Positions 1 to 64,000 of a stretch of DNA of 64,000 bases are shown one piece after another. Numbering within the stretch: position 1 is the first letter of the stretch; each line of letters begins with the position of its first letter. The notes beneath the pieces were generated by a model. The model was not told the DNA's origin. It made no database searches and saw nothing but the letters and a program-made list of their open reading frames with translations. Position numbers and translations under genes: made by a program. The DNA comes from Paenibacillaceae bacterium ZCTH02-B3 (lineage in GTDB: Bacteria; Bacillota; Bacilli; Paenibacillales; Paenibacillaceae), in contig LZRV01000077.1 of the NCBI GenBank assembly GCA_002159065.1, positions 12,476-76,475 on the forward strand. The letters run 5' to 3'.

Positions 1-423
1 GCGCACTTCGTAAATCTGCGTCGCATGATGGACTCCATACCCGACAAATCCCGCCGTGCACAAAACCGCCAGCAACGCCGACCAAAAGCGCACCGCCGCG
101 GGAACCGGCGAAGGCACCAGCCCCGTCAGCCTGCCGATAAATACCGCGACATCAGCCGCCAGCACCGTCAGAAAAAGATAAACGAAAATCCCCATCCAGT
201 AGGCGCCGAACCAGGACGCGGCGTGTTTGGCAACCCCCGGCAGCGGAAAAAACGACAATATGAGCGTGAGCGCGGCTAAGCCGTGCACGATGGCAAACAG
301 CCGGCCGCTGGCCGCCGGGAGAACCGCTTTAAGACCCTGATAAAGCCGCCGCCCGATGTACCAGTTGGCCCCGCCATAGATCAGCAGCACGACAAATCCC
401 AGAATAATCGCCCAAATGTTCAT
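1..423 (-). CDS. Integral membrane protein, N-terminal part only (gene continues past the left edge); resembles the multi-TM leader region of membrane-anchored metallophosphoesterases
   Basis: Absent from the ORF track because there is no stop inside the window. Reverse-strand ATG at 423-421 is preceded by GGGAAAGAG. My translation MNIWAIILGFVVLLIYGGANWYIGRRLYQGLKAVLPAASGRLFAIVHGLAALTLILSFFPLPG... gives 3-4 hydrophobic helices. The family assignment is a guess. Confidence 0.45.
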   Translation of the reverse strand, partial: MNIWAIILGFVVLLIYGGANWYIGRRLYQGLKAVLPAASGRLFAIVHGLAALTLILSFFPLPGVAKHAASWFGAYWMGIFVYLFLTVLAADVAVFIGRLTGLVPSPVPAAVRFWSALLAVLCTAGFVGYGVHHATQIYEVR

Positions 424-641
424 AACTCTTTCCCGTCCCGCAGCAGCCCCAGTGTTTCCGCCGGCCCCTGCAAGAAAATATTAACTTTGCGGCCTGCTCA
501 ACATCAAGGAGTGTCGTGACAGGCATGCATACTCCGCGAGGCTCAGCAACAGGGACGTGAGCACGATAACAAACAGGTCCGCGGAGAGGCACTCAACCTT
601 GAGCTTCTCCTGTTGCGGAAACAGTTGCCCAGTTAAGCGAT

Positions 642-672
642 AAAAAGAAAGCCGCGGCTTCCGCAGCCTTCT
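642..672 (-). terminator. Possible rho-independent terminator downstream of the DoxX gene
   Basis: Imperfect GC hairpin (minus strand GGCTGCGG-AA-GCCGCGGC) followed by TTTCTTTTTA. It lies about 135 nt after the DoxX stop. Confidence 0.35.
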
Positions 673-806
673 CATGTACGCCGGCGCCATCCGGCCGCCG
701 GGCAACGATGGTCCGTCTCCGGAGCCCGCCGGCTTCGCGGGAATCACGGCTGTCGCGCCGCTGCGGAGCGTTCCGCGGGCGCGGATTTCCGTGCAGGAAC
801 GGCGGG

Positions 807-1331
807 TCACGCCTGCGCGGCCTGCTCAGGCCGCGCGGTTTGATCTTCCCGGGCGGCGGAACCCGTAAGGTCCGGCTCCGGTCCGGCCGACTCCGTCGTC
901 TCCCGAGCATCCCTGTCGGCGGCGTGGAGGATTTTCAGGATTTTTTTTGAAGGAAACAGCGCGTGGTCCACCGAATACAAGCCGGCGCCGGCGATCAGCA
1001 GGGCGAAGGCCATGGCGAAGAATGTGGCCTCCAGCTCCCAGCCGCCCAGGTATCCGCGGGAAAACTGCACCTTGAAGATGGCGACGAGCATCACGATCAT
1101 GTACAGGGCGGACAGAAACCGCGTGAACAGTCCCATGATCAGCCCGAAACCGCCCAGCACCTCCAGCAGCGCCACACCGTAGGCCAGGATGCCCGGCAGG
1201 CCGATGCTGTCGAACCAGCGGGAGGTGTTTTCGATCCCGCCGCTAAATTTGGAGAAGCCGTGCAGGACAAAGTTGAAACCCAGCACCAGCCGCAGAATCA
1301 ACAAGCTCCAAGCGTACTGTTTCAGTTCCAT
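807..1331 (-). CDS. DoxX family membrane protein
   Basis: 174-aa ORF with four hydrophobic helices and a DoxX-like N-terminus (LLILRLVLGFNFVLHGFSKF, GLPGILAYGVALLEVLGGFGLIMGLFTR). It has a charged C-terminal tail. Confidence 0.8.
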   Translation of the reverse strand: MELKQYAWSLLILRLVLGFNFVLHGFSKFSGGIENTSRWFDSIGLPGILAYGVALLEVLGGFGLIMGLFTRFLSALYMIVMLVAIFKVQFSRGYLGGWELEATFFAMAFALLIAGAGLYSVDHALFPSKKILKILHAADRDARETTESAGPEPDLTGSAAREDQTARPEQAAQA

Positions 1332-1362
1332 GTTCGCGCCCCCTGATTTCCCGTTTATTCGT

Positions 1363-3027
1363 TTACAGCCTAAACTCTTGAACCATCCCGTTCAGCTTGT
1401 CCGCTTCCCGGTCGAGACAGGCCACGCTGCCTTCGACCTCGCGGACGAACCGGCGGAACCCGTCCATGATGACGGACACCTCCGAGATGCCTTCCGCCGT
1501 TTGATCCGAAAGCGCCACGGTGTCCTCGAGAAACCGGCGGATATGGATCGTCTGGCTTCGGATCTCGTCCAGCGACACCGCCATGCTCCCGATCTGCTCT
1601 CCAATCCGGCCGATTTCCTCCTTCAGCGCGTGGAACGTCTCGCCCGTGCGATGAATGAGCGCCCTGCCGTCCTTGATGATCCGGTAGCCGTGATCCAAGG
1701 ACTCCACCGTTTCCTTCGATACCTGCAAGATGTCCTCCACCACTTTCGCGATGTGTGCCGCGGAAGACTGCACCTGCTCCGACAGCTTTCGCACGTTGTC
1801 GGCCACCACGGCGAAGCTGCGGCCATGCTCCCCCGCCTGCGCCGCCTCGATGGCCGCGTTGAAGGCAAGCAGCCGCGTCTGGTCGGCGATCTTTTTGATC
1901 AATTCGGCTATTCCGGAAATTTGTGCGGTTTTTTCGTTCAGGCTGCGCACCAGGGCGAGGGAGCGGTCGATGCTTTGGTCGATGATGTTCATGTTTTCAA
2001 TGGAGGACGTCATCGAGACGCTGCCTTCTTCGGTGAGGGCGAGCATTCGGCCGGAAAGTGCGCTCAGCCGCTCCTTCTCGTCGGCGACAGCCAGGATCTG
2101 CGCGGAAAAATGGTCCATGCGTTCGGCCAGTTCGGAAGACGTGCCGGCCTGATCCCGGGAACGGCGCGACAGCTCTTCCATCGTCCGGGAAATTTCCCGG
2201 CTCTCTTCGGACACCCGGGCGGTGAACTCAATCAGCTTCTTGCTTTCGTCCGCCACAAATCCCGAAGTCCCCGCGATTTTCTCCATCATGTCCCGCAGCG
2301 TCCGTTTCATCCGGTTCATGGAATTGGCGAGGCGGCCGATTTCGTCCCGTTCCAGGTATTCCAAGTCCGGAAGGAGCAGATTTTTGCCGGCGATGCCGTC
2401 CGCCATGCCCACGACCTCGTGAAGGCTCCGCCGTACGTTCCGGGTCACGATCAGAGCCATGACCAGCCCGACGACGGCGGAGACGACAACGGAAAAAACG
2501 AGCGCGAGGCGGTTGCCCCTGAGCTGGCCGTAAGTCTGGTCGATCCAGCGGGCGGTTTTCTGTTTCTCGGCATCGAGCAGCCGGTCCATAAGGCTCAGGA
2601 TCTCGGTTCGCAGTTGTCCCGATCTTTCCGCGGCGTCCGGCTGCCCGCGGACCAGCGCGAGATATTCGTTTTCCTTGCTTCGCAGCTCCTCCAGCAGGTT
2701 TTTCTGTTCGTCCGTGTTGTCCCCGGCGGCAAGCCCGTCGATCGCTTCGCCGGACCGCACGGACAGCTCGTCAAATCGCCTTATGTATCGGTCGTCCCCG
2801 CTCAAGCGGTAATCCTGCAGGGCGATTTCCCTGCTTTTGAACAAAGAGATGAGTTCCGTCATGGCCAGCACCCGTTCCTGGATGCGGTCTTTCCGTTCCA
2901 TCCGGTCCCTCGCCAGCTCCATTCCGTGGCCGACAATGTATGAGGAAATGCCGAAAAGGACGACCGTCACGACCAAAACCAGCGTGAACTTCCATCCGAG
3001 GCTCCGGACATCCTTCCGCATTTGCAA
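1363..3027 (-). CDS. Methyl-accepting chemotaxis protein (two TM, helical sensor, HAMP, MCP signalling domain)
   Basis: Contains the highly conserved MCP hairpin [35 protein letters not shown] helices lie at about aa 12-32 and 175-195, followed by HAMP. Confidence 0.9.
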   Translation of the reverse strand: MQMRKDVRSLGWKFTLVLVVTVVLFGISSYIVGHGMELARDRMERKDRIQERVLAMTELISLFKSREIALQDYRLSGDDRYIRRFDELSVRSGEAIDGLAAGDNTDEQKNLLEELRSKENEYLALVRGQPDAAERSGQLRTEILSLMDRLLDAEKQKTARWIDQTYGQLRGNRLALVFSVVVSAVVGLVMALIVTRNVRRSLHEVVGMADGIAGKNLLLPDLEYLERDEIGRLANSMNRMKRTLRDMMEKIAGTSGFVADESKKLIEFTARVSEESREISRTMEELSRRSRDQAGTSSELAERMDHFSAQILAVADEKERLSALSGRMLALTEEGSVSMTSSIENMNIIDQSIDRSLALVRSLNEKTAQISGIAELIKKIADQTRLLAFNAAIEAAQAGEHGRSFAVVADNVRKLSEQVQSSAAHIAKVVEDILQVSKETVESLDHGYRIIKDGRALIHRTGETFHALKEEIGRIGEQIGSMAVSLDEIRSQTIHIRRFLEDTVALSDQTAEGISEVSVIMDGFRRFVREVEGSVACLDREADKLNGMVQEFRL

Positions 3028-3281
3028 CCGAACCCCTTTTATATCCCAAGTAATTCACACATATTTATATACTAACTTTACGTAATTAAGGTTCGCCATG
3101 GGCTCCGGTCCCATAAAAACGAATTGCACTTATTCACTGTTCCAGACGATTCAGCCGCGGCAATGGACTGGACTCAATTCGCCTCGATGCGCCGCGCGAC
3201 AGCCGGGCGACCACAAGCGATCACCGGCAGCGGAGTTATAAAAATTCATCATTCCGCAAAACGCCGCCGTCCGATCACGAG

Positions 3282-3440
3282 TCAGCCGCGGGAGATCGCC
3301 AAGGCCAAGGTTCCCGCGGTCATGAGGAGAAGGCCAAGGTGAACCTTCCTGCAAAGTTTCTCTTTGAACACGATCCAAGAGAAAGCCACGGTGAACGGGA
3401 TGCTGATCATGCCGATCCGCATGTGGAAGGAATCCGGGAC
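3282..3440 (-). pseudogene. Possible remnant of the C-terminus of an EamA/DMT-type transporter
   Basis: My translation of the minus strand gives ...MRIGMISIPFTVAFSWIVFKEKLCRKVHLGLLLMTAGTLALAISRG*. This resembles the last TM pair of EamA proteins, but the upstream 250 aa are missing. It is too short for the ORF track. Confidence 0.25.
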
Positions 3441-3490
3441 ATCCTGTTCATCAGCGGCAGAAAAAGGCGAAAGCCCGACAAAAACGAAAA

Positions 3491-3523
3491 GCCCCTTGCG
3501 GCGTGAGACCGTCCGCGAGGGGC
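3491..3523 (-). terminator. Rho-independent terminator after the 3572-4579 chemoreceptor gene
   Basis: Hairpin GCCCCTTGCGG...CCGCGAGGGGC with one mismatch. On the minus strand it is followed by CTTTTCGTTTTTGTC. It lies 50 nt downstream of the stop at 3572. Confidence 0.7.
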
Positions 3524-3571
3524 GTTTGTCTTTACGCGGCTTTGGGCTGACGGATTGCCAAGGATTCCCCT

Positions 3572-4579
3572 TCAGCCCGCAGTCATTCGTTTTAGTTCCG
3601 CAGCGAGCTCGTCCAGCTGGTTGTGGCTCTCGCTGATCTCGCTGACGCGGTCGTCCTGGGTGGAGATGCTGGACAGCATCTCCTCGACGGCCGCCATGTT
3701 GTTTTCCGTCGTTTCGGCGATCACGTTGATATCCGTCGCGGATTGCCGGTACTCGCGCAGCACGCTGGAGGCGGCCGATTCCACCTGTCCCGCCTGCTCC
3801 TTGACCCTTTCGGCGTCCCCGGAAAGCTCGTCCATCACGTCCGCCATGTGGCGGGCGGCCTCGTGGTTCTCGGCGGTCACCCGCCGGATCTGCATCACCT
3901 GCTCCACCGCCTGGGCCGTCTTGACGCGAATCTGTTCCAGGATATCGCCGATTTGCCTTGTGGAGTCCTGGGACGTATTGGCGAGTTTCCGGATTTCATT
4001 GGCTACCACGACGAATCCTCTGCCGTGTTCCCCCGCCTGGGCGGCTTCGATGGAGGCGTTCAGGGCCAGAAGATTCGTCTGCTGCGAAATGTGGTTGATG
4101 GTCGCCACGACTTCGTGAATCCGCTCGTTGAGGACATTCAGCTCGTTCATGATGGCGGCGGACCGTTCCATCGTTTCGCGGACCCGGCTCATTTTTTCCG
4201 ACAGTTCTTGCGCTTCCGCCCGTCCGTTTTTCGTCAGGGTTTCGGAATTTTCCGACAGCGCTTTCATCTCCATCGAACTTGCGGCAAAGGTTTCGACGGC
4301 CTGTTCGATGTTCTGGATCGCCGCGTTCTCATCGGTGATGCTTTTGGTCTGCGTCTCGATGCTGAACGTGAGCTGCCCGAAGGCGGCGGTGATTTCCTGG
4401 GAAATGGTCCGGGTGGTGGAGATGTTGTCCTTCAGCCTGGAACTGAAATCGTTCAGGGTGACCAGGGAAAAGGAGATCCGTTCAATCATGTTCTGGACGC
4501 GATACTTTTCCGTGACGGCCTGCTCCCGCTGTCGCTCCGCCTCGGCCTGCAATTGTTCGGCAAATTTCGCCGATGCCAT
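3572..4579 (-). CDS. Methyl-accepting chemotaxis protein (signalling domain; N-terminus uncertain)
   Basis: Contains [31 protein letters not shown]. The in-frame sequence upstream of ATG 4579 encodes a TM-like segment with no start codon (see finding). Confidence 0.85.
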
Positions 4580-4775
4580 GAGGGGAGCCGCGATCAGCGC
4601 CAGGAACAGGTAGAACGAGATGGGACTGTGGCCAGCCTGAAATTCCGCCGACCGGAGTCCGTTTTTTGTTTCTCGCTTTCGAGAAGCCGCTCCGGAAAAA
4701 AGACATCCCCGGGCGGATTCACGCCCGGGGATCCCTCTTAGCGGTTTGTGCCGGCCATTGTCGACAACAGGGGGT

Positions 4776-6965
4776 TCACAACGTCAATGTTTCTTCCATC
4801 ATCAGAAGAACACCCCGATATTCGAGGACAACGTAGGCGTAGTAGGTTCCCGGATTGCTGCTCACAAGAACGCGGTCGGAAATCCCCCCCCACAATTTCA
4901 AGCCCCGCGTGATATAAGTGTTACTGTCGTTAAGAAGCTGGATGACATCGTCCGGCGAATTGACGGTCGGAAGCGGCGTGTCGTTGACGACATAATAAAC
5001 CGTTACCGGGGCAGTCTGCGGTGTGTAATCCAGGTACATGACCAATGTGCTTGTTTCGACATTCCCGGAAATCGAAATAAATCGGAACACGTTATTCGAA
5101 TCCGTATCGATCTCCACAGTCTCCTTCTGGGTTTTAATCAATCCATCGCCGGCCGAACCGACCACATAAAGCTTGAATTTCTGATTCAGATCGTTCGGAT
5201 AAACATGAGCAAGTTCCAGCCTTTTCGTTCCGCTGGTTTTGACACGACCGCTAGTGGCCGTCGTACCGGAAATTTGAAGCAAATCTTCCACGTCCGGTTC
5301 AGGGTCGCTCTCGGGCAGCATCATATAATGCAAATCGGTGACCCATTGCGACGTAACCGTGACGTAGGTGGTGATCGTGTAAGTGGCGTCCATGACCGTA
5401 ACGATGGAATTTGGATCGACGGACATGGACGGTTTTATGGAAGCAGGTGTCGGCGGCGGCAGAATTTCTGCATCCTTCTCCACCGTGATGGACTCCTGCG
5501 CGAGTATTTTGCCCAGCTTGGAAGTGATGGTGACGGTGATGACCGTATCCCGCAAATATGAACCGCCTGTCACGGAGACGGACGGCAGTCCGGACTTCGG
5601 ATGTTTCTCCAGCTGTTTCGGCAAGGTGAGCGGTCTGAAATCATGAACGACCGCCGTCACCTGGAGGTTTTCGTTCAACCAGTCCATGTCAACGTCATAG
5701 AACGGATTACCGTATTGATCCAAAGGTGTGAGCAAGAGATAGGCGGTTTCACCCTTTTTCAGGGTCGATACGCGATTTCCTGACGCGTCATAAAAGCCCG
5801 CCGTACTCACGCGGTCGAGCACGCGGATATCTCCGATTTTGTAGATGCGGTCGGCAGAAACGTTGTCTGCCAGGATGACGACTGCAACAAATGTTTCTTT
5901 CGGCAGCTCGGCCAAATCCAGCACGACCAGATTGAGTTCGGGATGAATCTCTGCGCGAGGAGCAATCGAAATGACACGGATGTCCTCGGGCCTCTCGTCC
6001 ATTTCTTCCCCAAACTGGTTGTACAGGGAAAACGGCACGGCCACATCATTCGCCTGGGGAAGCTGATCGGACCCGCCCAGCTCGATCCGTTCCAGCGTTT
6101 CGGCCTCCATGTTGAACTGATACTCGGAAGTGACGGTCTTTTCATCGGAGCGGACGGTAAAGCTGACGATGTAAGAGCCTGTTTCGGCCTTATCGTTCAG
6201 GATGGCCGTTACCGAGCCCTCGTCGGCGTTCCACTCCAGACGTTCGATGCCCACGGGCGTCCGCTCGTTTTCGTTCCCGATCCGTTCGATGACAATGGAC
6301 GCCGCGTCCGGATCGGCTTTTCCCTGGAAGGTGATTTGCACCTTTCGCGCGCCCGTTTGTTCTGCGGACGTCATCCACCCTGTCTCCTCGGCGTTTGCCT
6401 GAAGCTGCTCATTCGCCGCATACGAAACATCCACCAGCAAGTCCCGGCTCGCGGGTTTGGTGTAGTCGGACTGTTCCGGAATCAGTCCGGCGTCGAGGGC
6501 AGCCTTCACATACTTTCCGGCCCAATCGCTGGCTCCCTCCACCTTGGCATCTTCATCAACCTCGAGATCCAGCGCCTCCACCATGATCTTGGCCAACTGT
6601 TCGATGGTGACATCGGAGGAAGGATCGAAAATACCATTTCCATATCCTTCCAATATATCCGCCGCGGTCGCCGCTCCGATATATCCCAACGCCCAATGCG
6701 ATTCGTCCAGATCGATGTAAATATTCGCGCCGGAAGGATTCTCTTTCAAACTCAAAATCAAGGCGATGATCTTGGCGGCCTGCGCCCGCGTCATGTTGTG
6801 GTCCAAATGCGCCTCGCCGTCCGGAAAACCTTCGAAGATGCCTTGTTCCACCAATTTATTGTACTTTTCTTCGGCGGTCAGAACCTCGCCGTGAACCGCC
6901 GCCGGCTGCACCACCGCGGCAAGCAGCGCAAACGCCAGCAGCAATCGGATGATCCTTTTCCCCAA
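4776..6965 (-). CDS. S-layer homology (SLH) domain cell-surface protein with beta-rich repeat region
   Basis: Signal peptide [29 protein letters not shown]-like repeats include [28 protein letters not shown] and [28 protein letters not shown]. The remaining ~540 aa are Thr/Val-rich and Ig-like. Confidence 0.8.
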
Positions 6966-7123
6966 ATCAGAAGGCCTCCCTTTCGGTGCAAACCCACGCC
7001 GGGAGGAATCTCTCCGGCAGGTTGTCGATTGATGAATGTTGAATTTATTTTACATGAGTCCAAAAATGATACCCATAGGCTCTTTTTCCCAAGAATGCGT
7101 TGCAACCGGGAACAATGGCCTAC

Positions 7124-7154
7124 AAAAAACATGCAGCCGCGCCTGCGGCTGCAT
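7124..7154 (-). terminator. Rho-independent terminator after the transaldolase gene
   Basis: Perfect 10-bp stem ATGCAGCCGC-gcct-GCGGCTGCAT (7131-7154). On the minus strand it is followed by TTTTTTG (7124-7129 on the plus strand). Confidence 0.85.
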
Positions 7155-7184
7155 GGAGTCTGCCGGGTTGTGCCGGCTGTCCCG

Positions 7185-7829
7185 TCATTGCGGAACCTTT
7201 TTCCAATCTTCCAGAAATCTTGCGATTCCGACGTCCGTCAAAGGATGTTTCCACAGCGACGGGAACAGGGAACCGGGAATGGTGGCGATATCCGCCCCGA
7301 TCACCGCCGCCTGCTGCACGTGGGCGATGCTGCGGACGCTGGCAACGATGATTTCCGTCTTGAAGCCGTAGTTGTCCTTGATCGCCTTGAGATCCCGGAC
7401 CAGTTGCATGCCTTCCTCGCCGATGTCGTCGATTCTGCCGACGAAGGGGCTGATGTAGGTCGCCCCCGCCTTGCACGCCATGAGGCCCTGGGCCGCGGAG
7501 AAAATCAGCGTCACGTTGGTCTTGATGCCTTCCTTGGACAGAATATTGACCGCTTCCAGCCCCGCTTCCGTCATCGGGATCTTGACCACGATATTGGGGG
7601 CCCAGGTCGCGATCTCCCGCGCTTCCTTCAGCATCTCTTCCGTGGTGAGTCCCACCACTTCGGCGCTCACGGGGCCGGAGACTTCCCGGCAGATTTCCTG
7701 AATGACTTCTTTGAACGGCCTTTTCTCCTTCGCGATCAGCGTGGGGTTCGTCGTTACGCCGTCCACCAGGCCGAGACGGTTGACGCGCCGGATTTCCTCA
7801 ATGTTCCCCGTGTCCAAAAAAAACTTCAT
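7185..7829 (-). CDS. tal: Transaldolase type 3B / fructose-6-phosphate aldolase family
   Basis: 214 aa with [41 protein letters not shown] (Schiff-base Lys region) and [14 protein letters not shown]. It is collinear with my memory of B. subtilis Tal/YwjH. Confidence 0.9.
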
Positions 7830-8017
7830 CTGACTCTCTCCTTCAGATCGGGTTGATATAAGGATTTACGGCAGCATTAGCCGCTGTTTCCAAAACGTCG
7901 CCGTACCCTATTATCCGCCAACGCGCCGTCCATGTCAATGCGGGCTGTAACCCTCCAGCCCGCTCATCCGTCTAATAGGTCAAAGAGAATTAAATGCGCA
8001 AGGAGTGGAGAGAAACG

Positions 8018-8560
8018 ATGGGCAAAGCGAAAGCGTGCTTCCTGGCGGCTGTCTTGGCGGCAACGTCACTGCTCGCCGCCTGCGGCGCCGAGCCCCGCGA
8101 ATCGTCGCAGGGAGCGCCAAACGGGGAAAGCCCGCCGACCGCCACGGAAACGGCATCGCCGGAGACCGGCGAAGAGGCGGACCGGGAAGCCGCCGCGGCG
8201 GTGGTCGAACAGTTCGGCAGGCAACTCCGGATGGTGTCCCTGCTGGCTCCGGAAGAGGATCTCAAGCAGAGTATCCGGGATCACTACGGGGAATATGTAA
8301 CCGGGGAATTGCTGGAAGCCTGGCTGAACGATCCTTCCGCCGCGCCGGGGCGTCTGGTGTCCAGTCCCTGGCCGGATCGCATCGAAATCGGCGAAATCAC
8401 CGCCGCACCCGGCGACTCCTGCGAGGTTACAGGCGAGATCATTGAAATCACCGGGGACGAAGAAATCGCGGCCAAAATCCCGGTCACGCTCCGGTTGGTC
8501 CGGCAGGACGGCAAGTGGCGGATTTCGGAATTTGCGGCGGGCGAACCCGTGGAACCATGA
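8018..8560 (+). CDS. Lipoprotein of unknown function
   Basis: Signal peptide and lipobox MGKAKACFLAAVLAATSLLAACG. GGAGAGA lies 5 nt before ATG 8018, so the ORF-track start at 7994 is less likely. Confidence 0.65.
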   Translation: MGKAKACFLAAVLAATSLLAACGAEPRESSQGAPNGESPPTATETASPETGEEADREAAAAVVEQFGRQLRMVSLLAPEEDLKQSIRDHYGEYVTGELLEAWLNDPSAAPGRLVSSPWPDRIEIGEITAAPGDSCEVTGEIIEITGDEEIAAKIPVTLRLVRQDGKWRISEFAAGEPVEP

Positions 8561-8671
8561 CGGATACGCCCGGAAAACGCAAGGCGCCGGACACGGGTCT
8601 GCTCCCGCCGGCGCCTTCATTCCATCCGGATAAACCAAAGCCTGTCCGCGGCATCCCGAGCCTGCGCCCCG

Positions 8672-9166
8672 TCAGGCCTGGCTTCCGGTCAGTTGCTTCT
8701 TCAAATCTTCCACTTCCATCTCGACCCGGAACAGTCTGGAGATAAAGTATTCGTGCTCCCTCTTGTTGCCGCGCAGTTCCTCCATCACTTCATCAAAGCG
8801 GCGGTCGATCCGCAGGAACTGTTCATCGTGCCGGTCGAGACGGGCTTCAATCCGGTCCAGGCGGCTTTCGATCTGCTCAAACCGCCTGTCAATCTGCTCA
8901 AACCGTCTGTCAATCTGCTCAAACCGCTTGTCGATCTGCTCAAACCGCTTGTCGATCTGCTCAAACCGCTTGTCGATCTGCCCAAACCGCTTGTCAATTT
9001 CCCCGAACCGCTTTCGATTTTCCTCCTTCTCCTCCTCGAACGAGCTTCTCAGCGCGCCGACGGACTTGATCAGGTCGCCGATCATGACCTCCATCCGGTC
9101 GAGCCTTTTCTCCAGACCGTCCACAAAAACCACCACCAAACCGAACATTTGTTCCCATTTTACCAT
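8672..9166 (-). CDS. Coiled-coil protein with a tandem heptad array (IDKRFEQ)n
   Basis: 164 aa containing ...EIDKRFGQIDKRFEQIDKRFEQIDKRFEQIDRRFEQIDRRFEQIESRLDRIEARLDRHDEQF..., with a hydrophobic N-terminal segment FGLVVVFV. Confidence 0.65.
   Translation of the reverse strand: MVKWEQMFGLVVVFVDGLEKRLDRMEVMIGDLIKSVGALRSSFEEEKEENRKRFGEIDKRFGQIDKRFEQIDKRFEQIDKRFEQIDRRFEQIDRRFEQIESRLDRIEARLDRHDEQFLRIDRRFDEVMEELRGNKREHEYFISRLFRVEMEVEDLKKQLTGSQA
8870..9016. repeat. Seven tandem 21-bp units (GATCTGCTCAAACCGCTTGTC consensus) inside the coiled-coil gene
   Basis: Units start at 8870, 8891, 8912, 8933, 8954, 8975 and 8996. The central three are identical and the outer ones are degenerate. Confidence 0.9.
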
Positions 9167-9297
9167 TTTTGGGGTTGGTTGTCAATCCGTAGAGGGGACA
9201 AAGTTCACTTTTTTTCGTGAAAAAAAAAGATACGAGAAACTTTTTCCAGCGGATTGCGGTCTAACCAGATGAACACAAGCCGCGGAGTGATTGGCGA

Positions 9298-10968
9298 ATG
9301 GCAAAACGATTGGCGATGGCGGCGCTTCTCGTCCTGCTCGTTCTCCTCTCGGGCTGCGACCGGAAAAACGCGGACGGCCCGGAAGGAAGCGCGCGCGCTT
9401 CGGATACGTTGAATCCCGCGGAACCCGGCGGAACGGACGCCGCCGGAGAAACCGCGACGCCCGAACTGCCCGGCGAAACTGCCGAACCCGCCGGACCGAC
9501 CGAACCCCCGGCCGTGCGGCCTTCCGACGCGTCGGAGGCGGGGCTTCCCGGCGACAACGCCGAGCTTGTCTGTTTTGACCCTGCGGAAACCGCGGCCGGA
9601 TGGAGATTGGTCGGGAAAGACTACGGTTTTGAGCTCGCGAGCGATCTGAGGGATGCCGCGATGGTGCAAACGCTGCTTTCGCCGCCTGACAGCGGGAACC
9701 CGCTGGTGGTTCAGCTCGCGCGGTGGAATCCGGACGGGCCGTCGGGACTTTTCCGCAAAGACGCCGTCATCCTCGATTTTTCGGACCGGAATGTGCCGGC
9801 ATGCACAGTGTACCCGCTGTTTGAAGCTTATGTCAACGACAGTTACAATGCCGATTCGGTGACGAACGCATTCGGTTTTCTCGACGCGGACCGTCTGCTT
9901 TACGTCGCCGCCGGAGATCACCCCGTCACAGGGGATCTGACGTACAAGGTGCGGACCCTCAATATCCGAACCGGACAGACCGAAGTGCTGTTTCCGGACA
10001 TCCCCGGCACGCCGATGGACGATTTTTTTGCCGACGGCTGGCTGACTGAAGACAAAAGCAAGCTGGTGCTGAACACATACCATTCCGGCAAGCTGTGGAC
10101 GCTCGATCTCGCCCGGCGCGAAGTCTGGCAGTCCGGACGGCTTTTCTCCCACGAATGGCCGTTAACCTTCATCCATCCTTCTCCCGACGGGAAGTTGTTC
10201 TGGTACACGGATATCGCAAGCGCAAAGTATCGGCTGCACACCGCTGATGGCGAACCGGTGGCGGAAATGCCGTTTCCGCCGGGATTCGACCAATACCCGC
10301 CGTTCCGCTGGTCGCCGGACGGGCGCTACGCCTCGTATGCCTATACACGCGACGTGTCCGAGAAACATATCGTCGGTTCCGACGAAATCTATCACATCGC
10401 GCCGCAGGAGGTTCGTTTCCTCGATCGCCGCGGCCGCACCTACCTGACCGTCAAAACGCCCGAAGGTTCCGGCGAATACGTGGAATCGGCCGCCTGGCTG
10501 GACGACGGCAAGGAAGTCTTGCTTCATTTCTTCAAGCTGGATCGCCCCATCCCAGGCCAGCGCCCGAAGAAAGTTACCCTAGGCTATGAACGGCTGCGCC
10601 CGGACACCGGGAAACGCACCGCCCTGCAAATCATCGCGAACGCCGAAGGCCCGGCCGGATGGGAAAATTCCGTCTACGTGCCTTCGATTACGGGAGACGG
10701 TTCACTCTACAGGATTGACCTCGCAAAAAACCGTCTAATGGTGGAACACAGCCACGCATACGGATTCCCGGTGCCGGACGCCGGCACCGGGGAATGGGCC
10801 TGGTACTCCTGGATCGAAGGGGAAGACGCCGTCATCCTTTACCGTTTCGACAAGGAAAAAAGAACGGCCGCGGTGTTCCATCCGGAATCACCATACGGCC
10901 GGTTGCCGGATGCGGTCGTCCTGGATTGGCTGATTGCGGGATCGTCCTATATCCGGCTGGGGAAATGA
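9298..10968 (+). CDS. Lipoprotein with TolB/PD40-like beta-propeller repeats
   Basis: Lipobox LVLLSGCD, then a Pro/Glu/Ala-rich linker. Repeats are of the form FRWSPDGRYASYAY and HPSPDGKLFWY. Confidence 0.75.
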   Translation: MAKRLAMAALLVLLVLLSGCDRKNADGPEGSARASDTLNPAEPGGTDAAGETATPELPGETAEPAGPTEPPAVRPSDASEAGLPGDNAELVCFDPAETAAGWRLVGKDYGFELASDLRDAAMVQTLLSPPDSGNPLVVQLARWNPDGPSGLFRKDAVILDFSDRNVPACTVYPLFEAYVNDSYNADSVTNAFGFLDADRLLYVAAGDHPVTGDLTYKVRTLNIRTGQTEVLFPDIPGTPMDDFFADGWLTEDKSKLVLNTYHSGKLWTLDLARREVWQSGRLFSHEWPLTFIHPSPDGKLFWYTDIASAKYRLHTADGEPVAEMPFPPGFDQYPPFRWSPDGRYASYAYTRDVSEKHIVGSDEIYHIAPQEVRFLDRRGRTYLTVKTPEGSGEYVESAAWLDDGKEVLLHFFKLDRPIPGQRPKKVTLGYERLRPDTGKRTALQIIANAEGPAGWENSVYVPSITGDGSLYRIDLAKNRLMVEHSHAYGFPVPDAGTGEWAWYSWIEGEDAVILYRFDKEKRTAAVFHPESPYGRLPDAVVLDWLIAGSSYIRLGK

Positions 10969-10973
10969 ATCCA

Positions 10974-11678
10974 TCATTGCCGCTCCTTCAATCTCCATAA
11001 AGCGTGGTACAAGCCGGAAAGCATGTCGAATCCCGCCGCCAGTTCGCTCACCAGGTCCGGGGAGAACAACAGATCGTCGATTCTCCGGTTGCAGACAAGA
11101 TAAAGGTTCTTGCGCGCGTACCATTTCAGAATCGACTCGGGCTTGGAACCGGCGTAAAGCTTCTTGTAGCATTCGCCTTCGATGACAAACGTCCGCTGCC
11201 GTTCATAGAACGCCACGGACCGCCGGAATTCTTCCGGCTCCTCGTCGATCCACGCGCGCAGCCTGTCCATCGTCTCTTTCCCGGCCGAATAAAATCCCAT
11301 GCCATACCGGTAAGATTCCGGCCGCAGCTCGAAAAAGAAACCGGGCGCGTCCTGCCATTCGCGGGACGGACGCTTGAACGTGAACCACATGCAGTCGCGG
11401 TACAGCGATTTGTCTTTGGAAAAGCGGGTGTCGCGGTGAATGCGCGAGATCGTTCGGTTCACGGCGGGCCACGTTTCGAGCAGGGGGTCGATTTCCAACA
11501 TTTGCCCGCTCAGATCGGACGCCAGAGCGCGCATCGGCTCCAGCAATGCCCGTTCGTAAACGGACCGGTGCCGTTCGAACCATTCCTTTGAATTGTTTTC
11601 GTGCACATCGCGCAAAAACTGCAGCGCCTCCGGGGTAAACCCGCGGAACAACCGCGGAACCGCCAGGGTCATGGCCAT
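10974..11678 (-). CDS. DUF2461 (TIGR02453-like) family protein
   Basis: Contains FLRDVHENNSKEWFERHRSVYE and RIHRDTRFSKDKSLY. GGAGGAA lies directly upstream of ATG 11678 (alternative start 11672). It is only the last 234 aa of the 537-aa track ORF. Confidence 0.8.
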   Translation of the reverse strand: MAMTLAVPRLFRGFTPEALQFLRDVHENNSKEWFERHRSVYERALLEPMRALASDLSGQMLEIDPLLETWPAVNRTISRIHRDTRFSKDKSLYRDCMWFTFKRPSREWQDAPGFFFELRPESYRYGMGFYSAGKETMDRLRAWIDEEPEEFRRSVAFYERQRTFVIEGECYKKLYAGSKPESILKWYARKNLYLVCNRRIDDLLFSPDLVSELAAGFDMLSGLYHALWRLKERQ

Positions 11679-11813
11679 TCCTCCCCGTCTGTTCCTCATG
11701 CGGAAATGGAATACTCGTTCTCCAGCTGGCGGCCGGACGCCGTGCGAATCCGGGACAGCAGCATCCAGACCACCATCAGCGTGATTCCCGCGGCCCCGAT
11801 GAACAGGGTCGCC

Positions 11814-12020
11814 CTCAATCCGGTCCACCCAAACGCCCACCGGCAAGGCAAACAGCAAAAACGGTAAGCCGCTCATGGATTGGAGCAGCCCGACCTGAAA
11901 GGGAGAAGCTTCCAGAAAGTAAACCGCCGTCAGCGGCAACGCGAACGCCGCGACATTGGAACCGAAAACGGAAAAGGTTTGCCCGATCCAGTATTTTGCA
12001 AATTCGCCGTCTTGCATCAT
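11814..12020 (-). pseudogene. Remnant of the N-terminus of an MFS transporter
   Basis: MMQDGEFAKYWIGQTFSVFGSNVAAFALPLTAVYFLEASPFQVGLLQSMSGLPFLLFALPVGVWVDR covers only TM1-TM2 of an MFS protein. It then reads through into unrelated sequence. Confidence 0.45.
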
Positions 12021-12137
12021 CAGCCGCAGTCTCATGCACAAACTCCCCGCCGTGTCGTTCGGTCCTTCTTCCGGCAGAGTCGCGTTCCTCCGCCGGTGCC
12101 CTTCACATTCTTTAAAACAGCGACTCCTGGATGACCC

Positions 12138-12611
12138 CCCCCCGGTTTCGATCCCGCATATACGCTTTAGTTCCGACAATGTCGCTTTTCCCGAACGGAA
12201 CTCTTCCGCCATCCGGACAAATGCCAGAGCCGCGCCGACCGCGTCGTGCAAAGCGTGGTGTTCGGCCGCGCCGCTCAGTACTTTGACCGCCTCGTCAAGA
12301 CCGTAATGGCGGACAAGATCCGGAAGACGATGGCGTGTCAAACCGGGGCTGAGCTTTCTTGACAATCTCATCGTGTCCAATACGGCCAGAACTTCCGGGT
12401 TCGGAATGTACCGGGTCAGGAGTTTCCAATCGATCCTCGCGTTATGGGCTACAAAAACGGCATGACGCAAACGCTCCGCGACAGAGCGTTCGATATCCGC
12501 AAATCTTGGAGCATCTTCCACCATCTCGTTCGTAATGTTATGCTTCAACCAAGGGAGCCGTTTGATGGGGGATTCGGGCTTGACCAAAGAATAGAACGGA
12601 CGGCGGTCCCC
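12138..12611 (-). pseudogene. N-terminally truncated DnaQ/PolC-type 3'-5' exonuclease remnant
   Basis: The Exo II/III region is present (ITNEMVEDAPRF, AVFVAHNARIDWKLL, HHALHDAVGAALAF). The Exo I DxE segment is missing, and an in-frame stop lies at 12612-12614. Confidence 0.5.
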
Positions 12612-12672
12612 CTAAGCAAGATATGGCGGGAACGGTCTTTTTACGGAAAACGCCGTTCCCCGGCCGGGAGGA

Positions 12673-13593
12673 ATGCCCGTGGGCGAAAGCCGCCTGTTTG
12701 AAATGTTGTACATCCTTCTCGACAAGCGGACCGTCACCGCGCGGGAACTCGCCGGACGGCTGGAAGTTTCGGTGCGCAACGTATACCGGGACGTCGAAAG
12801 GCTCAGCGCGGCGGGCATCCCCGTCTACATGAGCAAGGGCCGGGGCGGCGGCATCCGCCTGCTCGACGGCTTCGTGCTGGACAAGTCCATGCTTTCCCCG
12901 CGCGAACGGCGGGAAATCCTCTCCGCCCTGCACGGCCTGAGAGCCCTTCGCGATCCGGACGCCGGCGCGGTGCTGGAGAAGCTTGCCGCGATCTTCGGCG
13001 GCGGCCTCCCATGGGTGGATGTGGAGTTTTCCCACTGGGGAAGCCGGCGCGAGGAGGTCTTTGCCCTGCTCAAAAACGCGATCATCGAACGCCGTACGGT
13101 CGAGTTCGAATATATCGGCTCCTCCGGCGAGAAGTCGGCCCGGGAAGCGGAGCCCCTCCAGCTTTGGTTCAAACACCGGACCTGGTACCTCAAGGCCTAC
13201 TGCCTGAAGAAGCAGGCTTATCGCATCTTCAAGCTGAGCCGCATGAAAAACGTGCGCATGACACCCCGCGTTTGCGAGCGGCAAATCCGGGACGCGGCCG
13301 TCTGGCCGGATCCGGAGGACGTCCGTTCCGCCCGCGAATCGGAGGTCGTGCTGCGCCTTTCTCCATCCGCCGCCCCCCGCGTCTGCGACGAATTCGACGA
13401 ATCCGAATATGTCCGGCACGAAGACGGCTCGTTTACGGTCAGGGTCACCTGCCCGGAAGACGAATGGGTGTACGGGTACGTGCTGTCCTTCGGAGACCGG
13501 GCGGAAGTGATCGCTCCACGGCATGTCAGGGACAACATCCGGGCGAGGCTGGAAAACATGCTGCGGATCTATCGCGGGGACGAAACCCTGTAA
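12673..13593 (+). CDS. YafY-family transcriptional regulator (HTH + WYL domain)
   Basis: N-terminal HTH RLFEMLYILLDKRTVTARELAGRLEVSVRNVYRDVERLSAAGIPV. WYL-type core RTWYLKAYCLKKQAYRIFKLSRM. Confidence 0.85.
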   Translation: MPVGESRLFEMLYILLDKRTVTARELAGRLEVSVRNVYRDVERLSAAGIPVYMSKGRGGGIRLLDGFVLDKSMLSPRERREILSALHGLRALRDPDAGAVLEKLAAIFGGGLPWVDVEFSHWGSRREEVFALLKNAIIERRTVEFEYIGSSGEKSAREAEPLQLWFKHRTWYLKAYCLKKQAYRIFKLSRMKNVRMTPRVCERQIRDAAVWPDPEDVRSARESEVVLRLSPSAAPRVCDEFDESEYVRHEDGSFTVRVTCPEDEWVYGYVLSFGDRAEVIAPRHVRDNIRARLENMLRIYRGDETL

Positions 13594-13668
13594 AATATGA
13601 CATATCGTTGTCATATTTAATGGGGTAAGCTGTTCTTGATCCAATCGGGAACAAAGGAGAGAACGGCT

Positions 13669-14292
13669 GTGGCGAAAACGGTCGATTACAAAAAAGATTT
13701 CAAACACCTGTACCTGCCGCCCGCATCCCCGGTCATCGTCGAAGTGCCGCCGATGCCCTTTCTCGCCCTGGACGGCGCCGGCGACCCGAACGGCGAAGCG
13801 TTCGCCCGGCGGACGGAAGCGCTGTACGCCCTGAGCTACGCCGTCAAGATGTCGCACCGCGGCGAACAGGTTCCGGAAGGGTACTACGACTACAAGGTGT
13901 TCCCCCTTGAAGGAGTTTGGGACCTGATGGACTACGCCAAGCCGGCGACGGACAAAAACAACCTCAAATACACGATCATGATCCGCCAGCCGGATTTCCT
14001 GACCGAAGCGCTCCTGGAACGGTTCCGCGAACAGACGAAACGCAAAAAGCCCAACCCGTTTCTGGACAAAGTCCGGCTGATCCGCATGGAAGACGGGCTC
14101 TGCTGCCAGATGCTGCACATCGGCCCCTATGACGACGAACCGGCAAGCTTCGCGCGGATGGAAGCGTATTGCGCGGACAACGGGTATGTCCGGATCGAGC
14201 GGACGCACCGGGAAATTTACCTGTCCGATCCCCGCAAGACCGAACCGGCAAAGCTGAGAACGGTACTCCGGTTCCGGGTGCAAAAACGCTGA
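13669..14292 (+). CDS. GyrI-like small-molecule-binding domain protein
   Basis: AAAGGAGAG lies 7 nt before GTG 13669. Motifs include DYKKDFKHLYLP, PFLALDGAGDPNG and CQMLHIGPYDDEP. Pairing with a YafY regulator is common. Confidence 0.75.
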   Translation: MAKTVDYKKDFKHLYLPPASPVIVEVPPMPFLALDGAGDPNGEAFARRTEALYALSYAVKMSHRGEQVPEGYYDYKVFPLEGVWDLMDYAKPATDKNNLKYTIMIRQPDFLTEALLERFREQTKRKKPNPFLDKVRLIRMEDGLCCQMLHIGPYDDEPASFARMEAYCADNGYVRIERTHREIYLSDPRKTEPAKLRTVLRFRVQKR

Positions 14293-14318
14293 AGAGGCAG
14301 GCGCGGGCCTGCCTCTTC
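14291..14318 (+). terminator. Hairpin terminator after the GyrI-like gene
   Basis: Perfect 12-bp stem GAAGAGGCAGGC-gcgg-GCCTGCCTCTTC overlapping the stop codon. The downstream T-tract is weak. Confidence 0.55.
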
Positions 14319-14556
14319 GTGCCTGCTCATTCGTCTTTGCCCTTCGATGATCCGCCCCTCGCAAACCCATCCCCGCACCTCCTTCACGCCCCGCCTTCGG
14401 CCCGCTTCGGGTACTCGCCCCTTCCCGGCATCGAAAATCCGAGGATCGCCGAACCGCGCTTGCGTCACGCCCGCTCCGGGATGCAAGTTATGGATTTAGT
14501 CGGTGCACTATTTTATATAATTTATTAACTCAATATAATCTTTTATATAACATATA

Positions 14557-14586
14557 TTGCAGCCACCGAGATTTATGTTATATAAT
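14557..14586 (+). promoter_or_regulatory. Sigma-A-like promoter inside the AT-rich island
   Basis: TTGCAG (14557-14562), 18-nt spacer, TATAAT (14581-14586), about 50 nt before ATG 14637. It is surrounded by three TTTTATATAA copies. Confidence 0.45.
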
Positions 14587-14636
14587 TTGTCCATATAAAA
14601 TTTATTTTATATAAAAATAAAAAGGAGGCTGCGATC

Positions 14637-14864
14637 ATGAACTGTCCGGTGTGCCAGGGAAGCGGAGAACTGGAACTGCCCGCCCGCGGCATCGTCCCCG
14701 GCTTCGGACGCGGCTCCGGATTCCGCGCCGGGAACGGTTTTGAACACGGCTCCGGCGGCGAAACATCAGGCCCGGGAACCGGAGACGGCCCGCGGGAACA
14801 CAGCGGCGTATTCCTCGCCTGTTACCGCTGCGGCGGAAGCGGAGTCCTGGAAGATTGGGAGTAA
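14637..14864 (+). CDS. Small protein with two DnaJ-type CxxCxGSG zinc-knuckle motifs separated by a Gly-rich linker
   Basis: RBS AAAGGAGG lies 8 nt upstream. The sequence is MNCPVCQGSGELE...(Gly/Ser/Pro-rich 45 aa)...ACYRCGGSGVLEDWE. Confidence 0.6.
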   Translation: MNCPVCQGSGELELPARGIVPGFGRGSGFRAGNGFEHGSGGETSGPGTGDGPREHSGVFLACYRCGGSGVLEDWE

Positions 14865-15063
14865 ATGCGGGACCAAGAGGACAGGGGGGAAGACTCGCCG
14901 GAACAAAGGCGCCAAGATATTCGGACACGGGTCGAAGAATTGGGGCGAAAACGGCAATCCCCCCGGTACCGGGGGGATCGTCAGGCCATCCAGCGCCGAG
15001 ACCGTGATGCGGCCGCGCGGTTCGGTGAGAGTGGAGCATGGACTGGCCAAAACATCCGCATGA

Positions 15064-15477
15064 TCACGATTCCGCTTCATCCCGCTTCAGGTACGGCCTT
15101 AGCCTGTCCGCGATTTCCGGTTCGAGCGGCAGGGAAGCCTTCGCCTCCCTGTCGTAGCGGACCATGACAGTTTCCGCCCTTGCGGCGACGGCGCCGTCTT
15201 CGGTCAGCATTTCATGCCGCAAGGTGACGCTCTTGTTGCCGATGCGGGCGACCCAGCTGCGGATCCGGACGGTCTGCCTGGGATAGAGCGGGCGCAGATA
15301 ATCGCAGCGGACGGAGGCGACGACGAATTTGACCGGCTCGCCGTCCCTGGTGATTCCCGTGTCATGAAAAAAATCGGCCCGGGCCACTTCCAGGTAGGCA
15401 ATGTAGCTCGTGTTGTTGATGTGGCCCATGATGTCCGATTCGTAGTAACGCGTCTTCAGCGACGTTTCATGAAACAT
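15064..15477 (-). CDS. Acyl-CoA thioesterase, 4HBT/YbgC-like hotdog fold
   Basis: The sequence from ATG 15477 reads MFHETSLKTRYYESDIMGHINNTSYIAYLEVARADFF.... The track ORF (252 aa) has a spurious 115-aa Arg/Gly-rich N-terminal extension. Confidence 0.85.
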   Translation of the reverse strand: MFHETSLKTRYYESDIMGHINNTSYIAYLEVARADFFHDTGITRDGEPVKFVVASVRCDYLRPLYPRQTVRIRSWVARIGNKSVTLRHEMLTEDGAVAARAETVMVRYDREAKASLPLEPEIADRLRPYLKRDEAES

Positions 15478-15842
15478 GCGGCGGAGCCCCCTTGCCTGTC
15501 TTGCCGCGGTCTCCGGATGACCGGGAGCTTCTTCCGTTTTCCATGTCCCATTATATCCCGTCGTCCCCCTGGTTCGCAAAACGCCAAATCCGCCGGCTCC
15601 GGCGCCGCGCGCCCCGAAAAGGTCCGGTTCTTTCCGTCCGGACGCCCCATGCTCGCCAAAACGCCCCTTTGGCAGGGTTATGCGCCAATCCCCCACGAAG
15701 GATCGTTTACCGGCAACGCCCGCTTCCCGCCCCGACCGCACGGAACGTTTGTCCCGCCGGCCGGCATCGAATTTCCTGCCTGTGGTAAAATATCGGGTGG
15801 ATTTTTTCCGATCCGAAACCAATGCGGTGGGAGTGAGCGAAC

Positions 15843-16892
15843 GTGAGAATCGGCATACTGGCCCCCGTCACCTGGCGCACGCCGCCGCGCAAATACGGCC
15901 CTTGGGAGCAGGTCTGCGCCAACCTGGCGGACGGACTTGCGGAACGGGGGCACGAAGTGTACCTTTTCGCCACCGGCGATTCCGTCACGAAAGCCAGGCT
16001 CGAATGGGTGTGCCCGGTCCCGCTGGGCGAGCATCCGGAGCTTCCCTCGCGCCCCTGGGAGCTGATCCACATCGGATTCGCGCTGAAGCGGGCCGACGAG
16101 CTGGAACTGGACGTGCTGCACAATCACATGAACTACCTCACGCTGCCGTTCGCCCGGCTCATCCGCACCCCCGTCGTGACCACCCTGCACGGCGCGGCCC
16201 TCCTGGAAGCCGACTCCCGCGAAGCTTACCGGCGTTTCCCGGACATGCCCTATATCTCCATCAGCCACGCGGAACGGGAAGGCTGCCCCGAGCTTCGATA
16301 CATCGCAAACGTGTACAACGGCATCCGGCTGGAGCAGTTCGATTTCGTCGACCGGCCGGGAGACTACCTTCTGTTCATCGGGCGCATCTGCCCGGACAAG
16401 GGGACGGATCTCGCGGTGGAACTGGCGCGCCGGACGGGCCTTCCCCTGGTCATCGCCGGACTCGTGCCGGGCGGGGAAGAGGCGTTTTTCGAGGAAAAAA
16501 TCCGACCCTGGATCGACGGCCAACAAATTCGTTTCGTCGGCGAGGTGGGTCCCGTGGAGAGGAACCGCCTGATGGGCGGCGCTTTGGCGCTCCTGCACCT
16601 CGTCCGCGCGCCGGAACCCTTCGGCCTGGTCATGGCCGAGGCGATGGCCTGCGGCACGCCGGTGATCGGCTTCGGCCGGGGCTCCGTGCCGGAAGTGGTG
16701 GAACACGGACGGACCGGCTTCGTCGTGGCCGACCTGGACGAAGCCGCCGCGTGCGTCGGACGCCTGTCCGAAATCCGGCGGCGGGACTGCCGGGATCGGG
16801 TGGAACGGCTGTTCACGGTGGAACGCATGGTGGAAGGTTACGAAGCGGCGTACCGGTCCCTTCTTTCTTCCCACGCAGACCCGTCCACCTGA
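15843..16892 (+). CDS. Glycosyltransferase family 4 (GT-B fold)
   Basis: GTG start. Motifs include RIGILAPVTWRTPPRKYGPWEQV, EPFGLVMAEAMACGTPVIGF and VPEVVEHGRTGFVV (E-x7-E type motif). Confidence 0.85.
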   Translation: MRIGILAPVTWRTPPRKYGPWEQVCANLADGLAERGHEVYLFATGDSVTKARLEWVCPVPLGEHPELPSRPWELIHIGFALKRADELELDVLHNHMNYLTLPFARLIRTPVVTTLHGAALLEADSREAYRRFPDMPYISISHAEREGCPELRYIANVYNGIRLEQFDFVDRPGDYLLFIGRICPDKGTDLAVELARRTGLPLVIAGLVPGGEEAFFEEKIRPWIDGQQIRFVGEVGPVERNRLMGGALALLHLVRAPEPFGLVMAEAMACGTPVIGFGRGSVPEVVEHGRTGFVVADLDEAAACVGRLSEIRRRDCRDRVERLFTVERMVEGYEAAYRSLLSSHADPST

Positions 16893-16959
16893 TTTTTCGA
16901 CGCCCATATTAAAACGGCAAGCCGCTTCTTCCCGCCAAAAGAAGGCGGGACCCGGTCAC

Positions 16960-17838
16960 TCACGCGGCTTGCCGTTGTTTGTTTTTCCACTTTTTGGCGA
17001 TGATGCCGTGCCGGGGCGAAAACAGGATGCTGACCAGGAAAATCACGCCCGTGGTGAACGCCATCGTGCCGGACACCGACGTATCCAGCAGATACGCGAC
17101 GTAATAGCCCGGGAAGGCGGACAGCACGCCGAAGGCGCAGGCGAGCGCCATCATGACGGACAGCCGCTCCGTCCACAGATACGCCGCGGCGGCCGGGGTG
17201 ATCAGCATTGCGAGGGTCAGAATCGCGCCCACCGCGTCGAAGGCGGCGACGGCGGTCATGGAGGTCATCGCCATCAGGACGTAGTGCATGAGCGCCACCG
17301 GGAAGCCCAGGCTTGCGGCAAGGGCGGGATCGAAGGTGGTGATCTTCCATTCTTTATAAAACAGGATGATGAGCGCCAGCACCGCCAGGCTGACCACCGC
17401 CAGCAGAAACGTCGCTTCCGGCACGCTCCCGAACAGCGGAAGCTCGATGCGCTCCCAGGGAATGAACAGAATTTCCCCCATCAGCGCGTGCTGCACGTCG
17501 AGATGCACATTGCCGACCCGGGTAGCGATCAGGGCCACGCCGATGGCAAACAAGGTGGTGAAGACGACGCCGATGGAAGCCTCCTGGCGCACGCCCCGGT
17601 CGTGGAACCATTCCACCAGCAGCGCGGTCGCGAGCCCCGCCGCCATGGCGCCGATCACCATATGCGGCCCGCTCAGCTGACGGGTAAGAAGATAGGCGGC
17701 GACGATGCCGATCAGCACGGTGTGGCTGATGGCATCCGCCATCATCGCCATCCGCCGCAGGATGAGCAGCGTCCCCACCAATCCGCAGGAAAGCCCCACC
17801 AGCGCCGCCGTCAACAATATCCAGCCGTCGTAGCTCAT
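16960..17838 (-). CDS. mntD: Metal (Mn/Zn) ABC transporter permease, ABC-3 family
   Basis: From ATG 17838 the sequence reads MSYDGWILLTAALVGLSCGLVGTLLILRRMAMMADAISHTVL.... It is the fourth gene of an SBP-ATPase-permease-permease operon, as in B. subtilis mntABCD. Confidence 0.8.
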   Translation of the reverse strand: MSYDGWILLTAALVGLSCGLVGTLLILRRMAMMADAISHTVLIGIVAAYLLTRQLSGPHMVIGAMAAGLATALLVEWFHDRGVRQEASIGVVFTTLFAIGVALIATRVGNVHLDVQHALMGEILFIPWERIELPLFGSVPEATFLLAVVSLAVLALIILFYKEWKITTFDPALAASLGFPVALMHYVLMAMTSMTAVAAFDAVGAILTLAMLITPAAAAYLWTERLSVMMALACAFGVLSAFPGYYVAYLLDTSVSGTMAFTTGVIFLVSILFSPRHGIIAKKWKNKQRQAA

Positions 17839-17911
17839 CGCGGATCGTCCTTTTCGTCGGGATGTGTCGTCAAATCGACGGGATTGCCTCCGCAACGCGC
17901 CGAAGTTCCCG

Positions 17912-18814
17912 TCAGAACGCCCCCGGGGCGCTCCGGCGGCGCATCCGCCTTTTCCGGATATACAGCTGCAAGGCGCCGACCAGCACTCCTTTTCTCCCTC
18001 CGAAAGCCAGGGAAACAAGGAACAGGACGGCCGCGGCGATGACGATGAACGGTCCCGTCGGCCAGCCTTCGCCCATCGTGCTGACCAGCGTGCCGGTTGC
18101 GCCCGCCGCCCCGCCAAACAGCGCCGACAATGCGATCATGGCGCCGAAGGAATGCGTCCAGTAGCGGGCGCTCACGGCGGGGATGATGAACAGCGCGGCC
18201 ATCAGGATGACCCCGACGGCCTGGATGCCGATGACAATGACCAGCACCACCACGGCCAGATAGGCGGCGTCCATCAGGCGCCCCGGCAGGCCGAGCCCCC
18301 TGGCAAACAGCGGATCGAACAGCCAGAGCTTCCATTCCTTGAAGAACAGGATCGTCACGATCAGGACCGTGAGGGCCAGGCCCGCCATGGCGTACACGTC
18401 CTTGCGCACCATGGAGGCGGCCTGCCCGAAAATGAAGCTGTCCAGCCCGGCCTGGTTCCCGCCCGGCAGGCGGTTGACGATGGTGAGAAGCATGATGCCG
18501 AGGCCGAAAAACACGGACAGCACGATGCCCATCGCCGTGTCTTCCTTCACGCGGCTGTGGTCGCGGATCCCCACCACCAGCCATGCGCCGAGCAGGGCGC
18601 TGGCCGCCGCTCCGGCGATCATGAGCGGCACGCTTTTCGCGCCTGCCAGGATGAATCCGACGACCACGCCCGGCAGCGCCGCGTGAGAAAGCGCATCGGA
18701 CAGGAGGCTGTGCCTTTTCCAATAGGCAAGACACCCGACGATGCCCGAGGCCGCGCCCAGGATCAGCGTGCTGAACAGCACCCATTGTGCGTTGGGAGAG
18801 AGCGCGGGGATCAC
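17912..18814 (-). CDS. mntC: Metal (Mn/Zn) ABC transporter permease, ABC-3 family
   Basis: Contains LILGAASGIVGCLAYWKRHSLLSDALSHAALPG. It overlaps the ATPase gene by 4 nt. Confidence 0.8.
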   Translation of the reverse strand: MIPALSPNAQWVLFSTLILGAASGIVGCLAYWKRHSLLSDALSHAALPGVVVGFILAGAKSVPLMIAGAAASALLGAWLVVGIRDHSRVKEDTAMGIVLSVFFGLGIMLLTIVNRLPGGNQAGLDSFIFGQAASMVRKDVYAMAGLALTVLIVTILFFKEWKLWLFDPLFARGLGLPGRLMDAAYLAVVVLVIVIGIQAVGVILMAALFIIPAVSARYWTHSFGAMIALSALFGGAAGATGTLVSTMGEGWPTGPFIVIAAAVLFLVSLAFGGRKGVLVGALQLYIRKRRMRRRSAPGAF

Positions 18815-19611
18815 GGGACCACCGCCTCCAGCCAGCGCAGCGTCCCGCCGTAGGTCCGGGCGAGATTGTCGCGGGTGAACGTTTCTTCCGTCGGGCCGTG
18901 GGCGATGACCGTACGGTTGAACAGCAACACATGATCAAAATAATCCCGCACCGTATGCAGATCGTGGTGGACGACCAGCACGGTCTTGCCCCTGTTTTTC
19001 AGGTCGCGCAGCGTCTCCATGATCGCCCACTCCGTCGCCGCGTCCACGCCGGCCAGCGGTTCGTCCAGAAAATAGAGGTCCGCGTCCTGCACCAGCGCGC
19101 GGGCGAGGAATACCCTCTGCTGCTGTCCTCCCGACAGCTGGCTGATCTGCCGTTTGGCCAGATGTTCGATGCCCATTTTCTCCATCGCGGCCAGGGCCAG
19201 TTCCCGGTGCCGCCGGCGCGGCCACCTCAGCCAGCCGATCTGGCCGTACAGCCCCATCATGACCACGTCGAGGGCGTCGGCCGGAAAGTCCCAGTCCACC
19301 GCCCCCCGCTGCGGCACATACCCGACGCGGGATTTTACCTTTTGATAGGTGGTCCCGAAAAACGACACCGTCCCCGTCAGCCTCGGGTGCAGGTCCAGCA
19401 TCACCTTCAGCAGCGTGGACTTGCCCGCCCCGTTGGGACCGACGATGCAGGTCAGGGTGCCGCGGCCGACGGAAAAATTCACGTCCGCCAGCACCGGATT
19501 TTTCCGGTAGGCGGCGGACAGATCGCGGACCTCAAGCACCGGTTCCGCCGGGCCCGACCCGACGGTCCGCCGCGCCTGCCCCGTCTCCTCCAACCACTGT
19601 TCCGTTTTCAC
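18811..19611 (-). CDS. mntB: Metal ABC transporter ATP-binding protein
   Basis: Walker A GPNGAGKST, signature LSGGQQQR, Walker B LYFLDEP. Confidence 0.9.
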   Translation of the reverse strand: MKTEQWLEETGQARRTVGSGPAEPVLEVRDLSAAYRKNPVLADVNFSVGRGTLTCIVGPNGAGKSTLLKVMLDLHPRLTGTVSFFGTTYQKVKSRVGYVPQRGAVDWDFPADALDVVMMGLYGQIGWLRWPRRRHRELALAAMEKMGIEHLAKRQISQLSGGQQQRVFLARALVQDADLYFLDEPLAGVDAATEWAIMETLRDLKNRGKTVLVVHHDLHTVRDYFDHVLLFNRTVIAHGPTEETFTRDNLARTYGGTLRWLEAVVP

Positions 19612-19630
19612 CCCGTCCGCCTTCCTTTCG

Positions 19631-20620
19631 TCAGCCTTCCCCGCCGCTCAGCGCGCGGGTAATGGTCTCCACGTTGTGGCGAAACATCCCGAGATACGTG
19701 CCTTCTTCCGTCCCGGCCGTTCCCATGGCGTCGGAAAACAGCTCCCCGCCCGGCCGGACGTTAAGTCCCCGCTCCTTCGCGCCTTCGATGACGGCCCGGA
19801 TGGCCGCGGGATTGACGCTGCTTTCCACAAACACCGCGGGAACCTGATACTCGGCCAGGAGTTCGATGGTGTTGTCAATATTCGTCAGGCCGACCTCGTC
19901 TTCCGTGCTCAGCCCCTGCAGGCCCACCACCCGCAAGCCGAGCATGCGGCCGAAATATCCGAAGGCGTCGTGCGCCGTCACCAGCACGCGCTGTTTTTCC
20001 GGAATTTGCGCCACCATTTCCTCCGCTTCCTTCCGCAGCGCGTCCATCCGGGCAAAATAGGCCGCCTTGTTCGCTTCGAAATACGCCGCGTCCCGCGGGG
20101 AAATGCGCTTCAGCTCCTCGACCGCCGCCGCGAGCGCCTTTTTCCACAGGCCGATGTCAAACCACACGTGGGGGTCGATCGCCCCCTGCTCGTCACGCAG
20201 CAGCTCTTCCTCCGGAATCGTCTCTGCGATGGCGAGAACCGGAACGGCTTTGCCCAGTTCCTCGAACACCCTGAGCATGTTGGCTTCCAGATGCAAGCCG
20301 TTGTAGAATACCGCGTCGGCGTTCGCCAGCTTCCGGATGTCGCTCGGCGCCGCCTGGTACAGGTGCGGGTCCACCCCCGGTCCCATCAGGCTTTGCACGG
20401 CGACCCGGTCGCCCCCGATGACCGACAGGGGTTCGGCGATCTGCGCGATGGTGGTCACCACGCGGATTTTGTCTTCCGACCCGCCGAAGGTTTGATCCCG
20501 ACCGTTTCCCACGAACCCGCACGACGCGGCGAGAAGCAGAACCGCGAGCCACGCGGCGGCACGCGCGAGACGCCGGCCCGTTCGTCCGAACCGATCCCCG
20601 AAGCGATCCCTCCCGGACAT
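19631..20620 (-). CDS. mntA: Metal-binding lipoprotein, TroA/ZnuA/MntA cluster-9 family
   Basis: Lipobox LLLAASCG. Motifs include DPHLYQA, DPHVWFD and VTAHDAFGYFG. Confidence 0.85.
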   Translation of the reverse strand: MSGRDRFGDRFGRTGRRLARAAAWLAVLLLAASCGFVGNGRDQTFGGSEDKIRVVTTIAQIAEPLSVIGGDRVAVQSLMGPGVDPHLYQAAPSDIRKLANADAVFYNGLHLEANMLRVFEELGKAVPVLAIAETIPEEELLRDEQGAIDPHVWFDIGLWKKALAAAVEELKRISPRDAAYFEANKAAYFARMDALRKEAEEMVAQIPEKQRVLVTAHDAFGYFGRMLGLRVVGLQGLSTEDEVGLTNIDNTIELLAEYQVPAVFVESSVNPAAIRAVIEGAKERGLNVRPGGELFSDAMGTAGTEEGTYLGMFRHNVETITRALSGGEG

Positions 20621-20658
20621 GTGATTTCCCTCCGCTCCGGTCTGTATGCCGGATTTGC

Positions 20659-20687
20659 AAAATATGACGCTCTTAATTTATGCTCAA
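20659..20687 (-). promoter_or_regulatory. Candidate sigma-A promoter of the mnt operon
   Basis: On the minus strand: TTGAGC (20687-20682), 17-nt spacer, TATTTT (20664-20659). The -35 element sits in the second copy of an exact 13-bp tandem duplication (20676-20701). Confidence 0.45.
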
Positions 20688-20774
20688 GATTTATGCTCAA
20701 GGCCAAATGTTTTTGCATAAGGCAAACTTTTTTTATTGATTAAAAATAATGGCCCCGGGCCATTTTGTCAAGCG

Positions 20775-20814
20775 AAAAAAGCCCGCAAGCGGACCTTCTT
20801 CCGCTTTTGCGGGC
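20775..20814 (-). terminator. Rho-independent terminator of the MATE gene
   Basis: Stem GCCCGCAAGCGGA / TCCGCTTTTGCGGGC with one bulge. On the minus strand it is followed by TTTTTT (20780-20775). Confidence 0.75.
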
Positions 20815-20918
20815 TGATCTTTTCCATTTGCCGGCCGATTATACGGCGCCACAGGCTGCTTTTCGCCGATGACGGCTTTTTTCACCTCACCGGCCGCCCA
20901 GCCTATGCGGGGCCGTCC

Positions 20919-22322
20919 TCACCGGCCGCCCTGACCGCCCTTCGCCGGTTGCGCCTCCCGCATGCGCACGGCGCTCCAGTCGTTGCGGTAGTAGCGGATG
21001 GTCACCGCCAATCCCAGCAGCGTGACGAACGTGTACAGCGCCACCCAGGCGCCGATGCTTCCCCAGCCCAGCACCTGCACGAACAGCCACGTCACCGGCA
21101 CGAAATACGCGAAGTTGAGCAGCAGCGACACCTTCATCAGGAACGACGTGTCGCCGATGCCGCGCAGTCCCCCGGCGTAGAAATTGAACAATCCGTCGAA
21201 AATCTGCAGATACGCGGAAATGGAAATCAGGTACGCGGCCAGCTCGTATACCGTCGGGTCGTCGGTATAAATCCGCGCGATCGGCTCGGCCCAGATCAGC
21301 TCCGCCGTGCCCAGGAGCAGAAGGAACAGCGTGCCCAGGATGGCCGTGTCCGTCCCCGCGCGGCGGGCCGCCCTTCCGTCGCCCCGGCCGACGGCCTGGC
21401 CGACCAGGATGGTGGCCGTTGTGCCGAAGGCAAACGCCGGCATGAACCCGATGGACATGACGTTCAGCGCCACCTCGTTGGCGGCCAGCGCCCGGTCGCC
21501 CAGCCGGGCCACGAACATGGTAAAAATGTACATGGACACGCTCATGGAAAATTCCATCAGGCCGAGCTTACCGCTTTCCCTGGCCATCAGGCCGGCTTCC
21601 CGCCAGGACAGGCGCAGGATCCGGCGGGTACCGAACTGCCCGTGCATAAGCCCCCAGAACACGAAGGCGCAGATGGCAAACTGCAGCGCCTCCCCTACCA
21701 GAAACGCATATCCCGCCCCGATCAGGCCGAGCGCCGGCAAGCCCCAGTGCCCGTACGTCCACGCGTAGCAAAGGGCGAGCATCGCCGCGTTGGACACGAC
21801 CGACACGATCATGGACACCCTCGTGTTGCCCACGCCGCGGAAAAATCCATGGAACACGAAGCTCAGGGTGCCGAAGGCCATGGCGTAAAAACGAAGCTGC
21901 AAAAACTTCGTTCCGTCCGCCACCAGATCCGCCGATCCGCCCGTCAGCCGCAGCACCGCTTCGCTGCCGGCCCATCCGGCCGCCGCCACCAGGATGGCGA
22001 CGGCGAAGGCCGTAAGCAGCGCAATCTGCGTCCGCTGCAGCCCCTTGTCCATGTCGCCGGCTCCATAGTTTTGCGCCACCAGGTAGTTGACGGTATGCCC
22101 GATGCCCGAAAACAGGGCGAACACGTTGTACATGATGATATTGACGACGCCCATGATCGCGATGGCGAGATAGCCGAGGTCGCCGATCATGATGAGCACG
22201 ATGGTCCAGGTGAGGGTCTGCGTCGCAAAGGCAAAAAGGGAAGGCAGGCCGAGGGACAGGATCTGTTTCCATGTCTCCAGCATGCGCCGCAAAGAGGCTG
22301 ATATGAATGGAATGGACGCCAT
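20919..22322 (-). CDS. MATE family efflux transporter
   Basis: 467 aa with 12 TM segments and a typical MATE N-terminus (LSLGLPSLFAFATQTLTWTIVLIMIGDLG, VAQNYGAGD). Confidence 0.9.
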   Translation of the reverse strand: MASIPFISASLRRMLETWKQILSLGLPSLFAFATQTLTWTIVLIMIGDLGYLAIAIMGVVNIIMYNVFALFSGIGHTVNYLVAQNYGAGDMDKGLQRTQIALLTAFAVAILVAAAGWAGSEAVLRLTGGSADLVADGTKFLQLRFYAMAFGTLSFVFHGFFRGVGNTRVSMIVSVVSNAAMLALCYAWTYGHWGLPALGLIGAGYAFLVGEALQFAICAFVFWGLMHGQFGTRRILRLSWREAGLMARESGKLGLMEFSMSVSMYIFTMFVARLGDRALAANEVALNVMSIGFMPAFAFGTTATILVGQAVGRGDGRAARRAGTDTAILGTLFLLLLGTAELIWAEPIARIYTDDPTVYELAAYLISISAYLQIFDGLFNFYAGGLRGIGDTSFLMKVSLLLNFAYFVPVTWLFVQVLGWGSIGAWVALYTFVTLLGLAVTIRYYRNDWSAVRMREAQPAKGGQGGR

Positions 22323-22516
22323 AACCAGCTTCCTTTGATTCCAATGATCCTCCTATTCTCCAATGAAACCGCGCCGGTGTCAACGGCAGCGAATCCGGCC
22401 GGTTCGGCGATCCGCAAAGTTTTCGGACATAAGGTCCGAATGGCGACCGAAAATCGGGCCGTTTTCCATTTTTTCGGACATCCGTCCGAAAAAAAGCCGC
22501 CTCGGACGCTTCATCC

Positions 22517-23785
<1,269 letters not shown>

Positions 23786-23840
23786 GGCTCACAGGAGCTT
23801 GCGAATTCTCCGGCTACGGAGGAAAAAAGGGGCACAAGCC

Positions 23841-25145
23841 ATGCTCATGGTCGACCTGATTGCGAAAAAACGCGACGGCGCGGAACTTTCGAAGGAAGAA
23901 ATCGAGTTTATTGTGGAAGAATACACCCGGGGCGGCATACCCGACTACCAGATGTCCGCGTGGGCGATGGCCGTCTTCTTCCGGGGCATGACGCCGGCGG
24001 AGACGGCGCACCTGACGATGGCGATGGCCCGTTCGGGCGACACCGTCGACCTGTCCCGCATCCGCGGGGTGAAGGTGGACAAGCACAGCACCGGCGGCGT
24101 CGGCGACAAAACCACGCTGGTGGTCGCGCCGCTGGTCGCCGCCGCGGGCGTCCCCGTGGCCAAAATGTCGGGCCGGGGCCTTGGTCATACGGGCGGCACC
24201 ATCGACAAGCTGGAGTCGATCCCCGGTTTCGCCGCCGAACTTTCCCCGGACGCCTTCGTCGAGCAGGTGAACCGCATCGGCATCGCCGTCGTCGGGCAAA
24301 CGGGAAATCTTACACCCGCGGACAAGAAACTTTACAGCCTCCGCGACGTGACCGCCACCGTCAATTCCGTCCCGCTTATCGCCAGCTCCGTCATGAGCAA
24401 AAAAATCGCCGCCGGCGCCGACGCCATCGTGCTGGACGTGAAAGCCGGCTCCGGGGCGTTCATGAAAACCGTGGGGGAAGCCTGGAAGCTGGCCTCCGCG
24501 ATGGTGGACATCGGCCGTTCCGTCGGCCGGCGCACCGTGGCGGTCATCAGCAACATGGACCAGCCCCTCGGCCTTGCCGTGGGCAACGCGCTGGAGGTCC
24601 GGGAAGCCGTTGACGCGCTGCGCGGGGAAGGACCGGAAGACCTGACCCGTCTCGCCCTGACCCTGGGCGCCCATATGGTGGTGCTGGGCGGCAAGGCGGG
24701 CAGCTTCAAAGAAGGGTATGAAATGTTGGAAAAAATATTGAAAAGCGGCAAGGCGCTGGAGAAATTCCGGCAGTTCGTCGCGGCCCAGGGCGGAAATCCG
24801 GACGTGGCGGACCGGCCGGCGGAACTTCTGCCGAAGGCGCCGTACCGTGTCACGGTTCCCTCTCCCGCAGACGGGTTCGTCCACGGCATCCAGGCGGAAG
24901 AGATCGGCCTGGCCGCCATGACGCTGGGGGCCGGCCGCGCCACGAAAGAATCGTCCATCGATCCGGCAGTGGGCATCGTGTTGGCGAAAAAAATCGGCGA
25001 TCCCGTCCGGCGCGGGGAGATCCTCGCGATTCTTCACGCGGGCCGGGAAGACGTCACGGACATCCGGCAAAGAGTTGAACGCGCCTTCGACATCCGGCCC
25101 GAGCGCCGAAAGAAGCCCCGGCTCATCCACGGCGTTGTCGAGTGA
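23841..25145 (+). CDS. pdp: Pyrimidine-nucleoside phosphorylase
   Basis: Contains [26 protein letters not shown] and [16 protein letters not shown]. The start is taken at ATG 23841. Confidence 0.9.
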
Positions 25146-25259
25146 CGCATTTCGGCCGGGGCGTTCCCGGACCGGGCCGGACCGCCCGAAGTTCACCAGA
25201 CCGCCCGCCGGTCATCGGACTATCCGAAGGGGTATTGGCAAAAAGGGGAGTTTGGCGGC

Positions 25260-26435
25260 ATGAACTTTGAGAGAATCATCATCATCGTGCTGGACAGCGT
25301 CGGCATCGGCGAGCTGCCGGACGCCGCCGCCTTCGGGGATGAAGGCGCCCACACGCTGGGACATATCGTGGAGCGCGTACCGGATGTTCAGCTTCCGAAC
25401 CTGCGCGGGATGGGGCTGGCCAACATCGCGCCCCTCGGCGACTGGCCGCCCGAGCCTTCACCCGCCGCCTATTACGGCAAAATGGCGGAGGTCTCCGCCG
25501 GCAAGGATACGATGACCGGCCACTGGGAGCTGGCGGGCCTGGAAATCCGGACGCCGTTCCGCACGTTCCCGAACGGGTTTCCGGAAAAGCTGATCCGCGC
25601 CTTCGAAGAGGAAACCGGCCGCCCGGTCCTTGGCAACAAGCCCGCCTCCGGCACGGAGATCATCGCCGAGCTCGGCGAGACGCAAATGAAAACCGGCGCC
25701 TGGATCGTCTACACCTCCGCGGACAGCGTGTTCCAGATCGCCGCCCATGAGGAGGTCATCCCCCTCGAGGAGCTGTACCAGGCATGCCGCATTGCCCGCC
25801 GGCTCACCATGGCGGAGGAATACATGGTCGGGCGGGTGATCGCCCGGCCGTTCGTCGGCCAGCCGGGGGCGTTCGTGCGCACGCCCAACCGCCACGATTA
25901 CGCGGTAAAACCGCCCAAACCGACGGTGCTGAACGCGCTCAGGGACGGCGGATTCGACGTCATCGCCGTGGGGAAGATCAACGATATTTTCAGCGGCGAG
26001 GGGATTACCCGCGCCATCCCGACCAAGAGCAACGCCGACGGCATCCGGGCCTCGCTGGAGGAGCTCGCGGCACCGTTCCGCGGGCTGCTGTTCGTGAACC
26101 TCGTGGATTTCGACTCGCTGTACGGTCACCGCCGCGACCCGGTGGGCTACGCGCGGGCCCTGGAAGAATTCGACCGGGCGGTGCCGGATCTCGTATCCCG
26201 CCTGACGGAGCGCGACATGCTGGTCATCACCGCCGACCACGGCAACGATCCCGTCCATCACGGCACGGACCATACCCGGGAATACGTGCCGCTGCTGGTC
26301 GCCAGCCCCGCCTTCCGGCAGACCGGCGACCTGGGTGTCCGTTCCACCTTCGCCGATCTGGCGGCGACGGTGGCGGAGAACTTCGGCGTGTCCTTCGACA
26401 CCCACGGGCGCAGTTTCCTGAAAGAATTCAAATAG
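25260..26435 (+). CDS. deoB: Phosphopentomutase
   Basis: Contains [24 protein letters not shown] and ITADHGNDP. Confidence 0.9.
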
Positions 26436-26449
26436 GAGTGAAACAAGCC

Positions 26450-27274
26450 TTGACCCACGCAAGCAAAACCATGGTCGACGAGGCCGCGGCCTTCATTGCT
26501 TCGAAAAGTTCCATCCGTCCAGAAATCGGTCTCATCCTCGGTTCCGGGCTGGATGTGATGGGCGACCGAATGGAAAACGCCGTCCGGCTGCCCTACCCGT
26601 CCATCCCGCATTTTCCGCGGTCCACCGTGGCCGGCCATGCCGGCGAATGGGTACAGGGCGTCCTGGAAGGCCGGCCGGCGGTGATCATGCGCGGGCGTTT
26701 TCACCTGTACGAAGGCTACACGCCGCAACAGGTGGCGCTGCCCGTCCGCGTCATGAAGGCGCTGGGCGCGCGGACGCTGGTCGTCACCAACTCCGCCGGC
26801 GGCATCAACGCCGATTTCCGGCCGGGGGATCTCATGCTGATCGCCGACCATCTCAACCTGACGGGCCGCAACCCGCTGGTCGGCCCCAACGAGGACGCCT
26901 TCGGCCCCCGCTTCCCGGACATGTCCGAAGCCTACAGCCGCCGACTGCGCCGGCTGGCCCGGGAAACGGCCGCGTCCCTGGGCATCTCCCTGCGCGAGGG
27001 CGTGTACGCCGGCCTGCTCGGACCGAGTTATGAAACGCCGGCCGAGATCCGAATGCTGCGCGCCCTCGGCGCCGACGCCGTCGGCATGTCCACCGTCACG
27101 GAAGTGATCGCGGCGCGCCACGCCGGCATCGAGGTTCTCGGCATCTCCTGCATCAGCAACATGGCCGCCGGCATGCTGGACCAACCGCTGTCCCACGAGG
27201 AAGTGCTGGAAACGTCGGAACGGGTGAAGGAAACGTTTCTTTCCCTGCTTCTCGCATTGCTGCCGAAACTATAA
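26450..27274 (+). CDS. punA: Purine nucleoside phosphorylase (PNP family 2, PunA/PupG type)
   Basis: AGGAGTG lies 7 nt before TTG 26450. Motifs include LGSGL, STVAGHAG, RFHLYEGY, VTNSAGGIN and GMSTVTEV. It is the in-frame C-terminal part of a spurious 496-aa track ORF. Confidence 0.9.
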   Translation: MTHASKTMVDEAAAFIASKSSIRPEIGLILGSGLDVMGDRMENAVRLPYPSIPHFPRSTVAGHAGEWVQGVLEGRPAVIMRGRFHLYEGYTPQQVALPVRVMKALGARTLVVTNSAGGINADFRPGDLMLIADHLNLTGRNPLVGPNEDAFGPRFPDMSEAYSRRLRRLARETAASLGISLREGVYAGLLGPSYETPAEIRMLRALGADAVGMSTVTEVIAARHAGIEVLGISCISNMAAGMLDQPLSHEEVLETSERVKETFLSLLLALLPKL

Positions 27275-27748
27275 ATGGGAATCGCAAGACGAAGGTTTTG
27301 GGCCATGGAATTCCGCTCGCGGTTCGACAACGCCTTCATCATCTTCCTGGCAGCCATCACGGTCCTGATCCTGGCCGTCTGTTTCCTTCCGATGGCGCTG
27401 GACAGGGAGGCCCGGGAAGCTCTGCCCGTGATCGCGCCCCTGTGCGTGCTGACGCTCGGTTTTCTTGCATGGAACACGTTATCGATCAAATACGTCCTCA
27501 CCATGGACTATCTCTATGTCCAGGGCGGACCTTTCCGCAGCCGGATTCCTTACGGCGACATCACCCGGGTCGCGCCGACCCGCAACGTGTGGTACGGCTA
27601 CCGGCTGACCACCGCCTTCGACGCCATCGAGATTTTCTACCGCAAGGGCCTGCTGGGCAGCGTCAAGATCACGCCGCGGGACCCTGAACGCTTCATCGCC
27701 GAACTCAAAAAGCGCTGTCCCAACGCCGTTTTCGAACCCCTCCGCTGA
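27275..27748 (+). CDS. Membrane protein with bacterial PH domain (bPH_4/DUF1200-like)
   Basis: Two TM helices are followed by YVLTMDYLYVQGGPFRSRIPYGDITRV...DAIEIFYRKG...VKITPRDPERFIAELKK. The start could be ATG 27305. Confidence 0.6.
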   Translation: MGIARRRFWAMEFRSRFDNAFIIFLAAITVLILAVCFLPMALDREAREALPVIAPLCVLTLGFLAWNTLSIKYVLTMDYLYVQGGPFRSRIPYGDITRVAPTRNVWYGYRLTTAFDAIEIFYRKGLLGSVKITPRDPERFIAELKKRCPNAVFEPLR

Positions 27749-27773
27749 CCCGGCCATTCCGCCCGCAACGCCA

Positions 27774-27964
27774 GCGGACTTCTGGTCCGTTATAATTAGT
27801 TGAAAACGATTTCTTAAAAATCTTACGGACATCCTGTCCGTTAGGCGTTACTGCGACCGTTTGAAACCGCTTACACCAATACCCGTTGCCGCCCTAACGG
27901 ACCCAATGTCCGTAAGAATTCCAATCAGGGCCGGTTCCCCGCTTCTTGCGGACTATATGTCCGT
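27774..27964. repeat. Four copies of a 17-bp palindrome RCGGAC-N5-GTCCGT in a gene-free spacer
   Basis: Copies lie at 27774-27790, 27825-27841, 27897-27913 and 27948-27964, with spacing 51/72/51. Copies 2 and 3 lie within 24-nt inverted arms (27822-27845 and 27893-27916). Confidence 0.85.
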
Positions 27965-28009
27965 TGGCGCCATCCCCGGTTGGCGCCATCCCCGGTTGGC
28001 GCCATCCCG
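27962..28009. repeat. Three tandem 16-bp units GGTTGGCGCCATCCCC
   Basis: Direct reading of cgttggcgccatcccc ggttggcgccatcccc ggttggcgccatcccg. Confidence 0.9.
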
Positions 28010-28097
28010 TTCCGCGCTCCCGTCCGCACCCGCCTCAATTCCGACATCCGCTCCTCCGTCCTCCGCCGAAGGACCAAAATTTACAGGCAGTCGCGCC

Positions 28098-29150
28098 TCA
28101 ATATCTCCGGTTCGGCAGCTCCTGCGCCGCCGTCGCCTGCGTGAACACCGTCTCGGAAGACACGATGCGCTTCGGCAGCGAGCGTCCTTCCATGATTTCC
28201 TGGACCGCCTGCATGATTTGCGGGCCGATGAGCGGGTTGCACTCGACCACGAAATTGAACTCGCCGGCCGCCAGTTTCTCCAGCGCCCTGCGGGATCCGT
28301 CCACGGAGATGATGATGATGTCCTTGCCCGGCCTGAGGCCGTATTCCTTGATCGCTTCCACGGCGCCTAGGGCCATGTCGTCGTTATGGGCGAACAGCAC
28401 GCGGATTTCGCCGCCCCTCTCCCGCAGAAACTGTTCCATCACCTGCCGGCCGCCTTCCACCGTGAAATTGGCGTGCTCGCTCAGGATGATCTCGAAATCC
28501 TCCCGCTCCCGGATGATGTCCCGGAAGCCCTTGGCGCGTTCGATGGTGGGGGAGGAGCCTTCCGTTCCCTTGAGCTCCGCGATCCGGATGGGACCCGGTT
28601 CGTCCCGCATGTAATCCCGCAAGAATTTCCCGGCTTTCCGGCCTTCCTCGTAAAAATCGGAACCGATAAACGTCACGTACAGGGACTGGTCGCTGATTTT
28701 CATCTCGCGGTCGACCATGATCACCGGAATGCCCGCCTGTTTCACTTCCCGCAGGATCGGTTCCCATCCCGTCTCGATGACCGGCGCGATGGCGATGACG
28801 TCCACCTTTTTCTCGACGAAGGAACGGATCGCCTCGAACTGCTTTTCCTGGGATTGCTCCGCGTTTTCAAACAAGAGTTCGATACCCGCTTCCGCGGCGG
28901 CCTCCTTCACCGATTCGCTGTTCGCGTTGCGCCAGTCACTTTCCGATCCGAGCTGGGAGAAGCCGAGCGTGATGGGACGCCTGGAGACGGTGACCGAAGA
29001 CGGTTCCTCGGCGGTTACGACAACGGTCTGCCCCGAAGCGTCGGGCGTCCTTTCCGGCGGAAGCCCGGCCTCCTTCTTGTTGCAAGCCAGCAGCAAAAAA
29101 ATCATGAGAGGCCATACCCACATTGCCGTCCGTCGTCCGTGCATGTCCAT
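28098..29150 (-). CDS. Periplasmic sugar-binding lipoprotein (YtfQ-like, PBP type I), paralogue of 35206-36354
   Basis: Lipobox LLLACN. It shares the blocks LGFSQxGxESxWRxAN, AIRSFxxKKVDVIA, AGIPVI, AHNDDMALGA, FNFVVECNPLIGPQ and LPNRxY with the transporter SBP. Confidence 0.85.
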   Translation of the reverse strand: MDMHGRRTAMWVWPLMIFLLLACNKKEAGLPPERTPDASGQTVVVTAEEPSSVTVSRRPITLGFSQLGSESDWRNANSESVKEAAAEAGIELLFENAEQSQEKQFEAIRSFVEKKVDVIAIAPVIETGWEPILREVKQAGIPVIMVDREMKISDQSLYVTFIGSDFYEEGRKAGKFLRDYMRDEPGPIRIAELKGTEGSSPTIERAKGFRDIIREREDFEIILSEHANFTVEGGRQVMEQFLRERGGEIRVLFAHNDDMALGAVEAIKEYGLRPGKDIIIISVDGSRRALEKLAAGEFNFVVECNPLIGPQIMQAVQEIMEGRSLPKRIVSSETVFTQATAAQELPNRRY

Positions 29151-29198
29151 CCCTCCACGATCGCGCGGGGTGTTGCCTGCTGCCGGAGATCAACCCTC

Positions 29199-31283
29199 TC
29201 AGACCTGGAAACGGGTGACGTGACGTTCCAATCTCAATGAACATTCTCTCATATTTTCCGCCAGCGCGACCAGTTCGTCGCTGATTTTCTGCTGCTGCGA
29301 ACACAACCCGGCCACCTGCCGGGAAGAGGCGGAAGCCTGCTGCGCGACCGCCGCCACTTCTTCGGCCGACCTCGCCAGGCCGGCCTGCGTGTCCCGCATG
29401 ACGGCCACCGCGCCGCTGACCTCCCGGGTCCGTTCCAGCAGCAGACTCATCCGGTCCTGCACGTTTTCAAAGATATCGCACACTTCCCGGACATATGCCG
29501 CAAGTTCCTGAAAAAACGGCATCGTGTCCGCCATTGCCGAGACTGCGCCGGACACCCCCGAACGCAGGGTTTCCAGGAGTTCCCCCGCTTCCCGGATGGC
29601 GTCGTCCGATTGCCCGGCCAGCTGCCGGATTTCTTCCGCGATGACCCGGAAAGAGGAACCTTTCCCGTCGTGGTGTGCCGCCTGGATCGAAGCGTTCAGC
29701 GACAGGATCGTCGTTTGCTTCGCAATCCGGGTCAGCATGTCCAGCAGCCGGTGGATGGAATCCATGTCCTGCCGCAGGCGCTTCAGGCGTTCGCCCACCT
29801 GGGCGAGCCGGGTCTCGGTCTCATGGGTCCGTCCGAGCAGGGATTGCACCTTGATGTTTCCATTTCGGCACGCTTCGTCCACCTCCTGCGTGGTGGCGGA
29901 CATGCTCTCCTGAAAGCGGCCGGTTTCATCCAGCCGGTCGTTCATCTCGCCGACCCGCAGATTGGTGCGTTCCGATTGCGCGGCCAGCTCTTCGGCGCCG
30001 GTCGCGATCTGCGCGCTGGCGGATTGAATCTCCCCGGCCGACAGCGCCGTCCGGCGGGCGGCTTCCGCCACCCGGGCCGCCGTCTCCGACACCTGGGCGG
30101 TCGACAGGCGGATTTCCCCGATCAGCTCGCCGATCCGCTCCGCCATCCGATCGTACGCTTCCGACACGAGCCCGATTTCATCCCCGCCCCGCTGGTTCAG
30201 CCTGCCGCTGAAATTGCCCGTCGACGCTTCCTCCATCATTTTTCTCAGGCGGCCCAGCCTGCCGCGCAGCCACATGGCGATGCGGATCCCGATGGCCAGC
30301 GCCAGCAGGATGCTGACGACGACGGCGGCCAGGGCGGTCGTCCGGATTTCCCTTGCCGCCGCGGTGAGTTCCCGCTGCGACACCGTCCCGAGAAGCGTCC
30401 AGTTGCTGACGGGCGAGACACGGTAAAAAACAATTTCTTTGCCGTCCGCGCCATCCCGCGTCAAATGCCCCTCCTCTGACTGAACGGAAATGTCCCGCAG
30501 GGCCAGAGCGGCGGCACCAGGCTCATTCGCATACGCGCTTTCAGCCTCTTCTCTCTCCGCTTCTCCGGCTGCCTCCGCATGGACGACGAAAGGCCGGCCG
30601 TCCCGGTCGGCCAAAGCGACGGCGGAGCGGCTTCCCAGCCGGATTTCGCGAATCGTCTCTTCCAGCGAGGAAGCGTCGATCTCCACCAGCAGCGCGTACT
30701 CGTTCGAGCCCACGTTTTGTTTTCCGAACAGACGACCAAAGGCGAACACGGCCATCGGCGAAGACCCGACGTAACCGCCCTCTGTGGCCGGGAACCAGAC
30801 CGGGTCCCCGGCGGCCAGGCGCAGGTCTTCCAGCCACGGGCTGTCCGGTCCCGCTTCCATCGCCAAATCCCGGTTCGTGCTGATCACGGGAACAGGGTCT
30901 TCCAGCGGGATCAGATGAATGTCCCGGATATACGGATCGCCGAGGGCCAGCTGGTCGAGAATGCCCCTTGTTTCGGCGATGCGGCGCTGCCGTTCATCCT
31001 GAGGCAGATTCGGATAGGCGAACTGGAACAGGTTCTCCGTAAACGACGCGTTGCGCATGAGCTGGTTGGAGATTTCCTGGTAATAGCGCAACTGCATGTC
31101 GATCTTCTCGCCGGCCTGCACCATCGTCTGCATGAGCCCCGTCTCTGCCTGCCTGATGAGGCCGGAGCCGGCCGTCCGGTACGCCATCAGGCCGGTCCCG
31201 GTCACAAAAGCGCTTACAAACACCACGAACAAAACGCACAGTTTCGTACCCAGCGACCGCCAAATGTTTTTTACGTCCGTCAC
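29199..31283 (-). CDS. Methyl-accepting chemotaxis protein with large extracytoplasmic (dCache-like) sensor, HAMP and signalling domain
   Basis: GTG start 31283 with GGGGGA upstream. TM1 lies at aa 10-32 and TM2 at about aa 305-325. Contains the signalling hairpin ILSLNASIQAAHHDGKGSSFRVIAEEIRQLAGQS. Confidence 0.9.
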   Translation of the reverse strand: MTDVKNIWRSLGTKLCVLFVVFVSAFVTGTGLMAYRTAGSGLIRQAETGLMQTMVQAGEKIDMQLRYYQEISNQLMRNASFTENLFQFAYPNLPQDERQRRIAETRGILDQLALGDPYIRDIHLIPLEDPVPVISTNRDLAMEAGPDSPWLEDLRLAAGDPVWFPATEGGYVGSSPMAVFAFGRLFGKQNVGSNEYALLVEIDASSLEETIREIRLGSRSAVALADRDGRPFVVHAEAAGEAEREEAESAYANEPGAAALALRDISVQSEEGHLTRDGADGKEIVFYRVSPVSNWTLLGTVSQRELTAAAREIRTTALAAVVVSILLALAIGIRIAMWLRGRLGRLRKMMEEASTGNFSGRLNQRGGDEIGLVSEAYDRMAERIGELIGEIRLSTAQVSETAARVAEAARRTALSAGEIQSASAQIATGAEELAAQSERTNLRVGEMNDRLDETGRFQESMSATTQEVDEACRNGNIKVQSLLGRTHETETRLAQVGERLKRLRQDMDSIHRLLDMLTRIAKQTTILSLNASIQAAHHDGKGSSFRVIAEEIRQLAGQSDDAIREAGELLETLRSGVSGAVSAMADTMPFFQELAAYVREVCDIFENVQDRMSLLLERTREVSGAVAVMRDTQAGLARSAEEVAAVAQQASASSRQVAGLCSQQQKISDELVALAENMRECSLRLERHVTRFQV

Positions 31284-31300
31284 GTACCATCCCCCATTTC

Positions 31301-31445
31301 GGGACCGCTTGACGCGAGACTATGGCATCGGGACCGCTTGACGCGAGACTATGGCATCGGGACCGCCTGAAACGAGGCTTTGGCATCGGGAGCGCCTGCC
31401 GCCAGACCATGGCATAGGGATCGCTTGCCGCGAACCCGAGGCGTG
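31301..31445. repeat. Five tandem 29-bp units directly upstream of the chemoreceptor RBS
   Basis: GGGACCGCTTGACGCGAGACTATGGCATC occurs at 31301 and 31330 (identical). Progressively degenerate copies occur at 31359, 31388 and 31417. Confidence 0.9.
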
Positions 31446-31572
31446 GGCCCCGGGTGGGACCATATCGCGCCGCCGCCGCAAGCGAGGGGCAAGGCGGAAG
31501 GAGCGTCCGGGTGAAACCCGCGGCCGGCGCTCCCTCCCAGGCATCCCTGCGGGCCTTCCGGACGCCGTGCCG

Positions 31573-32550
31573 CTACGCCTCCCGGACTTCGCCCCGGGAG
31601 CTCAGCAGCCGTTGCAGCAGGATGAACAGCAGCAGCAGAACGCCGATGACGATCTTGGTCCACCAGGAACTCAGCGTGCCCTCGAAGCTGATGATCGTCT
31701 GGATGATGCCCTGCAGCATCACCCCGAGGAACGTGCCGAACACATACCCGACGCCTCCCGTGAGCAGCGTGCCGCCGATCACCACCGCCGCGATGGTGTC
31801 CAGCTCCAGCCCGAGGGCGTGCAGCCCGTATCCGGACAGCATATAGAAGGTGAACACCACGCCCGCCAAGGCCGAGCAAAACCCGCTGAACGCGTAGATC
31901 AGTACCTTCGTGCGCCCCACCGGCAGCCCCATGAGCAAAGCCGAATATTCATTCCCGCCGATGGCGTACACGCAGCGGCCGAACCGCGTGAAATGGGCCA
32001 GCCAGATCGCCGCGGCCAATACCGCCAGCGCGATGATGACGCTGATGGAAATGAAATTCCCGCCCGGAATCGGAACCCGCGTCTGCGCCATCGTCACATA
32101 GAACGGATCCTTGATGGTGATGGCGTTGATGCTGATGACAAAGCAGAGTCCCCGGGCCAGGAACATGCCGGCCAGCGTCACGATGAACGGCTGAATCCTG
32201 TAATAATGGATGATCGCTCCCATTCCGGCGCCCATGGAAGTGCCGAGCGCCAGCACCAGCGGGATGACCACCGCGGGCGGCCAGCCGGCCTGCTCGATCA
32301 GGGCGGCGGACAGCATGGTCGTCAGGGCGATCACCGAACCGACGGACAGATCGATGCCCCCGGACAGAATGACGAAGGTCATGCCGACCGCCACGATCAG
32401 CAGGAAGGCGTTGTCAATGAGAAGATTGAGCAGCACCTGCAAGGAAAAGAAACCGGTGTAACGCAGGGAACCCGCGGCAAAAATCAGGATGAGAAGCGCG
32501 GTGGACGCGATGATCGGCACGTGCTGTTTTTTGATCGCGAATCTAGCCAC
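31573..32550 (-). CDS. Sugar ABC transporter permease (YjfF-like, BPD_transp_2)
   Basis: 325 aa with about 9 TM segments. Contains GGIDLSVGSVIAL and overlaps the upstream permease by 8 nt. Confidence 0.9.
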   Translation of the reverse strand: MARFAIKKQHVPIIASTALLILIFAAGSLRYTGFFSLQVLLNLLIDNAFLLIVAVGMTFVILSGGIDLSVGSVIALTTMLSAALIEQAGWPPAVVIPLVLALGTSMGAGMGAIIHYYRIQPFIVTLAGMFLARGLCFVISINAITIKDPFYVTMAQTRVPIPGGNFISISVIIALAVLAAAIWLAHFTRFGRCVYAIGGNEYSALLMGLPVGRTKVLIYAFSGFCSALAGVVFTFYMLSGYGLHALGLELDTIAAVVIGGTLLTGGVGYVFGTFLGVMLQGIIQTIISFEGTLSSWWTKIVIGVLLLLFILLQRLLSSRGEVREA

Positions 32551-33589
32551 GGGTCGTCACCTTCCCTTCCACCCGCTGATGAGACGGGCGTACGGAGACC
32601 AGTGAGCGGGCCAGCGTCCGGCGGAACCCTTCCGACTGGATGAGGCAGACCGCCAGCACGACCAGCGCCTTCACCACCAGGTTGACTTCCGGCGGCACCC
32701 CCGTCGAATAAATGGTGGTGGTCAGCGTCTGGATAATGAGCACGCCGAGCAGCGTCCCCGTCAGGAAAAAGCGCCCGCCGTTCAGCGACGTGCCGCCGAT
32801 GACCACGGCCAGGATCGCGTCCAGTTCGTACCACAGCCCGGCGTTGTTGCCGTCCGCGCTGGACACGTTGGAACTGAGAATAATCCCCGCCAGGCCGGCG
32901 CAGAAGCCGCAGAACAGATACGCAAACAGCCGGACCGTGACCGAGCGGATCCCGGCCAGCCGGCTGGCCGTCGGATTGCACCCGACCGACTCGATAAACA
33001 AACCCAGGGCCGTTTTGCGGGTTAGCAAGGCCGCCAACGCGAACACCAGCGCCGCGATGTAGACCGACACGGGGAGCCACAGAAGCGTGCCGGCGCCGAT
33101 CACCTTGTAATTCGGGCTGATCACCGTGATGATCTGGCCGCTGGTGATGAGCTGGGCGATGCCCCGCCCGGTCACCATCAGGATCAGGGTCGCCACGATG
33201 GGCTGGATGCCGACGCGCGTCACCAAAAACCCGTTCCACAGCCCGAGCAGGGCGCTGGCGGCCAGCGCCAGCAATATCGCCGTCGCCACCAGGCCCGGAT
33301 CGTTCTGGTCCGCCCCCTTGCTGATCGTGAAACAGGCGATGGCGGCGGAGATGGCCACCACCGAACCGACGGACAGGTCGATGCCCCGGGTGGCGATGAC
33401 CAGCGTCATGCCGATGGCGACCAGCGCGAGGGGCGAACCGAAAAAGAGAATGTCGATCAAATTCCCGTACAGCTTTCCGTCGCGCACCTGGATGCGGAAG
33501 AAATCGGGATCGTACAAAAGATTGAAGACCAAGAGCGCGACAAGCACCAAGACCGGCCAAAACAGATGATGCTTCCGGATGCGTTCCAT
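32543..33589 (-). CDS. Sugar ABC transporter permease (YtfT-like, BPD_transp_2)
   Basis: Contains ATRGIDLSVGSVVAISAA. 348 aa. Confidence 0.9.
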   Translation of the reverse strand: MERIRKHHLFWPVLVLVALLVFNLLYDPDFFRIQVRDGKLYGNLIDILFFGSPLALVAIGMTLVIATRGIDLSVGSVVAISAAIACFTISKGADQNDPGLVATAILLALAASALLGLWNGFLVTRVGIQPIVATLILMVTGRGIAQLITSGQIITVISPNYKVIGAGTLLWLPVSVYIAALVFALAALLTRKTALGLFIESVGCNPTASRLAGIRSVTVRLFAYLFCGFCAGLAGIILSSNVSSADGNNAGLWYELDAILAVVIGGTSLNGGRFFLTGTLLGVLIIQTLTTTIYSTGVPPEVNLVVKALVVLAVCLIQSEGFRRTLARSLVSVRPSHQRVEGKVTTRG

Positions 33590-33592
33590 GAA

Positions 33593-35101
33593 TCACCCTC
33601 CCGCGATCGCCTTCATGACCCGCTCGCGGCTGATGTCCTCGCCCGCGATTTCGCTCACCTTCCGGCGATCCCGCATCACCGCGATGCGGTGGCTGATCCG
33701 CAGCACTTCTTCCAGCTCGGAAGAAATGAACAGCACCGACATCCCCTCCCGCGCCAGCGACAGGATCAGTTTTTGGATCTCCGCCTTGGCGCCGACATCG
33801 ATGCCCCGCGTCGGCTCGTCCAGGATGAGCAGTTTCGGGTGCGTGAGCAGCCAGCGCGCCAGCAGCACTTTCTGCTGATTGCCGCCGCTTAGGTTTTTCA
33901 CCGGGATCTCCGGATTCGGCGGATAGATGTTCAGGGCCCGGATGTACTCGTCCGCGAGCTCTTCCTGCCGCTTGCGGCTGAGCGCGCGGAACCATCCCTG
34001 CGACGCCTGCAGGGCGGCGATGATGTTTTCCCGGACGCTCAGCTCGTCGATGATGCCTTCCGTCTTCCGGTTTTCCGAACAGAAGGCGATCCCCTTGTCA
34101 ATGGCCTGCCGGGGGGAATGGATGACGGTATCCTCGCCGGACATCACGAACCGCCCCTGATCGGCCCGATCGGCGCCAAACAACAGACGCGCGGCTTCCG
34201 TGCGGCCCGACCCGAGCAGTCCGGCCATGCCGACGATCTCGCCTTTGCCGATGCCGAGGTCGAACGGTTCGACCGATCCCTTGCGGCCGACCCCGACGGC
34301 TTCGAGGGTTTTCTCGGCCCAATCGGCAACCCGGCTTTCCTCCTTCGGCAGCTCTTCCAGCTCTTTCAGTTCCTTGCCGATCATCTGCGAGACAAGTTCC
34401 AGGCGCGGAAGATTTTCCGTGAGGTGCTCCCCGATGAGCCTGCCGTTGCGAAGCACGGTGATCCGGTCGGAAACCTCGTACACCTGGTCCAAAAAGTGCG
34501 TGACAAAGAGAATGGCCAGCCCGTCTTCCCGCAGTTTGCGCATGACCGAAAACAGCTGTTCCACTTCGCCGCGGTCCAGGCTGGAGGTGGGTTCGTCCAG
34601 GATGAGCACTTTGGCGGAAATGTTCAAGGCACGGGCGATGGCCACGAGCTGCTGGATCGCCACCGAATAGGAGCCAAGGGGCCGGGTCACGTCGATCCGC
34701 AGATGCAGCCGTTCCTCGAGCAGCCGCCTGGCCTCTTCGTTCATCGCCTTCCAGCGGATTCTCCCGAAACGCCGCGGCTCGCGACCGATCAGAATGTTTT
34801 CCGCCACGGACAGATTGGGACACAGGTTGACTTCCTGGTAGACGGTGCTGATGCCCAGCATCTGCGCTTCCAGCGGACTGTGGGGCTGGATGACCCGTCC
34901 TTCCAGGCGAATTTCGCCCCGGTCGGCCGGGTACACGCCCGTGAGCACCTTGATCAATGTCGATTTGCCGGCTCCGTTCTCTCCCATCAGGGCGTGGATT
35001 TCACCCGGAAAAAGCCGAAAATGCACGCCGCTCAGCGCCTGGACGCCGGGAAACGCCTTGTGGATGTCCGACATCACGAGCAGGGGTTCCCTCTCTTGCA
35101 T
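33593..35101 (-). CDS. Sugar ABC transporter ATP-binding protein, duplicated ATPase (YtfR/RbsA-like)
   Basis: GGAGGAGGAA lies upstream of ATG 35101. The first Walker A is GENGAGKST, and a second NBD with signature LSGGNQQK follows. Confidence 0.9.
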   Translation of the reverse strand: MQEREPLLVMSDIHKAFPGVQALSGVHFRLFPGEIHALMGENGAGKSTLIKVLTGVYPADRGEIRLEGRVIQPHSPLEAQMLGISTVYQEVNLCPNLSVAENILIGREPRRFGRIRWKAMNEEARRLLEERLHLRIDVTRPLGSYSVAIQQLVAIARALNISAKVLILDEPTSSLDRGEVEQLFSVMRKLREDGLAILFVTHFLDQVYEVSDRITVLRNGRLIGEHLTENLPRLELVSQMIGKELKELEELPKEESRVADWAEKTLEAVGVGRKGSVEPFDLGIGKGEIVGMAGLLGSGRTEAARLLFGADRADQGRFVMSGEDTVIHSPRQAIDKGIAFCSENRKTEGIIDELSVRENIIAALQASQGWFRALSRKRQEELADEYIRALNIYPPNPEIPVKNLSGGNQQKVLLARWLLTHPKLLILDEPTRGIDVGAKAEIQKLILSLAREGMSVLFISSELEEVLRISHRIAVMRDRRKVSEIAGEDISRERVMKAIAGG

Positions 35102-35205
35102 CTCGCCAACATTCCTCCTCCCCGCGTGCGGACAAAGCCGCACCAACCGCTCAAGGGCGCGGTGCGGCTTTGTCGCTTCTTGTGCCGGATGCCGCCCGGG
35201 CCGCC

Positions 35206-36354
35206 TCAGTATTGGCGGTTGGGCAGTTCGGCGATGGCTTCCTCGATCGTGAAGGTCCGTTCCTCGGTGACGATGCGCTTCGGCACCGGTTCGCCGGCGA
35301 CGACCTTCTTGACGAGATCCATGAGCTGCGGACCGAGCAGCGGATTGCACTCCACGATGAAGTTGATTTTGCCTTCGCTGGCGGCCACGAACGCGTCCCG
35401 GATCCCGTCGACGGACACGATGAGGATGTCTTGTCCCGGTTTCAGGCCGGCCGCTTCGATGGCCTGGATCGCGCCGAGCGCCATGTCGTCGTTGTGGGCG
35501 TACAGCACGTCGATGTCCTTGTGCGCCTTGAGAATCGCCTGCATGACTTCCAGGCCCTTGGCCCGCGTGAAGTCGCCGGACTGGGAAGCGATGATCTTGA
35601 ACTTGGGATCGGCGCTGATGATTTCCTCAAACCCCGCCTTGCGGTCGATCGCCGGCGCCGACCCGACCGTTCCCTGCAGTTCGACGATGTTGACGTCGCC
35701 GTCGTGGTCCTTGAATTGTTCCACCACCCACCGTCCGGCGCGCCGGCCTTCTTCGACGAAGTCGGAGCCGAGGAAGGAGACGTAGAGCGACGTGTCCGGC
35801 GAATCGATGGCGCGGTCGGTCAGGATGACCGGAATGCCGGCATCCTTCGCTTCCTTCAGCACCGTGTCCCAGCCGGACTCCACGACGGGCGAGAAGGCGA
35901 TGACGTCCACCTTTTGCTGGATGAAGGAACGGATCGCCTTGATCTGGTTCTCCTGCTTTTGCTGCGCGTCGGAGAACCTCAGATCGATGCCCGCGGCCGC
36001 GGCGGCTTCCTGGATCGACTTGGTGTTCGCCGTGCGCCATCCGCTCTCGGCGCCCACCTGGGAGAAACCGAGCACGATCTTTTTCTCCCCGGTCGATTCG
36101 GACGGAGTAGACGAACTAGGCGCCGCGGACTGCGAAGGCGCGGGAGCGCCTCCACCGCCGCTCGCCTGCTGCTGGCTGCCCCCGGAGGAACCGCAGGCCG
36201 CCATGAACGCCATCATGGCGCACAGCAGGATGACAAGCCCCGCTCTTCTGCCGATAAAGCGCTTACGCAAGGTGCCATCAACCTCCCCAAGAATTTTTTG
36301 AACGCGTTCACCATGACCCATGGCCTCATGGTGCAAGGTCCATTGTAGAAGCAA
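35206..36354 (-). CDS. Periplasmic sugar-binding lipoprotein of the ABC importer (YtfQ-like)
   Basis: Lipobox FMAACGS followed by a Ser/Gly/Ala linker and a PBP type I fold. The start within 36290-36354 is uncertain. Confidence 0.85.
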   Translation of the reverse strand: MLLQWTLHHEAMGHGERVQKILGEVDGTLRKRFIGRRAGLVILLCAMMAFMAACGSSGGSQQQASGGGGAPAPSQSAAPSSSTPSESTGEKKIVLGFSQVGAESGWRTANTKSIQEAAAAAGIDLRFSDAQQKQENQIKAIRSFIQQKVDVIAFSPVVESGWDTVLKEAKDAGIPVILTDRAIDSPDTSLYVSFLGSDFVEEGRRAGRWVVEQFKDHDGDVNIVELQGTVGSAPAIDRKAGFEEIISADPKFKIIASQSGDFTRAKGLEVMQAILKAHKDIDVLYAHNDDMALGAIQAIEAAGLKPGQDILIVSVDGIRDAFVAASEGKINFIVECNPLLGPQLMDLVKKVVAGEPVPKRIVTEERTFTIEEAIAELPNRQY

Positions 36355-36543
36355 TTTCGCACGGCGGATACGGAGACGCTTTTTCGATTGGTGGGGATTT
36401 TTGGGGAAAAGGCGGAGGGCTTTGGCGGGAAACTTTCAATTTCATGTCCGGATGGTGTAAAATTTTTGTTGGATCGTTTTTTCTTGTTTTATTTTCCCGT
36501 AAATTTGATATATTAGACTTCACAACGGGAAGCGGAAAAAGGT

Positions 36544-38406
36544 GTGGAGCGGGCGGATTCCTTCATGATGCTGCGTAGGTATCCTTTCAACAGCCTGAGA
36601 AGCAAGCTCATGGCCCTGTTCGTCATTCTGACCTCGGCGCCGCTCATCGCCGTCGGAATCGTGTCGTACCAGAAATCGTTCCAGACCCTTTCCGATTACA
36701 GCAAAGCCGCCAACGCCCTGGTCGCCGAGAATTTCCTGCGTGAACTCGACATGATGTTTCTCAACGCCAGCCGGCTTCTGGAACTGGAAAGCAACCCGAT
36801 GGTGCGCCGCTTTCTGTTCTCGCAGACCGAGACGTACCCGGAAGCCATGGGAATCCTGCAAACCTTCAAGCTGTACCGGGAAACGTACCAGTTGAATGAA
36901 CTTGTGCTCAACGTCACCCTGGTCAATTTGTACGGAAAGGGGATCAGCGAACGAAAAGGCGTTTTCCAGTTGAATCAGAATCTGCGAAAAGAACCCTACT
37001 TCCAGACGCTGCTGGAACTCCCCGATGAAACCCTTTACGTTCCCCCCTCGTCGGTCCCCTCCGTACCGAAGCTGGATGGGCTGGATTACGGCGGCAAGAA
37101 GACGATTTCCATCATATCCACCATCAAACAGCCCATCACCCACCAAGTGATCGGCTTCATCACCATCGATCTCGACAGCTCGGTGGTGCAAGAATTCAGC
37201 GAAACCAACCGGATCGGCAGAACCGGATATTTCTTCGTGGCCGACAAAAACGGCAAACCCATCTTCATGCCGGAACCGCAAGCGGCCGGCGTCGGTTGGC
37301 TGCCGCCGCTTACGGACGTCGCCCGTTTCGGCGGAACCCGCGGCCAGCTGGTGGACAACAGTCTCGGCATCCCGGTGTTCGTCATCTACACCATTTCCTC
37401 GCAGACCGGCTGGTACATCGTCGGCCAGGTGCCGCTCGCGGAAATTACCCGGGACGCGGTGCAGATCCGCAATCTCATTTTCGCCAGCGCCATCTTAAGC
37501 GTGGTGGTGGCCATTACGCTCTATTTCTATCTCACCAATCGCATGACCCGGCCGATCCAGATTCTGAAGAACAAGATGCGCCTGGCCGCATCCGGATATC
37601 TGGAAGCCAAGGCGCAGATCGGCGGCACCGACGAAATCGCCGATCTCGGCCGAAGCTTCAACACCATGCTGGAACAGATCAAACAGCTGCTCGACCGCAG
37701 CATCGAGGAACAGAAACAGATCCAGCTGGCGGAACTTCGAACCCTGCAGGCGCAGATCAATCCCCATTTTCTGTACAACACCCTGGATTCCATCGTCTGG
37801 ATGGCCGAAGCGCGCAAGCACGATCAAGTCATCCGCCTGGTGCAAGCGCTTTCGCAATTTTTCCGGATCAGCCTGAGCAAAGGAAAGGATGTGATCTCCA
37901 TCGGGGAAGAAATCGATCACATCCGCAACTATCTCATCATCCAGCAAATGCGTTACAGGGACATCCTGAGCTACGACATCCGGGTCGATCCCGGCATCCT
38001 GCATTGCCGGGTGCTGAAAATGACGCTGCAGCCGCTGGTGGAAAACGCGCTTTACCACGGCATCAAAAACAAACGGCGCAAAGGGTTGATCGAGGTTCGG
38101 GGCTGGCGGGACGGACAGGGAGGCATCCTGCTGAAAGTCTCCGACAACGGGATCGGCATGACGCCCGACCGCCTGGACGAAATCCGCCGTTCCCTGTCGG
38201 GCGGCATCGAACCCAGATCCGACAGTCCGGATGAAACCCGCCATCAAGGCTTCGGACTGCGCAACGTGCATCAGCGCATCCGCCTCTATTACGGAGAGCC
38301 CTACGGCCTCCATATTGAAAGCGCGTATATGGAAGGTACGGAAGTCACCTTGCGGATTCCGGACATCGAAGGTGAGGGGCATGAAGAAGATTCTGCTCGT
38401 GGATGA
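36544..38406 (+). CDS. Sensor histidine kinase, YesM-like (2 TM, extracellular domain, HAMP, His_kinase, HATPase_c)
   Basis: H-box LRTLQAQINPHFLYNTLDSI. ATPase motifs ENALYHG, DNGIGM and GFGLRNV. Confidence 0.9.
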   Translation: MERADSFMMLRRYPFNSLRSKLMALFVILTSAPLIAVGIVSYQKSFQTLSDYSKAANALVAENFLRELDMMFLNASRLLELESNPMVRRFLFSQTETYPEAMGILQTFKLYRETYQLNELVLNVTLVNLYGKGISERKGVFQLNQNLRKEPYFQTLLELPDETLYVPPSSVPSVPKLDGLDYGGKKTISIISTIKQPITHQVIGFITIDLDSSVVQEFSETNRIGRTGYFFVADKNGKPIFMPEPQAAGVGWLPPLTDVARFGGTRGQLVDNSLGIPVFVIYTISSQTGWYIVGQVPLAEITRDAVQIRNLIFASAILSVVVAITLYFYLTNRMTRPIQILKNKMRLAASGYLEAKAQIGGTDEIADLGRSFNTMLEQIKQLLDRSIEEQKQIQLAELRTLQAQINPHFLYNTLDSIVWMAEARKHDQVIRLVQALSQFFRISLSKGKDVISIGEEIDHIRNYLIIQQMRYRDILSYDIRVDPGILHCRVLKMTLQPLVENALYHGIKNKRRKGLIEVRGWRDGQGGILLKVSDNGIGMTPDRLDEIRRSLSGGIEPRSDSPDETRHQGFGLRNVHQRIRLYYGEPYGLHIESAYMEGTEVTLRIPDIEGEGHEEDSARG

Positions 38407-40033
38407 CGAAATTCTGGTGCGCGAAAGCATCCGGGAAAACGTGGATTGGGAAGGGGAAGGCTTCCTGTTCTGCGGCGACGCCCCGGACGGGGAACTGGCG
38501 CTTCCGCTCATCGAAGCCCATCAGCCGGACATCCTGATCACCGACATCAAGATGCCGTTCATGGACGGGCTTGAGCTTTCCCGCATCGTCCGGCAGAAAT
38601 ATCCGCACATCAAGATCGTCATTCTGAGCGGCCATGACGAATTCGAATACGCCCGTTCGGCCCTGCGGCTCGGCATCACGGAATACTGCCTCAAACCGGT
38701 GGGCGCCGCGGAACTCGTGGGCATCCTCAAATCGATCGCGGTCCAGATTGACGAAGAACGGAGGCAAATGGACCGCCTGGCGGAAATGGAGTCGCTTCTT
38801 GCGGCCAACCGGGATTTGAGGTGCCAGAAACTGCTCAGCGATCTGTGCACGGGTCTCATCTCGACGCCGGAAGCGCTCCACCTGGCGGCCACGCTGGGCA
38901 TCGACCTCGCGGCCGGCCATTATGTCGTGGCCATCACGGAAGTGCTGCCGCCGGACGACGATCGCGCCGGAGCGACCGACGAGCAAATCCGGGAAGCGGT
39001 CCGCCGGATCGAGGCCGGCCTTTCGTCCGCCGCTTCGGTCCTGTCCTACCCGCGCAGCCGGACGGAAACCGTCTGGGTGCTCAAGGGAGAAAGCGAAGAG
39101 GCGTTGCGGGAAGGATTGCGCCTTCTGCATGAAAAGTTGCTTCCACGGACCGAATCGGCCCTGGGCTGCGGCATCATCGCGGGAACCGGTTCCCTGCAGC
39201 GGCGGCTGCACGGCATCCACGCTTCCTACCTGGCGGCGGAGGAAGAGAAGACCTACCGGAAACTGTTGCGCGCCAATTTCCGCCAGATGGAAAGATCCGT
39301 CCGCAACGGCGAATCCGCCGTCTGGCTCGACCGAAACCGGTTTGTGGAATTCCTCAAAATCGGCCGCCGGGAGGAACTGGACGCGTTCGTCTCCTCTTTC
39401 GCCGCCGAACTGAAACGCATCGACTGGCATACGAACATGTACGGCTATTTCCTGCTGAACGACCTGACGCTGATGGCGCTCCACGCCTCCCGGGATCTGA
39501 TCCAGGACGCCGAAACCATGGAAAGGCGGTACCGGGAATGGCAGCAATCGATCCAGCTCGTCCGTTCGCACGAAGACGCCCGCGATTATCTGAAGCGCCT
39601 CGCGGCGCAGATTCTGGACTGGCGGGAAGAAGGGGCCGACCGCTACGTTCCGATCCTGGAAAAGGTCAAAAATTTCATCCAGAAGAACTACGAACGGTAT
39701 GATCTGTCCCTGCAGCTGGCCGCCGAACACGCGGGCGTCAGCCCCAGCCATCTGAGCAAGATTTTCAGCCAGGGCACGGGAATCACGTTCATCGAATATC
39801 TGACCCGGACGCGCATCCGCAAGGCGATGGAACTCTTGCTGACCACCCGGCTGAAATCGTACGAAGTGGGCTACCGGGTCGGTTACAATGACGCGCACTA
39901 CTTTTCCAGCCTGTTCAAAAAGATGACCGGCATGACCACGAAGGAATTCCGGAAGCGGGGCACGCTGGGCGCGTCCGCGTTCATGGACGGGGGAAGGGAG
40001 ATTTCCGGCCATGTTCCGGCGTCGAAGGGCTAA
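38381..40033 (+). CDS. Response regulator with AraC-type output domain, YesN-like
   Basis: REC domain MKKILLVDDE...PDILITDIKMPFMDG. C-terminal AraC HTH HLSKIFSQGTGITFIEYLTRTRIRKAMELL...VGYNDAHYFSSLFKK. It overlaps the kinase gene by 26 nt. Confidence 0.9.
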   Translation: MKKILLVDDEILVRESIRENVDWEGEGFLFCGDAPDGELALPLIEAHQPDILITDIKMPFMDGLELSRIVRQKYPHIKIVILSGHDEFEYARSALRLGITEYCLKPVGAAELVGILKSIAVQIDEERRQMDRLAEMESLLAANRDLRCQKLLSDLCTGLISTPEALHLAATLGIDLAAGHYVVAITEVLPPDDDRAGATDEQIREAVRRIEAGLSSAASVLSYPRSRTETVWVLKGESEEALREGLRLLHEKLLPRTESALGCGIIAGTGSLQRRLHGIHASYLAAEEEKTYRKLLRANFRQMERSVRNGESAVWLDRNRFVEFLKIGRREELDAFVSSFAAELKRIDWHTNMYGYFLLNDLTLMALHASRDLIQDAETMERRYREWQQSIQLVRSHEDARDYLKRLAAQILDWREEGADRYVPILEKVKNFIQKNYERYDLSLQLAAEHAGVSPSHLSKIFSQGTGITFIEYLTRTRIRKAMELLLTTRLKSYEVGYRVGYNDAHYFSSLFKKMTGMTTKEFRKRGTLGASAFMDGGREISGHVPASKG

Positions 40034-41006
40034 GCAACGGGGACGGAAACGGCTCGCGGCGCTCCTGGCCGTCCTGGTTCTGGCCGCGGGAACGGGATGC
40101 CAGGGAGGGATGCCGGACACCGCCCTGCCTGGGCCCGGCGACTCTCCCGAGCCGGAACCACCCGCCTACGTGTTCGGCATCATTTACCCTTACGCCCATC
40201 CGCTGTATGAATGGGTGACGAGACAAGCCGAGGAGACCGCCAGGGAGCACCGCGTGAAACTGATGGTGAGGGCGCCGGACGAAGCGCATCTGGAACAGCA
40301 GATCCGCATGATGGAAACCCTGATCAAGGAAGGCGTGGACGGCATCGCCATCGCCCCCGTGGATTCGGACGCCCTCGTCCCGATCATCAATCGCGCCGTC
40401 GAAAGCGGCATTCCCGTCGTCTGTTTCGAATCCGACGCGCCGGACAGCAAGCGGATGGCGTTCATCGGAACCGACAACCTGGAATCCGGGCGCGTGCTGG
40501 CGGACAGGCTGGCGGAAATGCTGGGTGAGGGCGGAATGGTCATCGTGGAGAGCGGCATGAGCCGAATGGAATCGCTGCGGGACCGGCTGGAAGGATTTCT
40601 GACCCGGATCTATGAAACTTCGGACGTCCGGGTGCTGGATGTCCGATACCACGAAGGCGACGACCAGAAAGCGCTGGCCGATCTGGAAATCATGACGGAA
40701 AACCATCCCCATTTCAACGCCCTCATCGCCCTGGATCCCGTTTCCGTTTCCTCCGCCGTTCTTTTCTGGAAGGCCAAAGGGCTCAAACAATATTTGCTGG
40801 CTTTCGGGCTCACGCGGGAGGTATGGGAAGCGGTGAACAACGGGCAGATCACGCATGTCGTTTCGCAGGGCGAATTCCAATGGGGCAAGCGGATCGTCCA
40901 TTCGCTGCTCGCGCTGCAAAGGGGGCGGCAGGCGACCGTTCTTCAGGACACGGGAACCGAATTGTACAGCCGGGATTCGAGGATTGACTGGATGTTTGAG
41001 AATTAG
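40011..41006 (+). CDS. Sugar-binding lipoprotein associated with the two-component system (PBP type I)
   Basis: Lipobox LAAGTGCQ. Contains VDGIAIAPVDSDALVPIINRAVESGIPVVCFESD. It overlaps the RR gene end by 23 nt. Confidence 0.8.
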   Translation: MFRRRRAKQRGRKRLAALLAVLVLAAGTGCQGGMPDTALPGPGDSPEPEPPAYVFGIIYPYAHPLYEWVTRQAEETAREHRVKLMVRAPDEAHLEQQIRMMETLIKEGVDGIAIAPVDSDALVPIINRAVESGIPVVCFESDAPDSKRMAFIGTDNLESGRVLADRLAEMLGEGGMVIVESGMSRMESLRDRLEGFLTRIYETSDVRVLDVRYHEGDDQKALADLEIMTENHPHFNALIALDPVSVSSAVLFWKAKGLKQYLLAFGLTREVWEAVNNGQITHVVSQGEFQWGKRIVHSLLALQRGRQATVLQDTGTELYSRDSRIDWMFEN

Positions 41007-42562
41007 GAGATGTTCTCCCGGTCATCCCCCTTGCCTTCGCGCTTCGCCTGATACATCTTCTTGTCCGCGTGCCACAGGAGCAGGTCGATGGTATCGCCGT
41101 GTTCGGGATACCGGCTGATCCCGATGCTCAGACTGACTTCGTCCATGACCGGCCGGTTCGACATCTTCAGCTGCGCAAAGGCGTCGAGCAGCCGCCCGAC
41201 CCGATCCTCCACGTGGCCTTCATCCGGGTAATCGTCAAGGAATATGACGAATTCGTCTCCGCCGATGCGGGCCGCCATGCCGTCCGTTCCCGCCGTGTCG
41301 CTCATCAGGGCGGCGATCTTCACCAGCGCCTCGTCTCCCGTCTGATGCCCGTAGCGGTCGTTCACCGTCTTGAAGTTGTCGACGTCCACAAGCAGAAGCG
41401 CCAGCGGTTTCCGCCGTTCGGCCGGACGATCCAGCTTTTCCTGCAGCTTTTCCCGGAAGTGCCGGCGGTTCGGCAGTTCCGTAAGCGGATCGTGATAGGC
41501 GAGGTAGGCGATTCGCTTCTGCTGTTCGATGAACGGGGTGGCATCCCGAATGATGACCAGGATGTGCGGATGATGCTCGACGAGGATGTAGCCCGCGTCG
41601 ATCAGGGCGTGGATCGTTTTGCCGCCGCCGGAGATCGTCATCTCATGGTTTCTGACCTCCCGCTGACGTTCCACGAGCTCGCGGAAATTTTCGCCCAGAA
41701 TCGACCACAGATTATCCTGTTTCACGGCATGGGAACCGAACATCTCTTTGGCCCCGGGATTGGCTTCCTTGATGAGGCCGCCCGCATCCGCCAGGAGAAT
41801 CGCGGCCGGGTTGAGATGGAACAGCTTCTCGAATCTCCGGTCCGTAAAATTGAGAAAATCGTATTTCCGCATCGTGCGCCTGAGGAAAAAGAACCACACC
41901 ACGCCGCCGTAAAGATAGGGATACGGCGGAAGGGCGCTGCCGAATTCGATCAGGCCGAAAATGCCGAACCACGCCGCAGCCAGAACCACGCCGATGCCGA
42001 GATGCTTGTAAAGGTCGCGCATTTCCCGGTTCGCCGCCTGCCGTTTACCGATGACGAGCGGGATCAGGTACAGGAGATTGTTGATCACGCACAGCACCAT
42101 GGTGATATAGTAAGGCGTATTGTAGACCGGAAGTTTCCAGAGTCCCGATTCATAAAACCGGGTGACGGAAATGGTGGTGTCGATCCGCAGGAGGTTGATC
42201 ACGACCAGGATGACCGGCAGGTAAAAGATCCAGGGGTACACATACCGGGGCATCTTGCGGTCCAGTTTCGTCAGTTTGACGAAGAGGTGAAATCCGAGTC
42301 CCGGAATCAGGATGCCGGACGTGCTGAACCATACGGCGGCCACCACCGGACTGTATTCAATGGGAAGCTGGTGACGCACGTATTCCGCGAGGAACAGGTT
42401 CATGAAGCAAAGCGAAATCAAGCTGACCAGACGGTGTTCGATTTTCCTCGCGTCGCGGATCAGCATGTCGATGCTCATGAAGGCGAAATACAGGATCGGC
42501 ACGAAGTGGGTCAGCAAAGGGACAAAGACCTGCTGGGGTGTCATCGGGTTCACCGTTTTCAA
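41003..42562 (-). CDS. Membrane-anchored PAS-GGDEF diguanylate cyclase
   Basis: About 7 N-terminal TM helices, then a PAS-like region, then LLLVDVDNFKTVNDRYGHQTGD...RIGGDEFVIFL. The stop codons of this gene and the convergent SBP gene overlap (TTAG). Confidence 0.9.
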   Translation of the reverse strand: MKTVNPMTPQQVFVPLLTHFVPILYFAFMSIDMLIRDARKIEHRLVSLISLCFMNLFLAEYVRHQLPIEYSPVVAAVWFSTSGILIPGLGFHLFVKLTKLDRKMPRYVYPWIFYLPVILVVINLLRIDTTISVTRFYESGLWKLPVYNTPYYITMVLCVINNLLYLIPLVIGKRQAANREMRDLYKHLGIGVVLAAAWFGIFGLIEFGSALPPYPYLYGGVVWFFFLRRTMRKYDFLNFTDRRFEKLFHLNPAAILLADAGGLIKEANPGAKEMFGSHAVKQDNLWSILGENFRELVERQREVRNHEMTISGGGKTIHALIDAGYILVEHHPHILVIIRDATPFIEQQKRIAYLAYHDPLTELPNRRHFREKLQEKLDRPAERRKPLALLLVDVDNFKTVNDRYGHQTGDEALVKIAALMSDTAGTDGMAARIGGDEFVIFLDDYPDEGHVEDRVGRLLDAFAQLKMSNRPVMDEVSLSIGISRYPEHGDTIDLLLWHADKKMYQAKREGKGDDRENIS

Positions 42563-42786
42563 ATTTTTAGCCCATACCTAACAAGTTCGACAAATATCGC
42601 CTTTTCCCTGCGAATTTCGCGCATGACGCGAAAATTCGCCGTTTCCCGTGCCGTTCGTGCGCTTTCGCCTGATGCGCGACTTGAACACGCTCCTCCGCAT
42701 CTGGACTCGGGGGCGGTTCCGGAATACAATAGGATTGTTGCGATACCCCCTGGGGTATAAAAACGAGAGGAAAAGGAGGAAATCCA

Positions 42787-43095
42787 TTGTTCCGGACCGA
42801 ATCGCCCGCCGAAGTGCTGGAGAGGCTGAAACGCAACGAATCTTTCACCCTTCTTGACGTTCGGGAATACGACGAATGGGCGGAGGGACACATTCCGGGC
42901 GCCCTGCACATTCCGCTCCGCGAGCTGCCTTTCCGCCTGGGGGAACTGGACAGGTCGAAAGAGACGGTCGTCGTTTGCCTGAGCGGCGTGCGCAGCGCCC
43001 GGGCGTGCGAGTATCTTGCCTTGTGCGGCTACCGGGCGGTCAACATGGAAGGCGGCATGAAGCGCTGGCCCGGAGACGTCGTCTCCGGGCCGTGA
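42787..43095 (+). CDS. Rhodanese-like single-domain sulfurtransferase
   Basis: Contains LLDVREYDEWAEGHIPGALHIP and the active-site loop VVVCLSGVRSARA. Confidence 0.85.
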   Translation: MFRTESPAEVLERLKRNESFTLLDVREYDEWAEGHIPGALHIPLRELPFRLGELDRSKETVVVCLSGVRSARACEYLALCGYRAVNMEGGMKRWPGDVVSGP

Positions 43096-43107
43096 CCGGC
43101 ATCCCTG

Positions 43108-43308
43108 TCAAACGCCATATCGCGCATCGCAGATGGAACACATCGAGTATCCCGGCTTCTTGGGCCTTTTGCCGCACGCTACGCACAAATCCGATTTGGA
43201 CCCCCCGGCGACCTGCTCCAGATCCGATTTGCCAAGCTCCCGGTGATCCGGACGGTGTCCTTCCCGTCCGCCGGCTTCACTCCGCGCGTGAAGGTTTTCC
43301 CGATCCAT
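43108..43308 (-). CDS. Double-glycine leader peptide, four-Cys core (candidate RiPP precursor A)
   Basis: GGAGGAA lies 6 nt before ATG 43308. Leader ...RELGKSDLEQVAGG, core SKSDLCVACGKRPKKPGYSMCSICDARYGV. Confidence 0.6.
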   Translation of the reverse strand: MDRENLHARSEAGGREGHRPDHRELGKSDLEQVAGGSKSDLCVACGKRPKKPGYSMCSICDARYGV

Positions 43309-43450
43309 GCGTCATTCCTCCGTTTCGCTGGTTATGGTCTGCAAGCTTTCATTTCTTCGCGCTGCGTCCTTCCGATCCGCTTCCCGTTTCTCCGGGCCGG
43401 ATCTTCCCGTGTCCGTCTATCGGGCAACTCCGCTTTCCTTGGATGTTGGT

Positions 43451-43663
43451 TCATCCCTGCCGGGATTTCAAATTCACAAGGCATTTGGAGCAAAGATCGA
43501 ACCCCTGGACGGCCACGTTGTCGCAACCCGGGGTCGCGCACGGGTGAACCGATGCGCCGGTGCCGCCGAAAATGAATTCGAGTTCCTCATCGTTCAGTTC
43601 GCGATTCGACAGACCGCGTTCGCCGTCCTTTTCCCGTTCCGGACTGAAGCCTTCCCCGTTCAT
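43451..43663 (-). CDS. Double-glycine leader peptide, four-Cys core (candidate RiPP precursor B)
   Basis: GAAGGAA lies 6 nt before ATG 43663 (Met17 of the track ORF). Leader MNGEGFSPEREKDGERGLSNRELNDEELEFIFGG, core TGASVHPCATPGCDNVAVQGFDLCSKCLVNLKSRQG. Confidence 0.6.
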   Translation of the reverse strand: MNGEGFSPEREKDGERGLSNRELNDEELEFIFGGTGASVHPCATPGCDNVAVQGFDLCSKCLVNLKSRQG

Positions 43664-43701
43664 CTTCCATTCCTTCTTTTTCCTCGTGTTTTGGTATGCC
43701 C

Positions 43702-43745
43702 ATCGTAACATGCCATTTTAAAATGGAGTTTAAATTCCTTTTAAA
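43702..43745 (-). promoter_or_regulatory. Phased-repeat promoter in front of precursor B/A
   Basis: On the minus strand: TTTAAAAggaaTTTAAACtccaTTTTAAA, 9 nt (atggcaTGt), then TACGAT. The 7-mers are exactly 11 bp apart. Confidence 0.6.
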
Positions 43746-43748
43746 TCA

Positions 43749-44462
43749 TTATAAAATTTCCATCCGGTATCCGATGCCCCTGACGTTCTGGATGACGGAC
43801 AAATTCGAGACTTGCAGGATTTTTTTGCGCAGGGTGCTGATATGCACCGCCACCGTGCGAAAATCGTCCAGGCCGTCGTAGCCCCACACGATGCGGTAGA
43901 TTTCTTCGGGCTGAAAGACACGCTTCGGATTTTCCGCCAGCAGGACAAGCACCTTGAACTCTTTCGTGGTCAGTTGCACCGGGCGGCCTTCGACTTCCAC
44001 GGTGCAGCTTTCCAGATCGATGGTGAGCGGACCCAGCCGGATGACGCTTTTGGTTTCCTGGGCCGCCGCCAGCTCCTTCTTGCGTTTGATCAACAGGCTG
44101 CGGCGCAGGTGCGCCTTGACCCTGGCCACCACTTCCCCCTGGCTGTAAGGCTTGCTGATATAGTCGTCGGCTCCCGCCATGAGCCCCATGATCTTGTCCA
44201 TCTCGGAACATTTCGCGCTGATCATGAGAATCGGCACGTCCGTCAGCTTGCGCAATTCCTGGCAGATCATGACGCCATCGCCGTCCGGCAGGATCGCTTC
44301 CATGAGAATGAGATCCGGGGGATTGTCCCGCGCGCTCCGCAAGGCCGCGTCCGCCGAATGGCAGCCGGTGACGCGGTATCCGTCCGACTGAAGCGCCGTG
44401 CCGATCTCCCGACGAACCGCTTCATCGGGATCGGCGATCAGGATGAGGGGTTGCCCTTGCAT
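43749..44462 (-). CDS. OmpR/PhoB-family response regulator, orphan and atypical (Glu at the phospho-acceptor position)
   Basis: The REC domain reads LILIADPDE...PDLILMEAILPDGDG...ILMISAK...ISKP. The winged-helix output reads LTTKEFKVLVLLAENPKRVF...VRGIGYRM. The start is taken at ATG 44462. The TTG at 44534 lies too close to a TATAAT at 44555-44550. Confidence 0.85.
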   Translation of the reverse strand: MQGQPLILIADPDEAVRREIGTALQSDGYRVTGCHSADAALRSARDNPPDLILMEAILPDGDGVMICQELRKLTDVPILMISAKCSEMDKIMGLMAGADDYISKPYSQGEVVARVKAHLRRSLLIKRKKELAAAQETKSVIRLGPLTIDLESCTVEVEGRPVQLTTKEFKVLVLLAENPKRVFQPEEIYRIVWGYDGLDDFRTVAVHISTLRKKILQVSNLSVIQNVRGIGYRMEIL

Positions 44463-44613
44463 CGGGAAACGGTCTCCTTTACCTCGGTTTTCGGCCATAC
44501 CCATACGATACGAGACATTTCGCTCTATTCGCAAGATTCGTTACTTTCCATTATAATCCGGGAAGGAAAAAAATCTATTCAAACCCAGTTTTTTAGCGGG
44601 GATGGTTTGAAAT

Positions 44614-44668
44614 TTTAAACAGAATTTAAACTTGATTTAAACCAGTTTTGAATGTTGTGTGGTATCTT
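44614..44668 (+). promoter_or_regulatory. Phased-repeat promoter in front of the three plus-strand Nif11-type precursor genes
   Basis: TTTAAACagaaTTTAAACttgaTTTAAACcagtTTTGAAT with 7-mers at 44614, 44625, 44636 and 44647. This is followed by 9 nt (gttgtgTGg) and then TATCTT (44663-44668). Confidence 0.65.
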
Positions 44669-44751
44669 TTGATCACAACGAACGAACGATTCTTCCGTGA
44701 ATCCATATCCGTTCGATCACATCCGCCTAATCTCAAAGGAGGGAATTCCCA

Positions 44752-45093
44752 ATGTCGCTCACAAACGCGCAAGCCTGGTTGGAAAAGGTTCGGACCGACC
44801 CCGATCTTCAGGCCAAAATCCGGGAACTGGCCCCCGAACAGCCGGACCGGATTCTGGACGCCCTCGTGGCCGCCGGTGCGGAGGCCGGTTACGCGTTCGG
44901 CAAGGAAGATTTGCTGCAAGCCGCCAAAGAGGCGGTATCTTCCGCCGCCGGGAGCCCGGACGAGCTGGACGAAGAACAGCTGGAGCTGGTGGCCGGCGGC
45001 GACGATACGATCCTGTACGTTTTAGGGTCCATTATCACGGCGGGAATTGGATGTGCCATGCTTGGCTTGAAGCATGCCATCAAAGGTTCCTGA
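44752..45093 (+). CDS. Nif11-type leader peptide precursor 1
   Basis: RBS GGAGGG. Leader MSLTNAQAWLEKVRTDPDLQAKIRELA...EEQLELVAGG, core DDTILYVLGSIITAGIGCAMLGLKHAIKGS. Confidence 0.85.
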   Translation: MSLTNAQAWLEKVRTDPDLQAKIRELAPEQPDRILDALVAAGAEAGYAFGKEDLLQAAKEAVSSAAGSPDELDEEQLELVAGGDDTILYVLGSIITAGIGCAMLGLKHAIKGS

Positions 45094-45172
45094 AAAGAAA
45101 CCCGCGTCAGGGGACCCGGGTACCCCTTCATCCCTCGAATCAACACCCCTAAATTGACTGGGAGGAGATCCA

Positions 45173-45562
45173 ATGTCGTTGGAAAGCGCTCAAGCCTGGT
45201 TGGAAAAGGTCCGGGCCGACTCCGAGCTTAAGGCCAAAATCCTGGAACCGGCCGCCGGACAGCCGGACCGGATTCTGGACGCCCTCGTCGCCGCCGGTTC
45301 GGAGGCCGGTTACACATTCAGCAAGGATGATCTGTTGCAAGCCGTCAAAGAGGCCGTTTCCGAAATCGTCGCCAGGCGAACGGACGGCCTGGACGAAACG
45401 CAGCTGGAATCGGTGGCCGGCGGCGTTTCGGAGGACGTCATTGCGTACTCCTTTGGATCGTTTGGCTTCGGATGTCTCGTATCGTGGCTTCAGGGCTGCG
45501 ATCTTGAAGAAGAAGCGAAAAAAGCGAATAGACCGCCCGGTCCCTATGATCCTTCCTACTGA
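45173..45562 (+). CDS. Nif11-type leader peptide precursor 2
   Basis: RBS GGAGGAG. Leader MSLESAQAWLEKVRADSELKAKI...ETQLESVAGG, core VSEDVIAYSFGSFGFGCLVSWLQGCDLEEEAKKANRPPGPYDPSY. Confidence 0.85.
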   Translation: MSLESAQAWLEKVRADSELKAKILEPAAGQPDRILDALVAAGSEAGYTFSKDDLLQAVKEAVSEIVARRTDGLDETQLESVAGGVSEDVIAYSFGSFGFGCLVSWLQGCDLEEEAKKANRPPGPYDPSY

Positions 45563-45686
45563 CGATTCGTTCGCCTGCAGGCGATTCACCCTTGCGGGCT
45601 CTTCTCGCGCCGCCGGTTCGGTTTTGCTTTCGGCTCCGGGTCCGTTCGGCGCACTTCATCCAACACAAAGACGGGGAGGGATGACC

Positions 45687-46034
45687 ATGTCTGTAGAAAA
45701 TGTCAAGTCGTTCCTGGAAAAAGTGCGGTCCGACTCCGGCTTGCAAAGCCGCATCGGCTCCCTGGCGTCGGACAAGCCGGTTGACGCGAAGGAGGATTGG
45801 TTCCTGGACAGCCTGGTCGCCATCGGCGCGGAGTCCGGCTTTGCGTTCAGCAGGGAGGATTTGCTGCAGGCCGCCAATGAGATCAGGCATAACGCGGTTT
45901 CCGGCGAACTGGACGACGCCCAGCTGGAATCGGTGTCCGGCGGTCTCGATCTCTTCTGGCATATTGTGTTTTCTTTTGCCGTCTTTGGATGCATAGCCGT
46001 AGAAATTGTGGAATGGGGCGAGAAATTGGAATAA
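45687..46034 (+). CDS. Nif11-type leader peptide precursor 3
   Basis: GGGGAGGG lies upstream. The start is ATG 45687 (MSVENVKSFLEKVRSD...), with 45681 as an alternative. The leader ends DAQLESVSGG and the core is LDLFWHIVFSFAVFGCIAVEIVEWGEKLE. Confidence 0.85.
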   Translation: MSVENVKSFLEKVRSDSGLQSRIGSLASDKPVDAKEDWFLDSLVAIGAESGFAFSREDLLQAANEIRHNAVSGELDDAQLESVSGGLDLFWHIVFSFAVFGCIAVEIVEWGEKLE

Positions 46035-46061
46035 CAAGAATCGGAAAAGCCGTACCGGCGT

Positions 46062-47582
46062 TCAGCCTTCCGTTCTGATCCGGATCCGCCCTTCGCTCCC
46101 GTAATCGACAGACCCTTTTTCCCGCGTCAGTTTCTTTGCATATTGAATCAAGGCGTCGGTCAGGACCCCCGCGTCTTCGTCGACGACCCTGCCTTCAAAC
46201 CGGTATCCGTCGCCGCCCGTGCCAAGGAAATCCGGCACGGCGACCCGGTAGACCCGATCCGGATCGACGGGCTGCCCGCCAATGGCAAGCTCCGCGGACC
46301 TGAACGCGCCGGACCCGTCGGTCACGATGACGTAATGCAGGCCCGACGTCTGCAGGTCGACCCGGTTTCTGCCCTGACGCGTATACGAGTATTCGATCAC
46401 GTCCCGCAGGGCTTTGCCGGTCATTTCCACGATCATCACCCGGTTCTGGAACGGCTCGATCCGATGGATGTCGCCCACGGTCATGTCGCCCGGCGCGATC
46501 TCGTTGCGGATGCCGCCGTTGTTCGTGAAGGCGATCTCCGCGTTGTACGCGTCGCGCATGGCGTCCGTCCAGAAATTGCCGACGGGGACGTCTTTTTCAT
46601 ATAATCCTTCCGCGGACAATCCGGTCGCGGTGCGGCCGATGACTTCGCTCAGGAAGGCTTCCAGTTCCTTCTTGTAGCCTTCCGCCTTATCCCGCACCGC
46701 CGCATCGGTTTCCTTGAGTTCTGCCGTCGGCTGCAGCCGGCTGTCCGCAAGTTTCGTTTGTCCGGTCGCGCGATCCAGTTCCAGCTTCACAACGCCGATG
46801 TATCGCAGATCGGCGCCGGCCCGCACGATGGGCGTGCCGTTCACCACTTCGGGACCGCCCGGCGGAGTTTCCCCGCTGCCGCTCACGATCAGGTCGAACA
46901 GGTCGAACCGCTCGGCGAGCCGGCGGTCTTCCTCATCGCCGATGTGCGTGAGCGCGATCAGGATATCCGCCTCGCCGCGCAGGCTGGCGAAACGCTCCAC
47001 GGTGGAGGCGTAATCCCGGAATTCCAGGCCGACGATCCCGCTCCGGCGCGTCTCCGGAGGCGCCTCGGTGATCCCGAGCACGCCGACCTTCACGCCGTCG
47101 AATTCAAACAGGGCATAGGGCTGCGGCTGCCTGATGGGGATCGAAGGGTCCGCCACCTCCATATTGGCGCTGAGCCACGGAAAACGGGAGTCGGCCATGT
47201 TGCGGGCGAACTGTTCCTGTCCGTAGTCAAAATCGAGATTGCCCACCGTCATGGCGTCGAGCCCGGCATCGTTCATCAGATCGATCATGGGCTTGCCTCG
47301 CAGGATGTCCACCACGGGATTGCCTTTGAACATGTCCCCCGCGTCCAGGTACAGCGCGGGACCGGCGGCCTTCGCGTCTTTGACGAAGCGGGCCAGTTGG
47401 CCCGCCGGATCGACGTTGCCGTGCATGTTCGCGGTGTGCAGGACGGTCAGGGTAAAGCGGCCGTTTTTCCCCTCCTCTTCCGGCGATGCTTCGCGGTCCT
47501 TTGGGGCGCAGGCCGCGGCCCCCGGGACTAGCAGGGTTGCGACAAGGGCGACGAGGAACCATTTTCGCGACATGCGTTTCAT
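46062..47582 (-). CDS. Bifunctional metallophosphatase/5'-nucleotidase-like lipoprotein (UshA/YfkN family)
   Basis: Signal peptide and lipobox MKRMSRKWFLVALVATLLVPGAAACA. Motifs include TVLHTANMHGNV, DAGDMFKGN and GNLDFDYG, plus a C-terminal nucleotidase domain. The start is taken at 47582. Confidence 0.8.
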   Translation of the reverse strand: MKRMSRKWFLVALVATLLVPGAAACAPKDREASPEEEGKNGRFTLTVLHTANMHGNVDPAGQLARFVKDAKAAGPALYLDAGDMFKGNPVVDILRGKPMIDLMNDAGLDAMTVGNLDFDYGQEQFARNMADSRFPWLSANMEVADPSIPIRQPQPYALFEFDGVKVGVLGITEAPPETRRSGIVGLEFRDYASTVERFASLRGEADILIALTHIGDEEDRRLAERFDLFDLIVSGSGETPPGGPEVVNGTPIVRAGADLRYIGVVKLELDRATGQTKLADSRLQPTAELKETDAAVRDKAEGYKKELEAFLSEVIGRTATGLSAEGLYEKDVPVGNFWTDAMRDAYNAEIAFTNNGGIRNEIAPGDMTVGDIHRIEPFQNRVMIVEMTGKALRDVIEYSYTRQGRNRVDLQTSGLHYVIVTDGSGAFRSAELAIGGQPVDPDRVYRVAVPDFLGTGGDGYRFEGRVVDEDAGVLTDALIQYAKKLTREKGSVDYGSEGRIRIRTEG

Positions 47583-47610
47583 CCCATCCTTTGTTTGTTT
47601 CGAGTCCGGA

Positions 47611-48750
47611 TTATCCATCGGTTTTCGTCTCATCGGCCAGCCGGCGGAATCCTTCATCGTCGGCCAATTCCTCCAGCGTGAACCGCGAGAGCGTCAGGAT
47701 GAGCCGCGCCTTCTCCTCATGGGAGAGCTTCCCGCCGGGAAACCGGCGGTTCCATTTTTCCAGCCGCCGGGCGGCTTCGACGACCAGCCCTTGCAAAATG
47801 GCGAAGGCGCCGTCGGACAGCGTTCCCCGGTACTGGTGAATCCGTCCGTCCGGACGGCAGTCCGGGTAGCGTTCCAGGCCGAGGAAACGCAGGAACCACT
47901 CCGCCCGGTATTCGCCCGCCGCGACGATGATCGCGACGAAGTCGGCAATCAGCTCGTCGAGCAGCCGGGTGCGCATCGCGCCGAGCACGCGCCGGGTGAA
48001 ATAGTGGACGGATTCGTGTTCCAGGCGGATGGCCAGCGACAGCATCCGCCATTCGTGCTCCGGAAGCCCCATTTCCGCCGCGCCGACCTTGCTGTAGGGT
48101 CCGTCGGTCACGATGGCAAAGCGGTCCAGGTACAGTTCCTTCGGGAGCTCTCCCCCTTCACCCGATGGTTCCCGCCCGTCCCGGTGCCGTTTCAGCCGGT
48201 CCCAATTGCGATAGCCGGATATCAGGCAGGCGCCCATGGTGTCGGGGATCGGTTCCGGTTCGTTTCTCCGGACCAGGGCCTGGACCAATGCGACGAAATC
48301 GCTCCGCTCGCGGACGACGATGACAGGCAGGTGTCCGGCCGGCGTCGGGTGAAAAATCAGCTCGAGGCTGTCCGGGCTTCGCAGGATGAGTCCCGTCGCT
48401 TCGGGTATGCCCCGGGGATTTGCGCCCTGGCGGGTCACCGCCTGGTAGGCGGCCGTCGAGCTCATGCCTTCCCGGACCGGAAACCGCAGCTGGACCAGCT
48501 TCTCCTTCAGCACGGGAAACACGCCGGTCCCCCGGGCTTCCTCCGCGTAGCGCCGCCAGTCGGCGACAAACGGCTCGTCGTCCAGCGGATACTTCTGCGG
48601 AGGCGGATGCGCAAACACGTTGTCATTGTAGGCAAGCAGTTCTTCCGCTACCCGCCCGGTCGCGCCGAAGCGCGCGAGCACTTCCCTTCGAAGCGTGATC
48701 GGATCCACGGCCGCCTCCGGTTTGAGAAGATTTTCGCGCGACGTGCACAT
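47611..48750 (-). CDS. Uncharacterised 379-aa protein with an HExxH motif, encoded 4 nt after lanM
   Basis: The start is taken at ATG 48750, because Met1 of the track ORF lies inside lanM. HESVH is encoded at 48004-48018 within LAIRLEHESVHYFTRRVL. I recognise no family. Confidence 0.7.
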   Translation of the reverse strand: MCTSRENLLKPEAAVDPITLRREVLARFGATGRVAEELLAYNDNVFAHPPPQKYPLDDEPFVADWRRYAEEARGTGVFPVLKEKLVQLRFPVREGMSSTAAYQAVTRQGANPRGIPEATGLILRSPDSLELIFHPTPAGHLPVIVVRERSDFVALVQALVRRNEPEPIPDTMGACLISGYRNWDRLKRHRDGREPSGEGGELPKELYLDRFAIVTDGPYSKVGAAEMGLPEHEWRMLSLAIRLEHESVHYFTRRVLGAMRTRLLDELIADFVAIIVAAGEYRAEWFLRFLGLERYPDCRPDGRIHQYRGTLSDGAFAILQGLVVEAARRLEKWNRRFPGGKLSHEEKARLILTLSRFTLEELADDEGFRRLADETKTDG

Positions 48751-48754
48751 GTTC

Positions 48755-51700
48755 CTATCGCAATACACTTTGGATTTCCGCGGGAGCCGCGCACCGCAGC
48801 AAGGTATAGCCGATCCCCGAGATCCCCTGGAAAAAGGACGGATTGAACCAGGCGCCCCCGTCGCCCCCGTGAAGCAGATAGTGCCCGTTTCTCCGCTTGC
48901 GGGCGATGACCGCCCCCGCTTTCCGCCTTGCTTCCTCCAGCAGATCCGGCCGGCCAAGCGCAAGCGATGCCTCGACGAGAAAGTCGATTTTGCCCGCGTT
49001 GCCGCAGCAGACGTGGTCGTTCATTTCCAGCGTGCACGTGCGGGCAAATTCCACCGCGTTTTCGACGTCCCGCATGAACCGCCGGCGCAAGTTCCGTTCC
49101 CCGTCTTCCCCGCTTGCTGCGGCTTCCGCCTCTGTCCCGGCTTCGACGCCTGTTCCGGTTTGCGCGCTTTTTCCGGCATTCCCGCCGTCCGCGCCGGCGG
49201 TCAGCATGGCAATGCGGGCCAATCCGACGCCGGGAGCGCCGCTGCACCAGCCCGGCATGAACGCCGCACCGCCGCCCGCCGCCTGTACGGCCTTCTCGCG
49301 CAAATCCGGCCAATTGCCATGCTTTTCGTCATACAGGCTGTTTTCATAATCCACCGCTTCCATGGCCGCGTCCCGAAACGCCCGTTCTCCCGTCGCCCGC
49401 CACAGGCGGTACAGGGCGGCGGCATAGCCGGCCGCGCCGTGACCCATCCCCGTGAGAGGTTCCGGGGCGATTCCGGTGGTCCAGACCCGGTGGCCCGACT
49501 TCGCCCGCACCCGGGATTTCAGCAAATGTTCGCCGCACCGTTTCGCCAGATCGAGGAGATCGCCGCTCTTTTCGGAGCGGTGCAGATCGAGGAGCACCAG
49601 GATGAGGCCTGCCGCCCCGCCGAGCACGTCCAGCCAGCGGTCGCCGTCGATCTGTTCCGGCCGGATCCGGCGCACAAGCCACAGGGCGGCTTCCGTCAGG
49701 CCGGGTTCTCCCAGATAATCGCCCATGACCGCCAGACCCCTGACGATGCCCGCCAGGCCGCTTCCCAGTCCCAGGGGCATCCGGTACGCCGGGAACGGAT
49801 GATCCCGGTCGTTCAGGCTTTTCAGCAAAGGATTCAAGGCCTGGAGGACCGTTTCCCGGATCGCTTCCTTCCCCGTCAGCCGGTACAGGGCGGCCATGAA
49901 CACGCCCAGGCCGGCCAGTCCGTCGTAGAAGCCGAAGCCGATCCGGCCGAGGGTCATTTTTTGGGCCTGCAAATGATACTGCCGCACGATCCACGTGAAA
50001 TCCCCGTCCGCTCCCACGATCCGCCTGGCCATGATTTCCTCGCAGATGCCGGCGGCTTCCCCGATCAGAAGTTCGTCGCCCGGATCTTCCGGTTCCGCCG
50101 GGACGCGGAATTTGTCCGGCCTCTGGTTACGAGTCCGCTCCGGCGTCCGGCCCGGCGTCGGGTCCGGCAGCCGGTCCGGGGGCTGTTCCGAAGTCCGGTC
50201 CGGGGGCCGCTCCCCCGCCGCATGGGACGGCTCCGAGGCCATGGACAGGGCCGTCCTGATGAGATCGATCTGCGCGTTTTTGTCCCGTTCGTCCATGCGC
50301 CGGATCAGGGCTTTCGCCCGGTCGAAGGCGCTTTCGAGAAAATAGCCCGGATGAAGCGTCCCGCTTCCGTCCTCGAGGGCCAGATTCCGCGCGTGCCCGT
50401 AAAAGATCGGGACGTCCCGGTTTTCCAGCGCGTCCCGCTCCGCGCAAAACACCTTCCACAGCTCCCGCAGCCCGTCGTCGGGCGCCGCGATCAGGTAGGC
50501 CGGAGCCAGGCGTTCCACTTCGAAGGAATAGAGCAGTCCGTCGCGGAGAAACCCGGGCTGGGCGGCATGGTTCAGCACATCGGCATAAACTTGCGAGTTC
50601 CGGATCAGGATGCGGAACCGGCACGTTCCGAAAGCGTCGAGCGGCGACGTTTCCCCCGCGTGTTCTCCCAGGATCCGGGGCTTCTCCCCGGCGATCCGGT
50701 CGTAAGCCCACGCGAATCCGGCCAGCAGATGCTCCTCGTAATCCCGCACATCCAGCGGCCGGCCGTCCAGAACGGGCAGATGGAGACCGCGCTCTTCCCG
50801 GCAGGTGAGCGCCCCCCAGTCCGCCGCCTTCCCCTGGGCGTTCACGTGCCAGTACGGCAGCATGCCGACGCGCAGGACCGAATCGCCAAGGGTATCGAGG
50901 GCCAGATCGGCCGCGCTTTTGCCGCTTTCCCCCAGATGGAACGGTTTCACCCGGTGCAGAAGCAGCGTTTCCAGATCGACGGGGACGGGATGGGCGCCGC
51001 TGGCGATCAGGTTTTCGAAATGAAAGTCGTTTCCGCCCAGCGCGTAGATCGTGCCGAGGAGAACACCGGCCCGGAAATAGAAGGCCGCGGCGTCCTCTGG
51101 CCGCGTGAGCGGCCTTCGCTCCACGAATTCCGCCCAGCCGTGGTCTCCCTCGTCCAGCACCCGGGGCGTCCACAGCCGGTGGGGAATTCCGTCCCGTTCC
51201 AGGAAGCGGATCCATTCGTTCCAGGCGGCGTCAATGGCCAGGCTCCTGGGCTTGTAAACGAGTCTCAGGCCGGATTCGAAGGCGAGAAGAAGAACGGTTT
51301 TGCCCCCGTTGTGGACATCGGACGCGTTCGCCTCCACCGCGGTTACCCGCCCAAGCGGCCTGCCTTCGTGAAACGCCTCTTCCAGCTTCATCTGGTCCGC
51401 CGCGAGGCGGGCGGCGAATTCCGCCAGATTCCTCTTCCATTGGCCGATCGCCTGCACCATGAACCGGGCGAGGACGGGATGCTCCGCCAGCACGTCCTTC
51501 CATTTTCCCGCCGCAAGTTCCGCCAAATACGCTTTCCATTCCGCCTGCCACTCCTCGTGGAAGAACGAGGGTCCAAGCAGGAGATGCAGCGGTTTTTTGC
51601 CGCTCATGGCCGCCAGAAAACCGGCGCGGCACGTCCGGAAACTAAGCGTTGCCAGCCGCTTGGCCAGCGCCCTGCGCATGTCCCGTACGGCGGAATCGGC

Positions 51701-52156
51701 GAACAACCGGAGTTTCTCCCCAAGCCTTCCGGCCAGCTGCTCGCAGGCATCCTCCAGAAACGGCTCCAGGGCCGGGGTCGGATCCCACAACCCTTGGCCT
51801 TCTTCCGGCGGCGAAGCGGACATCCGCTGAAGCCGCGACAAGATGCGCTCCAGTTCCCGCACCCATTCGGGAAGGGGCGTTTCCGCCTTCCAACGCACGG
51901 GGCCGAGCAGCCGTCCGGCCTCGTCCGGCGAAAGTCCGTCCAGGGCGAGGCGTTTGCGAAACGCCGTCTCTCCGCCGCTTCCGCCGGCTTTTTTCCGCCA
52001 GCGGGCAAACAGGTCCTCACGGACCCCGGGCGGCGCCTCCCCGATCTCGACGGACCCCGCCCGCGACAGTTCCAGCCGTTCTTTGAGAAACAGCGCCCTG
52101 CCGGCGATTTCGCGCCATTCGTTCTCCGTGAACACGGCCATTCTAGACACCCGCAT
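48755..52156 (-). CDS. lanM: Class II lanthipeptide synthetase LanM (dehydratase + LanC-like cyclase), ProcM-like CCG type
   Basis: 1133 aa. The dehydratase motif is GGNDFHFENLIASGAHPVPVDLETL. The cyclase motifs are GMGHGAAGY, GWCSGAPGVG and VCCGNAGKIDF. The start may be Met6 (52141). Confidence 0.9.
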   Translation of the reverse strand: MRVSRMAVFTENEWREIAGRALFLKERLELSRAGSVEIGEAPPGVREDLFARWRKKAGGSGGETAFRKRLALDGLSPDEAGRLLGPVRWKAETPLPEWVRELERILSRLQRMSASPPEEGQGLWDPTPALEPFLEDACEQLAGRLGEKLRLFADSAVRDMRRALAKRLATLSFRTCRAGFLAAMSGKKPLHLLLGPSFFHEEWQAEWKAYLAELAAGKWKDVLAEHPVLARFMVQAIGQWKRNLAEFAARLAADQMKLEEAFHEGRPLGRVTAVEANASDVHNGGKTVLLLAFESGLRLVYKPRSLAIDAAWNEWIRFLERDGIPHRLWTPRVLDEGDHGWAEFVERRPLTRPEDAAAFYFRAGVLLGTIYALGGNDFHFENLIASGAHPVPVDLETLLLHRVKPFHLGESGKSAADLALDTLGDSVLRVGMLPYWHVNAQGKAADWGALTCREERGLHLPVLDGRPLDVRDYEEHLLAGFAWAYDRIAGEKPRILGEHAGETSPLDAFGTCRFRILIRNSQVYADVLNHAAQPGFLRDGLLYSFEVERLAPAYLIAAPDDGLRELWKVFCAERDALENRDVPIFYGHARNLALEDGSGTLHPGYFLESAFDRAKALIRRMDERDKNAQIDLIRTALSMASEPSHAAGERPPDRTSEQPPDRLPDPTPGRTPERTRNQRPDKFRVPAEPEDPGDELLIGEAAGICEEIMARRIVGADGDFTWIVRQYHLQAQKMTLGRIGFGFYDGLAGLGVFMAALYRLTGKEAIRETVLQALNPLLKSLNDRDHPFPAYRMPLGLGSGLAGIVRGLAVMGDYLGEPGLTEAALWLVRRIRPEQIDGDRWLDVLGGAAGLILVLLDLHRSEKSGDLLDLAKRCGEHLLKSRVRAKSGHRVWTTGIAPEPLTGMGHGAAGYAAALYRLWRATGERAFRDAAMEAVDYENSLYDEKHGNWPDLREKAVQAAGGGAAFMPGWCSGAPGVGLARIAMLTAGADGGNAGKSAQTGTGVEAGTEAEAAASGEDGERNLRRRFMRDVENAVEFARTCTLEMNDHVCCGNAGKIDFLVEASLALGRPDLLEEARRKAGAVIARKRRNGHYLLHGGDGGAWFNPSFFQGISGIGYTLLRCAAPAEIQSVLR

Positions 52157-53294
52157 CCAGGTACTCGAACTTGCCGCCCGTCACCTTCTTCAGCACGACG
52201 AGGTCGCCGATGTCCTCCCCGTTCCGGTCGAAGGTGTGGAACCCGGCGACGCCTTCCCAGTTTTCGATGGTATGAAGGGCAGCCGCGATGTCGCGGGGGA
52301 CGATCGACCGGGCCCGGTTCATGGCCTCGGCCAGCAGGTGGACGGCGTCATACCCCTGCGCGGAATATTGGGTCGGCATGGTGCCGTAAGCCCTGTTGAA
52401 AACATCGATGAACGCCTTCACCTTTTCCCGCCGGCTTTCGGGGTTGAAGAAGGCGCCGATCACCATGCCTTCCGCGGCCTTCGCCCCGGCGATGCTCCAC
52501 AGGTTCGGCGTGTCCATGGCGTTCCCCGCGAACAGCGGAACCCCGATGCCGGCCGCCCGCAGCTCCGCGACGAGCTGCGCGCCCGCCGCGCCCGACTTGG
52601 CGATGAAGATCCCGTCGTACTCCAGGATCTCCCATTTGAACTTGAGCCGCTCCAGTTCCGACGGTCCGGTATAGAAGGTCAGGCGGTCCACAATGTCGAT
52701 GCCGGAACGGCCCGCGTGTTTTTCAAAGGCGTCCGCCAGCCCCTTCCCATAGGCGTCGTCGTCGTACAGGATGACCATCCGGCGGTGTCCGTTCCGGGCG
52801 GCGTAGTTGGCCACGGAGGCGGCCACCTGCTCGTCGCTGGCGATGTTGCGGAACACGAGCCGCTGCTTCTCGCTGATGAATTCGGGAGCGCTGGAAGCGG
52901 GAGACAGCATGAGGATGCCGGCCCGTTCATAGATGGAGGAAACCGGAATGGACACGTAGGAATTCCGATGCCCGATCACGGCCACCACCTGGATGTCCTC
53001 CGAGAAAGACTGGGCGATTTCCAGCCCTTTCGTCACCGAGGATTCGTCGTCCTTGATAATGACGTTCAGCTGGCGCCCCAGCACCCCGCCGTCGGCGTTG
53101 AGTTCCGACACGGCAAGGGCAACGCCTTCCAGGAACCAGTCGTTGGCGGCGGAGATGGGCCAGGCCACTCCGATCGAAATGGGACCCCTGTGGCGCTTGG
53201 CGAAGGCTTCGCGCTCTTGCGCCGTGGATGCGACCGAGCAACCGGCAACGGCCATCGCCAGCAAGAGGAGGATGGCAATCGGCAAGCGTCTCAT
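52143..53294 (-). CDS. LivJ-like (Peripla_BP_6) ligand-binding lipoprotein
   Basis: GAAAGGAGAT lies upstream of ATG 53294. Lipobox LLAMAVAGCS. Contains ISIGVAWPISAANDWFLEGVALAVSELNADGGVLGRQL. It overlaps the annotated lanM start by 14 nt. Confidence 0.85.
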   Translation of the reverse strand: MRRLPIAILLLLAMAVAGCSVASTAQEREAFAKRHRGPISIGVAWPISAANDWFLEGVALAVSELNADGGVLGRQLNVIIKDDESSVTKGLEIAQSFSEDIQVVAVIGHRNSYVSIPVSSIYERAGILMLSPASSAPEFISEKQRLVFRNIASDEQVAASVANYAARNGHRRMVILYDDDAYGKGLADAFEKHAGRSGIDIVDRLTFYTGPSELERLKFKWEILEYDGIFIAKSGAAGAQLVAELRAAGIGVPLFAGNAMDTPNLWSIAGAKAAEGMVIGAFFNPESRREKVKAFIDVFNRAYGTMPTQYSAQGYDAVHLLAEAMNRARSIVPRDIAAALHTIENWEGVAGFHTFDRNGEDIGDLVVLKKVTGGKFEYLDAGV

Positions 53295-54583
53295 GCTTTG
53301 ATCTCCTTTCCAACCCGCACGGGACGGGACGCCTTGACCGCGGAACCATTGACGAGAATGGTCGACGCGCAGGCCAAATGCACGTTCAGCATCGTCAGGA
53401 TCGGGTCGACGATGGGCGTGACCGCGAGCAGCAGCACCACCGCCGTTTCCGAAGGAAGCCCCAGCGGCGCCAGAATGATGCCGATCATCGACAGCGAGAC
53501 GAGGGCGGGAGCCCCCGCGCCCGAGAGAGCGGCCAGGATGGAAGCCAGGAGGACCGTCGCGATTTGCCCCGGGCCCAAGGGCACGCCATACAGCTGGGCC
53601 ACAAAGATCGTCCCGACGGAAAACATCGTCACCATGCTGTACCGGCAAAGGATGATGCTCAGGGGAGTCACGAAATTGACCGTTTTCTCCTCCAGCCGGT
53701 AACGCGCGCGCAGCGCCTGGAAGATGAACGGCAGCGTCGCCAGGCTGTTGCGGGTGCCGAAGGCGATGAGCAGCGGCTGTTTGAGGTCCGCCGTCGACCG
53801 CACCAACGAACGCCCGGTCAGCTTCCAGATCAGAACCGCGCTCAGGAGCAGGATGATCAGGCACGCGAGATGGATCAGGACGATGAATTTCGTCATGGCC
53901 GCCAGCAAATCCATTCCCATCGACGCGAACTGGCCGGCCATCAGGCAGAGCAGCCCGACGGGCAGTCCGTAGATGCTCCAGCCGATGATCCGCTCGAAAG
54001 CCTTGTAGATCACCTCGATGACGTCCAGGACGTCGTCCCGCTTTTTCTCGCGGACGGTACCGATGGCCACGCCGAACACCATGGCCACGAACAGCACCTG
54101 CAGGTTCTGTTCGCCGAGCAGCGATTCGAACAGGTTGGTCGGGATGATCATGGCCAGAAAATCCATCACCGTAAAGGCGCCCTGCGTTCCGGACTGGCCG
54201 CTGACCATCGCCTCTCCGCCCATGATCGCGTTTCCCAGCACTTCCCGCGCGCGCTGATCCAGGCCGGTCCCCGGATTACCGATCAGCCCCACGCCGACGC
54301 CGATGAGGCTGACCAGCAGCAGGCCGGTGGCGAAGGTCAGCACCGTCCGCTTCAGGTAACGCACCGCCTCCCGCGAAGCCATGAGCTTGCCCAGGCTGGA
54401 GATGATGGCCGTCACCATGATGGGAACGACCAGCATTTTTAAAAAGGAAAGATACAATTCCCCGACGGGGGCGATAAACAGGGCGACATTCCGATCGTAG
54501 AGCCCCAGCAGAATGCCGATCGCCATCGCGGCCAGGGACGTGCCGGGCCGCTTGAGCCATTCCAGTTTCGCCATGGGTTTCAC
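53291..54583 (-). CDS. Dicarboxylate/amino acid:cation symporter (DAACS / SDF family)
   Basis: 430 aa. Contains LYLSFLKMLVVPIMVTAIISSLGKL and TRNSLATLPF plus a SxS-type reentrant-loop region. It has 4-nt overlaps with both neighbouring genes. Confidence 0.85.
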   Translation of the reverse strand: MKPMAKLEWLKRPGTSLAAMAIGILLGLYDRNVALFIAPVGELYLSFLKMLVVPIMVTAIISSLGKLMASREAVRYLKRTVLTFATGLLLVSLIGVGVGLIGNPGTGLDQRAREVLGNAIMGGEAMVSGQSGTQGAFTVMDFLAMIIPTNLFESLLGEQNLQVLFVAMVFGVAIGTVREKKRDDVLDVIEVIYKAFERIIGWSIYGLPVGLLCLMAGQFASMGMDLLAAMTKFIVLIHLACLIILLLSAVLIWKLTGRSLVRSTADLKQPLLIAFGTRNSLATLPFIFQALRARYRLEEKTVNFVTPLSIILCRYSMVTMFSVGTIFVAQLYGVPLGPGQIATVLLASILAALSGAGAPALVSLSMIGIILAPLGLPSETAVVLLLAVTPIVDPILTMLNVHLACASTILVNGSAVKASRPVRVGKEIKA

Positions 54584-55512
54584 TCCGTCCCCCGGCCCGG
54601 TTCGCCGGGCGAATTGCCGTACCGGTCAAGCAGCTGGCCGATGTCCAGCGGCGGCAGATAGGCCAGATATTCCTTCAGCCATGCCTGCATGTGGAAGTGG
54701 CTCGGCGGAATGGCGACGGCCAGGTTGTCCTTGCGCCCTTCCAGCACGACAAATTGCAGATCCAACAGGACGTCCGGAAATTCGTTGATGTGCCGCTGGA
54801 ACTCGAACTCGTCGTAAAACGCGGCCGCGATGTCTCCCCGCCGCACGTCTTCCAGCATGCGCTCCCTCGAATCATACGGAACGACTTCCGACGCGTGGAA
54901 AATTTCCCGGGCAAATTCCATGTAGGATGTTCCCGCCATGGCGCCGATTTCCACCGGGTTGGTCCGCAGCAGTTCGATCGGGTCCGTCATCTGCCGGGTT
55001 TTCAGGGCGGCCAGCCGCATCCGGTTGACGAGCAGCGCCTGCCTCAGCGACAGATACGGTTCGCTGAACAGCACCCGCTGGGCGCGGTTCAGCGTGATGC
55101 TGATCTTCGAGACGGCCATGTCGTACCGGCCCGCGGCCACCAGATCGATGAGCTCTTCAAACGACCGCGCCGAGCGGTCGAACCGGACCTCCGCGACGCC
55201 CAATTGGCGGGCGATGTCCCGGGCCATTTCCACGTCGCTGCCGACCAGTTCTCCCCGCTCGTCCACAAAGAAAAAGGGAAAGCGGTCTTCCGCATACATG
55301 CCCACCGTCAGGTAGCCGTTTTCATGGATCCGCCGAAATTCGTCGGGCAGCGTCGGAAAATACCGGGGGTCCATCGTTTTCACGGGCTCGGGCGAGCCGT
55401 TTGGCCTCGGCGTTCCGCTTGTCTCGGGCCCGTTGCCGGCGGGAGCGCCGCATGCGCCAAGGATTGCCGACAGGACCAGTGCGGCCAGGAAGGTTTTGAA
55501 TTCCCGATTCAT
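54580..55512 (-). CDS. Amino-acid-type solute-binding lipoprotein (SBP_bac_3)
   Basis: Lipobox AILGACG followed by a Pro-rich linker. Contains YLTVGMYAEDRFPFFFVDERGELVGSDVEMARDIARQLG. Confidence 0.8.
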   Translation of the reverse strand: MNREFKTFLAALVLSAILGACGAPAGNGPETSGTPRPNGSPEPVKTMDPRYFPTLPDEFRRIHENGYLTVGMYAEDRFPFFFVDERGELVGSDVEMARDIARQLGVAEVRFDRSARSFEELIDLVAAGRYDMAVSKISITLNRAQRVLFSEPYLSLRQALLVNRMRLAALKTRQMTDPIELLRTNPVEIGAMAGTSYMEFAREIFHASEVVPYDSRERMLEDVRRGDIAAAFYDEFEFQRHINEFPDVLLDLQFVVLEGRKDNLAVAIPPSHFHMQAWLKEYLAYLPPLDIGQLLDRYGNSPGEPGRGTE

Positions 55513-55526
55513 GCGCTCCCCCTCTG

Positions 55527-58187
55527 TCAGGCCATTTGCCGTTTGGCCAGTTCGTAAAATGTCCCGCCGCGGTCCATCAGTTCCCGGAACGTCCCTTCTT
55601 CCACGACCCGGCCGTTTTCCAGCACGTAGATGCGGTCGGCGTTCATGATCGTGCTCAGCCGGTGGGCGATGACCACCCGCGTCGCTTTCAGCTGTTCGAT
55701 GCTGTCGCTGACCATCTTCTGCGTCCGGTTGTCCAGGGCGCTCGTGGCTTCGTCGAAGAACAGGATTTTCGGCTTGTGGACCAGGGCCCGGGCGATCAGA
55801 AGGCGCTGCCGCTGTCCGCCCGACAGCGTGCGGCCGCCGTCGTCGACCATGGTGAACATGCCCATCGGCATGTTGCGGATGTCCTCTTCCAGCCCGGCCA
55901 TCCGGGCCGCCTCCCAGGCGTCTTCCATCGTCAGGTTCGAAGAACCGATAATGTTGGTCAAAATGTCGCCGGCGAGCACCTGTCCTCCCTGTAGGACGAC
56001 GCCCAGCTGGCTTCTCACTTCCTGGATATCCAGGTCTTGCAGATTGTGATTGTCGTAGTAAACGGCTCCGGAGGTCGGGCGTTCAAATCCGAGAAGCAGG
56101 CGGAGCAGCGTCGACTTGCCGCTTCCCGACGGTCCCGCGATGGCGACGAATTCCCCGGGGTTGACCCGGATGGACACATCCTTGAGCACAAATTCCCCGT
56201 CTTCATCGTAACGGAAATCGACGTGGCTCACCTCGATGGCGCCCGTGAGCTCCCCGGGATCTTCCTTCTCCTCGCCGATCTCCGGCTCCGTCTCCAGAAT
56301 CGGCTTGGCCCGTTCATACAACGGAATGATGTTGAGCGCCATGATGAGGGACGTCCCCATGGCCATCATCGACATGATGAATCCGGAAAACGCGCTGTGA
56401 AAAGCGAGAAACGCCCCGGCGGGCATCGCCGGCGCGAACCCGATCACCCCGAAAAACAGCAGCATCGTCGTAACCGTGGGATAGACCGCATGGAACACGG
56501 AGGACCAAATGCGGATGAGCCCCGTGCGGAAGCCCGTTTTCCGGACTTCCCCGAAATGGTCCGACCACATGCCGAAGGCTCTTTTTTCCGCGCCGGCCAT
56601 GCGAAACTTGGAGACGCCGCCCACGATCTGGAACACGATTCCGGTCAGCTTGCCGTTGAGTTCCGCCAGCACCCGTTCCTTGCGGACCATGACAAAACCG
56701 ATGAGCGCCACCACCCCGATGCCGACGGCCACCAGGACGGTGGCCATCCAGGCCAGCCGGGCGCTGTAATAGAACAGCAGAAAAAACTGGGTGGATGAAA
56801 ACAGGGCGTTGAAGACGGTGTTCAGCGTCGTCCCCGACAGCGCCTGCCGGATTGCGGCGATGCTGCCCGCGCGAAGGGCCAGATCCCCCGAACTGTATTT
56901 CCGGAAAAACGGCACCGGCAGATTGAGCACCCGGTCCCAGACCGCGGCCTGAATGCCGGAGTCGAGCCGCGCTTCCATGCGCAGCATGGCGATGGAGCGC
57001 GTAATCTGGAACGTAAGCGACGCCACGGCAATGGCGGTGAGGATCAGCACGAAATCGAACATCCGGCCGCGTTCCGCGCCCGGAATGATGCGGTCCACCA
57101 GTTCTCCCGTCCCCATGGGAATGGCGAGGGACAGAAGACCGCCGATGATGCCGAAGGCGGTCATCACAAAGACGTCCTTCCGGAGCCGGGGCGTCTGCGA
57201 GCTGAACCGCATCAGATCCCAGAGGGTGAGCCGGCGCGGGGGAAACGGCCGGTACAACATGTAGGCCCGCCGGTCCAACTGCCGGTCGATTTCCCGGGTC
57301 ACCCGCCGGACGTTCCCGTCGACCAGATCGTGCATCTCGTAGTGTTTGTCTCTTTTGACAATAAGGGCAACCGGACGCCGATCCTCCTTGCGGAAGGCCA
57401 GCAGGTGTCCGTTGTCCTGCTTCCACCACTCGCCTTCCAGCTGGACTTGCCGCATCCGGATTTTGGACGCCTTGACGATCTGTTTCAGCCGCGCCGCGGG
57501 ATCCTCATCGGACGATTTCCTCAGCGGCGCGGTGACGGGAATATGGCTTTTTTGTCCGATGAGCCGGCACGTGCGGAACAGGACATCGCGATCCAGCACC
57601 GTCACCTTGGGAGCCTGGTCCTTCCCGAACCGGATGGTGTCCGTCAGGTTTTTCACGGACAGCTCCATCCGTTTCCGGTCGATGACCGTCAGCCGCCGCA
57701 GGCGTTCGGCTTCCCGCGCGGACGACGCCGCCAGGAACCGCCGCACCGCCTCCAGAAAGGCTTCCCGGTCGAAGGATTCCGGCTTGGGAACATCGGTGCC
57801 GGCGAGCTGCATCCATCTGAGCAGCCGGTCTTCCCACTCCCGGACCAGACGCGCAAATCCCGGAATCGAGGAACGCTCGTCCGCCGGCGCGTCGATCCGG
57901 ATCAGTTCCGTGTCCGCAACCCCGGTCATCACCAACCGGAAGGGAAATTCGCGTTCCCTGTCCGGGTCGATGCCGAGGCCGGCGATGAGCTGGCCTTCCC
58001 GCACGGATAAGAGATATTCCCGTCTCCCCCGCGCTTCCGGATCCGTTCCCGCCACCGCAAACAGGTTCACCTCGCCGGTCCGCACATACCACGCGGACCG
58101 GTCCCGTCCCCAGTCAACGGTCCGGTTTCCCGTGAGCGGCATGATTTCGCCGAGTTTTTCCAGTTCCAACGCGAGACTGTCCGACAT
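55527..58187 (-). CDS. ABC exporter (permease + ATPase) with ~330-aa N-terminal extension and no C39 peptidase; NHLM-type second transporter
   Basis: Six TM segments, Walker A GPSGSGKST, signature LSGGQRQR. The N-terminal region has a beta-barrel-like pattern (cNMP-binding-like) and lacks the QxxxxxCG peptidase motif. Confidence 0.85.
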   Translation of the reverse strand: MSDSLALELEKLGEIMPLTGNRTVDWGRDRSAWYVRTGEVNLFAVAGTDPEARGRREYLLSVREGQLIAGLGIDPDREREFPFRLVMTGVADTELIRIDAPADERSSIPGFARLVREWEDRLLRWMQLAGTDVPKPESFDREAFLEAVRRFLAASSAREAERLRRLTVIDRKRMELSVKNLTDTIRFGKDQAPKVTVLDRDVLFRTCRLIGQKSHIPVTAPLRKSSDEDPAARLKQIVKASKIRMRQVQLEGEWWKQDNGHLLAFRKEDRRPVALIVKRDKHYEMHDLVDGNVRRVTREIDRQLDRRAYMLYRPFPPRRLTLWDLMRFSSQTPRLRKDVFVMTAFGIIGGLLSLAIPMGTGELVDRIIPGAERGRMFDFVLILTAIAVASLTFQITRSIAMLRMEARLDSGIQAAVWDRVLNLPVPFFRKYSSGDLALRAGSIAAIRQALSGTTLNTVFNALFSSTQFFLLFYYSARLAWMATVLVAVGIGVVALIGFVMVRKERVLAELNGKLTGIVFQIVGGVSKFRMAGAEKRAFGMWSDHFGEVRKTGFRTGLIRIWSSVFHAVYPTVTTMLLFFGVIGFAPAMPAGAFLAFHSAFSGFIMSMMAMGTSLIMALNIIPLYERAKPILETEPEIGEEKEDPGELTGAIEVSHVDFRYDEDGEFVLKDVSIRVNPGEFVAIAGPSGSGKSTLLRLLLGFERPTSGAVYYDNHNLQDLDIQEVRSQLGVVLQGGQVLAGDILTNIIGSSNLTMEDAWEAARMAGLEEDIRNMPMGMFTMVDDGGRTLSGGQRQRLLIARALVHKPKILFFDEATSALDNRTQKMVSDSIEQLKATRVVIAHRLSTIMNADRIYVLENGRVVEEGTFRELMDRGGTFYELAKRQMA

Positions 58188-58210
58188 CTGCCGTTCCCCT
58201 TCCCGGAGCG

Positions 58211-60367
58211 TCAGGCTTCCCGTATCAGCCTGGCATAGGGGCCATCCACGCCCGCCAGCTGTTCATGCGTTCCCCGCTGGACGATCTTCCCCCGGTCCAT
58301 CACGATGATCTCGTCGCAGTCGCGAATCGTGCTGAGCCGATGAGCGATGATCAGGCACGTGCAGCCCCTCCTGCGGAGGTTGCGGTCGATCGCGAGTTCC
58401 GTCGTGGGATCAAGGGCGCTCGTCGCTTCGTCCAGGACCAGAATCGACGGATTGTTGACGAGCGCCCGGGCGATCTCCAGGCGCTGCTTCTGGCCGCCGC
58501 TGAAGTTTCGCGCCCCCTCCTCGATGATATGGTCGTAACCGCCCGGCTTTTTGACGATGTCGTCGTGGATGCAGGCGTCCTTGGCCGCGCGGACGATGTC
58601 CGTTTCGGGCACCGTCGGATCCCACAGCGTCAGATTGTCCCGGATGGTGCCCTCGAACATGTGGATGTCCTGGTCCACGACGGCGACGGAATTCGTCAGC
58701 ACGTAACGGTCCCAATCCCGGCGGGGCTTTCCGTCGAACAGGATTTCCCCGCTCCAGGGCTGATAGAGACCGGTCACCAGTTTCGCCACCGTAGACTTGC
58801 CGCTGCCGGAGCCGCCGACGAGCGCCACCCTGGACCCGGGTTCGAGCACCAGGTTGAAATTCTCGATCAGCGGCGGTTCCAGGCGGCTGTATCCGAAGGT
58901 CACGTCGCGCAATTCCACCTTGCCCGTCAGCTTGCTTACCGGATGATCGGCCTGAAACTCCGCTTCCCGCTCCCTTTGCGTTTCGGGATCCAGTCTGTAC
59001 CGGAGCACGTCGTTCAGCCGGTTCAGATCCCCTTTCACTTCGTCCAGCTGGCTGCCGAGCTGGATCAGGCCGTTCACGGGGGCCATGAAGCTTTGCATCA
59101 GGGATTGAAACGCCACCACCATCCCGATCGTCATCTCGCCCGACATGACCAGCCAGCCGCCGATCCCCAGGATGGCGATTTGGCTGAGAAACGTCAGGAA
59201 AGGCGGAACGGCGTTCACCGCCTGTGTCTGCAGCCCGAGCTTTTGCTGCGTGTTCGTCAGCTTCGCATACAGCCCGGCCCACTTGTTGAAGAAGTCCCCT
59301 TCCCGGCCGCCGGCTTTCAGCGTTTCGATCATCCGCAGTCCGGCCATGGTCGTGCCCGCGATTTTCCCCTGTTCCTGGAGGAGCTTCATGTTTTCGTCCA
59401 CGCGGATTCGCGACACGCGCCTGAGATAAAGGAAATTCAAAATGGCGAAAAACACGGCGACCAGCGTCAAGAGAACGCTGTATCGCACCATGATCACCGT
59501 ATAGAAAACGACCGACAGGCAGTTCAGGAAGTTGGTGGAAAGCTGGCCCGACAGCAGCATCGCCACCCGGTCGTTCGAACCGATCCGCTGCGTGATGTCG
59601 CCGCTGTGCCGCTGGGTGAAAAACTCCATGGGCAGGCGAAGCACGTGCCAGAAATACTTGCCCGCCATGCTGATGGACAGCGCCGTTTCCAGTCTCAGCA
59701 GGTAATATTGCTGCAGCCATGTGAAGGCGCCATGGAGCAACGCCGCCGACGCCATGCCGACGAGCAGGGGGAGGAGCCAGTGATGCAGGCCGGCCAGCAG
59801 GATGTCGTCCACGAAAAGCTGGACAAACATGGGAATGACCAGACCCGGCACGACCAGCAGGAGGCTGACGAGCACGACGTACAAGAGCGCCGCTTTCATC
59901 GGCGCGATCCGGGCGTACAGCAGGGAGAGAAAATTCGCTTTTCGCTTTTCCTTCTTGAAATGCTCGCCGGGCTCAAAGACGAGCACAATTCCCGTGAAGC
60001 TGCGGTCGAATTCCTCTTCGGTCACGGTTCGCCGGCCGGTGGCGGGATCGTTCAGGTAAAACTTCTTGTTGCGGAAGCCTTCCAGCACGACAAAATGGTT
60101 GAAATTCCAGTGGATGATCACCGGCATTTTCATCTGTTTGAGCTCTTCCGGCTCTTTCCGGTAGCCTTTGGCAACCAGGCCGTATTCCCGCGCCGCCTTC
60201 ACGATGTTGCTCGCCTTGCTGCCGTCGCGCGACACGCCGCAGGCGACCCGCAGCTCTTCCAAAGGGATGTGCTTGCCGTGGTAACCCAAAATAATGCCCA
60301 AAGCGGCGGCCCCGCACTCCACCGCTTCCATTTGGATGACCGTGGGAGTTTTCACGCGATTGCCCAT
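58211..60367 (-). CDS. Bacteriocin/lanthipeptide ABC exporter with N-terminal C39 double-glycine peptidase domain
   Basis: From ATG 60367 the sequence reads MGNRVKTPTVIQMEAVECGAAALGIILGYHGKHIPLEELR (catalytic Cys). Walker A GGSGSGKST, signature FSGGQKQR. Confidence 0.9.
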   Translation of the reverse strand: MGNRVKTPTVIQMEAVECGAAALGIILGYHGKHIPLEELRVACGVSRDGSKASNIVKAAREYGLVAKGYRKEPEELKQMKMPVIIHWNFNHFVVLEGFRNKKFYLNDPATGRRTVTEEEFDRSFTGIVLVFEPGEHFKKEKRKANFLSLLYARIAPMKAALLYVVLVSLLLVVPGLVIPMFVQLFVDDILLAGLHHWLLPLLVGMASAALLHGAFTWLQQYYLLRLETALSISMAGKYFWHVLRLPMEFFTQRHSGDITQRIGSNDRVAMLLSGQLSTNFLNCLSVVFYTVIMVRYSVLLTLVAVFFAILNFLYLRRVSRIRVDENMKLLQEQGKIAGTTMAGLRMIETLKAGGREGDFFNKWAGLYAKLTNTQQKLGLQTQAVNAVPPFLTFLSQIAILGIGGWLVMSGEMTIGMVVAFQSLMQSFMAPVNGLIQLGSQLDEVKGDLNRLNDVLRYRLDPETQREREAEFQADHPVSKLTGKVELRDVTFGYSRLEPPLIENFNLVLEPGSRVALVGGSGSGKSTVAKLVTGLYQPWSGEILFDGKPRRDWDRYVLTNSVAVVDQDIHMFEGTIRDNLTLWDPTVPETDIVRAAKDACIHDDIVKKPGGYDHIIEEGARNFSGGQKQRLEIARALVNNPSILVLDEATSALDPTTELAIDRNLRRRGCTCLIIAHRLSTIRDCDEIIVMDRGKIVQRGTHEQLAGVDGPYARLIREA

Positions 60368-60384
60368 TGCGGAACGCACCCGCC

Positions 60385-61344
60385 TCATTTGAGCTGAGGG
60401 AAGATCTTCGCCAGGGGCGGCGAATCTTCCACCGTGATGATGCCGTTCACCAGCGTCCCGCTTTGGATGGGAACGGGCGGGCCATCCGAGCTGGACCATT
60501 TATAGCCGCTTTCCGTGCCGGCGTCCGGAATCAGATGAACCCTCACTTCGATGGGAGCGCCCGCCCCGGCCAGCGTTCTCGCCAGATCTTCGTTGCCGAG
60601 CACGTTGACCATTCCCTGGAAGGTCGAAGGAAACTCGTTGACGCGGGTGACCCGTCCGAGCAGATATCCGTAGGTTTCTTTCGAAATGGAAGCCGCCTCG
60701 AGCTTCACTTCCATCCCGGGATGGATCCGCTTTCCGTCGCCGGGCGACACGTACAGGACGGCCTCGAGGGTGTTCAGCTGCTCTCCCGCCTGCTCGATGG
60801 TGGCCACCTGGGCCCCCCTGGGGATATATTCGCCGCGCCGCACTTTCACCTCGACGACTTTGCCCGAGTACGGGCTGACGATTCTGGTCGCGAGATTCAG
60901 CTGGTCCCTCAGGGCGTCCAGTTTCTCGCGCAACTCCCGCACCAGGGGCTGGTCGTCCCCGGCTCCGGCGGCGAGCAGGCTGCGGAGCTGGGCTTCGGTA
61001 AACTGGATCTCGCTCAGGATTTCCGGTTGCTGGAGCCGCGCGACCACTTCGCCCTTTTCGATGAAATCGCCGGTCCCGACCCGGATGTCCGACACCTGTC
61101 CGCTTTCGGTGGTCACGATGGTCTGGATCCCGCCCGAACTGATCAGGATGCCCTGGCCGTACACGTTCACCGGCAGACTTCCGGCGAATCCCCAGACGAC
61201 AATGGCCCCGAGCAGGGCAACGACGCCGGCGAGGGCGATCCACGACCGCCAGGAAATGACCGTAAGCAGCCGGTCGAGCTGCTCCGGCGATTCCAGAGAT
61301 TCAAGAGACGCTTTGCGAAAAAGCTGCTGATTCCTCATCGCCAT
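60385..61344 (-). CDS. HlyD-family secretion adaptor (NHLM bacteriocin secretion protein type)
   Basis: The start is taken at ATG 61344. Contains MAMRNQQLFRKASLESLESPEQLD, a single TM helix WIALAGVVALLGAIVVWGF, and coiled-coil plus barrel-sandwich regions. Confidence 0.85.
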   Translation of the reverse strand: MAMRNQQLFRKASLESLESPEQLDRLLTVISWRSWIALAGVVALLGAIVVWGFAGSLPVNVYGQGILISSGGIQTIVTTESGQVSDIRVGTGDFIEKGEVVARLQQPEILSEIQFTEAQLRSLLAAGAGDDQPLVRELREKLDALRDQLNLATRIVSPYSGKVVEVKVRRGEYIPRGAQVATIEQAGEQLNTLEAVLYVSPGDGKRIHPGMEVKLEAASISKETYGYLLGRVTRVNEFPSTFQGMVNVLGNEDLARTLAGAGAPIEVRVHLIPDAGTESGYKWSSSDGPPVPIQSGTLVNGIITVEDSPPLAKIFPQLK

Positions 61345-61574
61345 CGTCAGGATCTCCCTCCGCCCATTCAGGCCGCTCCCCGCCCCGGCGCACGCGGAGC
61401 CGCCGGACAACGCTTGCAACCTCGCCGTATCGATTTTTCCGGTTTATTTCCGAAATTCGTCGTTTTCCAGCGCTTTTTGCGGAAACCCTTTTATTTGTTC
61501 CACAATCGTCCCGCTTTTTCCTTCCGGGTTGTCCCGACATCTTGTCGTTTCATGCCGGACGCGTCGCCATTTCA

Positions 61575-61618
61575 TTCTTAGCACTCCAACCTAAAGTTCA
61601 ACTAAAATTTACATTAAA
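61575..61618 (-). promoter_or_regulatory. Phased-repeat promoter for the export-lanM operon
   Basis: On the minus strand: TTTAATGtaaaTTTTAGTtgaaCTTTAGG, 9 nt (ttggagTGc), then TAAGAA (61580-61575). It lies about 230 nt upstream of the HlyD start. Confidence 0.5.
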
Positions 61619-61765
61619 TTTTTTTTACCGGCGCCGCGGCCCGCAATATTCCGTTCATCCGGCGGACCGGACGCGGATCTCATGCAAAGACCCGGCTTTC
61701 GGATGCGCACCCTGACTTGAGGAGTGGCACCCGAAGCCGGGCCCGTCTGAAGACTCCCGAGCCGA

Positions 61766-62128
61766 TCATTTAAAAACACAAGAGAAGTGTGAATCGCCCG
61801 CCGCCTCCGCGACCGCCCCGATTGCCGAAAGTGCGCATAAAACGCCGGTCGCGGGTATGAACGAAAAAATGAGCCACCAATCTCCGCCGGCGACCGCCTC
61901 CAATTGCGCGTCGTCCAGTTCCCCCGCCGCCCGATACTGGGCGACGATCTCCCGTTGGTACCGTTCCAGATCTTCCGTGCTGAAAGGAAGACCCGCTTCC
62001 TCCCCGAGCCGGACCAGGACGCCCTTCATGTTTTCCCGGCTTTCCTGGCCAAGGCGGGCGATCTTTTCCCGCAACGCTTCATCCTCCCGAACCTTTTGCA
62101 AAAAAAGCCTGACATTTTCCATCGACAT
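61766..62128 (-). CDS. Nif11-type leader peptide precursor 4
   Basis: RBS GGAGTG. Leader MSMENVRLFLQKVREDEALREKIARL...DAQLEAVAGG, core DWWLIFSFIPATGVLCALSAIGAVAEAAGDSHFSCVFK. Confidence 0.85.
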   Translation of the reverse strand: MSMENVRLFLQKVREDEALREKIARLGQESRENMKGVLVRLGEEAGLPFSTEDLERYQREIVAQYRAAGELDDAQLEAVAGGDWWLIFSFIPATGVLCALSAIGAVAEAAGDSHFSCVFK

Positions 62129-62238
62129 CTTGATTCACTCCGCTTCTTTATTTCTGTCCATAAAAAAATATCTTCTTAAACGTGAATACAGTTAAAATCC
62201 GTCCAAAAAAACCGGATGGCAAAACGAACGCGTCGGCG

Positions 62239-62574
62239 TCATCCCTTGAAGGGGGCAAAACCCAACCGGACCGCCGCCTGAAGGATGTACGAATGGCCGT
62301 CGATTTCGTCCTGCGAGATGGAACCCGTTCCGCCGGCCACCAGATCCAGCTGCTCGTCGTCCAGCTCCCCGTTTCTGTTGAAGTTGGCGAAGAGTTCCTC
62401 CTGGAACCGCAAAAAATCATCCGCGCGGAAAGGCAGCCCCGCTTCCTCGCCCAGCCTGGTCAGGCCAACCAGCATATTTTCCCAGCTGTCGGCTTCCATG
62501 CCGGAGATCCTCTTTTGCAGCTGTTCATCGTTGTTGACCTTTTTCAGAAACATCTTCACGTTTTCGACGGACAT
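62239..62574 (-). CDS. Nif11-type leader peptide precursor 5 (core without cysteine)
   Basis: GGAGGG lies 7 nt before ATG 62574 (Met6 of the track ORF). Leader MSVENVKMFLKKVNNDEQLQKRI...DEQLDLVAGG, core TGSISQDEIDGHSYILQAAVRLGFAPFKG. Confidence 0.8.
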   Translation of the reverse strand: MSVENVKMFLKKVNNDEQLQKRISGMEADSWENMLVGLTRLGEEAGLPFRADDFLRFQEELFANFNRNGELDDEQLDLVAGGTGSISQDEIDGHSYILQAAVRLGFAPFKG

Positions 62575-62616
62575 CTTGATTCCCTCCATCGCGGAATTTC
62601 CTGATCGGCTGACTCT

Positions 62617-62671
62617 ACAATAACACGCTATGTTAAAGAACAGTTAAAATTTTTATAAAAACTCATTTAAA
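62617..62671 (-). promoter_or_regulatory. Phased-repeat promoter in front of precursor 5 (and probably 4)
   Basis: On the minus strand: TTTAAATgagtTTTTATAaaaaTTTTAACtgttCTTTAAC, 9 nt (atagcgTGt), then TATTGT (62622-62617). Confidence 0.6.
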
Positions 62672-62719
62672 ATCGGTCCGATCGGAAATCCGCGGGAGCA
62701 GGCGGAAGATCGACGGAAC

Positions 62720-62753
62720 GAAAAAAGCGGAACTCCCTTGCGGGAATTCCGCT
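62720..62753 (-). terminator. Rho-independent terminator of groEL
   Basis: Stem AGCGGAACTCCC-ttgc-GGGAATTCCGCT with one mismatch. On the minus strand it is followed by TTTTTTCG. Confidence 0.75.
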
Positions 62754-62779
62754 TCCGATTTTATTGCCGGCGTTTCGGC

Positions 62780-64000
62780 TTACATGTCCATGTCGCCCAT
62801 GCCCGGACGGCCGCCTTTTTCCTTCTCCGGCTTGTCGGCCACGATGGCTTCCGTCGTCAGGAACAGCGACGCCACGGAGGCCGCGTTTTGCAGGGCGGTG
62901 CGGGTCACCTTGACCGGGTCGATGATGCCCGCGTCGTACATGTTGACCCATTCGCCGGTGGCGGCGTTGAAACCGACCCCCAGCGGTTCCTTCTTCAGGT
63001 GTTCGACGATGACGGAACCTTCTTCGCCGGCGTTGGCCGCGATGGTGCGCACCGGTTCTTCCAGCGCGCGCAGCACGATGTTGACGCCGGTCTTTTCGTC
63101 GCCTTCGGCCTGCACCGCGGCCACGGCTTTGAGCACGTTGATGTACGCCGTGCCGCCGCCGGACACGATGCCTTCTTCCACGGCCGCCTTGGTGGCGTTC
63201 AGGGCGTCCTCGATGCGCAGTTTGCGCTCCTTGAGCTCGGTTTCCGTCGCCGCGCCGACCTTGATGACCGCCACGCCGCCCGACAGTTTGGCCAGGCGTT
63301 CCTGCAGTTTTTCGCGGTCAAAGTCGGAGGTCGTTTCCTCAATTTGCGCCTTGATTTGCTTGATGCGGGCTTCGATGTCTTCCTTGCGGCCATGGCCGTC
63401 GACAATGATGGTGTTTTCCTTGCTCACACGGACCTGGCGGGCACGTCCGAGCTGATCCAGACGAGTCGTTTTCAGCTCGAGGCCGAGTTCTTCCGTGATC
63501 ACCTGGCCGCCGGTCAGCGTGGCGATGTCGCCCAGCATGGCCTTGCGGCGGTCGCCGAAGCCGGGCGCCTTCACGGCCACGCAATTCAGGACGCCGCGCA
63601 GCTTGTTGAGCACCAGCGTGGGCAGGGCTTCGCCTTCCACGTCCTCGGCGACGATGAGCAGCGGCTTGCCCGTTTGCACGACTTGTTCCATGATGGGCAG
63701 GATGTCCTGGACGTTGGACAGTTTCTTGTCCGTGATCAGGATGTACGGATCGTCCAGGATGGCTTCCATCTTGTCGGTGTCCGTCACCATGTAGTGGGAG
63801 ATGTAGCCGCGGTCGAACTGCATCCCTTCCACGACTTCAAGCTCGGTCTGGAAGCCCTTCGACTCTTCCACGGTGATGACGCCGTCGTTGCCGACTTTCT
63901 CCATGGCGTCGGCGATGAGGGTGCCCACCGATTCGTCCGACGCGGAGATGGCGGCCACCTGGGCGATGTTGTTGCGGCCTTCGACGGGCTTGGCGATCTT
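62780..64000 (-). CDS. groEL: Chaperonin GroEL, C-terminal ~405 aa (gene continues past the right edge)
   Basis: Contains [43 protein letters not shown] and the tail [11 protein letters not shown]. The reading frame stays open to position 64000. Confidence 0.95.

What the first reader, a model, noticed from the sequence alone, without database searches (positions are those of the whole stretch)
43108..62589. Composite ProcM-like lanthipeptide locus: one LanM, seven double-glycine precursors from two leader families, an NHLM-type export triad and several non-canonical embedded genes
Seen: nine co-directional minus-strand genes run from 61344 to 46062 with gaps of 28 nt or less, or overlaps. 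In order they encode a HlyD adaptor, a C39-peptidase ABC exporter, a second ABC exporter, an SBP_bac_3 lipoprotein, a DAACS symporter, a LivJ-like lipoprotein, LanM, an HExxH protein and a 5'-nucleotidase-like lipoprotein. They are bracketed by seven small ORFs with good RBSs. The N-terminal part of each small ORF ends in (E/Q/D)-L-(E/D)-x-hydrophobic-x-G-G. Five carry ~80-aa Nif11-type leaders and two carry ~35-aa acidic leaders. An orphan OmpR-type regulator sits in the middle. Established: the combination of LanM, multiple Nif11-leader substrates with hypervariable cores and the HlyD/two-ABC triad is the prochlorosin / NHLP-Nif11 architecture. As I recall, the relevant TIGRFAM models are TIGR03798, TIGR03794, TIGR03796 and TIGR03797, and the architecture was characterised mainly in cyanobacteria. 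Inference: three aspects go beyond the described systems and make this a candidate for an undescribed variant. These are the occurrence in a Firmicute-like genome, the mixing of two leader classes under one synthetase/exporter, and the embedded solute-binding/symporter/HExxH genes.
Basis: partly seen in the sequence, partly recalled or inferred. Interest (0 to 1): 0.85.

Follow-up and report, generated by a model that had tools for sequence, protein, structure and literature searches.

The report
Lanthipeptide locus with extended exporter module
This is a real, ordinary-in-kind lanthipeptide (modified peptide) gene cluster from a Paenibacillaceae bacterium. Its "odd" embedded genes turn out to be recurrent, so far undescribed companions of this exporter type in many bacteria. 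Its two short precursors look like small zinc-binding peptides rather than typical lanthipeptide substrates.

Summary

The window matches Paenibacillaceae bacterium ZCTH02-B3 (Bacillota).

- **Firmicute occurrence:** not new. The Lachnospiraceae lah cluster and Haft 2010 already show it.
- **Embedded genes:** they are neither an insertion nor lanthipeptide-specific. DUF7005, the Peripla_BP_6 lipoprotein and, more rarely, SBP_bac_3+SDF recur beside the NHLM triad. This holds across phyla, gene orders and RiPP chemistries (LanM, rSAM/GNAT, unmodified). The 5'-nucleotidase is lineage-specific.
- **Short-leader peptides:** both keep a C-x2-4-C-x9-12-C-x2-[C/H] zinc-knuckle while their Ser/Thr positions drift. 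Peptide A's core is homologous to tandem zinc-ribbon repeats. They follow the orphan response regulator.
- **Nif11 cores:** by contrast, they share a co-conserved S-x2-[S/T]-x4-C motif across LanM lineages.

One LanM serving both leader classes is therefore unsupported. A shared exporter is plausible.

Verdict: a new variant of a known kind. The interesting part is the undescribed accessory module.

The parts
62239..62574 (-). Nif11-leader precursor G (alternative start 62589). Core TGSISQDEIDGHSYILQAAVRLGFAPFKG has no Cys.
   Evidence: TIGR03798 34.9 bits against cut-off 32.3. GG motif found. Absent from the related loci L093 and L096.
61766..62128 (-). Nif11-leader precursor F. Hydrophobic core with 2 Cys.
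   Evidence: TIGR03798 48.7 bits. GG motif found.
61438..61521 (-). Conserved block upstream of hlyD. It reads as a truncated Nif11-leader N-terminus (relic or mini-ORF).
   Evidence: 77-80% identical in L093 and L096. The alignment shows RBS+ATG+MFVEQVKEFPQKARENDKF.
60385..61344 (-). HlyD-type adaptor of the NHLM export system.
   Evidence: TIGR03794 314 bits against cut-off 156.
58211..60388 (-). C39-peptidase/permease/ATPase exporter (ABC1).
   Evidence: TIGR03796 1130 bits against cut-off 853. Peptidase_C39 E=1e-39. The ECG, HFVV and DP catalytic motifs are readable.
55527..58187 (-). Second exporter subunit (ABC2). It has a 200-aa N-terminal extension of unknown fold.
   Evidence: TIGR03797 928 bits against cut-off 709, covering residues 201-885. 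The N-terminus has no Pfam hit.
54580..55512 (-). SBP_bac_3 lipoprotein (lipobox LGAC). Occasional accessory of the triad.
   Evidence: Pfam E=1.1e-20. Co-located with the triad in L006, L096, L101 and L162.
53291..54574 (-). SDF/DAACS symporter, paired with the SBP_bac_3 gene.
   Evidence: PF00375 E=2.6e-68. Same loci as above, plus L107, L109 and L163.
52143..53294 (-). Peripla_BP_6 (LivJ-like) lipoprotein (lipobox VAGC). Frequent accessory of the triad.
   Evidence: PF13458 E=1e-51. Present directly beside the triad, on the same strand, in 15 of 35 ABC2-centred metagenome loci of at least 13 kb.
48755..52156 (-). Class II lanthipeptide synthetase LanM of the CCG (ProcM-like) type.
   Evidence: TIGR03897 691 bits; DUF4135+LANC_like. 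Motifs WCSG...HVCCGNAG. PDB sequence hits to LicM2 and CylM.
47611..48750 (-). DUF7005 protein: cytoplasmic, with invariant HExxH plus D265/E266. Conserved partner of NHLM exporters; function unknown. The public gene call starts at 48708.
   Evidence: PF22541 407 bits. Invariant columns in alignment A1. 45 of 49 full-flank GTDB loci have a triad gene within 10 kb. AF2 pLDDT 90 with no PDB fold match.
46062..47582 (-). 5'-nucleotidase-family lipoprotein. Lineage-specific addition.
   Evidence: 5_nucleotid_C E=2e-37. Found only in the window's own lineage: L001-L005, L093/L094 and L096.
45681..46034 (+). Nif11-leader precursor E. Hydrophobic core with 1 Cys.
   Evidence: TIGR03798 45.8 bits.
45173..45562 (+). 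Nif11-leader precursor D. The only Nif11 precursor conserved in all three related lineages, with conserved Ser and Cys.
   Evidence: TIGR03798 45.1 bits. Orthologues in L003 and L093 keep S2, S9, S20, C17 and C24.
44752..45093 (+). Nif11-leader precursor C. Its core carries SIITAGIGC.
   Evidence: TIGR03798 49.6 bits. Motif S-x2-[ST]-x4-C.
44463..44751 (.). Divergent intergenic region between the regulator operon and the Nif11 C-D-E genes, with promoter-like sites on both strands.
   Evidence: Plus strand 44528-44557 (10 of 12 matches); minus strand 44641-44612. These are consensus matches only.
43749..44462 (-). Orphan OmpR-family response regulator. First gene of a regulator-B-A unit.
   Evidence: Response_reg+Trans_reg_C. 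No histidine kinase in the locus.
43451..43663 (-). Short double-glycine-leader peptide B. Core carries CATPGCDNVAVQGFDLCSKC (Cys4 knuckle).
   Evidence: The variants P0247, L003 and L093 keep Cys4 but not Ser/Thr.
43108..43308 (-). Short double-glycine-leader peptide A. Core carries CVACGKRPKKPGYSMCSIC, a zinc-ribbon module.
   Evidence: phmmer hits to tandem repeats GLCxxCGKRPAxPGxxxCxxC (E down to 9e-15). Those proteins hit Pfam Zn_ribbon_3/DZR.
42787..43095 (+). Single-domain rhodanese. Conserved neighbour of peptide A; membership in the system is uncertain.
   Evidence: PF00581 in the public gene calls of L001, L003 and L093. Sequence shown.

Best explanation
The locus is a class II lanthipeptide system built on an extended NHLM-type exporter.

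**Shown:**
- A CCG-type (ProcM-like) LanM.
- Five Nif11-leader precursors.
- The HlyD/C39-ABC/ABC triad.

**Inferred mechanism:**
- LanM dehydrates Ser/Thr and cyclises onto Cys in the Nif11 precursors, chiefly at the shared S-x2-[S/T]-x4-C motif. Precursor D is the conserved substrate.
- The C39 domain of ABC1 cuts after Gly-Gly.
- The ABC1/ABC2/HlyD complex exports the cores.

**Accessory genes (association shown, function inferred):**
- SBP_bac_3, SDF, Peripla_BP_6 and DUF7005 are not lanthipeptide tailoring genes. They form a recurrent accessory set of this exporter family.
- My best guess for DUF7005 is a cytoplasmic metal-dependent enzyme that acts on the long Nif11/NHLP leader or on leader-bearing precursors, for example in leader disposal.
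- My best guess for the lipoprotein binding proteins and the symporter is that they bind, sense or salvage what is released outside the cell.

**Regulator unit (inferred):** the orphan response regulator plus the two short double-glycine peptides form a separate unit. Their cores are zinc-ribbon-like mini-domains. They are more likely exported or regulatory peptides that use the same C39 exporter than LanM substrates.

**5'-nucleotidase:** a lineage-specific add-on.
For: - **Family assignments** are above curated cut-offs. The CCG motif is present.
- **Cluster conservation.** The cluster is conserved in relatives at 70-94% identity (L003-L005, L093/L094, L096) and partly in L006 at 56-76%.
- **DUF7005.** It sits within 10 kb of a triad gene in 45 of 49 full-flank GTDB loci, and within 10 kb of a triad gene or a Nif11 gene in 48 of 49. 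LanM is present in only 14 of 49. DUF7005 also occurs with rSAM/YcaO/TfuA (L009), with rSAM (L007), with GNAT+NHLP+rSAM (L162), and with Cys-free Nif11 peptides and no modifying enzyme (L101).
- **ABC2-centred loci of at least 13 kb (35 loci).** Peripla_BP_6 is present in 15, always directly flanking the triad on the same strand. DUF7005 is present in 12. SBP3+SDF is present in 3.
- **Nif11 cores.** 10 of 17 cores from three LanM lineages share S-x2-[ST]-x4-C. D orthologues keep Ser and Cys.
- **Short peptides.** All 8 variants keep C-x2-4-C-x9-12-C-x2-[C/H] while Ser/Thr vary. L093_A has 2 Ser/Thr for 4 Cys. L003_A has His in place of the fourth Cys. The A core is homologous to zinc-ribbon repeats.
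- **DUF7005 active-site features.** HExxH and D265/E266 are invariant. In the AF2 model they lie in two consecutive helices that follow a four-strand sheet.
- **Published support.** LahT150 cleaves Nif11, NHLP and short leaders (PMC6363468).
Against: - Nothing has been tested biochemically.
- DUF7005 has no significant fold or profile match to any zincin or other solved structure. It is cleanly missing from one otherwise identical cluster (L093/L094), so it is dispensable or acts in trans.
- Only about a third to a half of the related triads carry DUF7005 or Peripla_BP_6 within reach.
- The window versions of peptides A and B do have 4-5 Ser/Thr for 4 Cys. Peptide B has a sub-threshold resemblance to the lichenicidin A2 family (E=0.019). 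LanM modification is therefore not excluded.
- Core G lacks Cys and core E has one Ser, so not every Nif11 peptide need be a lanthipeptide.
Confidence: 0.7

Rival explanations
1. This is one composite lanthipeptide pathway. A single promiscuous LanM modifies both the Nif11-leader and the short-leader precursors. The embedded transporter and HExxH genes are pathway-specific tailoring or immunity novelties.
For: - All seven peptides end their leaders in a similar ELxxhxGG motif.
- CCG-type LanMs are known for relaxed specificity (review PMC12328550).
- Window peptides A and B have 4-5 Ser/Thr and 4 Cys.
- Peptide B weakly resembles the lichenicidin A2 family.
- The short peptides are conserved with the cluster in three lineages.
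Against: - Ser/Thr partners are not conserved in A and B orthologues, while the Cys4 spacing is. One lineage has a Cys-to-His swap.
- The A core is homologous to zinc-ribbon repeats.
- The accessory genes occur with non-lanthipeptide RiPP clusters and without LanM.
- Verified multi-precursor clusters usually have similar leaders (PMC7268733).
Confidence: 0.15
2. The solute-binding proteins, the symporter and the 5'-nucleotidase are ordinary nutrient-uptake or scavenging genes. They merely sit in the operon and have no functional link to peptide production.
For: - Their best named relatives are amino-acid, dicarboxylate and nucleotide-handling proteins, all far below equivalog cut-offs.
- The 5'-nucleotidase is restricted to the window's own lineage.
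- SBP3+SDF occur in only 3 of 35 related loci.
Against: - Start and stop codons overlap or nearly abut inside the operon.
- The same set is kept in three related genomes. It reappears beside the triad in a GC-32% diderm (L101) and in a GC-49% NHLP/rSAM cluster (L162), in different orders.
- Peripla_BP_6 is directly adjacent and co-directional in every one of the 20 positive loci.
- No cognate ABC importer permease is present for either binding protein.
Confidence: 0.15
3. DUF7005 is a tailoring oxygenase of the alpha-ketoglutarate/Fe(II) HExxH type, not a peptidase. It hydroxylates or cleaves the core peptides.
For: HExxH proteins in RiPP clusters have recently been shown to be aKG-dependent hydroxylases or oxidative cleavers (PMC12636437). 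DUF7005 has an invariant HExxH.
Against: - No NCBIfam hit at E<=0.01; I take this library to include the mod_HExxH model behind IPR026337, which I did not check. No PDB fold match either.
- DUF7005 co-occurs with exporters and leaders across unrelated core sequences and chemistries. That fits a leader- or export-directed role better than a core-specific one.
Confidence: 0.15

Closest known systems
Prochlorosin system (ProcM/ProcA, Prochlorococcus MIT9313) and related ProcM-like/SyncM systems
   Same: One class II synthetase with the CCG zinc-ligand motif. Several Nif11-leader precursors with different cores. Double-glycine cleavage.
   Different: - Here the precursors are clustered with the enzyme and exporter.
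- The cores are long and hydrophobic and share an S-x2-[S/T]-x4-C motif rather than being fully hypervariable.
- The host is a Paenibacillaceae Firmicute.
- The LanM is no more than about 33% identical to anything named.
Lachnospiraceae bacterium C6A11 lah cluster (LahA1-9, LahT; PMC6363468)
   Same: A Firmicute lanthipeptide operon with many Nif11-type double-glycine precursors and a C39 ABC exporter. The LahT protease domain accepts Nif11, NHLP and short leaders.
   Different: I did not compare sequences or accessory genes with lah. The paper does not describe DUF7005, binding proteins, a symporter or zinc-ribbon peptides.
NHLP/Nif11 'NHLM' export triad (TIGR03794/03796/03797; Haft et al. 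2010, PMC2887384)
   Same: All three components are present above equivalog cut-offs, next to Nif11 precursors.
   Different: Haft's profiling found only the three transport genes. Here, and in many related loci, the triad carries extra conserved partners: DUF7005, Peripla_BP_6 and SBP_bac_3+SDF.
Acylated Nif11 RiPPs/lanthipeptides (selidamide and nostolysamide type; PMC8784127, PMC13060382)
   Same: The nearest LanM clade beyond the window's own lineage (43-44% identity) sits with Nif11 precursors of the same core motif. In L090 it sits with GNAT plus fatty-acid synthase-like genes.
   Different: The window locus has no GNAT or acyl-chain genes.
Regulator-plus-double-glycine-peptide units of class II bacteriocin loci, and orphan regulators of lantibiotic clusters such as MrsR1 (from memory, not checked here)
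   Same: A response regulator co-transcribed with small double-glycine-leader peptides that would use the bacteriocin exporter.
   Different: No histidine kinase is present. The peptide cores are Cys4 zinc-ribbon modules, which I know of in no described pheromone or bacteriocin.

Membership tests
Class II lanthipeptide synthetase (LanM) | N-terminal dehydratase domain (DUF4135) plus C-terminal LanC-like cyclase, scoring above the TIGR03897 cut-off | tested here: met
   DUF4135 E=1.7e-89; LANC_like E=2.5e-50; TIGR03897 691 bits against cut-off 304.
ProcM-like (CCG-group) LanM | Cys-Cys-Gly instead of Cys-His-Gly at the second and third zinc-ligand positions | tested here: met
   WCSG...HVCCGNAG in the window protein and in its 25 nearest relatives. 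Of 120 homologues, 33 have CCG and 81 have CHG.
ProcM-like (CCG-group) LanM | One enzyme processes many different substrates | not testable with these tools
   Five Nif11 precursors are encoded, but modification needs co-expression and mass spectrometry.
Nif11-leader RiPP precursor (TIGR03798) | Leader scores above the curated cut-off and ends in Gly-Gly | tested here: met
   Precursors C, D, E, F and G score 49.6, 45.1, 45.8, 48.7 and 34.9 bits against cut-off 32.3.
Nif11-leader RiPP precursor (TIGR03798) | The same test applied to the two short-leader peptides A and B | tested here: not met
   No hit for A. B has only sub-threshold hits: TIGR03893 15.3 bits against cut-off 32.95, and TIGR04149 14.6 against 25.
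NHLM bacteriocin export system | HlyD (TIGR03794), peptidase-ABC (TIGR03796) and ABC (TIGR03797) present together, each above cut-off | tested here: met
   314 against 156, 1130 against 853, and 928 against 709 bits. The genes are adjacent and co-directional.
DUF7005 (PF22541) | Full-length match to the Pfam model | tested here: met
   407 bits, covering model positions 2-360 of 361.
Zincin/gluzincin metallopeptidase (for DUF7005) | HExxH helix plus a downstream acidic ligand helix, and a fold related to known zincins | tested here: inconclusive
   The motif and helix arrangement are present and invariant. The best Foldseek PDB hit has E=0.33, and there are no Pfam peptidase hits.
aKG-dependent HExxH hydroxylases (IPR026337) | Sequence membership in the family model | tested here: not met
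   The NCBIfam scan returned no family at E<=0.01. I assume, from memory and unchecked, that this library holds the mod_HExxH model (TIGR04267) behind IPR026337. The family is described in PMC12636437.
Zinc-ribbon module (for the cores of peptides A and B) | Two Cys knuckles with conserved spacing, and homology to recognised zinc-ribbon domains | tested here: met
   C-x2-4-C-x9-12-C-x2-[C/H] in 8 of 8 variants. The A core matches tandem repeats in proteins that hit Zn_ribbon_3/DZR. Direct Pfam scans of A and B gave nothing significant. Metal binding was not tested.

The most novel reading that the evidence does not exclude
The NHLM exporter is really part of a larger conserved machine with three elements:
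- DUF7005 would be a new kind of metal-dependent enzyme that processes or disposes of the long Nif11/NHLP leaders.
- The Peripla_BP_6 and SBP_bac_3 lipoproteins, with the SDF symporter, would capture, sense or salvage what the exporter releases.
- Small double-glycine-tagged regulator partners would couple gene expression to exporter activity by being cleaved and exported. Here these partners are zinc-ribbon peptides behind an orphan response regulator. Elsewhere they are GG-tailed proteins behind ECF sigma factors.
Probability: 0.2. Interest if true: 0.8.

Novelty: new variant of a known kind. Interest (0 to 1): 0.55.

Why it matters
NHLP/Nif11 systems are among the largest RiPP precursor families. 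Their exporters and proteases are used as tools.

The 2010 description of the export system lists three genes. This analysis shows that a well-conserved HExxH protein of unknown fold (more than 1,700 homologues) is tied to that exporter across phyla and chemistries. A LivJ-like lipoprotein is likewise found beside many related exporters, though not in the cyanobacterial loci. I found no paper that mentions either link.

Knowing what these genes do could explain three things: how 80-residue leaders are handled after cleavage, how producers cope with very hydrophobic products, and why heterologous expression of such clusters often fails.

The double-glycine-tagged zinc-ribbon peptides would be a new cargo type for C39 exporters.

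Tried and rejected
- **Exact look-up of DUF7005 with my start codon** found nothing. The public gene call starts 14 codons later. The look-up via P0001 worked.
- **DUF7005 structure and profile searches** gave no significant match. Foldseek against the PDB gave a best E of 0.33. The A1 profile against PDB sequences gave one spurious hit. Relaxed Pfam scans of 18 members found only DUF7005.
- **The N-terminal 200-260 residues of ABC2** and four homologues have no Pfam match. I therefore cannot say whether this region is a C39-like or a cNMP-like domain.
- **The homologue search for peptide B** found only two close variants.
- **The terminator scan** gave no more sites than shuffled sequence (20 against 21.6). 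Promoter-like sites are consensus matches only.
- **The GTDB scan did not return the window's own species.** Taxonomy came instead from exact matches of DeoB and Pdp.
- **Literature searches** for DUF7005, for ZCTH02-B3, and for Nif11 together with symporter or binding-protein terms returned nothing relevant.
- **My first CCG/CHG count** was confounded by the WCHG first-ligand motif. I redid it.

Full report

Yes. ORF listing and translation show nine co-directional minus-strand genes from 61344 to 46062. With the start codons that have the best ribosome-binding sites, the junctions are overlaps of 4-14 nt or gaps of 4-28 nt.

- HlyD: TIGR03794, 314 bits against cut-off 156.
- C39 ABC exporter: TIGR03796, 1130 bits against 853.
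- Second ABC: TIGR03797, 928 bits against 709.
- SBP_bac_3, SDF symporter and Peripla_BP_6.
- LanM: TIGR03897, 691 bits against 304, with DUF4135 plus LANC_like.
- An HExxH protein that is a full-length member of Pfam DUF7005 (407 bits).
- A 5'-nucleotidase-family protein and an OmpR-type response regulator.

A six-frame scan of the whole window for the double-glycine motif gives eight hits, and seven lie in this locus. Five precursors pass the Nif11 leader model (35-50 bits, cut-off 32.3). The two short ones match nothing above cut-off.

Three corrections apply:
- Three of the Nif11 genes (44752-46034) are on the plus strand, convergent with the operon.
- The regulator lies at the 3' flank, between the short-leader pair and that trio.
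- One Nif11 core (G) has no cysteine.

**2. Whose genome?**

The window is identical to an ENA metagenome contig. Its phosphopentomutase and pyrimidine-nucleoside phosphorylase are exact matches to NCBI proteins of the MAG "Paenibacillaceae bacterium ZCTH02-B3", phylum Bacillota. So "Firmicute-like" is right despite about 62% G+C.

**3. The lanthipeptide core**

The LanM carries WCSG...HVCCGNAG. This is the Cys-Cys-Gly zinc-ligand motif that marks ProcM-like enzymes (review PMC12328550). All of its 25 closest homologues carry it too.

Its close relatives exist only in unnamed metagenome data:
- 71% identity in two sister lineages.
- 48% identity in a single protein.
- 43-44% identity in a clade encoded next to Nif11 precursors.

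Nif11 cores from the window and from those clades share a hydrophobic S-x2-[S/T]-x4-C motif, in 10 of 17 cores. Precursor D is the only Nif11 peptide kept in all three sister lineages, and its serines and cysteines are conserved. This co-conservation of donor and acceptor residues is what true LanM substrates should show. I therefore take the Nif11 peptides, D above all, as the enzyme's substrates. That is an inference; nothing here tests chemistry.

**4. The "embedded" genes**

The order HlyD-ABC1-ABC2-SBP3-SDF-PBP6-LanM-(DUF7005)-5'-nucleotidase is kept in two sister lineages at 70-94% protein identity (L003-L005, L096; L093/L094). The exporter-SBP3-SDF-PBP6 part is kept in a third at 56-76% (L006).

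These genes are also not peculiar to this cluster.

*DUF7005.* It has more than 1,700 homologues, mostly in cyanobacteria, Acidobacteriota, Rhodothermales, Gemmatimonadota, Rubrobacter and Chloroflexi.
- Among 49 GTDB loci with full 10-kb flanks, 45 have an NHLM triad gene nearby.
- 48 of the 49 have a triad gene or a Nif11 gene nearby.
- Only 14 of the 49 have a LanM.
- It also sits with rSAM/YcaO/TfuA plus Nif11 in Desmonostoc, with rSAM, and with GNAT plus NHLP plus rSAM (L162).
- In L101 it sits with cysteine-free Nif11-like peptides and no visible modifying enzyme.

*The converse test.* I centred 80 metagenome loci on the ABC2-specific region. All 35 loci of at least 13 kb have the full triad. 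Among those 35:
- 15 have a Peripla_BP_6 homologue (33-53% identity), always directly flanking the triad on the same strand.
- 12 have DUF7005.
- 3 have SBP_bac_3+SDF. These are the window's own lineage, a GC-32% diderm with TolC-like genes (L101), and a GC-49% NHLP cluster (L162).

*The 5'-nucleotidase.* It is confined to the window's own lineage.

*Chance.* My rough estimate, not a computation, is that a particular Peripla_BP_6 subfamily would fall in a random 20-kb stretch a few per cent of the time, and DUF7005 far less often.

*Conclusion.* DUF7005, Peripla_BP_6 and, more rarely, SBP3+SDF are recurrent accessories of this exporter family, independent of RiPP chemistry. Haft et al. (PMC2887384) reported only the three transport genes from phylogenetic profiling. 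No paper in the searchable library mentions DUF7005.

**5. What is DUF7005?**

Facts in hand:
- It has no signal peptide.
- H245-E246-x-x-H249 and D265-E266 are invariant in 18 diverse members.
- The AlphaFold model is confident (pLDDT 90). It places these residues in two consecutive helices that follow a four-strand sheet. That arrangement is reminiscent of zincins.
- No solved structure matches significantly. The best Foldseek E is 0.33, with a scatter of zincins among meaningless hits.
- Profile searches against PDB and Pfam find nothing.
- It gave no NCBIfam hit, so it is not detectably a member of the aKG-dependent HExxH hydroxylase family (PMC12636437).
- It is cleanly absent from one sister cluster (L093/L094, with a 57-nt gap between LanM and the 5'-nucleotidase). 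It is therefore not essential in cis.

Its linkage is to the long leader and the exporter rather than to any core chemistry. My preferred guess is a cytoplasmic metal-dependent enzyme acting on the Nif11/NHLP leader or on leader-bearing precursors. This is inference with modest confidence.

**6. The two short-leader peptides**

They lie immediately downstream of the response regulator on the same strand, and this unit is conserved in all three sister lineages. Their leaders are conserved and end in a textbook ELxxhxGG.

Their cores do not behave like lanthipeptide cores.
- Across eight variants, the pattern C-x2-4-C-x9-12-C-x2-[C/H] is always kept.
- Ser/Thr positions are not kept. One A variant has two Ser/Thr for four Cys. 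Another has His in place of the fourth Cys. In the B variants, the serine next to the last Cys pair is replaced.
- A full HMMER search of 1.8 billion representatives shows that the A core (LCVACGKRPKKPGYSMCSIC) is homologous to a module GLCxxCGKRPAxPGxxxCxxC.
- That module occurs as 2-13 tandem repeats in larger proteins, some of which score as Zn_ribbon_3 or double zinc ribbon.

The most economical reading is that A and B are double-glycine-tagged zinc-ribbon mini-domains. A shared exporter is credible, because the LahT protease domain needs only about the last 13 leader residues and cuts Nif11, NHLP and short leaders alike (PMC6363468). A shared synthetase is not supported, though it is not excluded.

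Other NHLM loci place an ECF sigma factor next to a small protein that ends in a GG or AG motif. In L162 that small protein has a CPDCGRPRG knuckle. This makes me suspect an export-coupled regulatory role. That is speculation.

**7. Comparison with what is known, and novelty**

The system works like, and passes the tests for, a ProcM-like/Nif11 class II lanthipeptide system with the NHLM exporter.

Occurrence in Firmicutes is already documented in two places:
- Nif11 precursors beside this triad in Desulfitobacterium, and NHLP precursors beside it in Pelotomaculum (PMC2887384).
- The nine-precursor lah operon of a Lachnospiraceae (PMC6363468).

What I could not find described is the following:
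- The recurrent accessory set around the exporter.
- The GG-tagged zinc-ribbon peptides paired with an orphan regulator.

I therefore rate the locus a new variant of a known kind. The accessory-module observation is worth following up, so I give an interest of 0.55.

**8. Limits**

- All functional statements beyond family membership are inferences from sequence, conservation and gene neighbourhood.
- The co-occurrence counts come from the best 80 loci of two capped scans. They use BLAST best-hit assignment (at least 60 bits) rather than curated models.
- Many loci are truncated contigs, so absences are soft.
- Promoter-like sites in the divergent region 44463-44751 are consensus matches only, and terminator-like sites are no more frequent than in shuffled sequence.

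Noticed in passing
window 61438-61521 (-), with L093 511-594 and L096 5919-5991: A block about 100-180 nt upstream of hlyD is 77-80% conserved in all three sister lineages. It reads as RBS+ATG+MFVEQVKEFPQKARENDKF, the N-terminus of a Nif11 leader, and is stopped after 20-37 codons. It is either a decayed precursor gene or a conserved mini-ORF.
   Followed up: partly
window 42787-43095 (+): A 102-aa single-domain rhodanese (active-site loop CLSGVRS) lies next to the Cys-rich peptide A, on the opposite strand, in all three sister lineages. Any link to the peptides is unknown.
   Followed up: no
L092 18705-19554; L101 821-1678; L162 1094-2081; L033 9650-9997: In three of these NHLM loci (L092, L101, L162) an ECF sigma-70 gene is followed by an 80-137-aa protein. 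L033 has a similar protein just upstream of DUF7005. The proteins share an N-terminal 'ELAxRFxxDIDRIxQ'-like region in L033 and L162, looser in L092 and L101. They end in a GG/AG leader motif plus a short acidic tail or, in L162, a CPDCGRPRG knuckle. This may be an anti-sigma-like partner that the exporter cleaves or exports.
   Followed up: partly
L101 1-18787 (metagenome contig Ga0247721_100198, GC 0.32): Gene order: ECF sigma, GG-tailed small protein, two TolC-like OEP genes, Peripla_BP_6, the triad, SBP_bac_3, SDF, four Nif11-like precursors and DUF7005. The precursor cores have no Cys and all end in GWF. No modifying enzyme is visible.
   Followed up: partly
L090/L091 5217-13198: The nearest LanM clade (44% identity) is encoded after six Nif11 precursors, a GNAT and a KS/KS/ACP/FabA/KR set. 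This looks like an acylated (lipo-)lanthipeptide pathway.
   Followed up: no
L093/L094 13294-13351: One sister lineage has the whole cluster but lacks DUF7005. Only 57 nt separate LanM from the 5'-nucleotidase gene. This is a natural deletion (or non-acquisition) that could serve as a comparison strain.
   Followed up: partly
P0249, P0252, P0253, P0256, P0262: Proteins are built from 2-13 tandem copies of a 'GLCxxCGKRPAxPGxxxCxxC' zinc-ribbon separated by basic helices. One has a C-terminal HNH nuclease. Most copies are not covered by Pfam models.
   Followed up: no
window 55527-58187 (-), residues 1-200 of ABC2: The second ABC subunit has an N-terminal extension of about 200 aa (up to about 300 aa in homologues). 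It lies outside the TIGR03797 model and has no Pfam match. In Desmonostoc (L009) a separate cNMP_binding protein sits beside DUF7005.
   Followed up: partly

What the first reader, a model, noticed from the sequence alone, without database searches (positions are those of the whole stretch)
43108..43663. Two short-leader double-glycine peptides with conserved four-Cys cores: a second substrate class or secreted zinc-ribbon peptides
Seen: peptide B is MNGEGFSPEREKDGERGLSNRELNDEELEFIFGG / TGASVHPCATPGCDNVAVQGFDLCSKCLVNLKSRQG. Peptide A is ...HRELGKSDLEQVAGG / SKSDLCVACGKRPKKPGYSMCSICDARYGV. Both have RBSs. B is preceded by the same phased-repeat promoter as the Nif11 genes. Their leaders fit the class II ELxxBxGG cleavage motif. 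The cores share the Cys pattern C-x2/4-C-x11/12-C-S-x-C and contain Ser/Thr. Established: C39-domain exporters cleave after GG, and LanM needs Ser/Thr plus Cys. CxxC...CxxC spacing is also the hallmark of zinc ribbons. Inference: they are either multi-ring lanthipeptides made by the same promiscuous LanM despite a non-Nif11 leader, or unmodified metal-binding/disulfide peptides exported by the same machinery. Either option is unusual.
Basis: partly seen in the sequence, partly recalled or inferred. Interest (0 to 1): 0.75.

Follow-up and report, generated by a model that had tools for sequence, protein, structure and literature searches.

The report
Exported zinc-finger-like double-glycine leader peptides
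Two small genes beside a lanthipeptide cluster encode a bacteriocin-type export leader fused to a tiny zinc-finger-like module; this peptide family is rare, unannotated, appears built for secretion, and probably does not need lanthionine chemistry.

Summary
Peptide B (43451-43663, minus strand, 70 aa) and peptide A (43108-43308, minus strand, 66 aa) are real, conserved genes in a Paenibacillaceae MAG (ZCTH02-B3). Each has a 34-36 residue leader ending in ELxxxxLExVxGG, then a 30-36 residue core.

Three phased TTTAAA repeats precede B. The only other exact copy in the window precedes the Nif11 genes.

Relatives exist in three other Paenibacillaceae lineages, in a Clostridia MAG (an array of eight genes with no LanM within 10 kb), and on one short metagenome contig. 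Leaders are conserved while cores are hypervariable, and one core is swapped wholesale. The four ligand positions are always kept, and in two variants the fourth is His. The Ser of "CSxC" is not conserved.

The cores match WRKY19/A20-type treble-clef zinc fingers by profile. AlphaFold models them confidently (pLDDT 87-91).

Best reading: these are cargo of the cluster's NHLP-type C39 exporter, stabilised by metal or disulfides, co-regulated with the lanthipeptides and probably not modified by LanM. LanM modification is not excluded. No experiment exists, and their function outside the cell is unknown.

The parts
43451..43663 (-). Peptide B precursor, 70 aa. Leader is 43562-43663 (34 aa, ends ELNDEELEFIFGG). 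Core is 43454-43561 (36 aa, C-x4-C-x10-C-x2-C).
   Evidence: ORF and sequence. The conserved Shine-Dalgarno sequence and start codon in L001, L012 and L005 favour the ATG at 43663 over 43711. Homologues are P0002, P0007 and P0011. AF2 core pLDDT is 88-91.
43108..43308 (-). Peptide A precursor, 66 aa. Leader is 43201-43308 (36 aa, ends ELGKSDLEQVAGG). Core is 43111-43200 (30 aa, C-x2-C-x11-C-x2-C, net basic).
   Evidence: P0003 is an exact match and is annotated hypothetical. P0009 has the same core type in another lineage. AF2 core pLDDT is about 87.
43717..43745 (-). Three phased TTTAAA direct repeats (about 11 bp period) immediately after the response-regulator stop codon and upstream of B. 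Presumed response-regulator box overlapping the -35 region.
   Evidence: One of only two exact occurrences in the window, with 0 expected. Conserved in three other lineages. Binding by the regulator is inferred.
43702..43707 (-). -10-like hexamer TACGAT downstream of the repeats.
   Evidence: The string g(t/c)TACGAT is conserved in the window, L001, L012 and L005. Promoter function is inferred.
43345..43425 (-). Remnant of a third, C-type peptide gene. The start codon has changed from ATG to ATA, and about 190 bp covering the rest of the leader and the core are deleted.
   Evidence: DNA alignment with L001, which carries the intact gene P0005.
43749..44462 (-). OmpR-family response regulator directly upstream of B, with no adjacent histidine kinase. 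Glu replaces the phospho-acceptor Asp (LILMEAILPDGDG).
   Evidence: Pfam Response_reg plus Trans_reg_C. Alignment with a canonical regulator shows LME opposite LLD.
44614..44641 (+). Second copy of the phased TTTAAA repeats, upstream of the Nif11 precursor operon.
44752..46034 (+). Three Nif11-leader precursors (44752-45093, 45173-45562, 45687-46034) with hydrophobic cores containing 1-2 Cys.
   Evidence: Pfam Nif11 and TIGR03798 above cut-off.
48755..52156 (-). Class II lanthipeptide synthetase LanM, with 'CCG' in the cyclase domain.
   Evidence: DUF4135 plus LANC_like. TIGR03897 scores 691 bits. Sequence.
55527..61419 (-). NHLP-type export set: ABC2 (55527-58187), ABC1 with C39 peptidase (58211-60499), and a HlyD-like adaptor (60385-61419; ORF limits are approximate).
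   Evidence: TIGR03797 928 bits, TIGR03796 1130 bits, TIGR03794 314 bits, all above cut-off. Peptidase_C39 1.2e-39.
61766..62672 (-). Two more Nif11 precursors (61766-62128, 62239-62589) and a degenerate TTTAAA-like repeat (62644-62672) upstream of them.

Best explanation
A and B belong to a small, unannotated family of double-glycine-leader peptides. Their cargo is a treble-clef zinc-finger-like knuckle of about 25 residues, with ligands C-x2/4-C-x9-12-C-x2-C/H.

Proposed mechanism:
1. An orphan, atypical OmpR-type regulator, with Glu at the phosphorylation site, activates the B-A transcription unit through three phased TTTAAA repeats. The Nif11 lanthipeptide operons carry the same repeats. 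This step is inferred from the shared, conserved boxes.
2. The prepeptides are translated. The leader is disordered except for the amphipathic ELxxxxLExVxGG helix. The core folds on its own, most likely around Zn(II). This is predicted.
3. The C39 domain of the cluster's ABC1 recognises the last 13 or so leader residues, which are nearly identical to those of the co-resident Nif11 leaders. It cuts after GG, and ABC1/ABC2/HlyD export the 36- and 30-residue cores. This is inferred from family knowledge.
4. LanM is probably not required.
5. Outside the cell the peptides act as hypervariable competition or interaction peptides, held together by metal or by two disulfides. The target is unknown.
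For: - **Family and leader:** All short homologues keep the leader and the GG motif, and I-4/V-4, L-7 and L-12 fit the GG consensus.
- **Export genes:** The export proteins score above NCBIfam cut-offs. LahT150, a C39 domain, needs only the last 13-14 leader residues (PMC6363468).
- **Ligand positions:** They never vary in 16 cores. The fourth is His in P0004 and P0006, which fits metal binding but not thioether or paired disulfide formation.
- **Ser not conserved:** The Ser of CSxC is replaced in relatives.
- **Whole-library search:** A search of 1.84 billion proteins hit, through the core only, multi-repeat zinc-finger proteins that are significant PF24906 members.
- **Profile and structure matches:** hhalign of the cores against those repeats gives 95% probability, E 3e-8. 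The best PDB sequence hit is an A20 zinc finger, E 0.008. AF2 core pLDDT is 87-91, and the best Foldseek match is A20 ZF7 with TM 0.77 and rmsd 1.1 Å over 29 columns.
- **Secreted-peptide signature:** Leader dN/dS is 0.12 against 0.65 for the core. The A core is replaced exactly at the GG boundary.
- **No LanM needed elsewhere:** A Clostridia MAG has eight tandem GG-leader genes, seven with this core, and no LanM or PCAT within 10 kb.
- **Leader requirement of a related LanM:** DprM, a LanM that uses long structured NHLP leaders, rejects truncated leaders (PMC12537861). A and B have no Nif11 domain.
Against: - There are no expression, cleavage, export or metal data.
- Zinc fingers normally work in the reducing cytoplasm, and I found no precedent for a secreted one.
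- Pfam matches of single cores are below threshold (15.7-17.6 bits against a cut-off of 27), and the Foldseek E-values are not significant.
- All Paenibacillaceae examples are syntenic orthologous loci, so their link to LanM or to the exporter counts as one observation, not four.
- The Clostridia array shows no transporter nearby either.
- Every LanM-linked core keeps a Ser or Thr shortly before the first Cys, so an N-terminal lanthionine ring is possible.
- The DprM argument is an analogy from an NHLP leader and a different enzyme.
Confidence: 0.5

Rival explanations
1. A and B are a second substrate class of the cluster's LanM. The enzyme binds the GG-proximal ELxxBxGG helix, dehydrates Ser/Thr in the core, and forms one or more lanthionine rings before C39 cleavage and export.
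For: - LanM lies 5 kb away in the same regulon.
- Its cyclase carries CCG. From memory, this motif marks substrate-tolerant ProcM-type enzymes.
- Class II leaders can be short.
- Every core in the LanM-linked lineages has a Ser or Thr 2-9 residues before the first Cys, for example SDLC conserved between A and P0009 and SVHPC in B and P0002.
- B gives weak leader hits to the lichenicidin A2 family (E 0.019).
Against: - The internal Ser is not conserved, and several variants have too few Ser/Thr for four rings (B'' has CADC, P0009 has CKEC).
- The fourth ligand is His in two variants.
- A ring to any ligand Cys would destroy a site that is otherwise always kept.
- Related arrays exist without LanM.
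- There is no Nif11 domain.
- A LanM that uses long structured leaders rejects truncated leaders.
- Ser/Thr in the linker is 9 of 9 in LanM-linked cores against 5 of 8 elsewhere, which is weak and not independent.
Confidence: 0.25
2. They are small intracellular zinc-finger proteins, acting as regulators or as decoys that bind LanM or the exporter through a leader-like tail. They are not secreted.
For: The core is related to intracellular zinc-finger repeats. The genes sit directly downstream of a transcription factor. Zinc sites are stable in the cytoplasm.
Against: - The GG motif and the hydrophobic positions -4, -7 and -12 are conserved in every member and in two bacterial classes.
- Wholesale core replacement, core hypervariability and loss of one paralogue are not expected for a regulator with a fixed partner.
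- An eightfold tandem expansion is typical of secreted peptide arrays.
Confidence: 0.12
3. They are GG-type peptide pheromones that auto-induce the cluster through the adjacent response regulator.
For: The B-A unit has the regulator's presumed box and lies next to the regulator. GG-leader pheromones are commonly encoded beside two-component genes.
Against: - No histidine kinase is adjacent.
- The regulator has Glu instead of the phospho-acceptor Asp, so kinase signalling is unlikely.
- Cores of 30-36 residues that fold are unlike known short linear pheromones.
- Core swapping without a co-varying receptor is hard to reconcile with signalling.
Confidence: 0.08
4. The ORFs are chance reading frames in intergenic DNA.
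For: They are short and carry only hypothetical-protein annotation.
Against: They are conserved in four lineages with dN/dS below 1, and have conserved Shine-Dalgarno sequences and promoters. Zero of 100 simulations gave the combined motif. There is no Rfam match.
Confidence: 0.02

Closest known systems
Double-glycine leader substrates of peptidase-containing ABC transporters (class II bacteriocins, CtA of PCAT1, NHLP/Nif11 export system TIGR03794/6/7)
   Same: The leader ends in ELxxxxLExVxGG with hydrophobic residues at -4, -7 and -12. A complete NHLP-type export set is in the locus. Leaders are conserved and cores vary. There are weak profile hits to CtA and to bacteriocin signal sequences.
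   Different: The cargo is a hydrophilic, Cys4 or Cys3His zinc-finger-like fold, not a membrane-active helix or a modified core. The leader has its own conserved N-terminal part (M-D/N-x-E ... G-x-E/R-G) that matches no NCBIfam or Pfam leader model.
Prochlorosin-type Nif11-leader lanthipeptide precursors with a CCG-type LanM
   Same: They share a cluster, a promoter box and the last 13 or so leader residues. One enzyme/exporter set serves multiple hypervariable cores.
   Different: There is no Nif11 domain. The Cys pattern is conserved as a metal site rather than as Ser/Thr-Cys pairs. Relatives occur without LanM.
A20-type zinc finger (PF01754) and WRKY19-type zinc finger (PF24906), treble-clef Cys4/Cys3His knuckles
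   Same: Ligand spacing is C-x2-4-C-x9-11-C-x2-C/H, with a Gly/aromatic residue before the third Cys and a helix starting at the third ligand. Supported by the hhalign match, the A20 PDB hits and the predicted fold.
   Different: Those are intracellular, often repeated domains of eukaryotic or actinobacterial proteins. Here a single copy follows a secretion leader. Single-sequence Pfam scores are below the gathering threshold.
Cys-rich GG-leader RiPP precursors modified by radical SAM enzymes (TIGR04149 family, ranthipeptide/SCIFF-like)
   Same: A GG leader is followed by a Cys-rich core. B and P0014 give weak hits to TIGR04149 (E 0.006-0.023).
   Different: No radical SAM gene was identified in the cluster ORFs I scanned (about 43-64 kb of the window), and the hits are far below the cut-off.

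Membership tests
Double-glycine leader / PCAT substrate | Leader ends in GG (or GA/GS), preceded by the consensus with hydrophobic residues at -4, -7 and -12 and acidic residues at -8 or -13. | tested here: met
   A has V-4, L-7, L-12, E-13. B has I-4, L-7, L-12, E-13. The pattern is kept in all 16 family members.
Double-glycine leader / PCAT substrate | A C39-peptidase ABC transporter is available in the locus. | tested here: met
   Peptidase_C39 1.2e-39. TIGR03796 scores 1130 bits against a cut-off of 853. The ABC2 and HlyD partners are also above cut-off.
Double-glycine leader / PCAT substrate | Cleavage after GG and export of the core. | not testable with these tools
   Needs a protease assay or supernatant mass spectrometry.
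Nif11-like leader peptide family (TIGR03798 / PF07862) | An N-terminal Nif11 domain is detected by the family model. | tested here: not met
   A and B give no hit even at E <= 10, whereas the neighbouring precursors score 37-50 bits.
Class II lanthipeptide precursor (LanA) | A LanM is encoded in the same cluster. | tested here: met
   TIGR03897 scores 691 bits.
Class II lanthipeptide precursor (LanA) | Ser/Thr donors are conserved together with their acceptor Cys. | tested here: inconclusive
   The Ser of CSxC is not conserved (CAKC, CADC, CRDC, CKEC). One Ser or Thr before the first Cys is present in all 9 LanM-linked cores and in 5 of 8 others.
Class II lanthipeptide precursor (LanA) | Dehydration and thioether rings in the product. 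| not testable with these tools
   Needs co-expression and MS/MS.
A20 / WRKY19-type treble-clef zinc finger | Four ligands spaced C-x2-4-C-x9-11-C-x2-C/H. | tested here: met
   B is x4/x10/x2 and A is x2/x11/x2. The ligand positions never vary in 16 cores, and the fourth is H in two of them.
A20 / WRKY19-type treble-clef zinc finger | Score above the Pfam gathering threshold. | tested here: not met
   PF24906 gives 15.7-17.6 bits against a cut-off of 27. PF01754 gives 8 bits.
A20 / WRKY19-type treble-clef zinc finger | Profile-level and fold-level similarity. | tested here: inconclusive
   hhalign gives 95% probability, E 3e-8, and the whole-library HMM search hit PF24906 proteins. The Foldseek match to A20 ZF7 has TM 0.77 but E 4.8. 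The repeats used for hhalign came from the same search, so the test is partly circular.
A20 / WRKY19-type treble-clef zinc finger | Binds one Zn(II). | not testable with these tools
   Needs metal analysis.
GG-type peptide pheromone with a two-component system | An adjacent histidine kinase and a phosphorylatable response regulator. | tested here: not met
   No kinase is next to the regulator. Glu replaces the phospho-acceptor Asp.

The most novel reading that the evidence does not exclude
A double-glycine leader is used to export an independently folding zinc-finger mini-domain. The treble-clef knuckle serves as a hypervariable extracellular scaffold (antimicrobial, metal-scavenging or signalling) that needs no modifying enzyme. 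The family occurs in at least two classes of Bacillota and evolves by swapping whole cores.
Probability: 0.4. Interest if true: 0.75.

Novelty: new variant of a known kind. Interest (0 to 1): 0.6.

Why it matters
If these peptides are exported as folded zinc-finger or disulfide knuckles, bacteriocin-type exporters carry a kind of cargo I found no description of. The smallest autonomous metal-binding fold would then also be in use outside the cell. That would widen what genome-mining tools should count as a product of a RiPP or bacteriocin locus, because these genes match no precursor model today.

It would also offer a compact, naturally hypervariable scaffold for peptide engineering, with a known export and cleavage tag.

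If LanM does modify them, they would show how a promiscuous synthetase handles a substrate that competes for zinc and is already folded.

Tried and rejected
- **Word-index protein searches:** these found only very close relatives.
- **Collection scans for more loci:**
  - Alignment A2 in genome contigs gave 142 pattern hits, none confirmed.
  - LanM in genome contigs gave one locus, Paenibacillus sp. HJGM_3 at 42% identity. It has no GG/Cys peptide in the stretch held, which reaches only 3.2 kb downstream.
  - Alignments A8 and A9 in metagenome contigs gave nothing.
  - The breadth of the family therefore rests on one exhaustive HMMER search with 18 hits.
- **Nif11 membership:** rejected.
- **Known Cys-rich GG RiPP families in NCBIfam:** only sub-threshold hits.
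- **Link between the window's regulator and the one near the Clostridia array:** 36% identity, which is generic.
- **Rfam:** no RNA family in 42500-46200.
- **Literature:** no papers for ZCTH02-B3, for DUF7005, or for GG leader plus zinc finger.
- **Peptide A structure search:** Foldseek gave only non-significant RING hits.
- **SPASM fragment on L008:** I suspected the ORF upstream of P0014 was a radical SAM SPASM fragment, from a CxxCx5Cx3C motif. Pfam did not confirm it.

Full report
**1. What is there**

Both have Shine-Dalgarno sequences. A longer ORF for B starting at 43711 runs into the promoter and is not conserved, so 43663 is the likely start. The exact proteins are deposited as hypothetical proteins BAA02_01645 and BAA02_01640 of Paenibacillaceae bacterium ZCTH02-B3.

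The true Cys spacings are C-x4-C-x10-C-x2-C in B and C-x2-C-x11-C-x2-C in A.

In a six-frame scan the window holds two ORFs that combine a GG-leader motif with a four-ligand motif. None of 100 second-order Markov simulations produced one. No Rfam family matches the region.

**2. Surroundings**

The genes close a cluster that runs from about 62.6 kb down to 43.1 kb:
- two Nif11 precursors (62239-62589, 61766-62128)
- a HlyD-like adaptor
- ABC1 with a C39 peptidase
- ABC2
- three solute-binding/transport genes
- LanM
- a DUF7005 protein
- a 5'-nucleotidase
- three Nif11 precursors on the plus strand
- an OmpR-family regulator
- B, then A

A convergent rhodanese gene follows. ABC1, ABC2 and HlyD all score above the NCBIfam equivalog cut-offs of the NHLP bacteriocin export system.

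The exact pattern TTTAAA-N4-6-TTTAAA-N4-7-TTTAAA occurs only upstream of B (43717-43745) and upstream of the plus-strand Nif11 operon (44614-44641), with none expected by chance. A degenerate copy lies upstream of the other Nif11 pair. The box before B, followed by a conserved TACGAT, is kept in three other lineages.

The regulator has no neighbouring kinase and carries Glu where the phospho-acceptor Asp should be. Co-regulation is therefore likely, but probably not through classical phosphorelay. Binding of the regulator to the repeats is inferred.

**3. Relatives**

Word-based searches and one exhaustive HMMER search of 1.84 billion representatives found the following.

- **Three further Paenibacillaceae lineages with syntenic loci**.
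  - L001 has B', an intact third peptide C', and an A' whose core is entirely different: KKCSIRNCPETATHGNLCAKHYY, a Cys3His arrangement.
  - L004/L012 has B'' (CRQC...CADC) and A'' (Cys3His).
  - L005 has a B type (P0011) and an A type (P0009) with the same Cys4 core as the window.
- **A Clostridia MAG** (GCA_017445115.1, L010). It has eight tandem GG-leader genes, seven with C-x4-C-x9-12-C-x2-C cores. There is no LanM, radical SAM or PCAT gene within 10 kb.
- **P0014**, on a 1.7 kb contig among other GG and weakly Nif11-like peptides.
- **Long proteins hit only through the core region.** These are multi-repeat zinc-finger proteins that are significant members of Pfam PF24906, Zf_WRKY19.

All short relatives keep the GG motif and the hydrophobic positions -4, -7 and -12. 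The N-terminus (M-D/E/N-N/R-E) is also similar across the two bacterial classes.

**4. How the genes evolve**

Between the window and L001, the leaders of B and A have dN/dS of about 0.12. The B core has 0.65.

In the DNA alignment the A leader is about 95% identical up to the GG codons. The core then shows no similarity at all, and similarity resumes after the stop codon. This is replacement of the core as a cassette.

The window also carries a decayed C-type gene at about 43345-43425, with ATG changed to ATA and a deletion of about 190 bp.

A conserved leader, a diversifying or exchanged core, and gain and loss of paralogues are the signature of secreted bacteriocin-like peptides, not of a housekeeping regulator.

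**5. What the core is**

Across 16 cores only the three Cys and the fourth ligand position never vary, and that fourth ligand is His in two cores. His can replace Cys as a metal ligand but not as a thioether or disulfide partner. This is the strongest sequence argument for a metal site.

Supporting results:
- Single cores give only sub-threshold Pfam hits, and all of those are to zinc-binding modules (best PF24906, E 0.003).
- A profile of the cores matches a profile of PF24906 repeats with 95% probability, E 3e-8. The test is partly circular because the repeats came from my own search.
- The best PDB sequence match is an A20 zinc finger of TNFAIP3 (2eqg), E 0.008.
- AlphaFold2 models the leaders as disordered, apart from a short helix over ELxxEELE. 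It models the cores with pLDDT 87-91 as a knuckle/hairpin plus a C-terminal helix that starts at the third ligand.
- The best Foldseek match for B is A20 ZF7 (3vuw_F), with TM 0.77 on the target and rmsd 1.1 Å over 29 columns. Its E-value of 4.8 is not significant, as expected for so small a fold.
- Peptide A gave only non-significant RING matches.

I conclude the cores are treble-clef, A20/WRKY19-like zinc-finger modules. Actual zinc binding is untested.

**6. Exported, modified, or both?**

The last 13 residues of the leaders are ELGKSDLEQVAGG in A and ELNDEELEFIFGG in B. They closely resemble the ends of the five Nif11 leaders in the same cluster, for example ELDEEQLELVAGG. A C39 domain of this transporter class needs only the last 13-14 leader residues (PMC6363468). 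Cleavage and export by ABC1 is therefore the best-supported step.

LanM recognition is less likely:
- A and B lack the Nif11 domain.
- A LanM that uses long structured NHLP leaders did not accept truncated leaders (PMC12537861). This is an analogy only.
- The family also occurs without LanM.
- DUF7005 is absent from the L005 lineage, which still has both peptide types, so it is not needed either.

Against this, every LanM-linked core keeps a Ser or Thr 2-9 residues before the first Cys (SDLC, SVHPC, TKC and others). The LanM also carries a CCG motif, which I recall as typical of substrate-tolerant enzymes. A single N-terminal ring therefore cannot be excluded.

**7. Verdict**

An intracellular zinc-finger role (about 0.12) and a pheromone role (about 0.08) are less likely.

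No Pfam or NCBIfam model and no paper in the searchable library describes a GG-leader zinc-finger peptide. I rate it a new variant of a known kind: cargo of double-glycine exporters.

Main limits:
- There are no experimental data.
- There are few independent lineages: effectively one Paenibacillaceae clade, one Clostridia MAG and one fragment.
- The collection scans for more loci failed.

Noticed in passing
window 43749-44462 (-): The OmpR-family regulator has Glu in place of the phospho-acceptor Asp (LILMEAILPDGDG against LLD in a canonical regulator). It also has an altered N-terminal acidic pair and no adjacent kinase. It looks like an atypical, phosphorylation-independent orphan regulator. 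The same Glu is seen in L004.
   Followed up: partly
window about 43345-43425 (-): Decayed remnant of a third GG-leader/Cys4 peptide gene (C-type). The gene is intact in L001 as P0005. Here the start codon is ATA and about 190 bp are deleted.
   Followed up: yes
window 47611-48708 (-): A DUF7005 protein (365 aa) sits between LanM and the 5'-nucleotidase and contains an HExxH motif (LEHESVHYF). It may be a metallopeptidase or a modifying enzyme of the cluster. It is absent from the L005 lineage. No literature was found.
   Followed up: partly
window 61766-62128 and 62239-62589 (-); 62644-62672: Two further Nif11 precursors lie upstream of the export genes, one with a core that has no Cys. A degenerate TTTAAA-like phased repeat lies upstream of them. 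The window therefore holds five Nif11 precursors.
   Followed up: partly
window 52143-55512 (-): Three solute-binding/transport genes (a Peripla_BP_6 protein, an SDF symporter and an SBP_bac_3 protein) sit between LanM and the ABC exporters. They are conserved there in all related lineages. Their role in the cluster is unexplained.
   Followed up: no
L010 9335-11152 (Clostridia MAG GCA_017445115.1): Array of eight tandem GG-leader peptide genes. Seven have zinc-finger-like cores and one has no Cys. The array lies between an ammonium transporter gene and ychF, with no transporter or modifying enzyme within 10 kb.
   Followed up: partly
L018 8001-9446 (cyanobacterial MAG, P0010): A 481-aa protein is made of about ten tandem units of a GG leader (IELSEEDLEAIVGG) plus a short core (C-x4-C-G-x-NHNETL). 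It sits next to a haem-oxygenase-like/cupin protein and an ATP-grasp gene. It may be a multi-leader, multi-core RiPP precursor.
   Followed up: partly
P0013 (240 aa, Logan contig of 1.4 kb): A protein with four GG-leader-like repeats ends in a classical zinc ribbon (CPKCGG...CADCG). This is another case of a GG leader joined to a zinc-binding module.
   Followed up: no
window 43063-43095 / rhodanese 42787-43095 (+): A single-domain rhodanese gene converges on peptide A in every Paenibacillaceae lineage. A perfect hairpin (CCCGGAGACGACGTCTCCGGG) lies in its 3' end, just after the stop codon of A. It may be a shared terminator. Any functional link between the sulfurtransferase and the Cys-rich peptides is unknown.
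   Followed up: no

Follow-up and report, generated by a model that had tools for sequence, protein, structure and literature searches.

A probable kinase-independent OmpR/PhoB-family activator with an altered receiver pocket in a Nif11-leader/LanM lanthipeptide locus of a Paenibacillaceae bacterium

The window analysed here, a stretch of 64,000 nucleotides from Paenibacillaceae bacterium ZCTH02-B3, carries a lanthipeptide locus in which an atypical regulator of the OmpR/PhoB family is the only transcription factor encoded (Table 1). The lanthionine synthetase gene lanM (48755-52156, minus strand) is followed by genes for a DUF7005 protein and a 5'-nucleotidase, and the cluster also encodes a LivJ-like lipoprotein, an SDF symporter, an SBP_bac_3 protein and two ABC exporters, one of which bears a C39 peptidase domain. 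Five genes for Nif11-leader precursors are present in the window, including those at 44752-45093 (plus strand) and 62239-62589 (minus strand), together with two genes for double-glycine peptides with four cysteines (43663-43451 and 43308-43108, minus strand). The reading frame of the regulator starts at an ATG with AAAGGAGA directly before it, and the same methionine starts the orthologues. Control of the AmiC/AmiR style by the LivJ-like binding protein was considered and rejected, since the lipoprotein signal peptide of that protein (MRRLPIAILLLLAMAVAGC...) indicates an extracellular location.

Table 1 Positions of the regulator gene, its receiver-pocket codons and the repeat-bearing promoters in the window
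Feature	Position	Strand	Basis or remark
Regulator gene (OmpR/PhoB family, atypical)	43749..44462	-	237 aa; pseudo-receiver residues 7-116, winged helix 159-234
Lys104 codon, conserved pocket Lys	44151..44153	-	alignment
Ser82 codon, conserved Thr/Ser position	44217..44219	-	alignment
Glu55 codon (GAA), phospho-acceptor Asp column	44298..44300	-	alignment to BaeR, PrrA, RegX3, MtrA
Asp11-Pro12-Asp13 codons (GAT CCC GAT); Pro replaces the second Mg2+-binding acidic residue	44424..44432	-	alignment
Three phased TTTAAA and extended -10; promoter of the four-Cys double-glycine peptide genes	43702..43745	-	sequence motif
Four 7-bp direct repeats and extended -10; promoter of the first Nif11 precursor gene (44752-45093, +)	44614..44668	+	likely regulator site, predicted
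Degenerate copy (TTTAATG / TTTTAGT / CTTTAGG, then TGcTAAGAAT), 5' of the nine-gene export/LanM operon	61575..61640	-	by eye
Third promoter (phased TTTWAA and TGtTATTGT), 5' of the Nif11 precursor gene 62239-62589 (-)	62606..62671	-	motif scan

Assignment of the protein to its family is straightforward. Pfam profiles place a Response_reg domain at residues 7-116 (1.7e-23) and a Trans_reg_C domain at 159-234 (6e-23), both beyond the curated cut-offs, and this order of an N-terminal PF00072 and a C-terminal PF00486 domain is that of the OmpR/PhoB family. Among proteins of solved structure, BaeR, PrrA, RegX3, MtrA and KdpE match over the full length with E-values of 1e-40 to 1e-35 (phmmer). The AlphaFold2 model (mean pLDDT 91.8) has the canonical (beta-alpha)5 fold followed by a winged helix, and its best Foldseek matches are RpaA, PrrA, KdpE and MtrA, with full-length TM-scores of about 0.5 that reflect domain orientation only. 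The modelled receiver superposes at 0.7 Å on VicR and on the BeF3-activated receiver of a YycF homologue (2a9o), a predicted fold that cannot separate the active from the inactive state. Within the alpha4-beta5-alpha5 stretch, residues K90, D99, D100, E110, R114, R120 and R121 are invariant or nearly so across OmpR-type relatives, and these charged residues may correspond to the published salt-bridge network of dimerisation.

The phosphorylation pocket departs from this canonical background. In the phmmer alignments the regulator reads ppdlilmEailpdgdg where BaeR reads ppdlillDlmlpgtdg, PrrA ivlDinmp, and RegX3 and MtrA vllDlmlp; Glu55 is paired with the acceptor Asp in all four structure-backed alignments with a posterior of '*', and is thus in the acceptor column. 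The columns of the acidic pair hold Asp11 and Pro12, followed by Asp13, as against E-D in BaeR and D-D in PrrA, while Ser82 (miSak) lies under the conserved Thr, Lys104 (isKp) under the conserved Lys, and the aromatic switch residue is kept as Tyr101. A MAFFT alignment of 83 sequences gave the same picture: its 77 canonical relatives have D or E followed by D (72/77, with N in the other five) in the acidic pair, an Asp acceptor in every case (77/77), and S/T, Y and K in the remaining columns. The first-pass annotation of this DNA had read the acceptor as Glu (GAA, 44300-44298), the acidic pair as an altered DPD and the Ser/Thr and Lys as retained, and had proposed a check of the acceptor column against receiver alignments; all three readings hold under that check. 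The regulator accordingly lacks the acceptor Asp and the Mg2+-binding pair of a canonical receiver and keeps its Thr/Ser, Tyr/Phe and Lys, and, being a receiver by profile without an acceptor Asp, it belongs among the aspartate-less pseudo-receivers. As judged from these columns, phosphoryl uptake by the normal route is shown to be disabled, with Glu at the acceptor and Pro in place of the second Mg2+-binding Asp.

Aspartate-less receivers are not exceptional, making up about 4% of receiver domains, with 609 of OmpR type (about 2%) counted in 2015 (PMC4395418, PMC12548384). In 26% of them the Asp is replaced by Glu, more often than by any other residue; triad-1 is retained in most (65%), and an acidic triad-2 is seen in only 29% (PMC4395418). 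The pocket described here fits these published statistics. The closest parallel in pocket pattern is CmrT of Clostridioides difficile, in whose crystal structure (PDB 2QZJ) E53, D9-G10-D11, T80 and K102 are hydrogen-bonded without Mg2+ or phosphate; mutation E53A alone has a small effect, and D9A and K102A weaken dimerisation (PMC12548384). Both proteins are OmpR/PhoB-type regulators of Bacillota with an Asp-x-Asp motif (D11-P12-D13 here and D-G-D in the Salibacterium orthologue), a Glu acceptor and retained Thr/Ser and Lys. The cmrRST operon differs, however, in including a kinase, and CmrT controls motility and colony morphology rather than a peptide cluster. Common descent with CmrT was considered and rejected: a receiver profile of the clade described below ranks 2QZJ only about 41st, at 88.5 bits, compared with 126-140 bits for the receivers of YycF, VicR and PhoP, and the shared pocket pattern is therefore convergent. 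ChxR of Chlamydia trachomatis also has Glu at the acceptor; it forms homodimers without phosphorylation, and these bind direct repeats and switch on transcription (PMC4395418, PMC3960148). Its DNA binding in vitro is constitutive and survives replacement of this Glu with Asp or Ala (PMC4395418). ChxR resembles the regulator in its Glu acceptor and in having no partner kinase, but is distant in phylum and biology, and it does not appear in the list of the 60 solved structures that scored best against the regulator.

These comparisons bear on how Glu55 should be understood. It had been described at first as a classical phosphomimetic, and the presence of Glu at the site stands; the role assigned to it has to be softened, given that Glu replacement has a small effect in ChxR and CmrT, the two OmpR-type regulators with a Glu acceptor that have been studied, where the surrounding network of hydrogen bonds governs activity (PMC4395418, PMC12548384), and that an Asp-to-Glu change alone gives no activity in several regulators, including CheY, PhoB and Spo0A (PMC4395418). 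As the Glu is little needed in CmrT and ChxR, it is better read as part of a self-satisfied pocket.

No histidine kinase gene lies in the neighbourhood of the regulator, in agreement with the original description of an orphan. The nearest HATPase_c gene on the contig (36544-38406) is about 5.3 kb away and encodes a YesM-type kinase, and it overlaps a gene for an AraC-type response regulator of its own. Across the genome (3.12 Mb in 187 contigs, 62.5% GC) we found eleven OmpR-family regulators, and the other ten are all canonical, with [D/E]D, D, S/T and K in the pocket; eight of these ten lie within about 2 kb of a HATPase_c gene and the remaining two are at contig ends. No kinase was called in orthologous loci L001-L006 or among the genes scanned in L009 and L018, nor was one found in the loci of the more distant relatives P0137 and P0144. 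One may postulate that phosphorylation control nevertheless persists, through an unlinked kinase acting on Glu55 or another residue or through a Ser/Thr kinase, and it is true that the genome has 36 HATPase_c matches, some of them not beside a regulator, and that Ser82 and Lys104 are retained. We consider this very improbable: the acceptor Asp and the second metal-binding Asp are missing from every clade member, the second acidic residue is missing throughout a wider nine-member clade that is orphan in every locus seen, and bacterial signalling by Glu phosphorylation is not known (PMC4395418). Independence from a kinase, as the first-pass annotation had proposed, is thus strongly supported by the combination of Glu55 and Pro12, both fixed down to 48% identity, with orthologous loci that are free of kinases and paralogues that are canonical and, wherever this can be judged, kinase-paired.

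A protein search identified a small clade of orthologues (P0001-P0007) with identities down to 48%, among them one from Salibacterium sp. K-3. Glu is at the acceptor and a non-acidic residue at position 12 in six of six orthologues (from Paenibacillaceae-type MAGs, Halalkalibacter and Salibacterium); all clade members have the acceptor motif LI[LI]MEA and an acidic pair of the form D-[P/H/G], and when wider relatives are included position 12 may also hold Q. The next-best matches beyond the clade, at about 44% identity, are canonical. A scan of a genome collection found orthologues in two Halalkalibacter genomes (52-53% identity), and its other seven matches proved to be unrelated receivers. 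When 1.84 billion representative proteins were searched with a profile, the P0006 cluster alone stood out (418 bits, with the next match at 271), so the clade is rare; the acceptor motif PDL..[ML]E was found in none of the 80 metagenome loci kept by a scan that used a generic second pattern. All seven genes checked, from orthologues and relatives, have GAA or GAG as the acceptor codon, and synonymous sites are saturated. In comparisons with the orthologues of loci L001 and L008 (86% and 63% identity), dN/dS is about 0.19 in the receiver and 0.10-0.15 in the DNA-binding domain, ratios by which the receiver is evolving under purifying selection. By these comparisons Glu55 is neither an error nor a recent mutation, because it is kept down to 48% identity with both GAA and GAG codons, next to a position 12 that is non-acidic in all six orthologues and within a receiver whose dN/dS is about 0.19.

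The same data bear on the view that the gene is no more than a decaying relic of a two-component system and has lost its function; early decay of such a system would indeed look like the loss of a kinase and of catalytic residues. This is hardly credible, as the conservation data contradict it: every lineage has an intact frame, both domains show dN/dS ratios of 0.1-0.2, Glu is fixed over 48-100% identity, and both the neighbourhood and the cis-elements are conserved.

In a maximum-likelihood tree the core clade (support 100/99) is nested in a nine-member clade (98/98) that also includes P0130 (Glu acceptor, D-Q at the acidic pair), P0144 (Ala, E-H) and P0137 (Asp, D-Q). The second acidic residue is absent in all nine members, while the acceptor varies among Glu, Ala and a still-present Asp, and the loss of the second acidic residue is therefore probably older than the change from Asp to Glu. 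A single origin for all Glu-acceptor relatives, the more distant of which were chosen by eye, was rejected, given that P0160 and P0223 sit in other well-supported clades and acquired their Glu independently. Genes for methyl-accepting chemotaxis proteins adjoin two independent Glu-acceptor regulators; this association is not universal in the clade.

Genomic context is shared across these lineages. Locus L001, like the window, has LanM and Nif11 peptides near the regulator; the order in Salibacterium is regulator, LanM, Nif11, PBP, C39 ABC; the Halalkalibacter locus contains the regulator, a Nif11-like precursor and a LanC-like gene; and in L018, whose regulator P0130 is 41% identical, the order is DUF4135 (LanM dehydratase-type), SDF, regulator. 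Lanthionine-synthetase genes thus accompany the regulator in four independent lineages (the window with L001, Salibacterium, Halalkalibacter and L018), and these shared neighbours indicate that its consistent partner is a lanthionine synthetase system of class II type.

Some of these neighbours suggest a scenario in which the receiver is a regulated input module whose activity responds to a chemical cue or to a partner encoded in the cluster. Such an input might be a thiol/redox or metal switch acting through cysteines, the four-Cys double-glycine peptide, or the SDF and solute-binding membrane proteins. Compared with the 77 canonical relatives, the clade has specific cysteines at C34 (5/6), C85 (5/6) and C153 (6/6), and the pseudo-receiver regulators RitR and Hp1021 are redox-controlled through Cys (PMC12632262, PMC4395418). 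A gene for a GG-leader CxxC...CxxC peptide lies directly 3' of the regulator in the window, L001-3, L008 and L018; in L018 it begins 30 nt past the regulator gene even though that regulator is only 41% identical, and the SDF gene there overlaps the regulator start by 4 nt. Purifying selection on the receiver also suggests a retained role, although the same constraint would be expected of a pure dimerisation module. Against this scenario, the four-Cys peptide and SDF genes are absent from the Salibacterium and Halalkalibacter loci, the cysteines are not invariant (C34 is missing from P0007, C85 from P0006, and both C34 and C153 from P0130), and the peptides bear export leaders and are built to leave the cell. 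We regard a regulated input as possible though doubtful; it differs from the reading that we prefer, a kinase-independent activator, only in whether activity is constitutive.

A more specific and decidedly unlikely form of this idea is that the disabled receiver is a docking module for a cluster-encoded partner, which would couple lanthipeptide transcription to peptide export or to thiol or metal state. The lead candidate for such a partner is the four-Cys double-glycine peptide encoded directly downstream, the gene of which is probably co-transcribed with the regulator in L018. In one variant the cytoplasmic peptide would restrain the regulator until the C39-peptidase ABC exporter removes it; in another the three clade-specific cysteines would form a redox or zinc switch. 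If true, this would amount to a FlgM-type export checkpoint in a kinase-less peptide-antibiotic cluster.

The DNA on either side of the regulator gene carries phased direct repeats. Upstream of the first Nif11 precursor gene, TTTAAAC occurs three times and is followed by TTTGAAT, at 44614, 44625, 44636 and 44647 in an exact 11-bp phase, and an extended -10 (TGgTATCTT) without a -35 lies at 44660-44668 on the plus strand. On the minus strand, TTTAAA repeats at 43745-43740, 43734-43729 and 43722-43717 are followed by TGtTACGAT at 43710-43702; this second site starts 4 nt past the regulator stop codon. TTTAAA is a palindrome, so the orientation of the repeats rests on their flanking bases. The exact triplet TTTAAAC-N4-TTTAAAC-N4-TTTAAAC occurs once in the 3.12-Mb genome, and TTTAAA-N5-TTTAAA is found at three positions that make up two sites, both of which flank the regulator gene. 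We also scanned the genome for promoters with three phased hexamers and a correctly placed TGnTAnnnT, allowing at most four mismatches; four of the five matches fall in this locus, two of the four being offset readings of the 43745 site, and the degenerate copy upstream of the export/LanM operon fell short of the mismatch threshold. In L001 and L008 the same design, with TGcTACGAT as part of it, comes after the orthologue of the regulator gene, and phased repeats lie 5' of a LanC-like gene in L009 without a scored extended -10; the chance expectation in each orthologous locus scan is about 0-0.1 matches. No repeat triplet was found at the scan threshold in the Salibacterium locus (L005) or in L018, where the sites may have diverged or the case for the repeats may be weaker. 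Autoregulation was considered as well: no -35-bearing promoter on the minus strand came out of the scan for the regulator gene itself, and a TATAAT near 44551-44556 was read by eye as a candidate minus-strand -10.

From this adjacency, genome-wide specificity and conservation we infer that the regulator binds the phased repeats. Its candidacy as the binder, put forward in the first-pass annotation, gains indirect support from its being the only transcription factor of the locus and from repeats that flank its gene, are nearly unique in the genome and are conserved beside orthologues. The layout resembles the pho boxes of class II promoters (PhoB/PhoP), in which 11-bp direct repeats replace the -35 element and OmpR-family dimers bind head-to-tail, as is predicted here; the repeat is however different (TTTAAAC), and binding in the present case is predicted to be independent of phosphorylation.

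Where the repeats lie also raises the question of the sign of regulation, and a regulator bound at the -35 position could instead be a repressor that keeps RNA polymerase out for as long as it stays bound. The last of the repeats finishes 9 nt short of the TGn-extended -10, so that occupancy of the repeats could occlude the polymerase, and extended -10 promoters can function without a -35 element. Yet direct repeats at an 11-bp phase in place of the -35 are the classic layout of activation by PhoB and PhoP, and the -10 hexamers (TATCTT, TACGAT and TATTGT) are weak. In PhoB, helices 2 and 3 of the DNA-binding domain are joined by a loop that touches RNA polymerase, and W193 of the regulator, inside the clade motif WG[Y/C/A]DGLDD, is invariant in this loop. 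The regulator is, in addition, co-transcribed with biosynthetic genes in the Salibacterium and L018 loci, an arrangement typical of positive feedback. Repression therefore appears unlikely.

Response-regulator-type proteins encoded inside antibiotic clusters without a kinase of their own include JadR1 and RedZ of Streptomyces. JadR1 differs in being controlled by binding of the end product and RedZ in belonging to the NarL family. A further case is MrsR1 of the mersacidin cluster of Bacillus, a single regulator that is essential for production of the lantibiotic (PMC3141056) and that is likewise of response-regulator type and encoded in its peptide cluster without its own kinase. None of the three is known to occur with Nif11-leader/LanM clusters or TTTAAA repeats. 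Orphans make up most of the atypical regulators characterised so far, and the switching of pseudo-receiver regulators is largely unexplained (PMC12632262). Our literature searches turned up neither this clade nor any link between a Glu-acceptor regulator and Nif11/LanM clusters; the kind of regulator is already known, and the lineage is one that has not been described before.

One explanation that accommodates these observations, and the one that we consider probable, is that the protein is a pseudo-receiver activator of the OmpR/PhoB family that is pathway-specific for the adjacent Nif11-leader/LanM lanthipeptide cluster and acts without a kinase. Asp11, Asp13, Glu55, Ser82 and Lys104 would bond directly to one another, as in the crystal structure of CmrT, and the bonded pocket would keep the receiver in an active-like state that dimerises without phosphorylation. 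The dimers would then line up head-to-tail on the 11-bp-phased TTTAAA(C) repeats, which would replace the -35 element of at least three to four extended -10 promoters, and would recruit RNA polymerase by class II activation of the PhoB type. Output would be set by the amount of regulator, and possibly by a partner or ligand, rather than by a kinase. The term constitutive should be used with caution and may be wrong, because the three clade-specific cysteines and the small conserved genes nearby point to a possible further input.

The clade offers a compact test case, with a small orphan regulator, a sharply defined predicted DNA site, a regulon of three to four promoters and orthologues carried by cultivated strains such as Halalkalibacter hemicellulosilyticus JCM 9152 and Salibacterium sp. 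K-3, and it also provides an evolutionary order for the losses in the pocket. The regulator together with the repeat-bearing promoters should, if placed in Bacillus subtilis, drive the cluster without a sensing input, and it would thereby provide a handle for switching on the otherwise silent Nif11/LanM lanthipeptide clusters of Bacillales.

Directly 3′ of the Glu-acceptor regulator gene, four loci carry a gene for a peptide that combines a double-glycine leader and a four-Cys (CxxC...CxxC-like) core. In one of these, L018, where the regulator is 41% identical, a gap of 30 nt separates the regulator and peptide genes, which are probably co-transcribed; the start of the regulator gene is itself overlapped by 4 nt by a gene of the sodium:dicarboxylate symporter family (SDF), which sits 3′ of a DUF4135-only (LanM dehydratase-type) gene. 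The LanM operon of the window likewise includes an SDF gene. The four-Cys peptide was absent from the Salibacterium and Halalkalibacter regulator loci.

Three cysteines of the window regulator, C34, C85 and C153, are specific to the Glu-acceptor clade, and the same columns are mostly occupied by Ala, Asp and His in canonical relatives. A rhodanese gene lies near the window regulator, with synteny kept in L001. A membrane-anchored PAS-GGDEF diguanylate cyclase is encoded between the lanthipeptide locus and a sugar-sensing YesM/YesN system; its synteny is kept in L001-L003. Elsewhere in the source genome, a MAG with 3.5% contamination, two OmpR-family genes with near-identical N-termini occupy the same coordinates at two contig ends, which may reflect strain variation within the MAG, or a region that was collapsed or duplicated during assembly.

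Halalkalibacter (L004, L009) encodes a 484-aa protein whose sole domain is a LanC-like cyclase (residues 130-483), with a Nif11-like precursor gene alongside; neither a LanM nor a LanB dehydratase was found among the scanned neighbours. Genes for methyl-accepting chemotaxis proteins directly adjoin the Glu-acceptor OmpR regulators of this genus, and another adjoins P0160, a Glu-acceptor regulator of independent evolution. This pairing may be a coincidence; it has been suggested that such receivers might be modified by Glu methylation (PMC4395418).

Coordinates of the genes named above
Feature	Location	Positions	Strand
Glu-acceptor regulator	window	43749-44462	-
Glu-acceptor regulator	L018	5120-5824	
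Four-Cys double-glycine-leader peptide	window	43108-43663	-
Four-Cys double-glycine-leader peptide	L001	10843-11302	
Four-Cys double-glycine-leader peptide	L008	942-1169	
Four-Cys double-glycine-leader peptide	L018	5855-6058	
SDF	L018	3801-5123	
SDF, LanM operon	window	53291-54583	
Rhodanese	window	42787-43095	
PAS-GGDEF diguanylate cyclase	window	41003-42562	-
OmpR-family pair	G000 (source genome)	C137:82-738, C121:82-738	
LanC-like-only protein	L009	9302-10756	
LanC-like-only protein	L004	11323-12780	
Methyl-accepting chemotaxis protein	L004	8128-9840	
Methyl-accepting chemotaxis protein	L009	6096-7796	
Methyl-accepting chemotaxis protein	L007 (P0160)	4934-6661

Follow-up and report, generated by a model that had tools for sequence, protein, structure and literature searches.

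Phased (T/C)TTWAA arrays before the genes of a class II lanthipeptide cluster and an adjacent aspartate-less OmpR-family regulator predicted to read them

The 64-kb stretch of DNA analysed here (64,000 nucleotides, hereafter the window) belongs to an uncultured thermophilic compost bacterium represented by the metagenome-assembled genome Paenibacillaceae bacterium ZCTH02-B3. Between 43.1 and 62.6 kb, it carries a class II lanthipeptide cluster with five Nif11-leader precursors, two Cys-rich peptides and a single LanM. Four repeat arrays, termed sites a to d, lie upstream of the genes of this cluster, which are arranged as follows:

43108-43308, minus strand: peptide A, with a double-glycine leader and a CxxC...CxxC core, downstream of site b
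43451-43663, minus strand: peptide B, with the same leader and core type, downstream of site b
43749-44462, minus strand: OmpR-family regulator with a Glu receiver (OUM99157.1, annotated as hypothetical), the proposed binder of the repeats
44752-45093, plus strand: Nif11-leader precursor 1, downstream of site a
45173-45562, plus strand: Nif11-leader precursor 2, downstream of site a
about 45681-46034, plus strand: Nif11-leader precursor 3, downstream of site a
46062-61344, minus strand: contiguous row of same-strand genes, downstream of site d
61766-62128, minus strand: Nif11-leader precursor 4, downstream of site c
62239-62574, minus strand: Nif11-leader precursor 5, downstream of site c; the pair of precursors 4 and 5 adjoins groEL

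Read from 61344 to 46062, the same-strand row encodes HlyD, a C39-peptidase ABC exporter, a second ABC transporter, two solute-binding proteins, an SDF symporter, LanM (48755-52156), a DUF7005 protein and a 5'-nucleotidase; going by gene order only, we infer that the row from HlyD to the 5'-nucleotidase forms one operon. Peptides A and B matched no Pfam or NCBIfam family, and a search of 5.8 billion proteins with peptide B returned only two matches, near-identical to it. The core of precursor 5, TGSISQDEIDGHSYILQAAVRLGFAPFKG, follows a Nif11 leader and a GG site and has no cysteine, so it cannot form a lanthionine ring by itself.

The four arrays share one layout, in which 7-bp units recur with an 11-bp period and are followed by a 9-nt spacer and a -10-like hexamer:

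44614-44668, plus strand: site a, with four units (TTTAAAC at 44614, 44625 and 44636, then TTTGAAT at 44647), spacer gttgtgTGg (44654-44662) and hexamer TATCTT (44663-44668); precedes Nif11 precursors 1-3
43702-43756, minus strand: site b, with four units (TTTTATA at 43756-43750, TTTAAAA at 43745, TTTAAAC at 43734 and TTTTAAA at 43723), spacer atggcaTGt and hexamer TACGAT (43707-43702); precedes peptides B and A
62617-62671, minus strand: site c, with four units (TTTAAAT at 62671, TTTTATA at 62660, TTTTAAC at 62649 and CTTTAAC at 62638), spacer atagcgTGt and hexamer TATTGT (62622-62617); precedes precursor 5
61575-61618, minus strand: site d, with three degenerate units (TTTAATG at 61618, TTTTAGT at 61607 and CTTTAGG at 61596), spacer ttggagTGc and the weak hexamer TAAGAA (61580-61575); precedes the hlyD-lanT-ABC-...-lanM operon

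The four strings given for these sites in a preliminary description of the locus are all in the window, letter for letter and on the strands indicated, and their placement before precursors 1-3, peptides B and A, precursor 5 and the export-lanM row holds. The 11-bp phasing and the distance of 9 nt from the last 7-mer to the -10 hexamer are likewise exact at all four sites, and 11 bp was the best lag at each of them when lags of 7-15 bp were compared. Three points of that description stood in part. The rule that the hexamer reads TAnnnT applies at sites a, b and c and fails at site d (TAAGAA). The proposed 7-bp repeat unit keeps its 11-bp period, but its seventh position carries 0.07 bits, and the informative unit in the aligned promoters is the hexamer (T/C)TTWAA, in which T2, T3 and A5 are nearly invariant. 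Site b, described with three repeats, does contain them, but also has a fourth, distal unit (43756-43750) that overlaps the stop codon of the regulator gene.

No -35 element had been evident, and a consensus scan agreed, returning no -35/-10 pair in the right orientation at any of the four sites. The -10 hexamers themselves are poor, with 3-4 of 6 matches to TATAAT, and a TG lies one base 5' of the hexamer (TGn) at all four window sites, which is the pattern of an extended -10 with predicted promoter function. Because TTTAAA is palindromic, the arrays are oriented by their degenerate units and by their constant spacing from the -10 hexamer; the array can alternatively be read as AA-N5-TTT boxes one turn apart. 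Taken singly, site d is the weakest of the four.

Site c probably serves precursor 4 besides precursor 5, and the gap between the two genes held no significant terminator (RNA fold z -1.3). The segment 62139-62203 was considered as a separate site for precursor 4 and rejected on its geometry: 17 bp separate TTTTAAC from TTTAAGA, and the distance to TATGGA is 11 nt. The earlier proposal that all precursor genes are co-activated holds only on condition that precursors 4 and 5 share a transcript. For precursor 1, the 5' leader gave no evidence of an attenuator (RNA fold z -0.8).

A further promoter-like stretch lies before the regulator gene. Upstream of site a, at 44528-44557 on the plus strand, there is a sigma-70-like TTCGCA-18-TATAAT; since it is not conserved in the related loci L001 or L004 (described below), we did not adopt it as the precursor promoter. 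Its ATTATAAT is palindromic and could equally act on the minus strand, as a -10 for the regulator gene, where TTTGAAT-agat-TTTTTTC precedes it at 10 nt. Read in this direction, TTTGAAT-agat-TTTTTTC-N10-TATAAT is a possible autoregulatory site that is weak, has a 10-nt spacer and is likewise not conserved in L001 or L004.

The four arrays scored well beyond chance expectation. Within the window, the pattern of three TTTWAA-N5 units with at most 3 mismatches had no matches other than sites a, b and c and a highly AT-rich spot at about 14.6 kb, with 0 expected from whole-window shuffles. To avoid circularity, the scan matrix used to rank all 127,944 window positions was built from non-window loci only; it placed site b at rank 3, site a at rank 6 and site c at rank 8, with the ranks above them taken by shifted registers or the opposite strand of those same sites, and site d at rank 19. 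Each 60-bp segment was also shuffled locally with its dinucleotides kept (3000 trials per site), and the observed score was reached in 0/3000 shuffles for site a, 1/3000 for site b, 0/3000 for site c and 40/3000 for site d. Fourteen window positions reached the threshold, 13 of them within the four sites. In control DNA from unrelated loci, 302,559 bases in all (35-71% GC), no triple did; several of these loci contain ordinary OmpR-family regulators, and some are of 35-36% GC.

The four sites are 60-73% A+T in a window of 61% G+C, and the array was absent from about 10 other AT-rich intergenic segments of the window. The concern raised in the preliminary description, that the motif might be a common feature of AT-rich intergenic DNA, was therefore not borne out in the window or in the 302 kb of control DNA; for the host genome, the scan covers the 64-kb window. 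The sole place outside the cluster that scored with the repeat matrix, at 14484-14643, consists of 160 bp of nearly pure A+T in which TTATATAA-type palindromes recur, located just 5' of a gene starting at about 14638. Its geometry is wrong, and it may be the operator of another regulator.

The gene beside sites a and b encodes a protein with Response_reg (PF00072, 2.2e-23) and Trans_reg_C (PF00486, 7.3e-23) domains, and the Pfam scan found only these two, without a bacterial transcriptional activation domain. The protein aligned over its full length with the structures of BaeR, PrrA and RegX3. In this alignment, the phospho-acceptor Asp is replaced by Glu (DLILMEA in the regulator vs DLILLD in BaeR and PrrA) and the acidic DD pocket is degenerate, its second Asp being lost (ADPDE), while the switch residues of the receiver are retained, namely the Ser in ILMISAK and the Lys in YISKP. 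The description of this neighbour as an atypical OmpR-type regulator is thereby confirmed. [quoted passage not shown] We found no partner kinase beside the regulator and no kinase gene among the cluster genes at 43108-62574; the nearest kinase (36544-38406) pairs with an AraC-type regulator. Given the Glu at the phospho-site and the lack of a partner kinase nearby, the regulator probably needs no phosphorylation.

The regulator scored below the cut-off of every named NCBIfam equivalog (PhoB TIGR02154, 177.7 vs 296.2 bits), an exact look-up of protein P0001 gave no record, and a genome scan for its relatives returned generic OmpR proteins only, at 26-39% identity, with no named close relative. 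Among 5.8 billion proteins, its clade comprises six 90% clusters: five further clusters at 49-96% identity join that of the regulator, followed by an abrupt drop to generic regulators at about 44%. In a search with a clade profile, these six clusters scored 402-452 bits and the next protein 269 bits, and no members beyond the six were found. Glu occupies the phospho-site in 9/9 clade sequences, and the other retrieved response regulators have Asp wherever the site was readable (159 by pattern, plus those checked by eye). Judged by sequence, the regulator is thus part of a small, isolated clade of aspartate-less (pseudo-receiver) OmpR-family regulators.

Every readable member of this clade (49-86% identical to the regulator, from genomes of 39-62% GC) sits in a lanthipeptide-type locus:

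L001-L003, regulator 86% identical: fully syntenic with the window
L004-L007, regulator 85% identical: Nif11 precursor, regulator and CxxC peptide
L011, regulator 63% identical: regulator, CxxC peptide and Nif11 precursor
L008, regulator 52% identical, 39% G+C: regulator, Nif11-like peptide and LanC-like protein
L009/L010, Salibacterium sp. K-3, regulator 49% identical, 44% G+C: regulator, LanM, Nif11 precursor, solute-binding protein and C39 exporter

None of these related loci has a kinase beside the regulator. When L001-L011 (1.4-21 kb each) were scanned with a matrix built from the window alone, the best matches adjoined the regulator and lay upstream of Nif11 precursors, the CxxC peptide or LanC-like/biosynthesis genes. 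Within each locus, the array was found only beside the regulator gene, the top arrays kept the 11-bp phase and the 9 nt to a TAnnnT hexamer, and no other DNA-binding protein was common to the clade loci. This co-occurrence across clade loci supports the link between the regulator and the motif.

Fourteen promoters could be aligned on their -10 hexamers, the orthologous ones among them being only partly independent of one another. In 14/14, a run of three to five units with the 11-bp period is followed by the 9-nt distance, and the hexamer has TA at positions 1-2 in 14/14 and T at position 6 in 13/14, with TGn in 12/14. Between orthologous promoters, the unit cores are 78-100% identical vs 45-65% for position 7 and the spacers. 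Orthologues of site a (in L001 and L004) keep the units, the spacing, a TGc and the hexamer TATGCT, and those of site b (in L001, L004 and L011) keep TACGAT and the units, with spacers 45% identical. The comparison with orthologues covers sites a, b and d.

Two further loci, L027 and L029, came from a metagenome scan with HlyD (89-90% identical). Their only strong array match is the orthologue of site d, before the hlyD operon and with the hexamer TATGGT, and the deviant units of site d are conserved in both (TTTAATG, YTTTAGT and YTTTAGG). That the deviations are themselves conserved suggests that site d is weaker by design. A more distant HlyD relative (L030, 42% identical, 36% GC) has no array, indicating that the motif does not simply follow exporter genes. 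In the gap between site d and hlyD, at 61503-61444 on the minus strand, the window also holds a 19-codon remnant (VEQIKGFPQKALENDEFRK*) of a Nif11-like ORF, which is intact in L027 (5746-5949) and there encodes 67 aa with no obvious core peptide.

The clade loci offered further observations on gene content. CxxC peptides lie directly 3' of the Glu-type regulator in four lineages (window, 43108-43663, minus strand; L002, 10843-11302; L004, 1516-1734; L011, 942-1169). A PAS-GGDEF diguanylate cyclase and a small rhodanese lie beside the regulator/peptide module at 41003-43095 in the window, 11315-13388 in L001 and 1995-4069 in L004, and the conservation of this neighbourhood in these relatives, the two closest, may reflect a functional link, perhaps through c-di-GMP input. 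The DUF7005 gene (47611-48963, minus strand), which in the window separates lanM from the 5'-nucleotidase gene, has no counterpart in L001-L003, although these loci are otherwise syntenic.

The general rule on which the preliminary description drew, that OmpR/PhoB-family activators bind 11-bp repeats that replace the -35 element, is in the literature (PMC4971064, PMC11825685, PMC10936776), and its interpretation of the locus agreed with the sequence data wherever these could test it. We consider it likely that sites a to d make up one small regulon of sigma-A promoters that depend on an activator, the adjacent OmpR/PhoB-type protein, which would bind in place of the -35, independently of a kinase. 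The three or four (T/C)TTWAA units, lying on one helix face, would be tandem sites for the winged-helix domain of the regulator, and two head-to-tail dimers (a tetramer) per promoter would cover roughly -60 to -22. With the hexamer at -12 to -7, the proximal unit would span about -28 to -22 and the following one -39 to -33, at the position of the -35, and the distal units would reach to about -61. The two proximal protomers would then replace the missing -35 and touch RNA polymerase through sigma region 4, the beta flap and the alpha subunits, and the TGn of the extended -10 would aid the weak hexamer. Transcription is predicted to start near 44675 (plus strand) and near 43695, 62610 and 61568 (minus strand). 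The regulator would be active once made, without need of phosphorylation, so that control of the cluster would lie with the amount of regulator, or with a ligand or partner. Binding, the number of protomers, activation, transcription starts, operon limits and constitutive activity are what we infer from these features.

The same geometry might serve repression, if the TGn and the -10 were self-sufficient and the adjacent regulator, bound to the repeats from -60 to -22, blocked RNA polymerase. Extended -10 promoters can work without a -35, and the TGn that could substitute for it is present at all four window sites. OmpR/PhoB-family proteins can repress too, and a PhoP repression complex has been described (PMC11825685). 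However, hexamers with 3-4 of 6 matches to TATAAT are poor candidates for self-sufficient promoters, and the invariant 9-nt distance in 14 promoters points to a stereospecific contact with polymerase, which simple occlusion would not need and which argues for activation rather than occlusion. The geometry also fits the activators PhoB and SARP (PMC10936776), and overall we regard a repressor role as unlikely.

We find it very unlikely that the neighbouring regulator is unrelated to the arrays and that another DNA-binding protein encoded elsewhere, ComK-like or nucleoid-associated, reads the phased A/T units. ComK boxes have the form A4-N5-T4, which the AA-N5-TTT reading of the array resembles, and our view of the host genome spans 64 kb, leaving room for such a protein. 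Yet the array accompanies the Glu-type regulator in genomes that range from 39 to 62% GC and appears only beside that gene in each locus, no further DNA-binding protein is common to these loci, and control loci with ordinary OmpR-family regulators lack the array. It is scarcely credible that no specific protein is involved and that the phased A/T runs are structural (curved or UP-like) or arose by chance in AT-rich intergenic DNA. The high A+T content of the sites in a 61% G+C genome and the scoring of the unrelated AT-rich region at 14.5-14.6 kb would agree with this explanation, but local shuffles that keep composition almost never recreated the arrays, about 10 other AT-rich intergenic segments of the window lack them, the 302 kb of control DNA gave zero matches even with its 35-36% GC loci, and T2, T3 and A5 hardly vary where the spacers have diverged. 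A central TpA step also sets TTTAAA apart from a classical bending A-tract.

The predicted reading of the array by an activator has close parallels in PhoB of E. coli, PhoP of B. subtilis and M. tuberculosis, and GlnR, in which an OmpR/PhoB winged helix recognizes 11-bp direct repeats that overlap or replace the -35. The PhoB box consists of two repeats of 7 bp, plus 4 bp (PMC4971064); in M. tuberculosis, PhoP binds as tandem dimers, tetramers or hexamers, displaces the contact of sigma R4 with the -35 and interacts with the beta flap, sigma R4 and the alpha subunits (PMC11825685); and GlnR, an orphan atypical regulator, is cited in PMC11825685 as a tetramer on four sites, arranged like PhoP. 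In these systems, tandem dimers recognize arrays of two to six units, as we propose for the sites described here, and about 9-10 bp separate the proximal unit from the -10 (PMC4971064, PMC11825685). In contrast, the unit at our sites is (T/C)TTWAA rather than CTGTCAT, TTHACA or a GlnR box, Glu takes the place of the phospho-Asp, and the predicted targets are those of a lanthipeptide cluster instead of phosphate or nitrogen genes. With its score below the equivalog cut-off and its different predicted box, the regulator is not PhoB.

The comparison with SARPs (AfsR, ActII-ORF4, DnrI) concerns mode of action. Like them, the regulator is predicted to be a pathway-specific activator encoded inside its own cluster, with an OmpR-type DNA-binding domain and no phosphorylation, that reads direct repeats of which the 3'-most one keeps a constant, short spacing to the -10. 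SARP repeats are 11 or 22 bp apart, and the 3' repeat lies 8 bp from the -10 (PMC10936776); the distance at our sites is 9 nt from the end of the 7-mer and 10 from the informative hexamer. Unlike SARPs, the regulator has a pseudo-receiver at its N-terminus, its host belongs to the Bacillota and not the actinomycetes, and its units are AT-rich. Lacking an activation domain, it is not a SARP, though it would work like one as a phosphorylation-independent activator.

Within lantibiotic clusters, an OmpR-family regulator is reported to drive several promoters through a short repeated box near the -35. The regulator resembles SpaR/NisR with the spa-box in this respect, being encoded within the cluster and predicted to act on several cluster promoters through a repeated box. 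Both SpaR and NisR receive their phosphate from LanK, a kinase that responds to the mature peptide; in contrast, the cluster described here has no kinase, its regulator has no phosphorylatable Asp, and the box has another sequence. In its receiver, the regulator resembles CmrT of C. difficile and AtvR, which also combine an OmpR output domain with Glu at the phospho-site, the loss of one DD residue and retention of T/S and K. Glu receivers of the CmrT/AtvR type have been inferred to be active without a kinase (PMC12548384, PMC4395418, PMC12632262). However, the sequences are only distantly related and the targets differ, and CmrT is embedded in a two-component operon, whereas the regulator described here stands alone.

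This kind of mechanism is familiar and should not surprise specialists. The regulator clade and its DNA code, on the other hand, are undescribed in the literature searched, in which we found no description of the clade, its box or motif, or the ZCTH02-B3 cluster. We further considered, as a speculative and unlikely extension, that the Glu-type regulator, together with its TTTWAA code, is a complete switch in itself, free of a kinase and mobile along with Nif11/LanM clusters. It would be set by feedback from the double-glycine CxxC peptides, which always lie immediately 3' of it and would be controlled by it, or by c-di-GMP from the GGDEF-PAS neighbour; if true, a peptide- or c-di-GMP-set switch without a kinase would be a type of signalling that has not been described in RiPP clusters. 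For an uncultured thermophile such as this, a one-protein, kinase-free switch with a readable DNA code could provide a handle to turn on the whole cluster in a heterologous host, and the TTTWAA code could serve as a search key for related clusters. Finally, as a natural Asp-to-Glu OmpR-family regulator with clearly predicted targets, this protein would be a convenient case for learning how pseudo-receivers are controlled.
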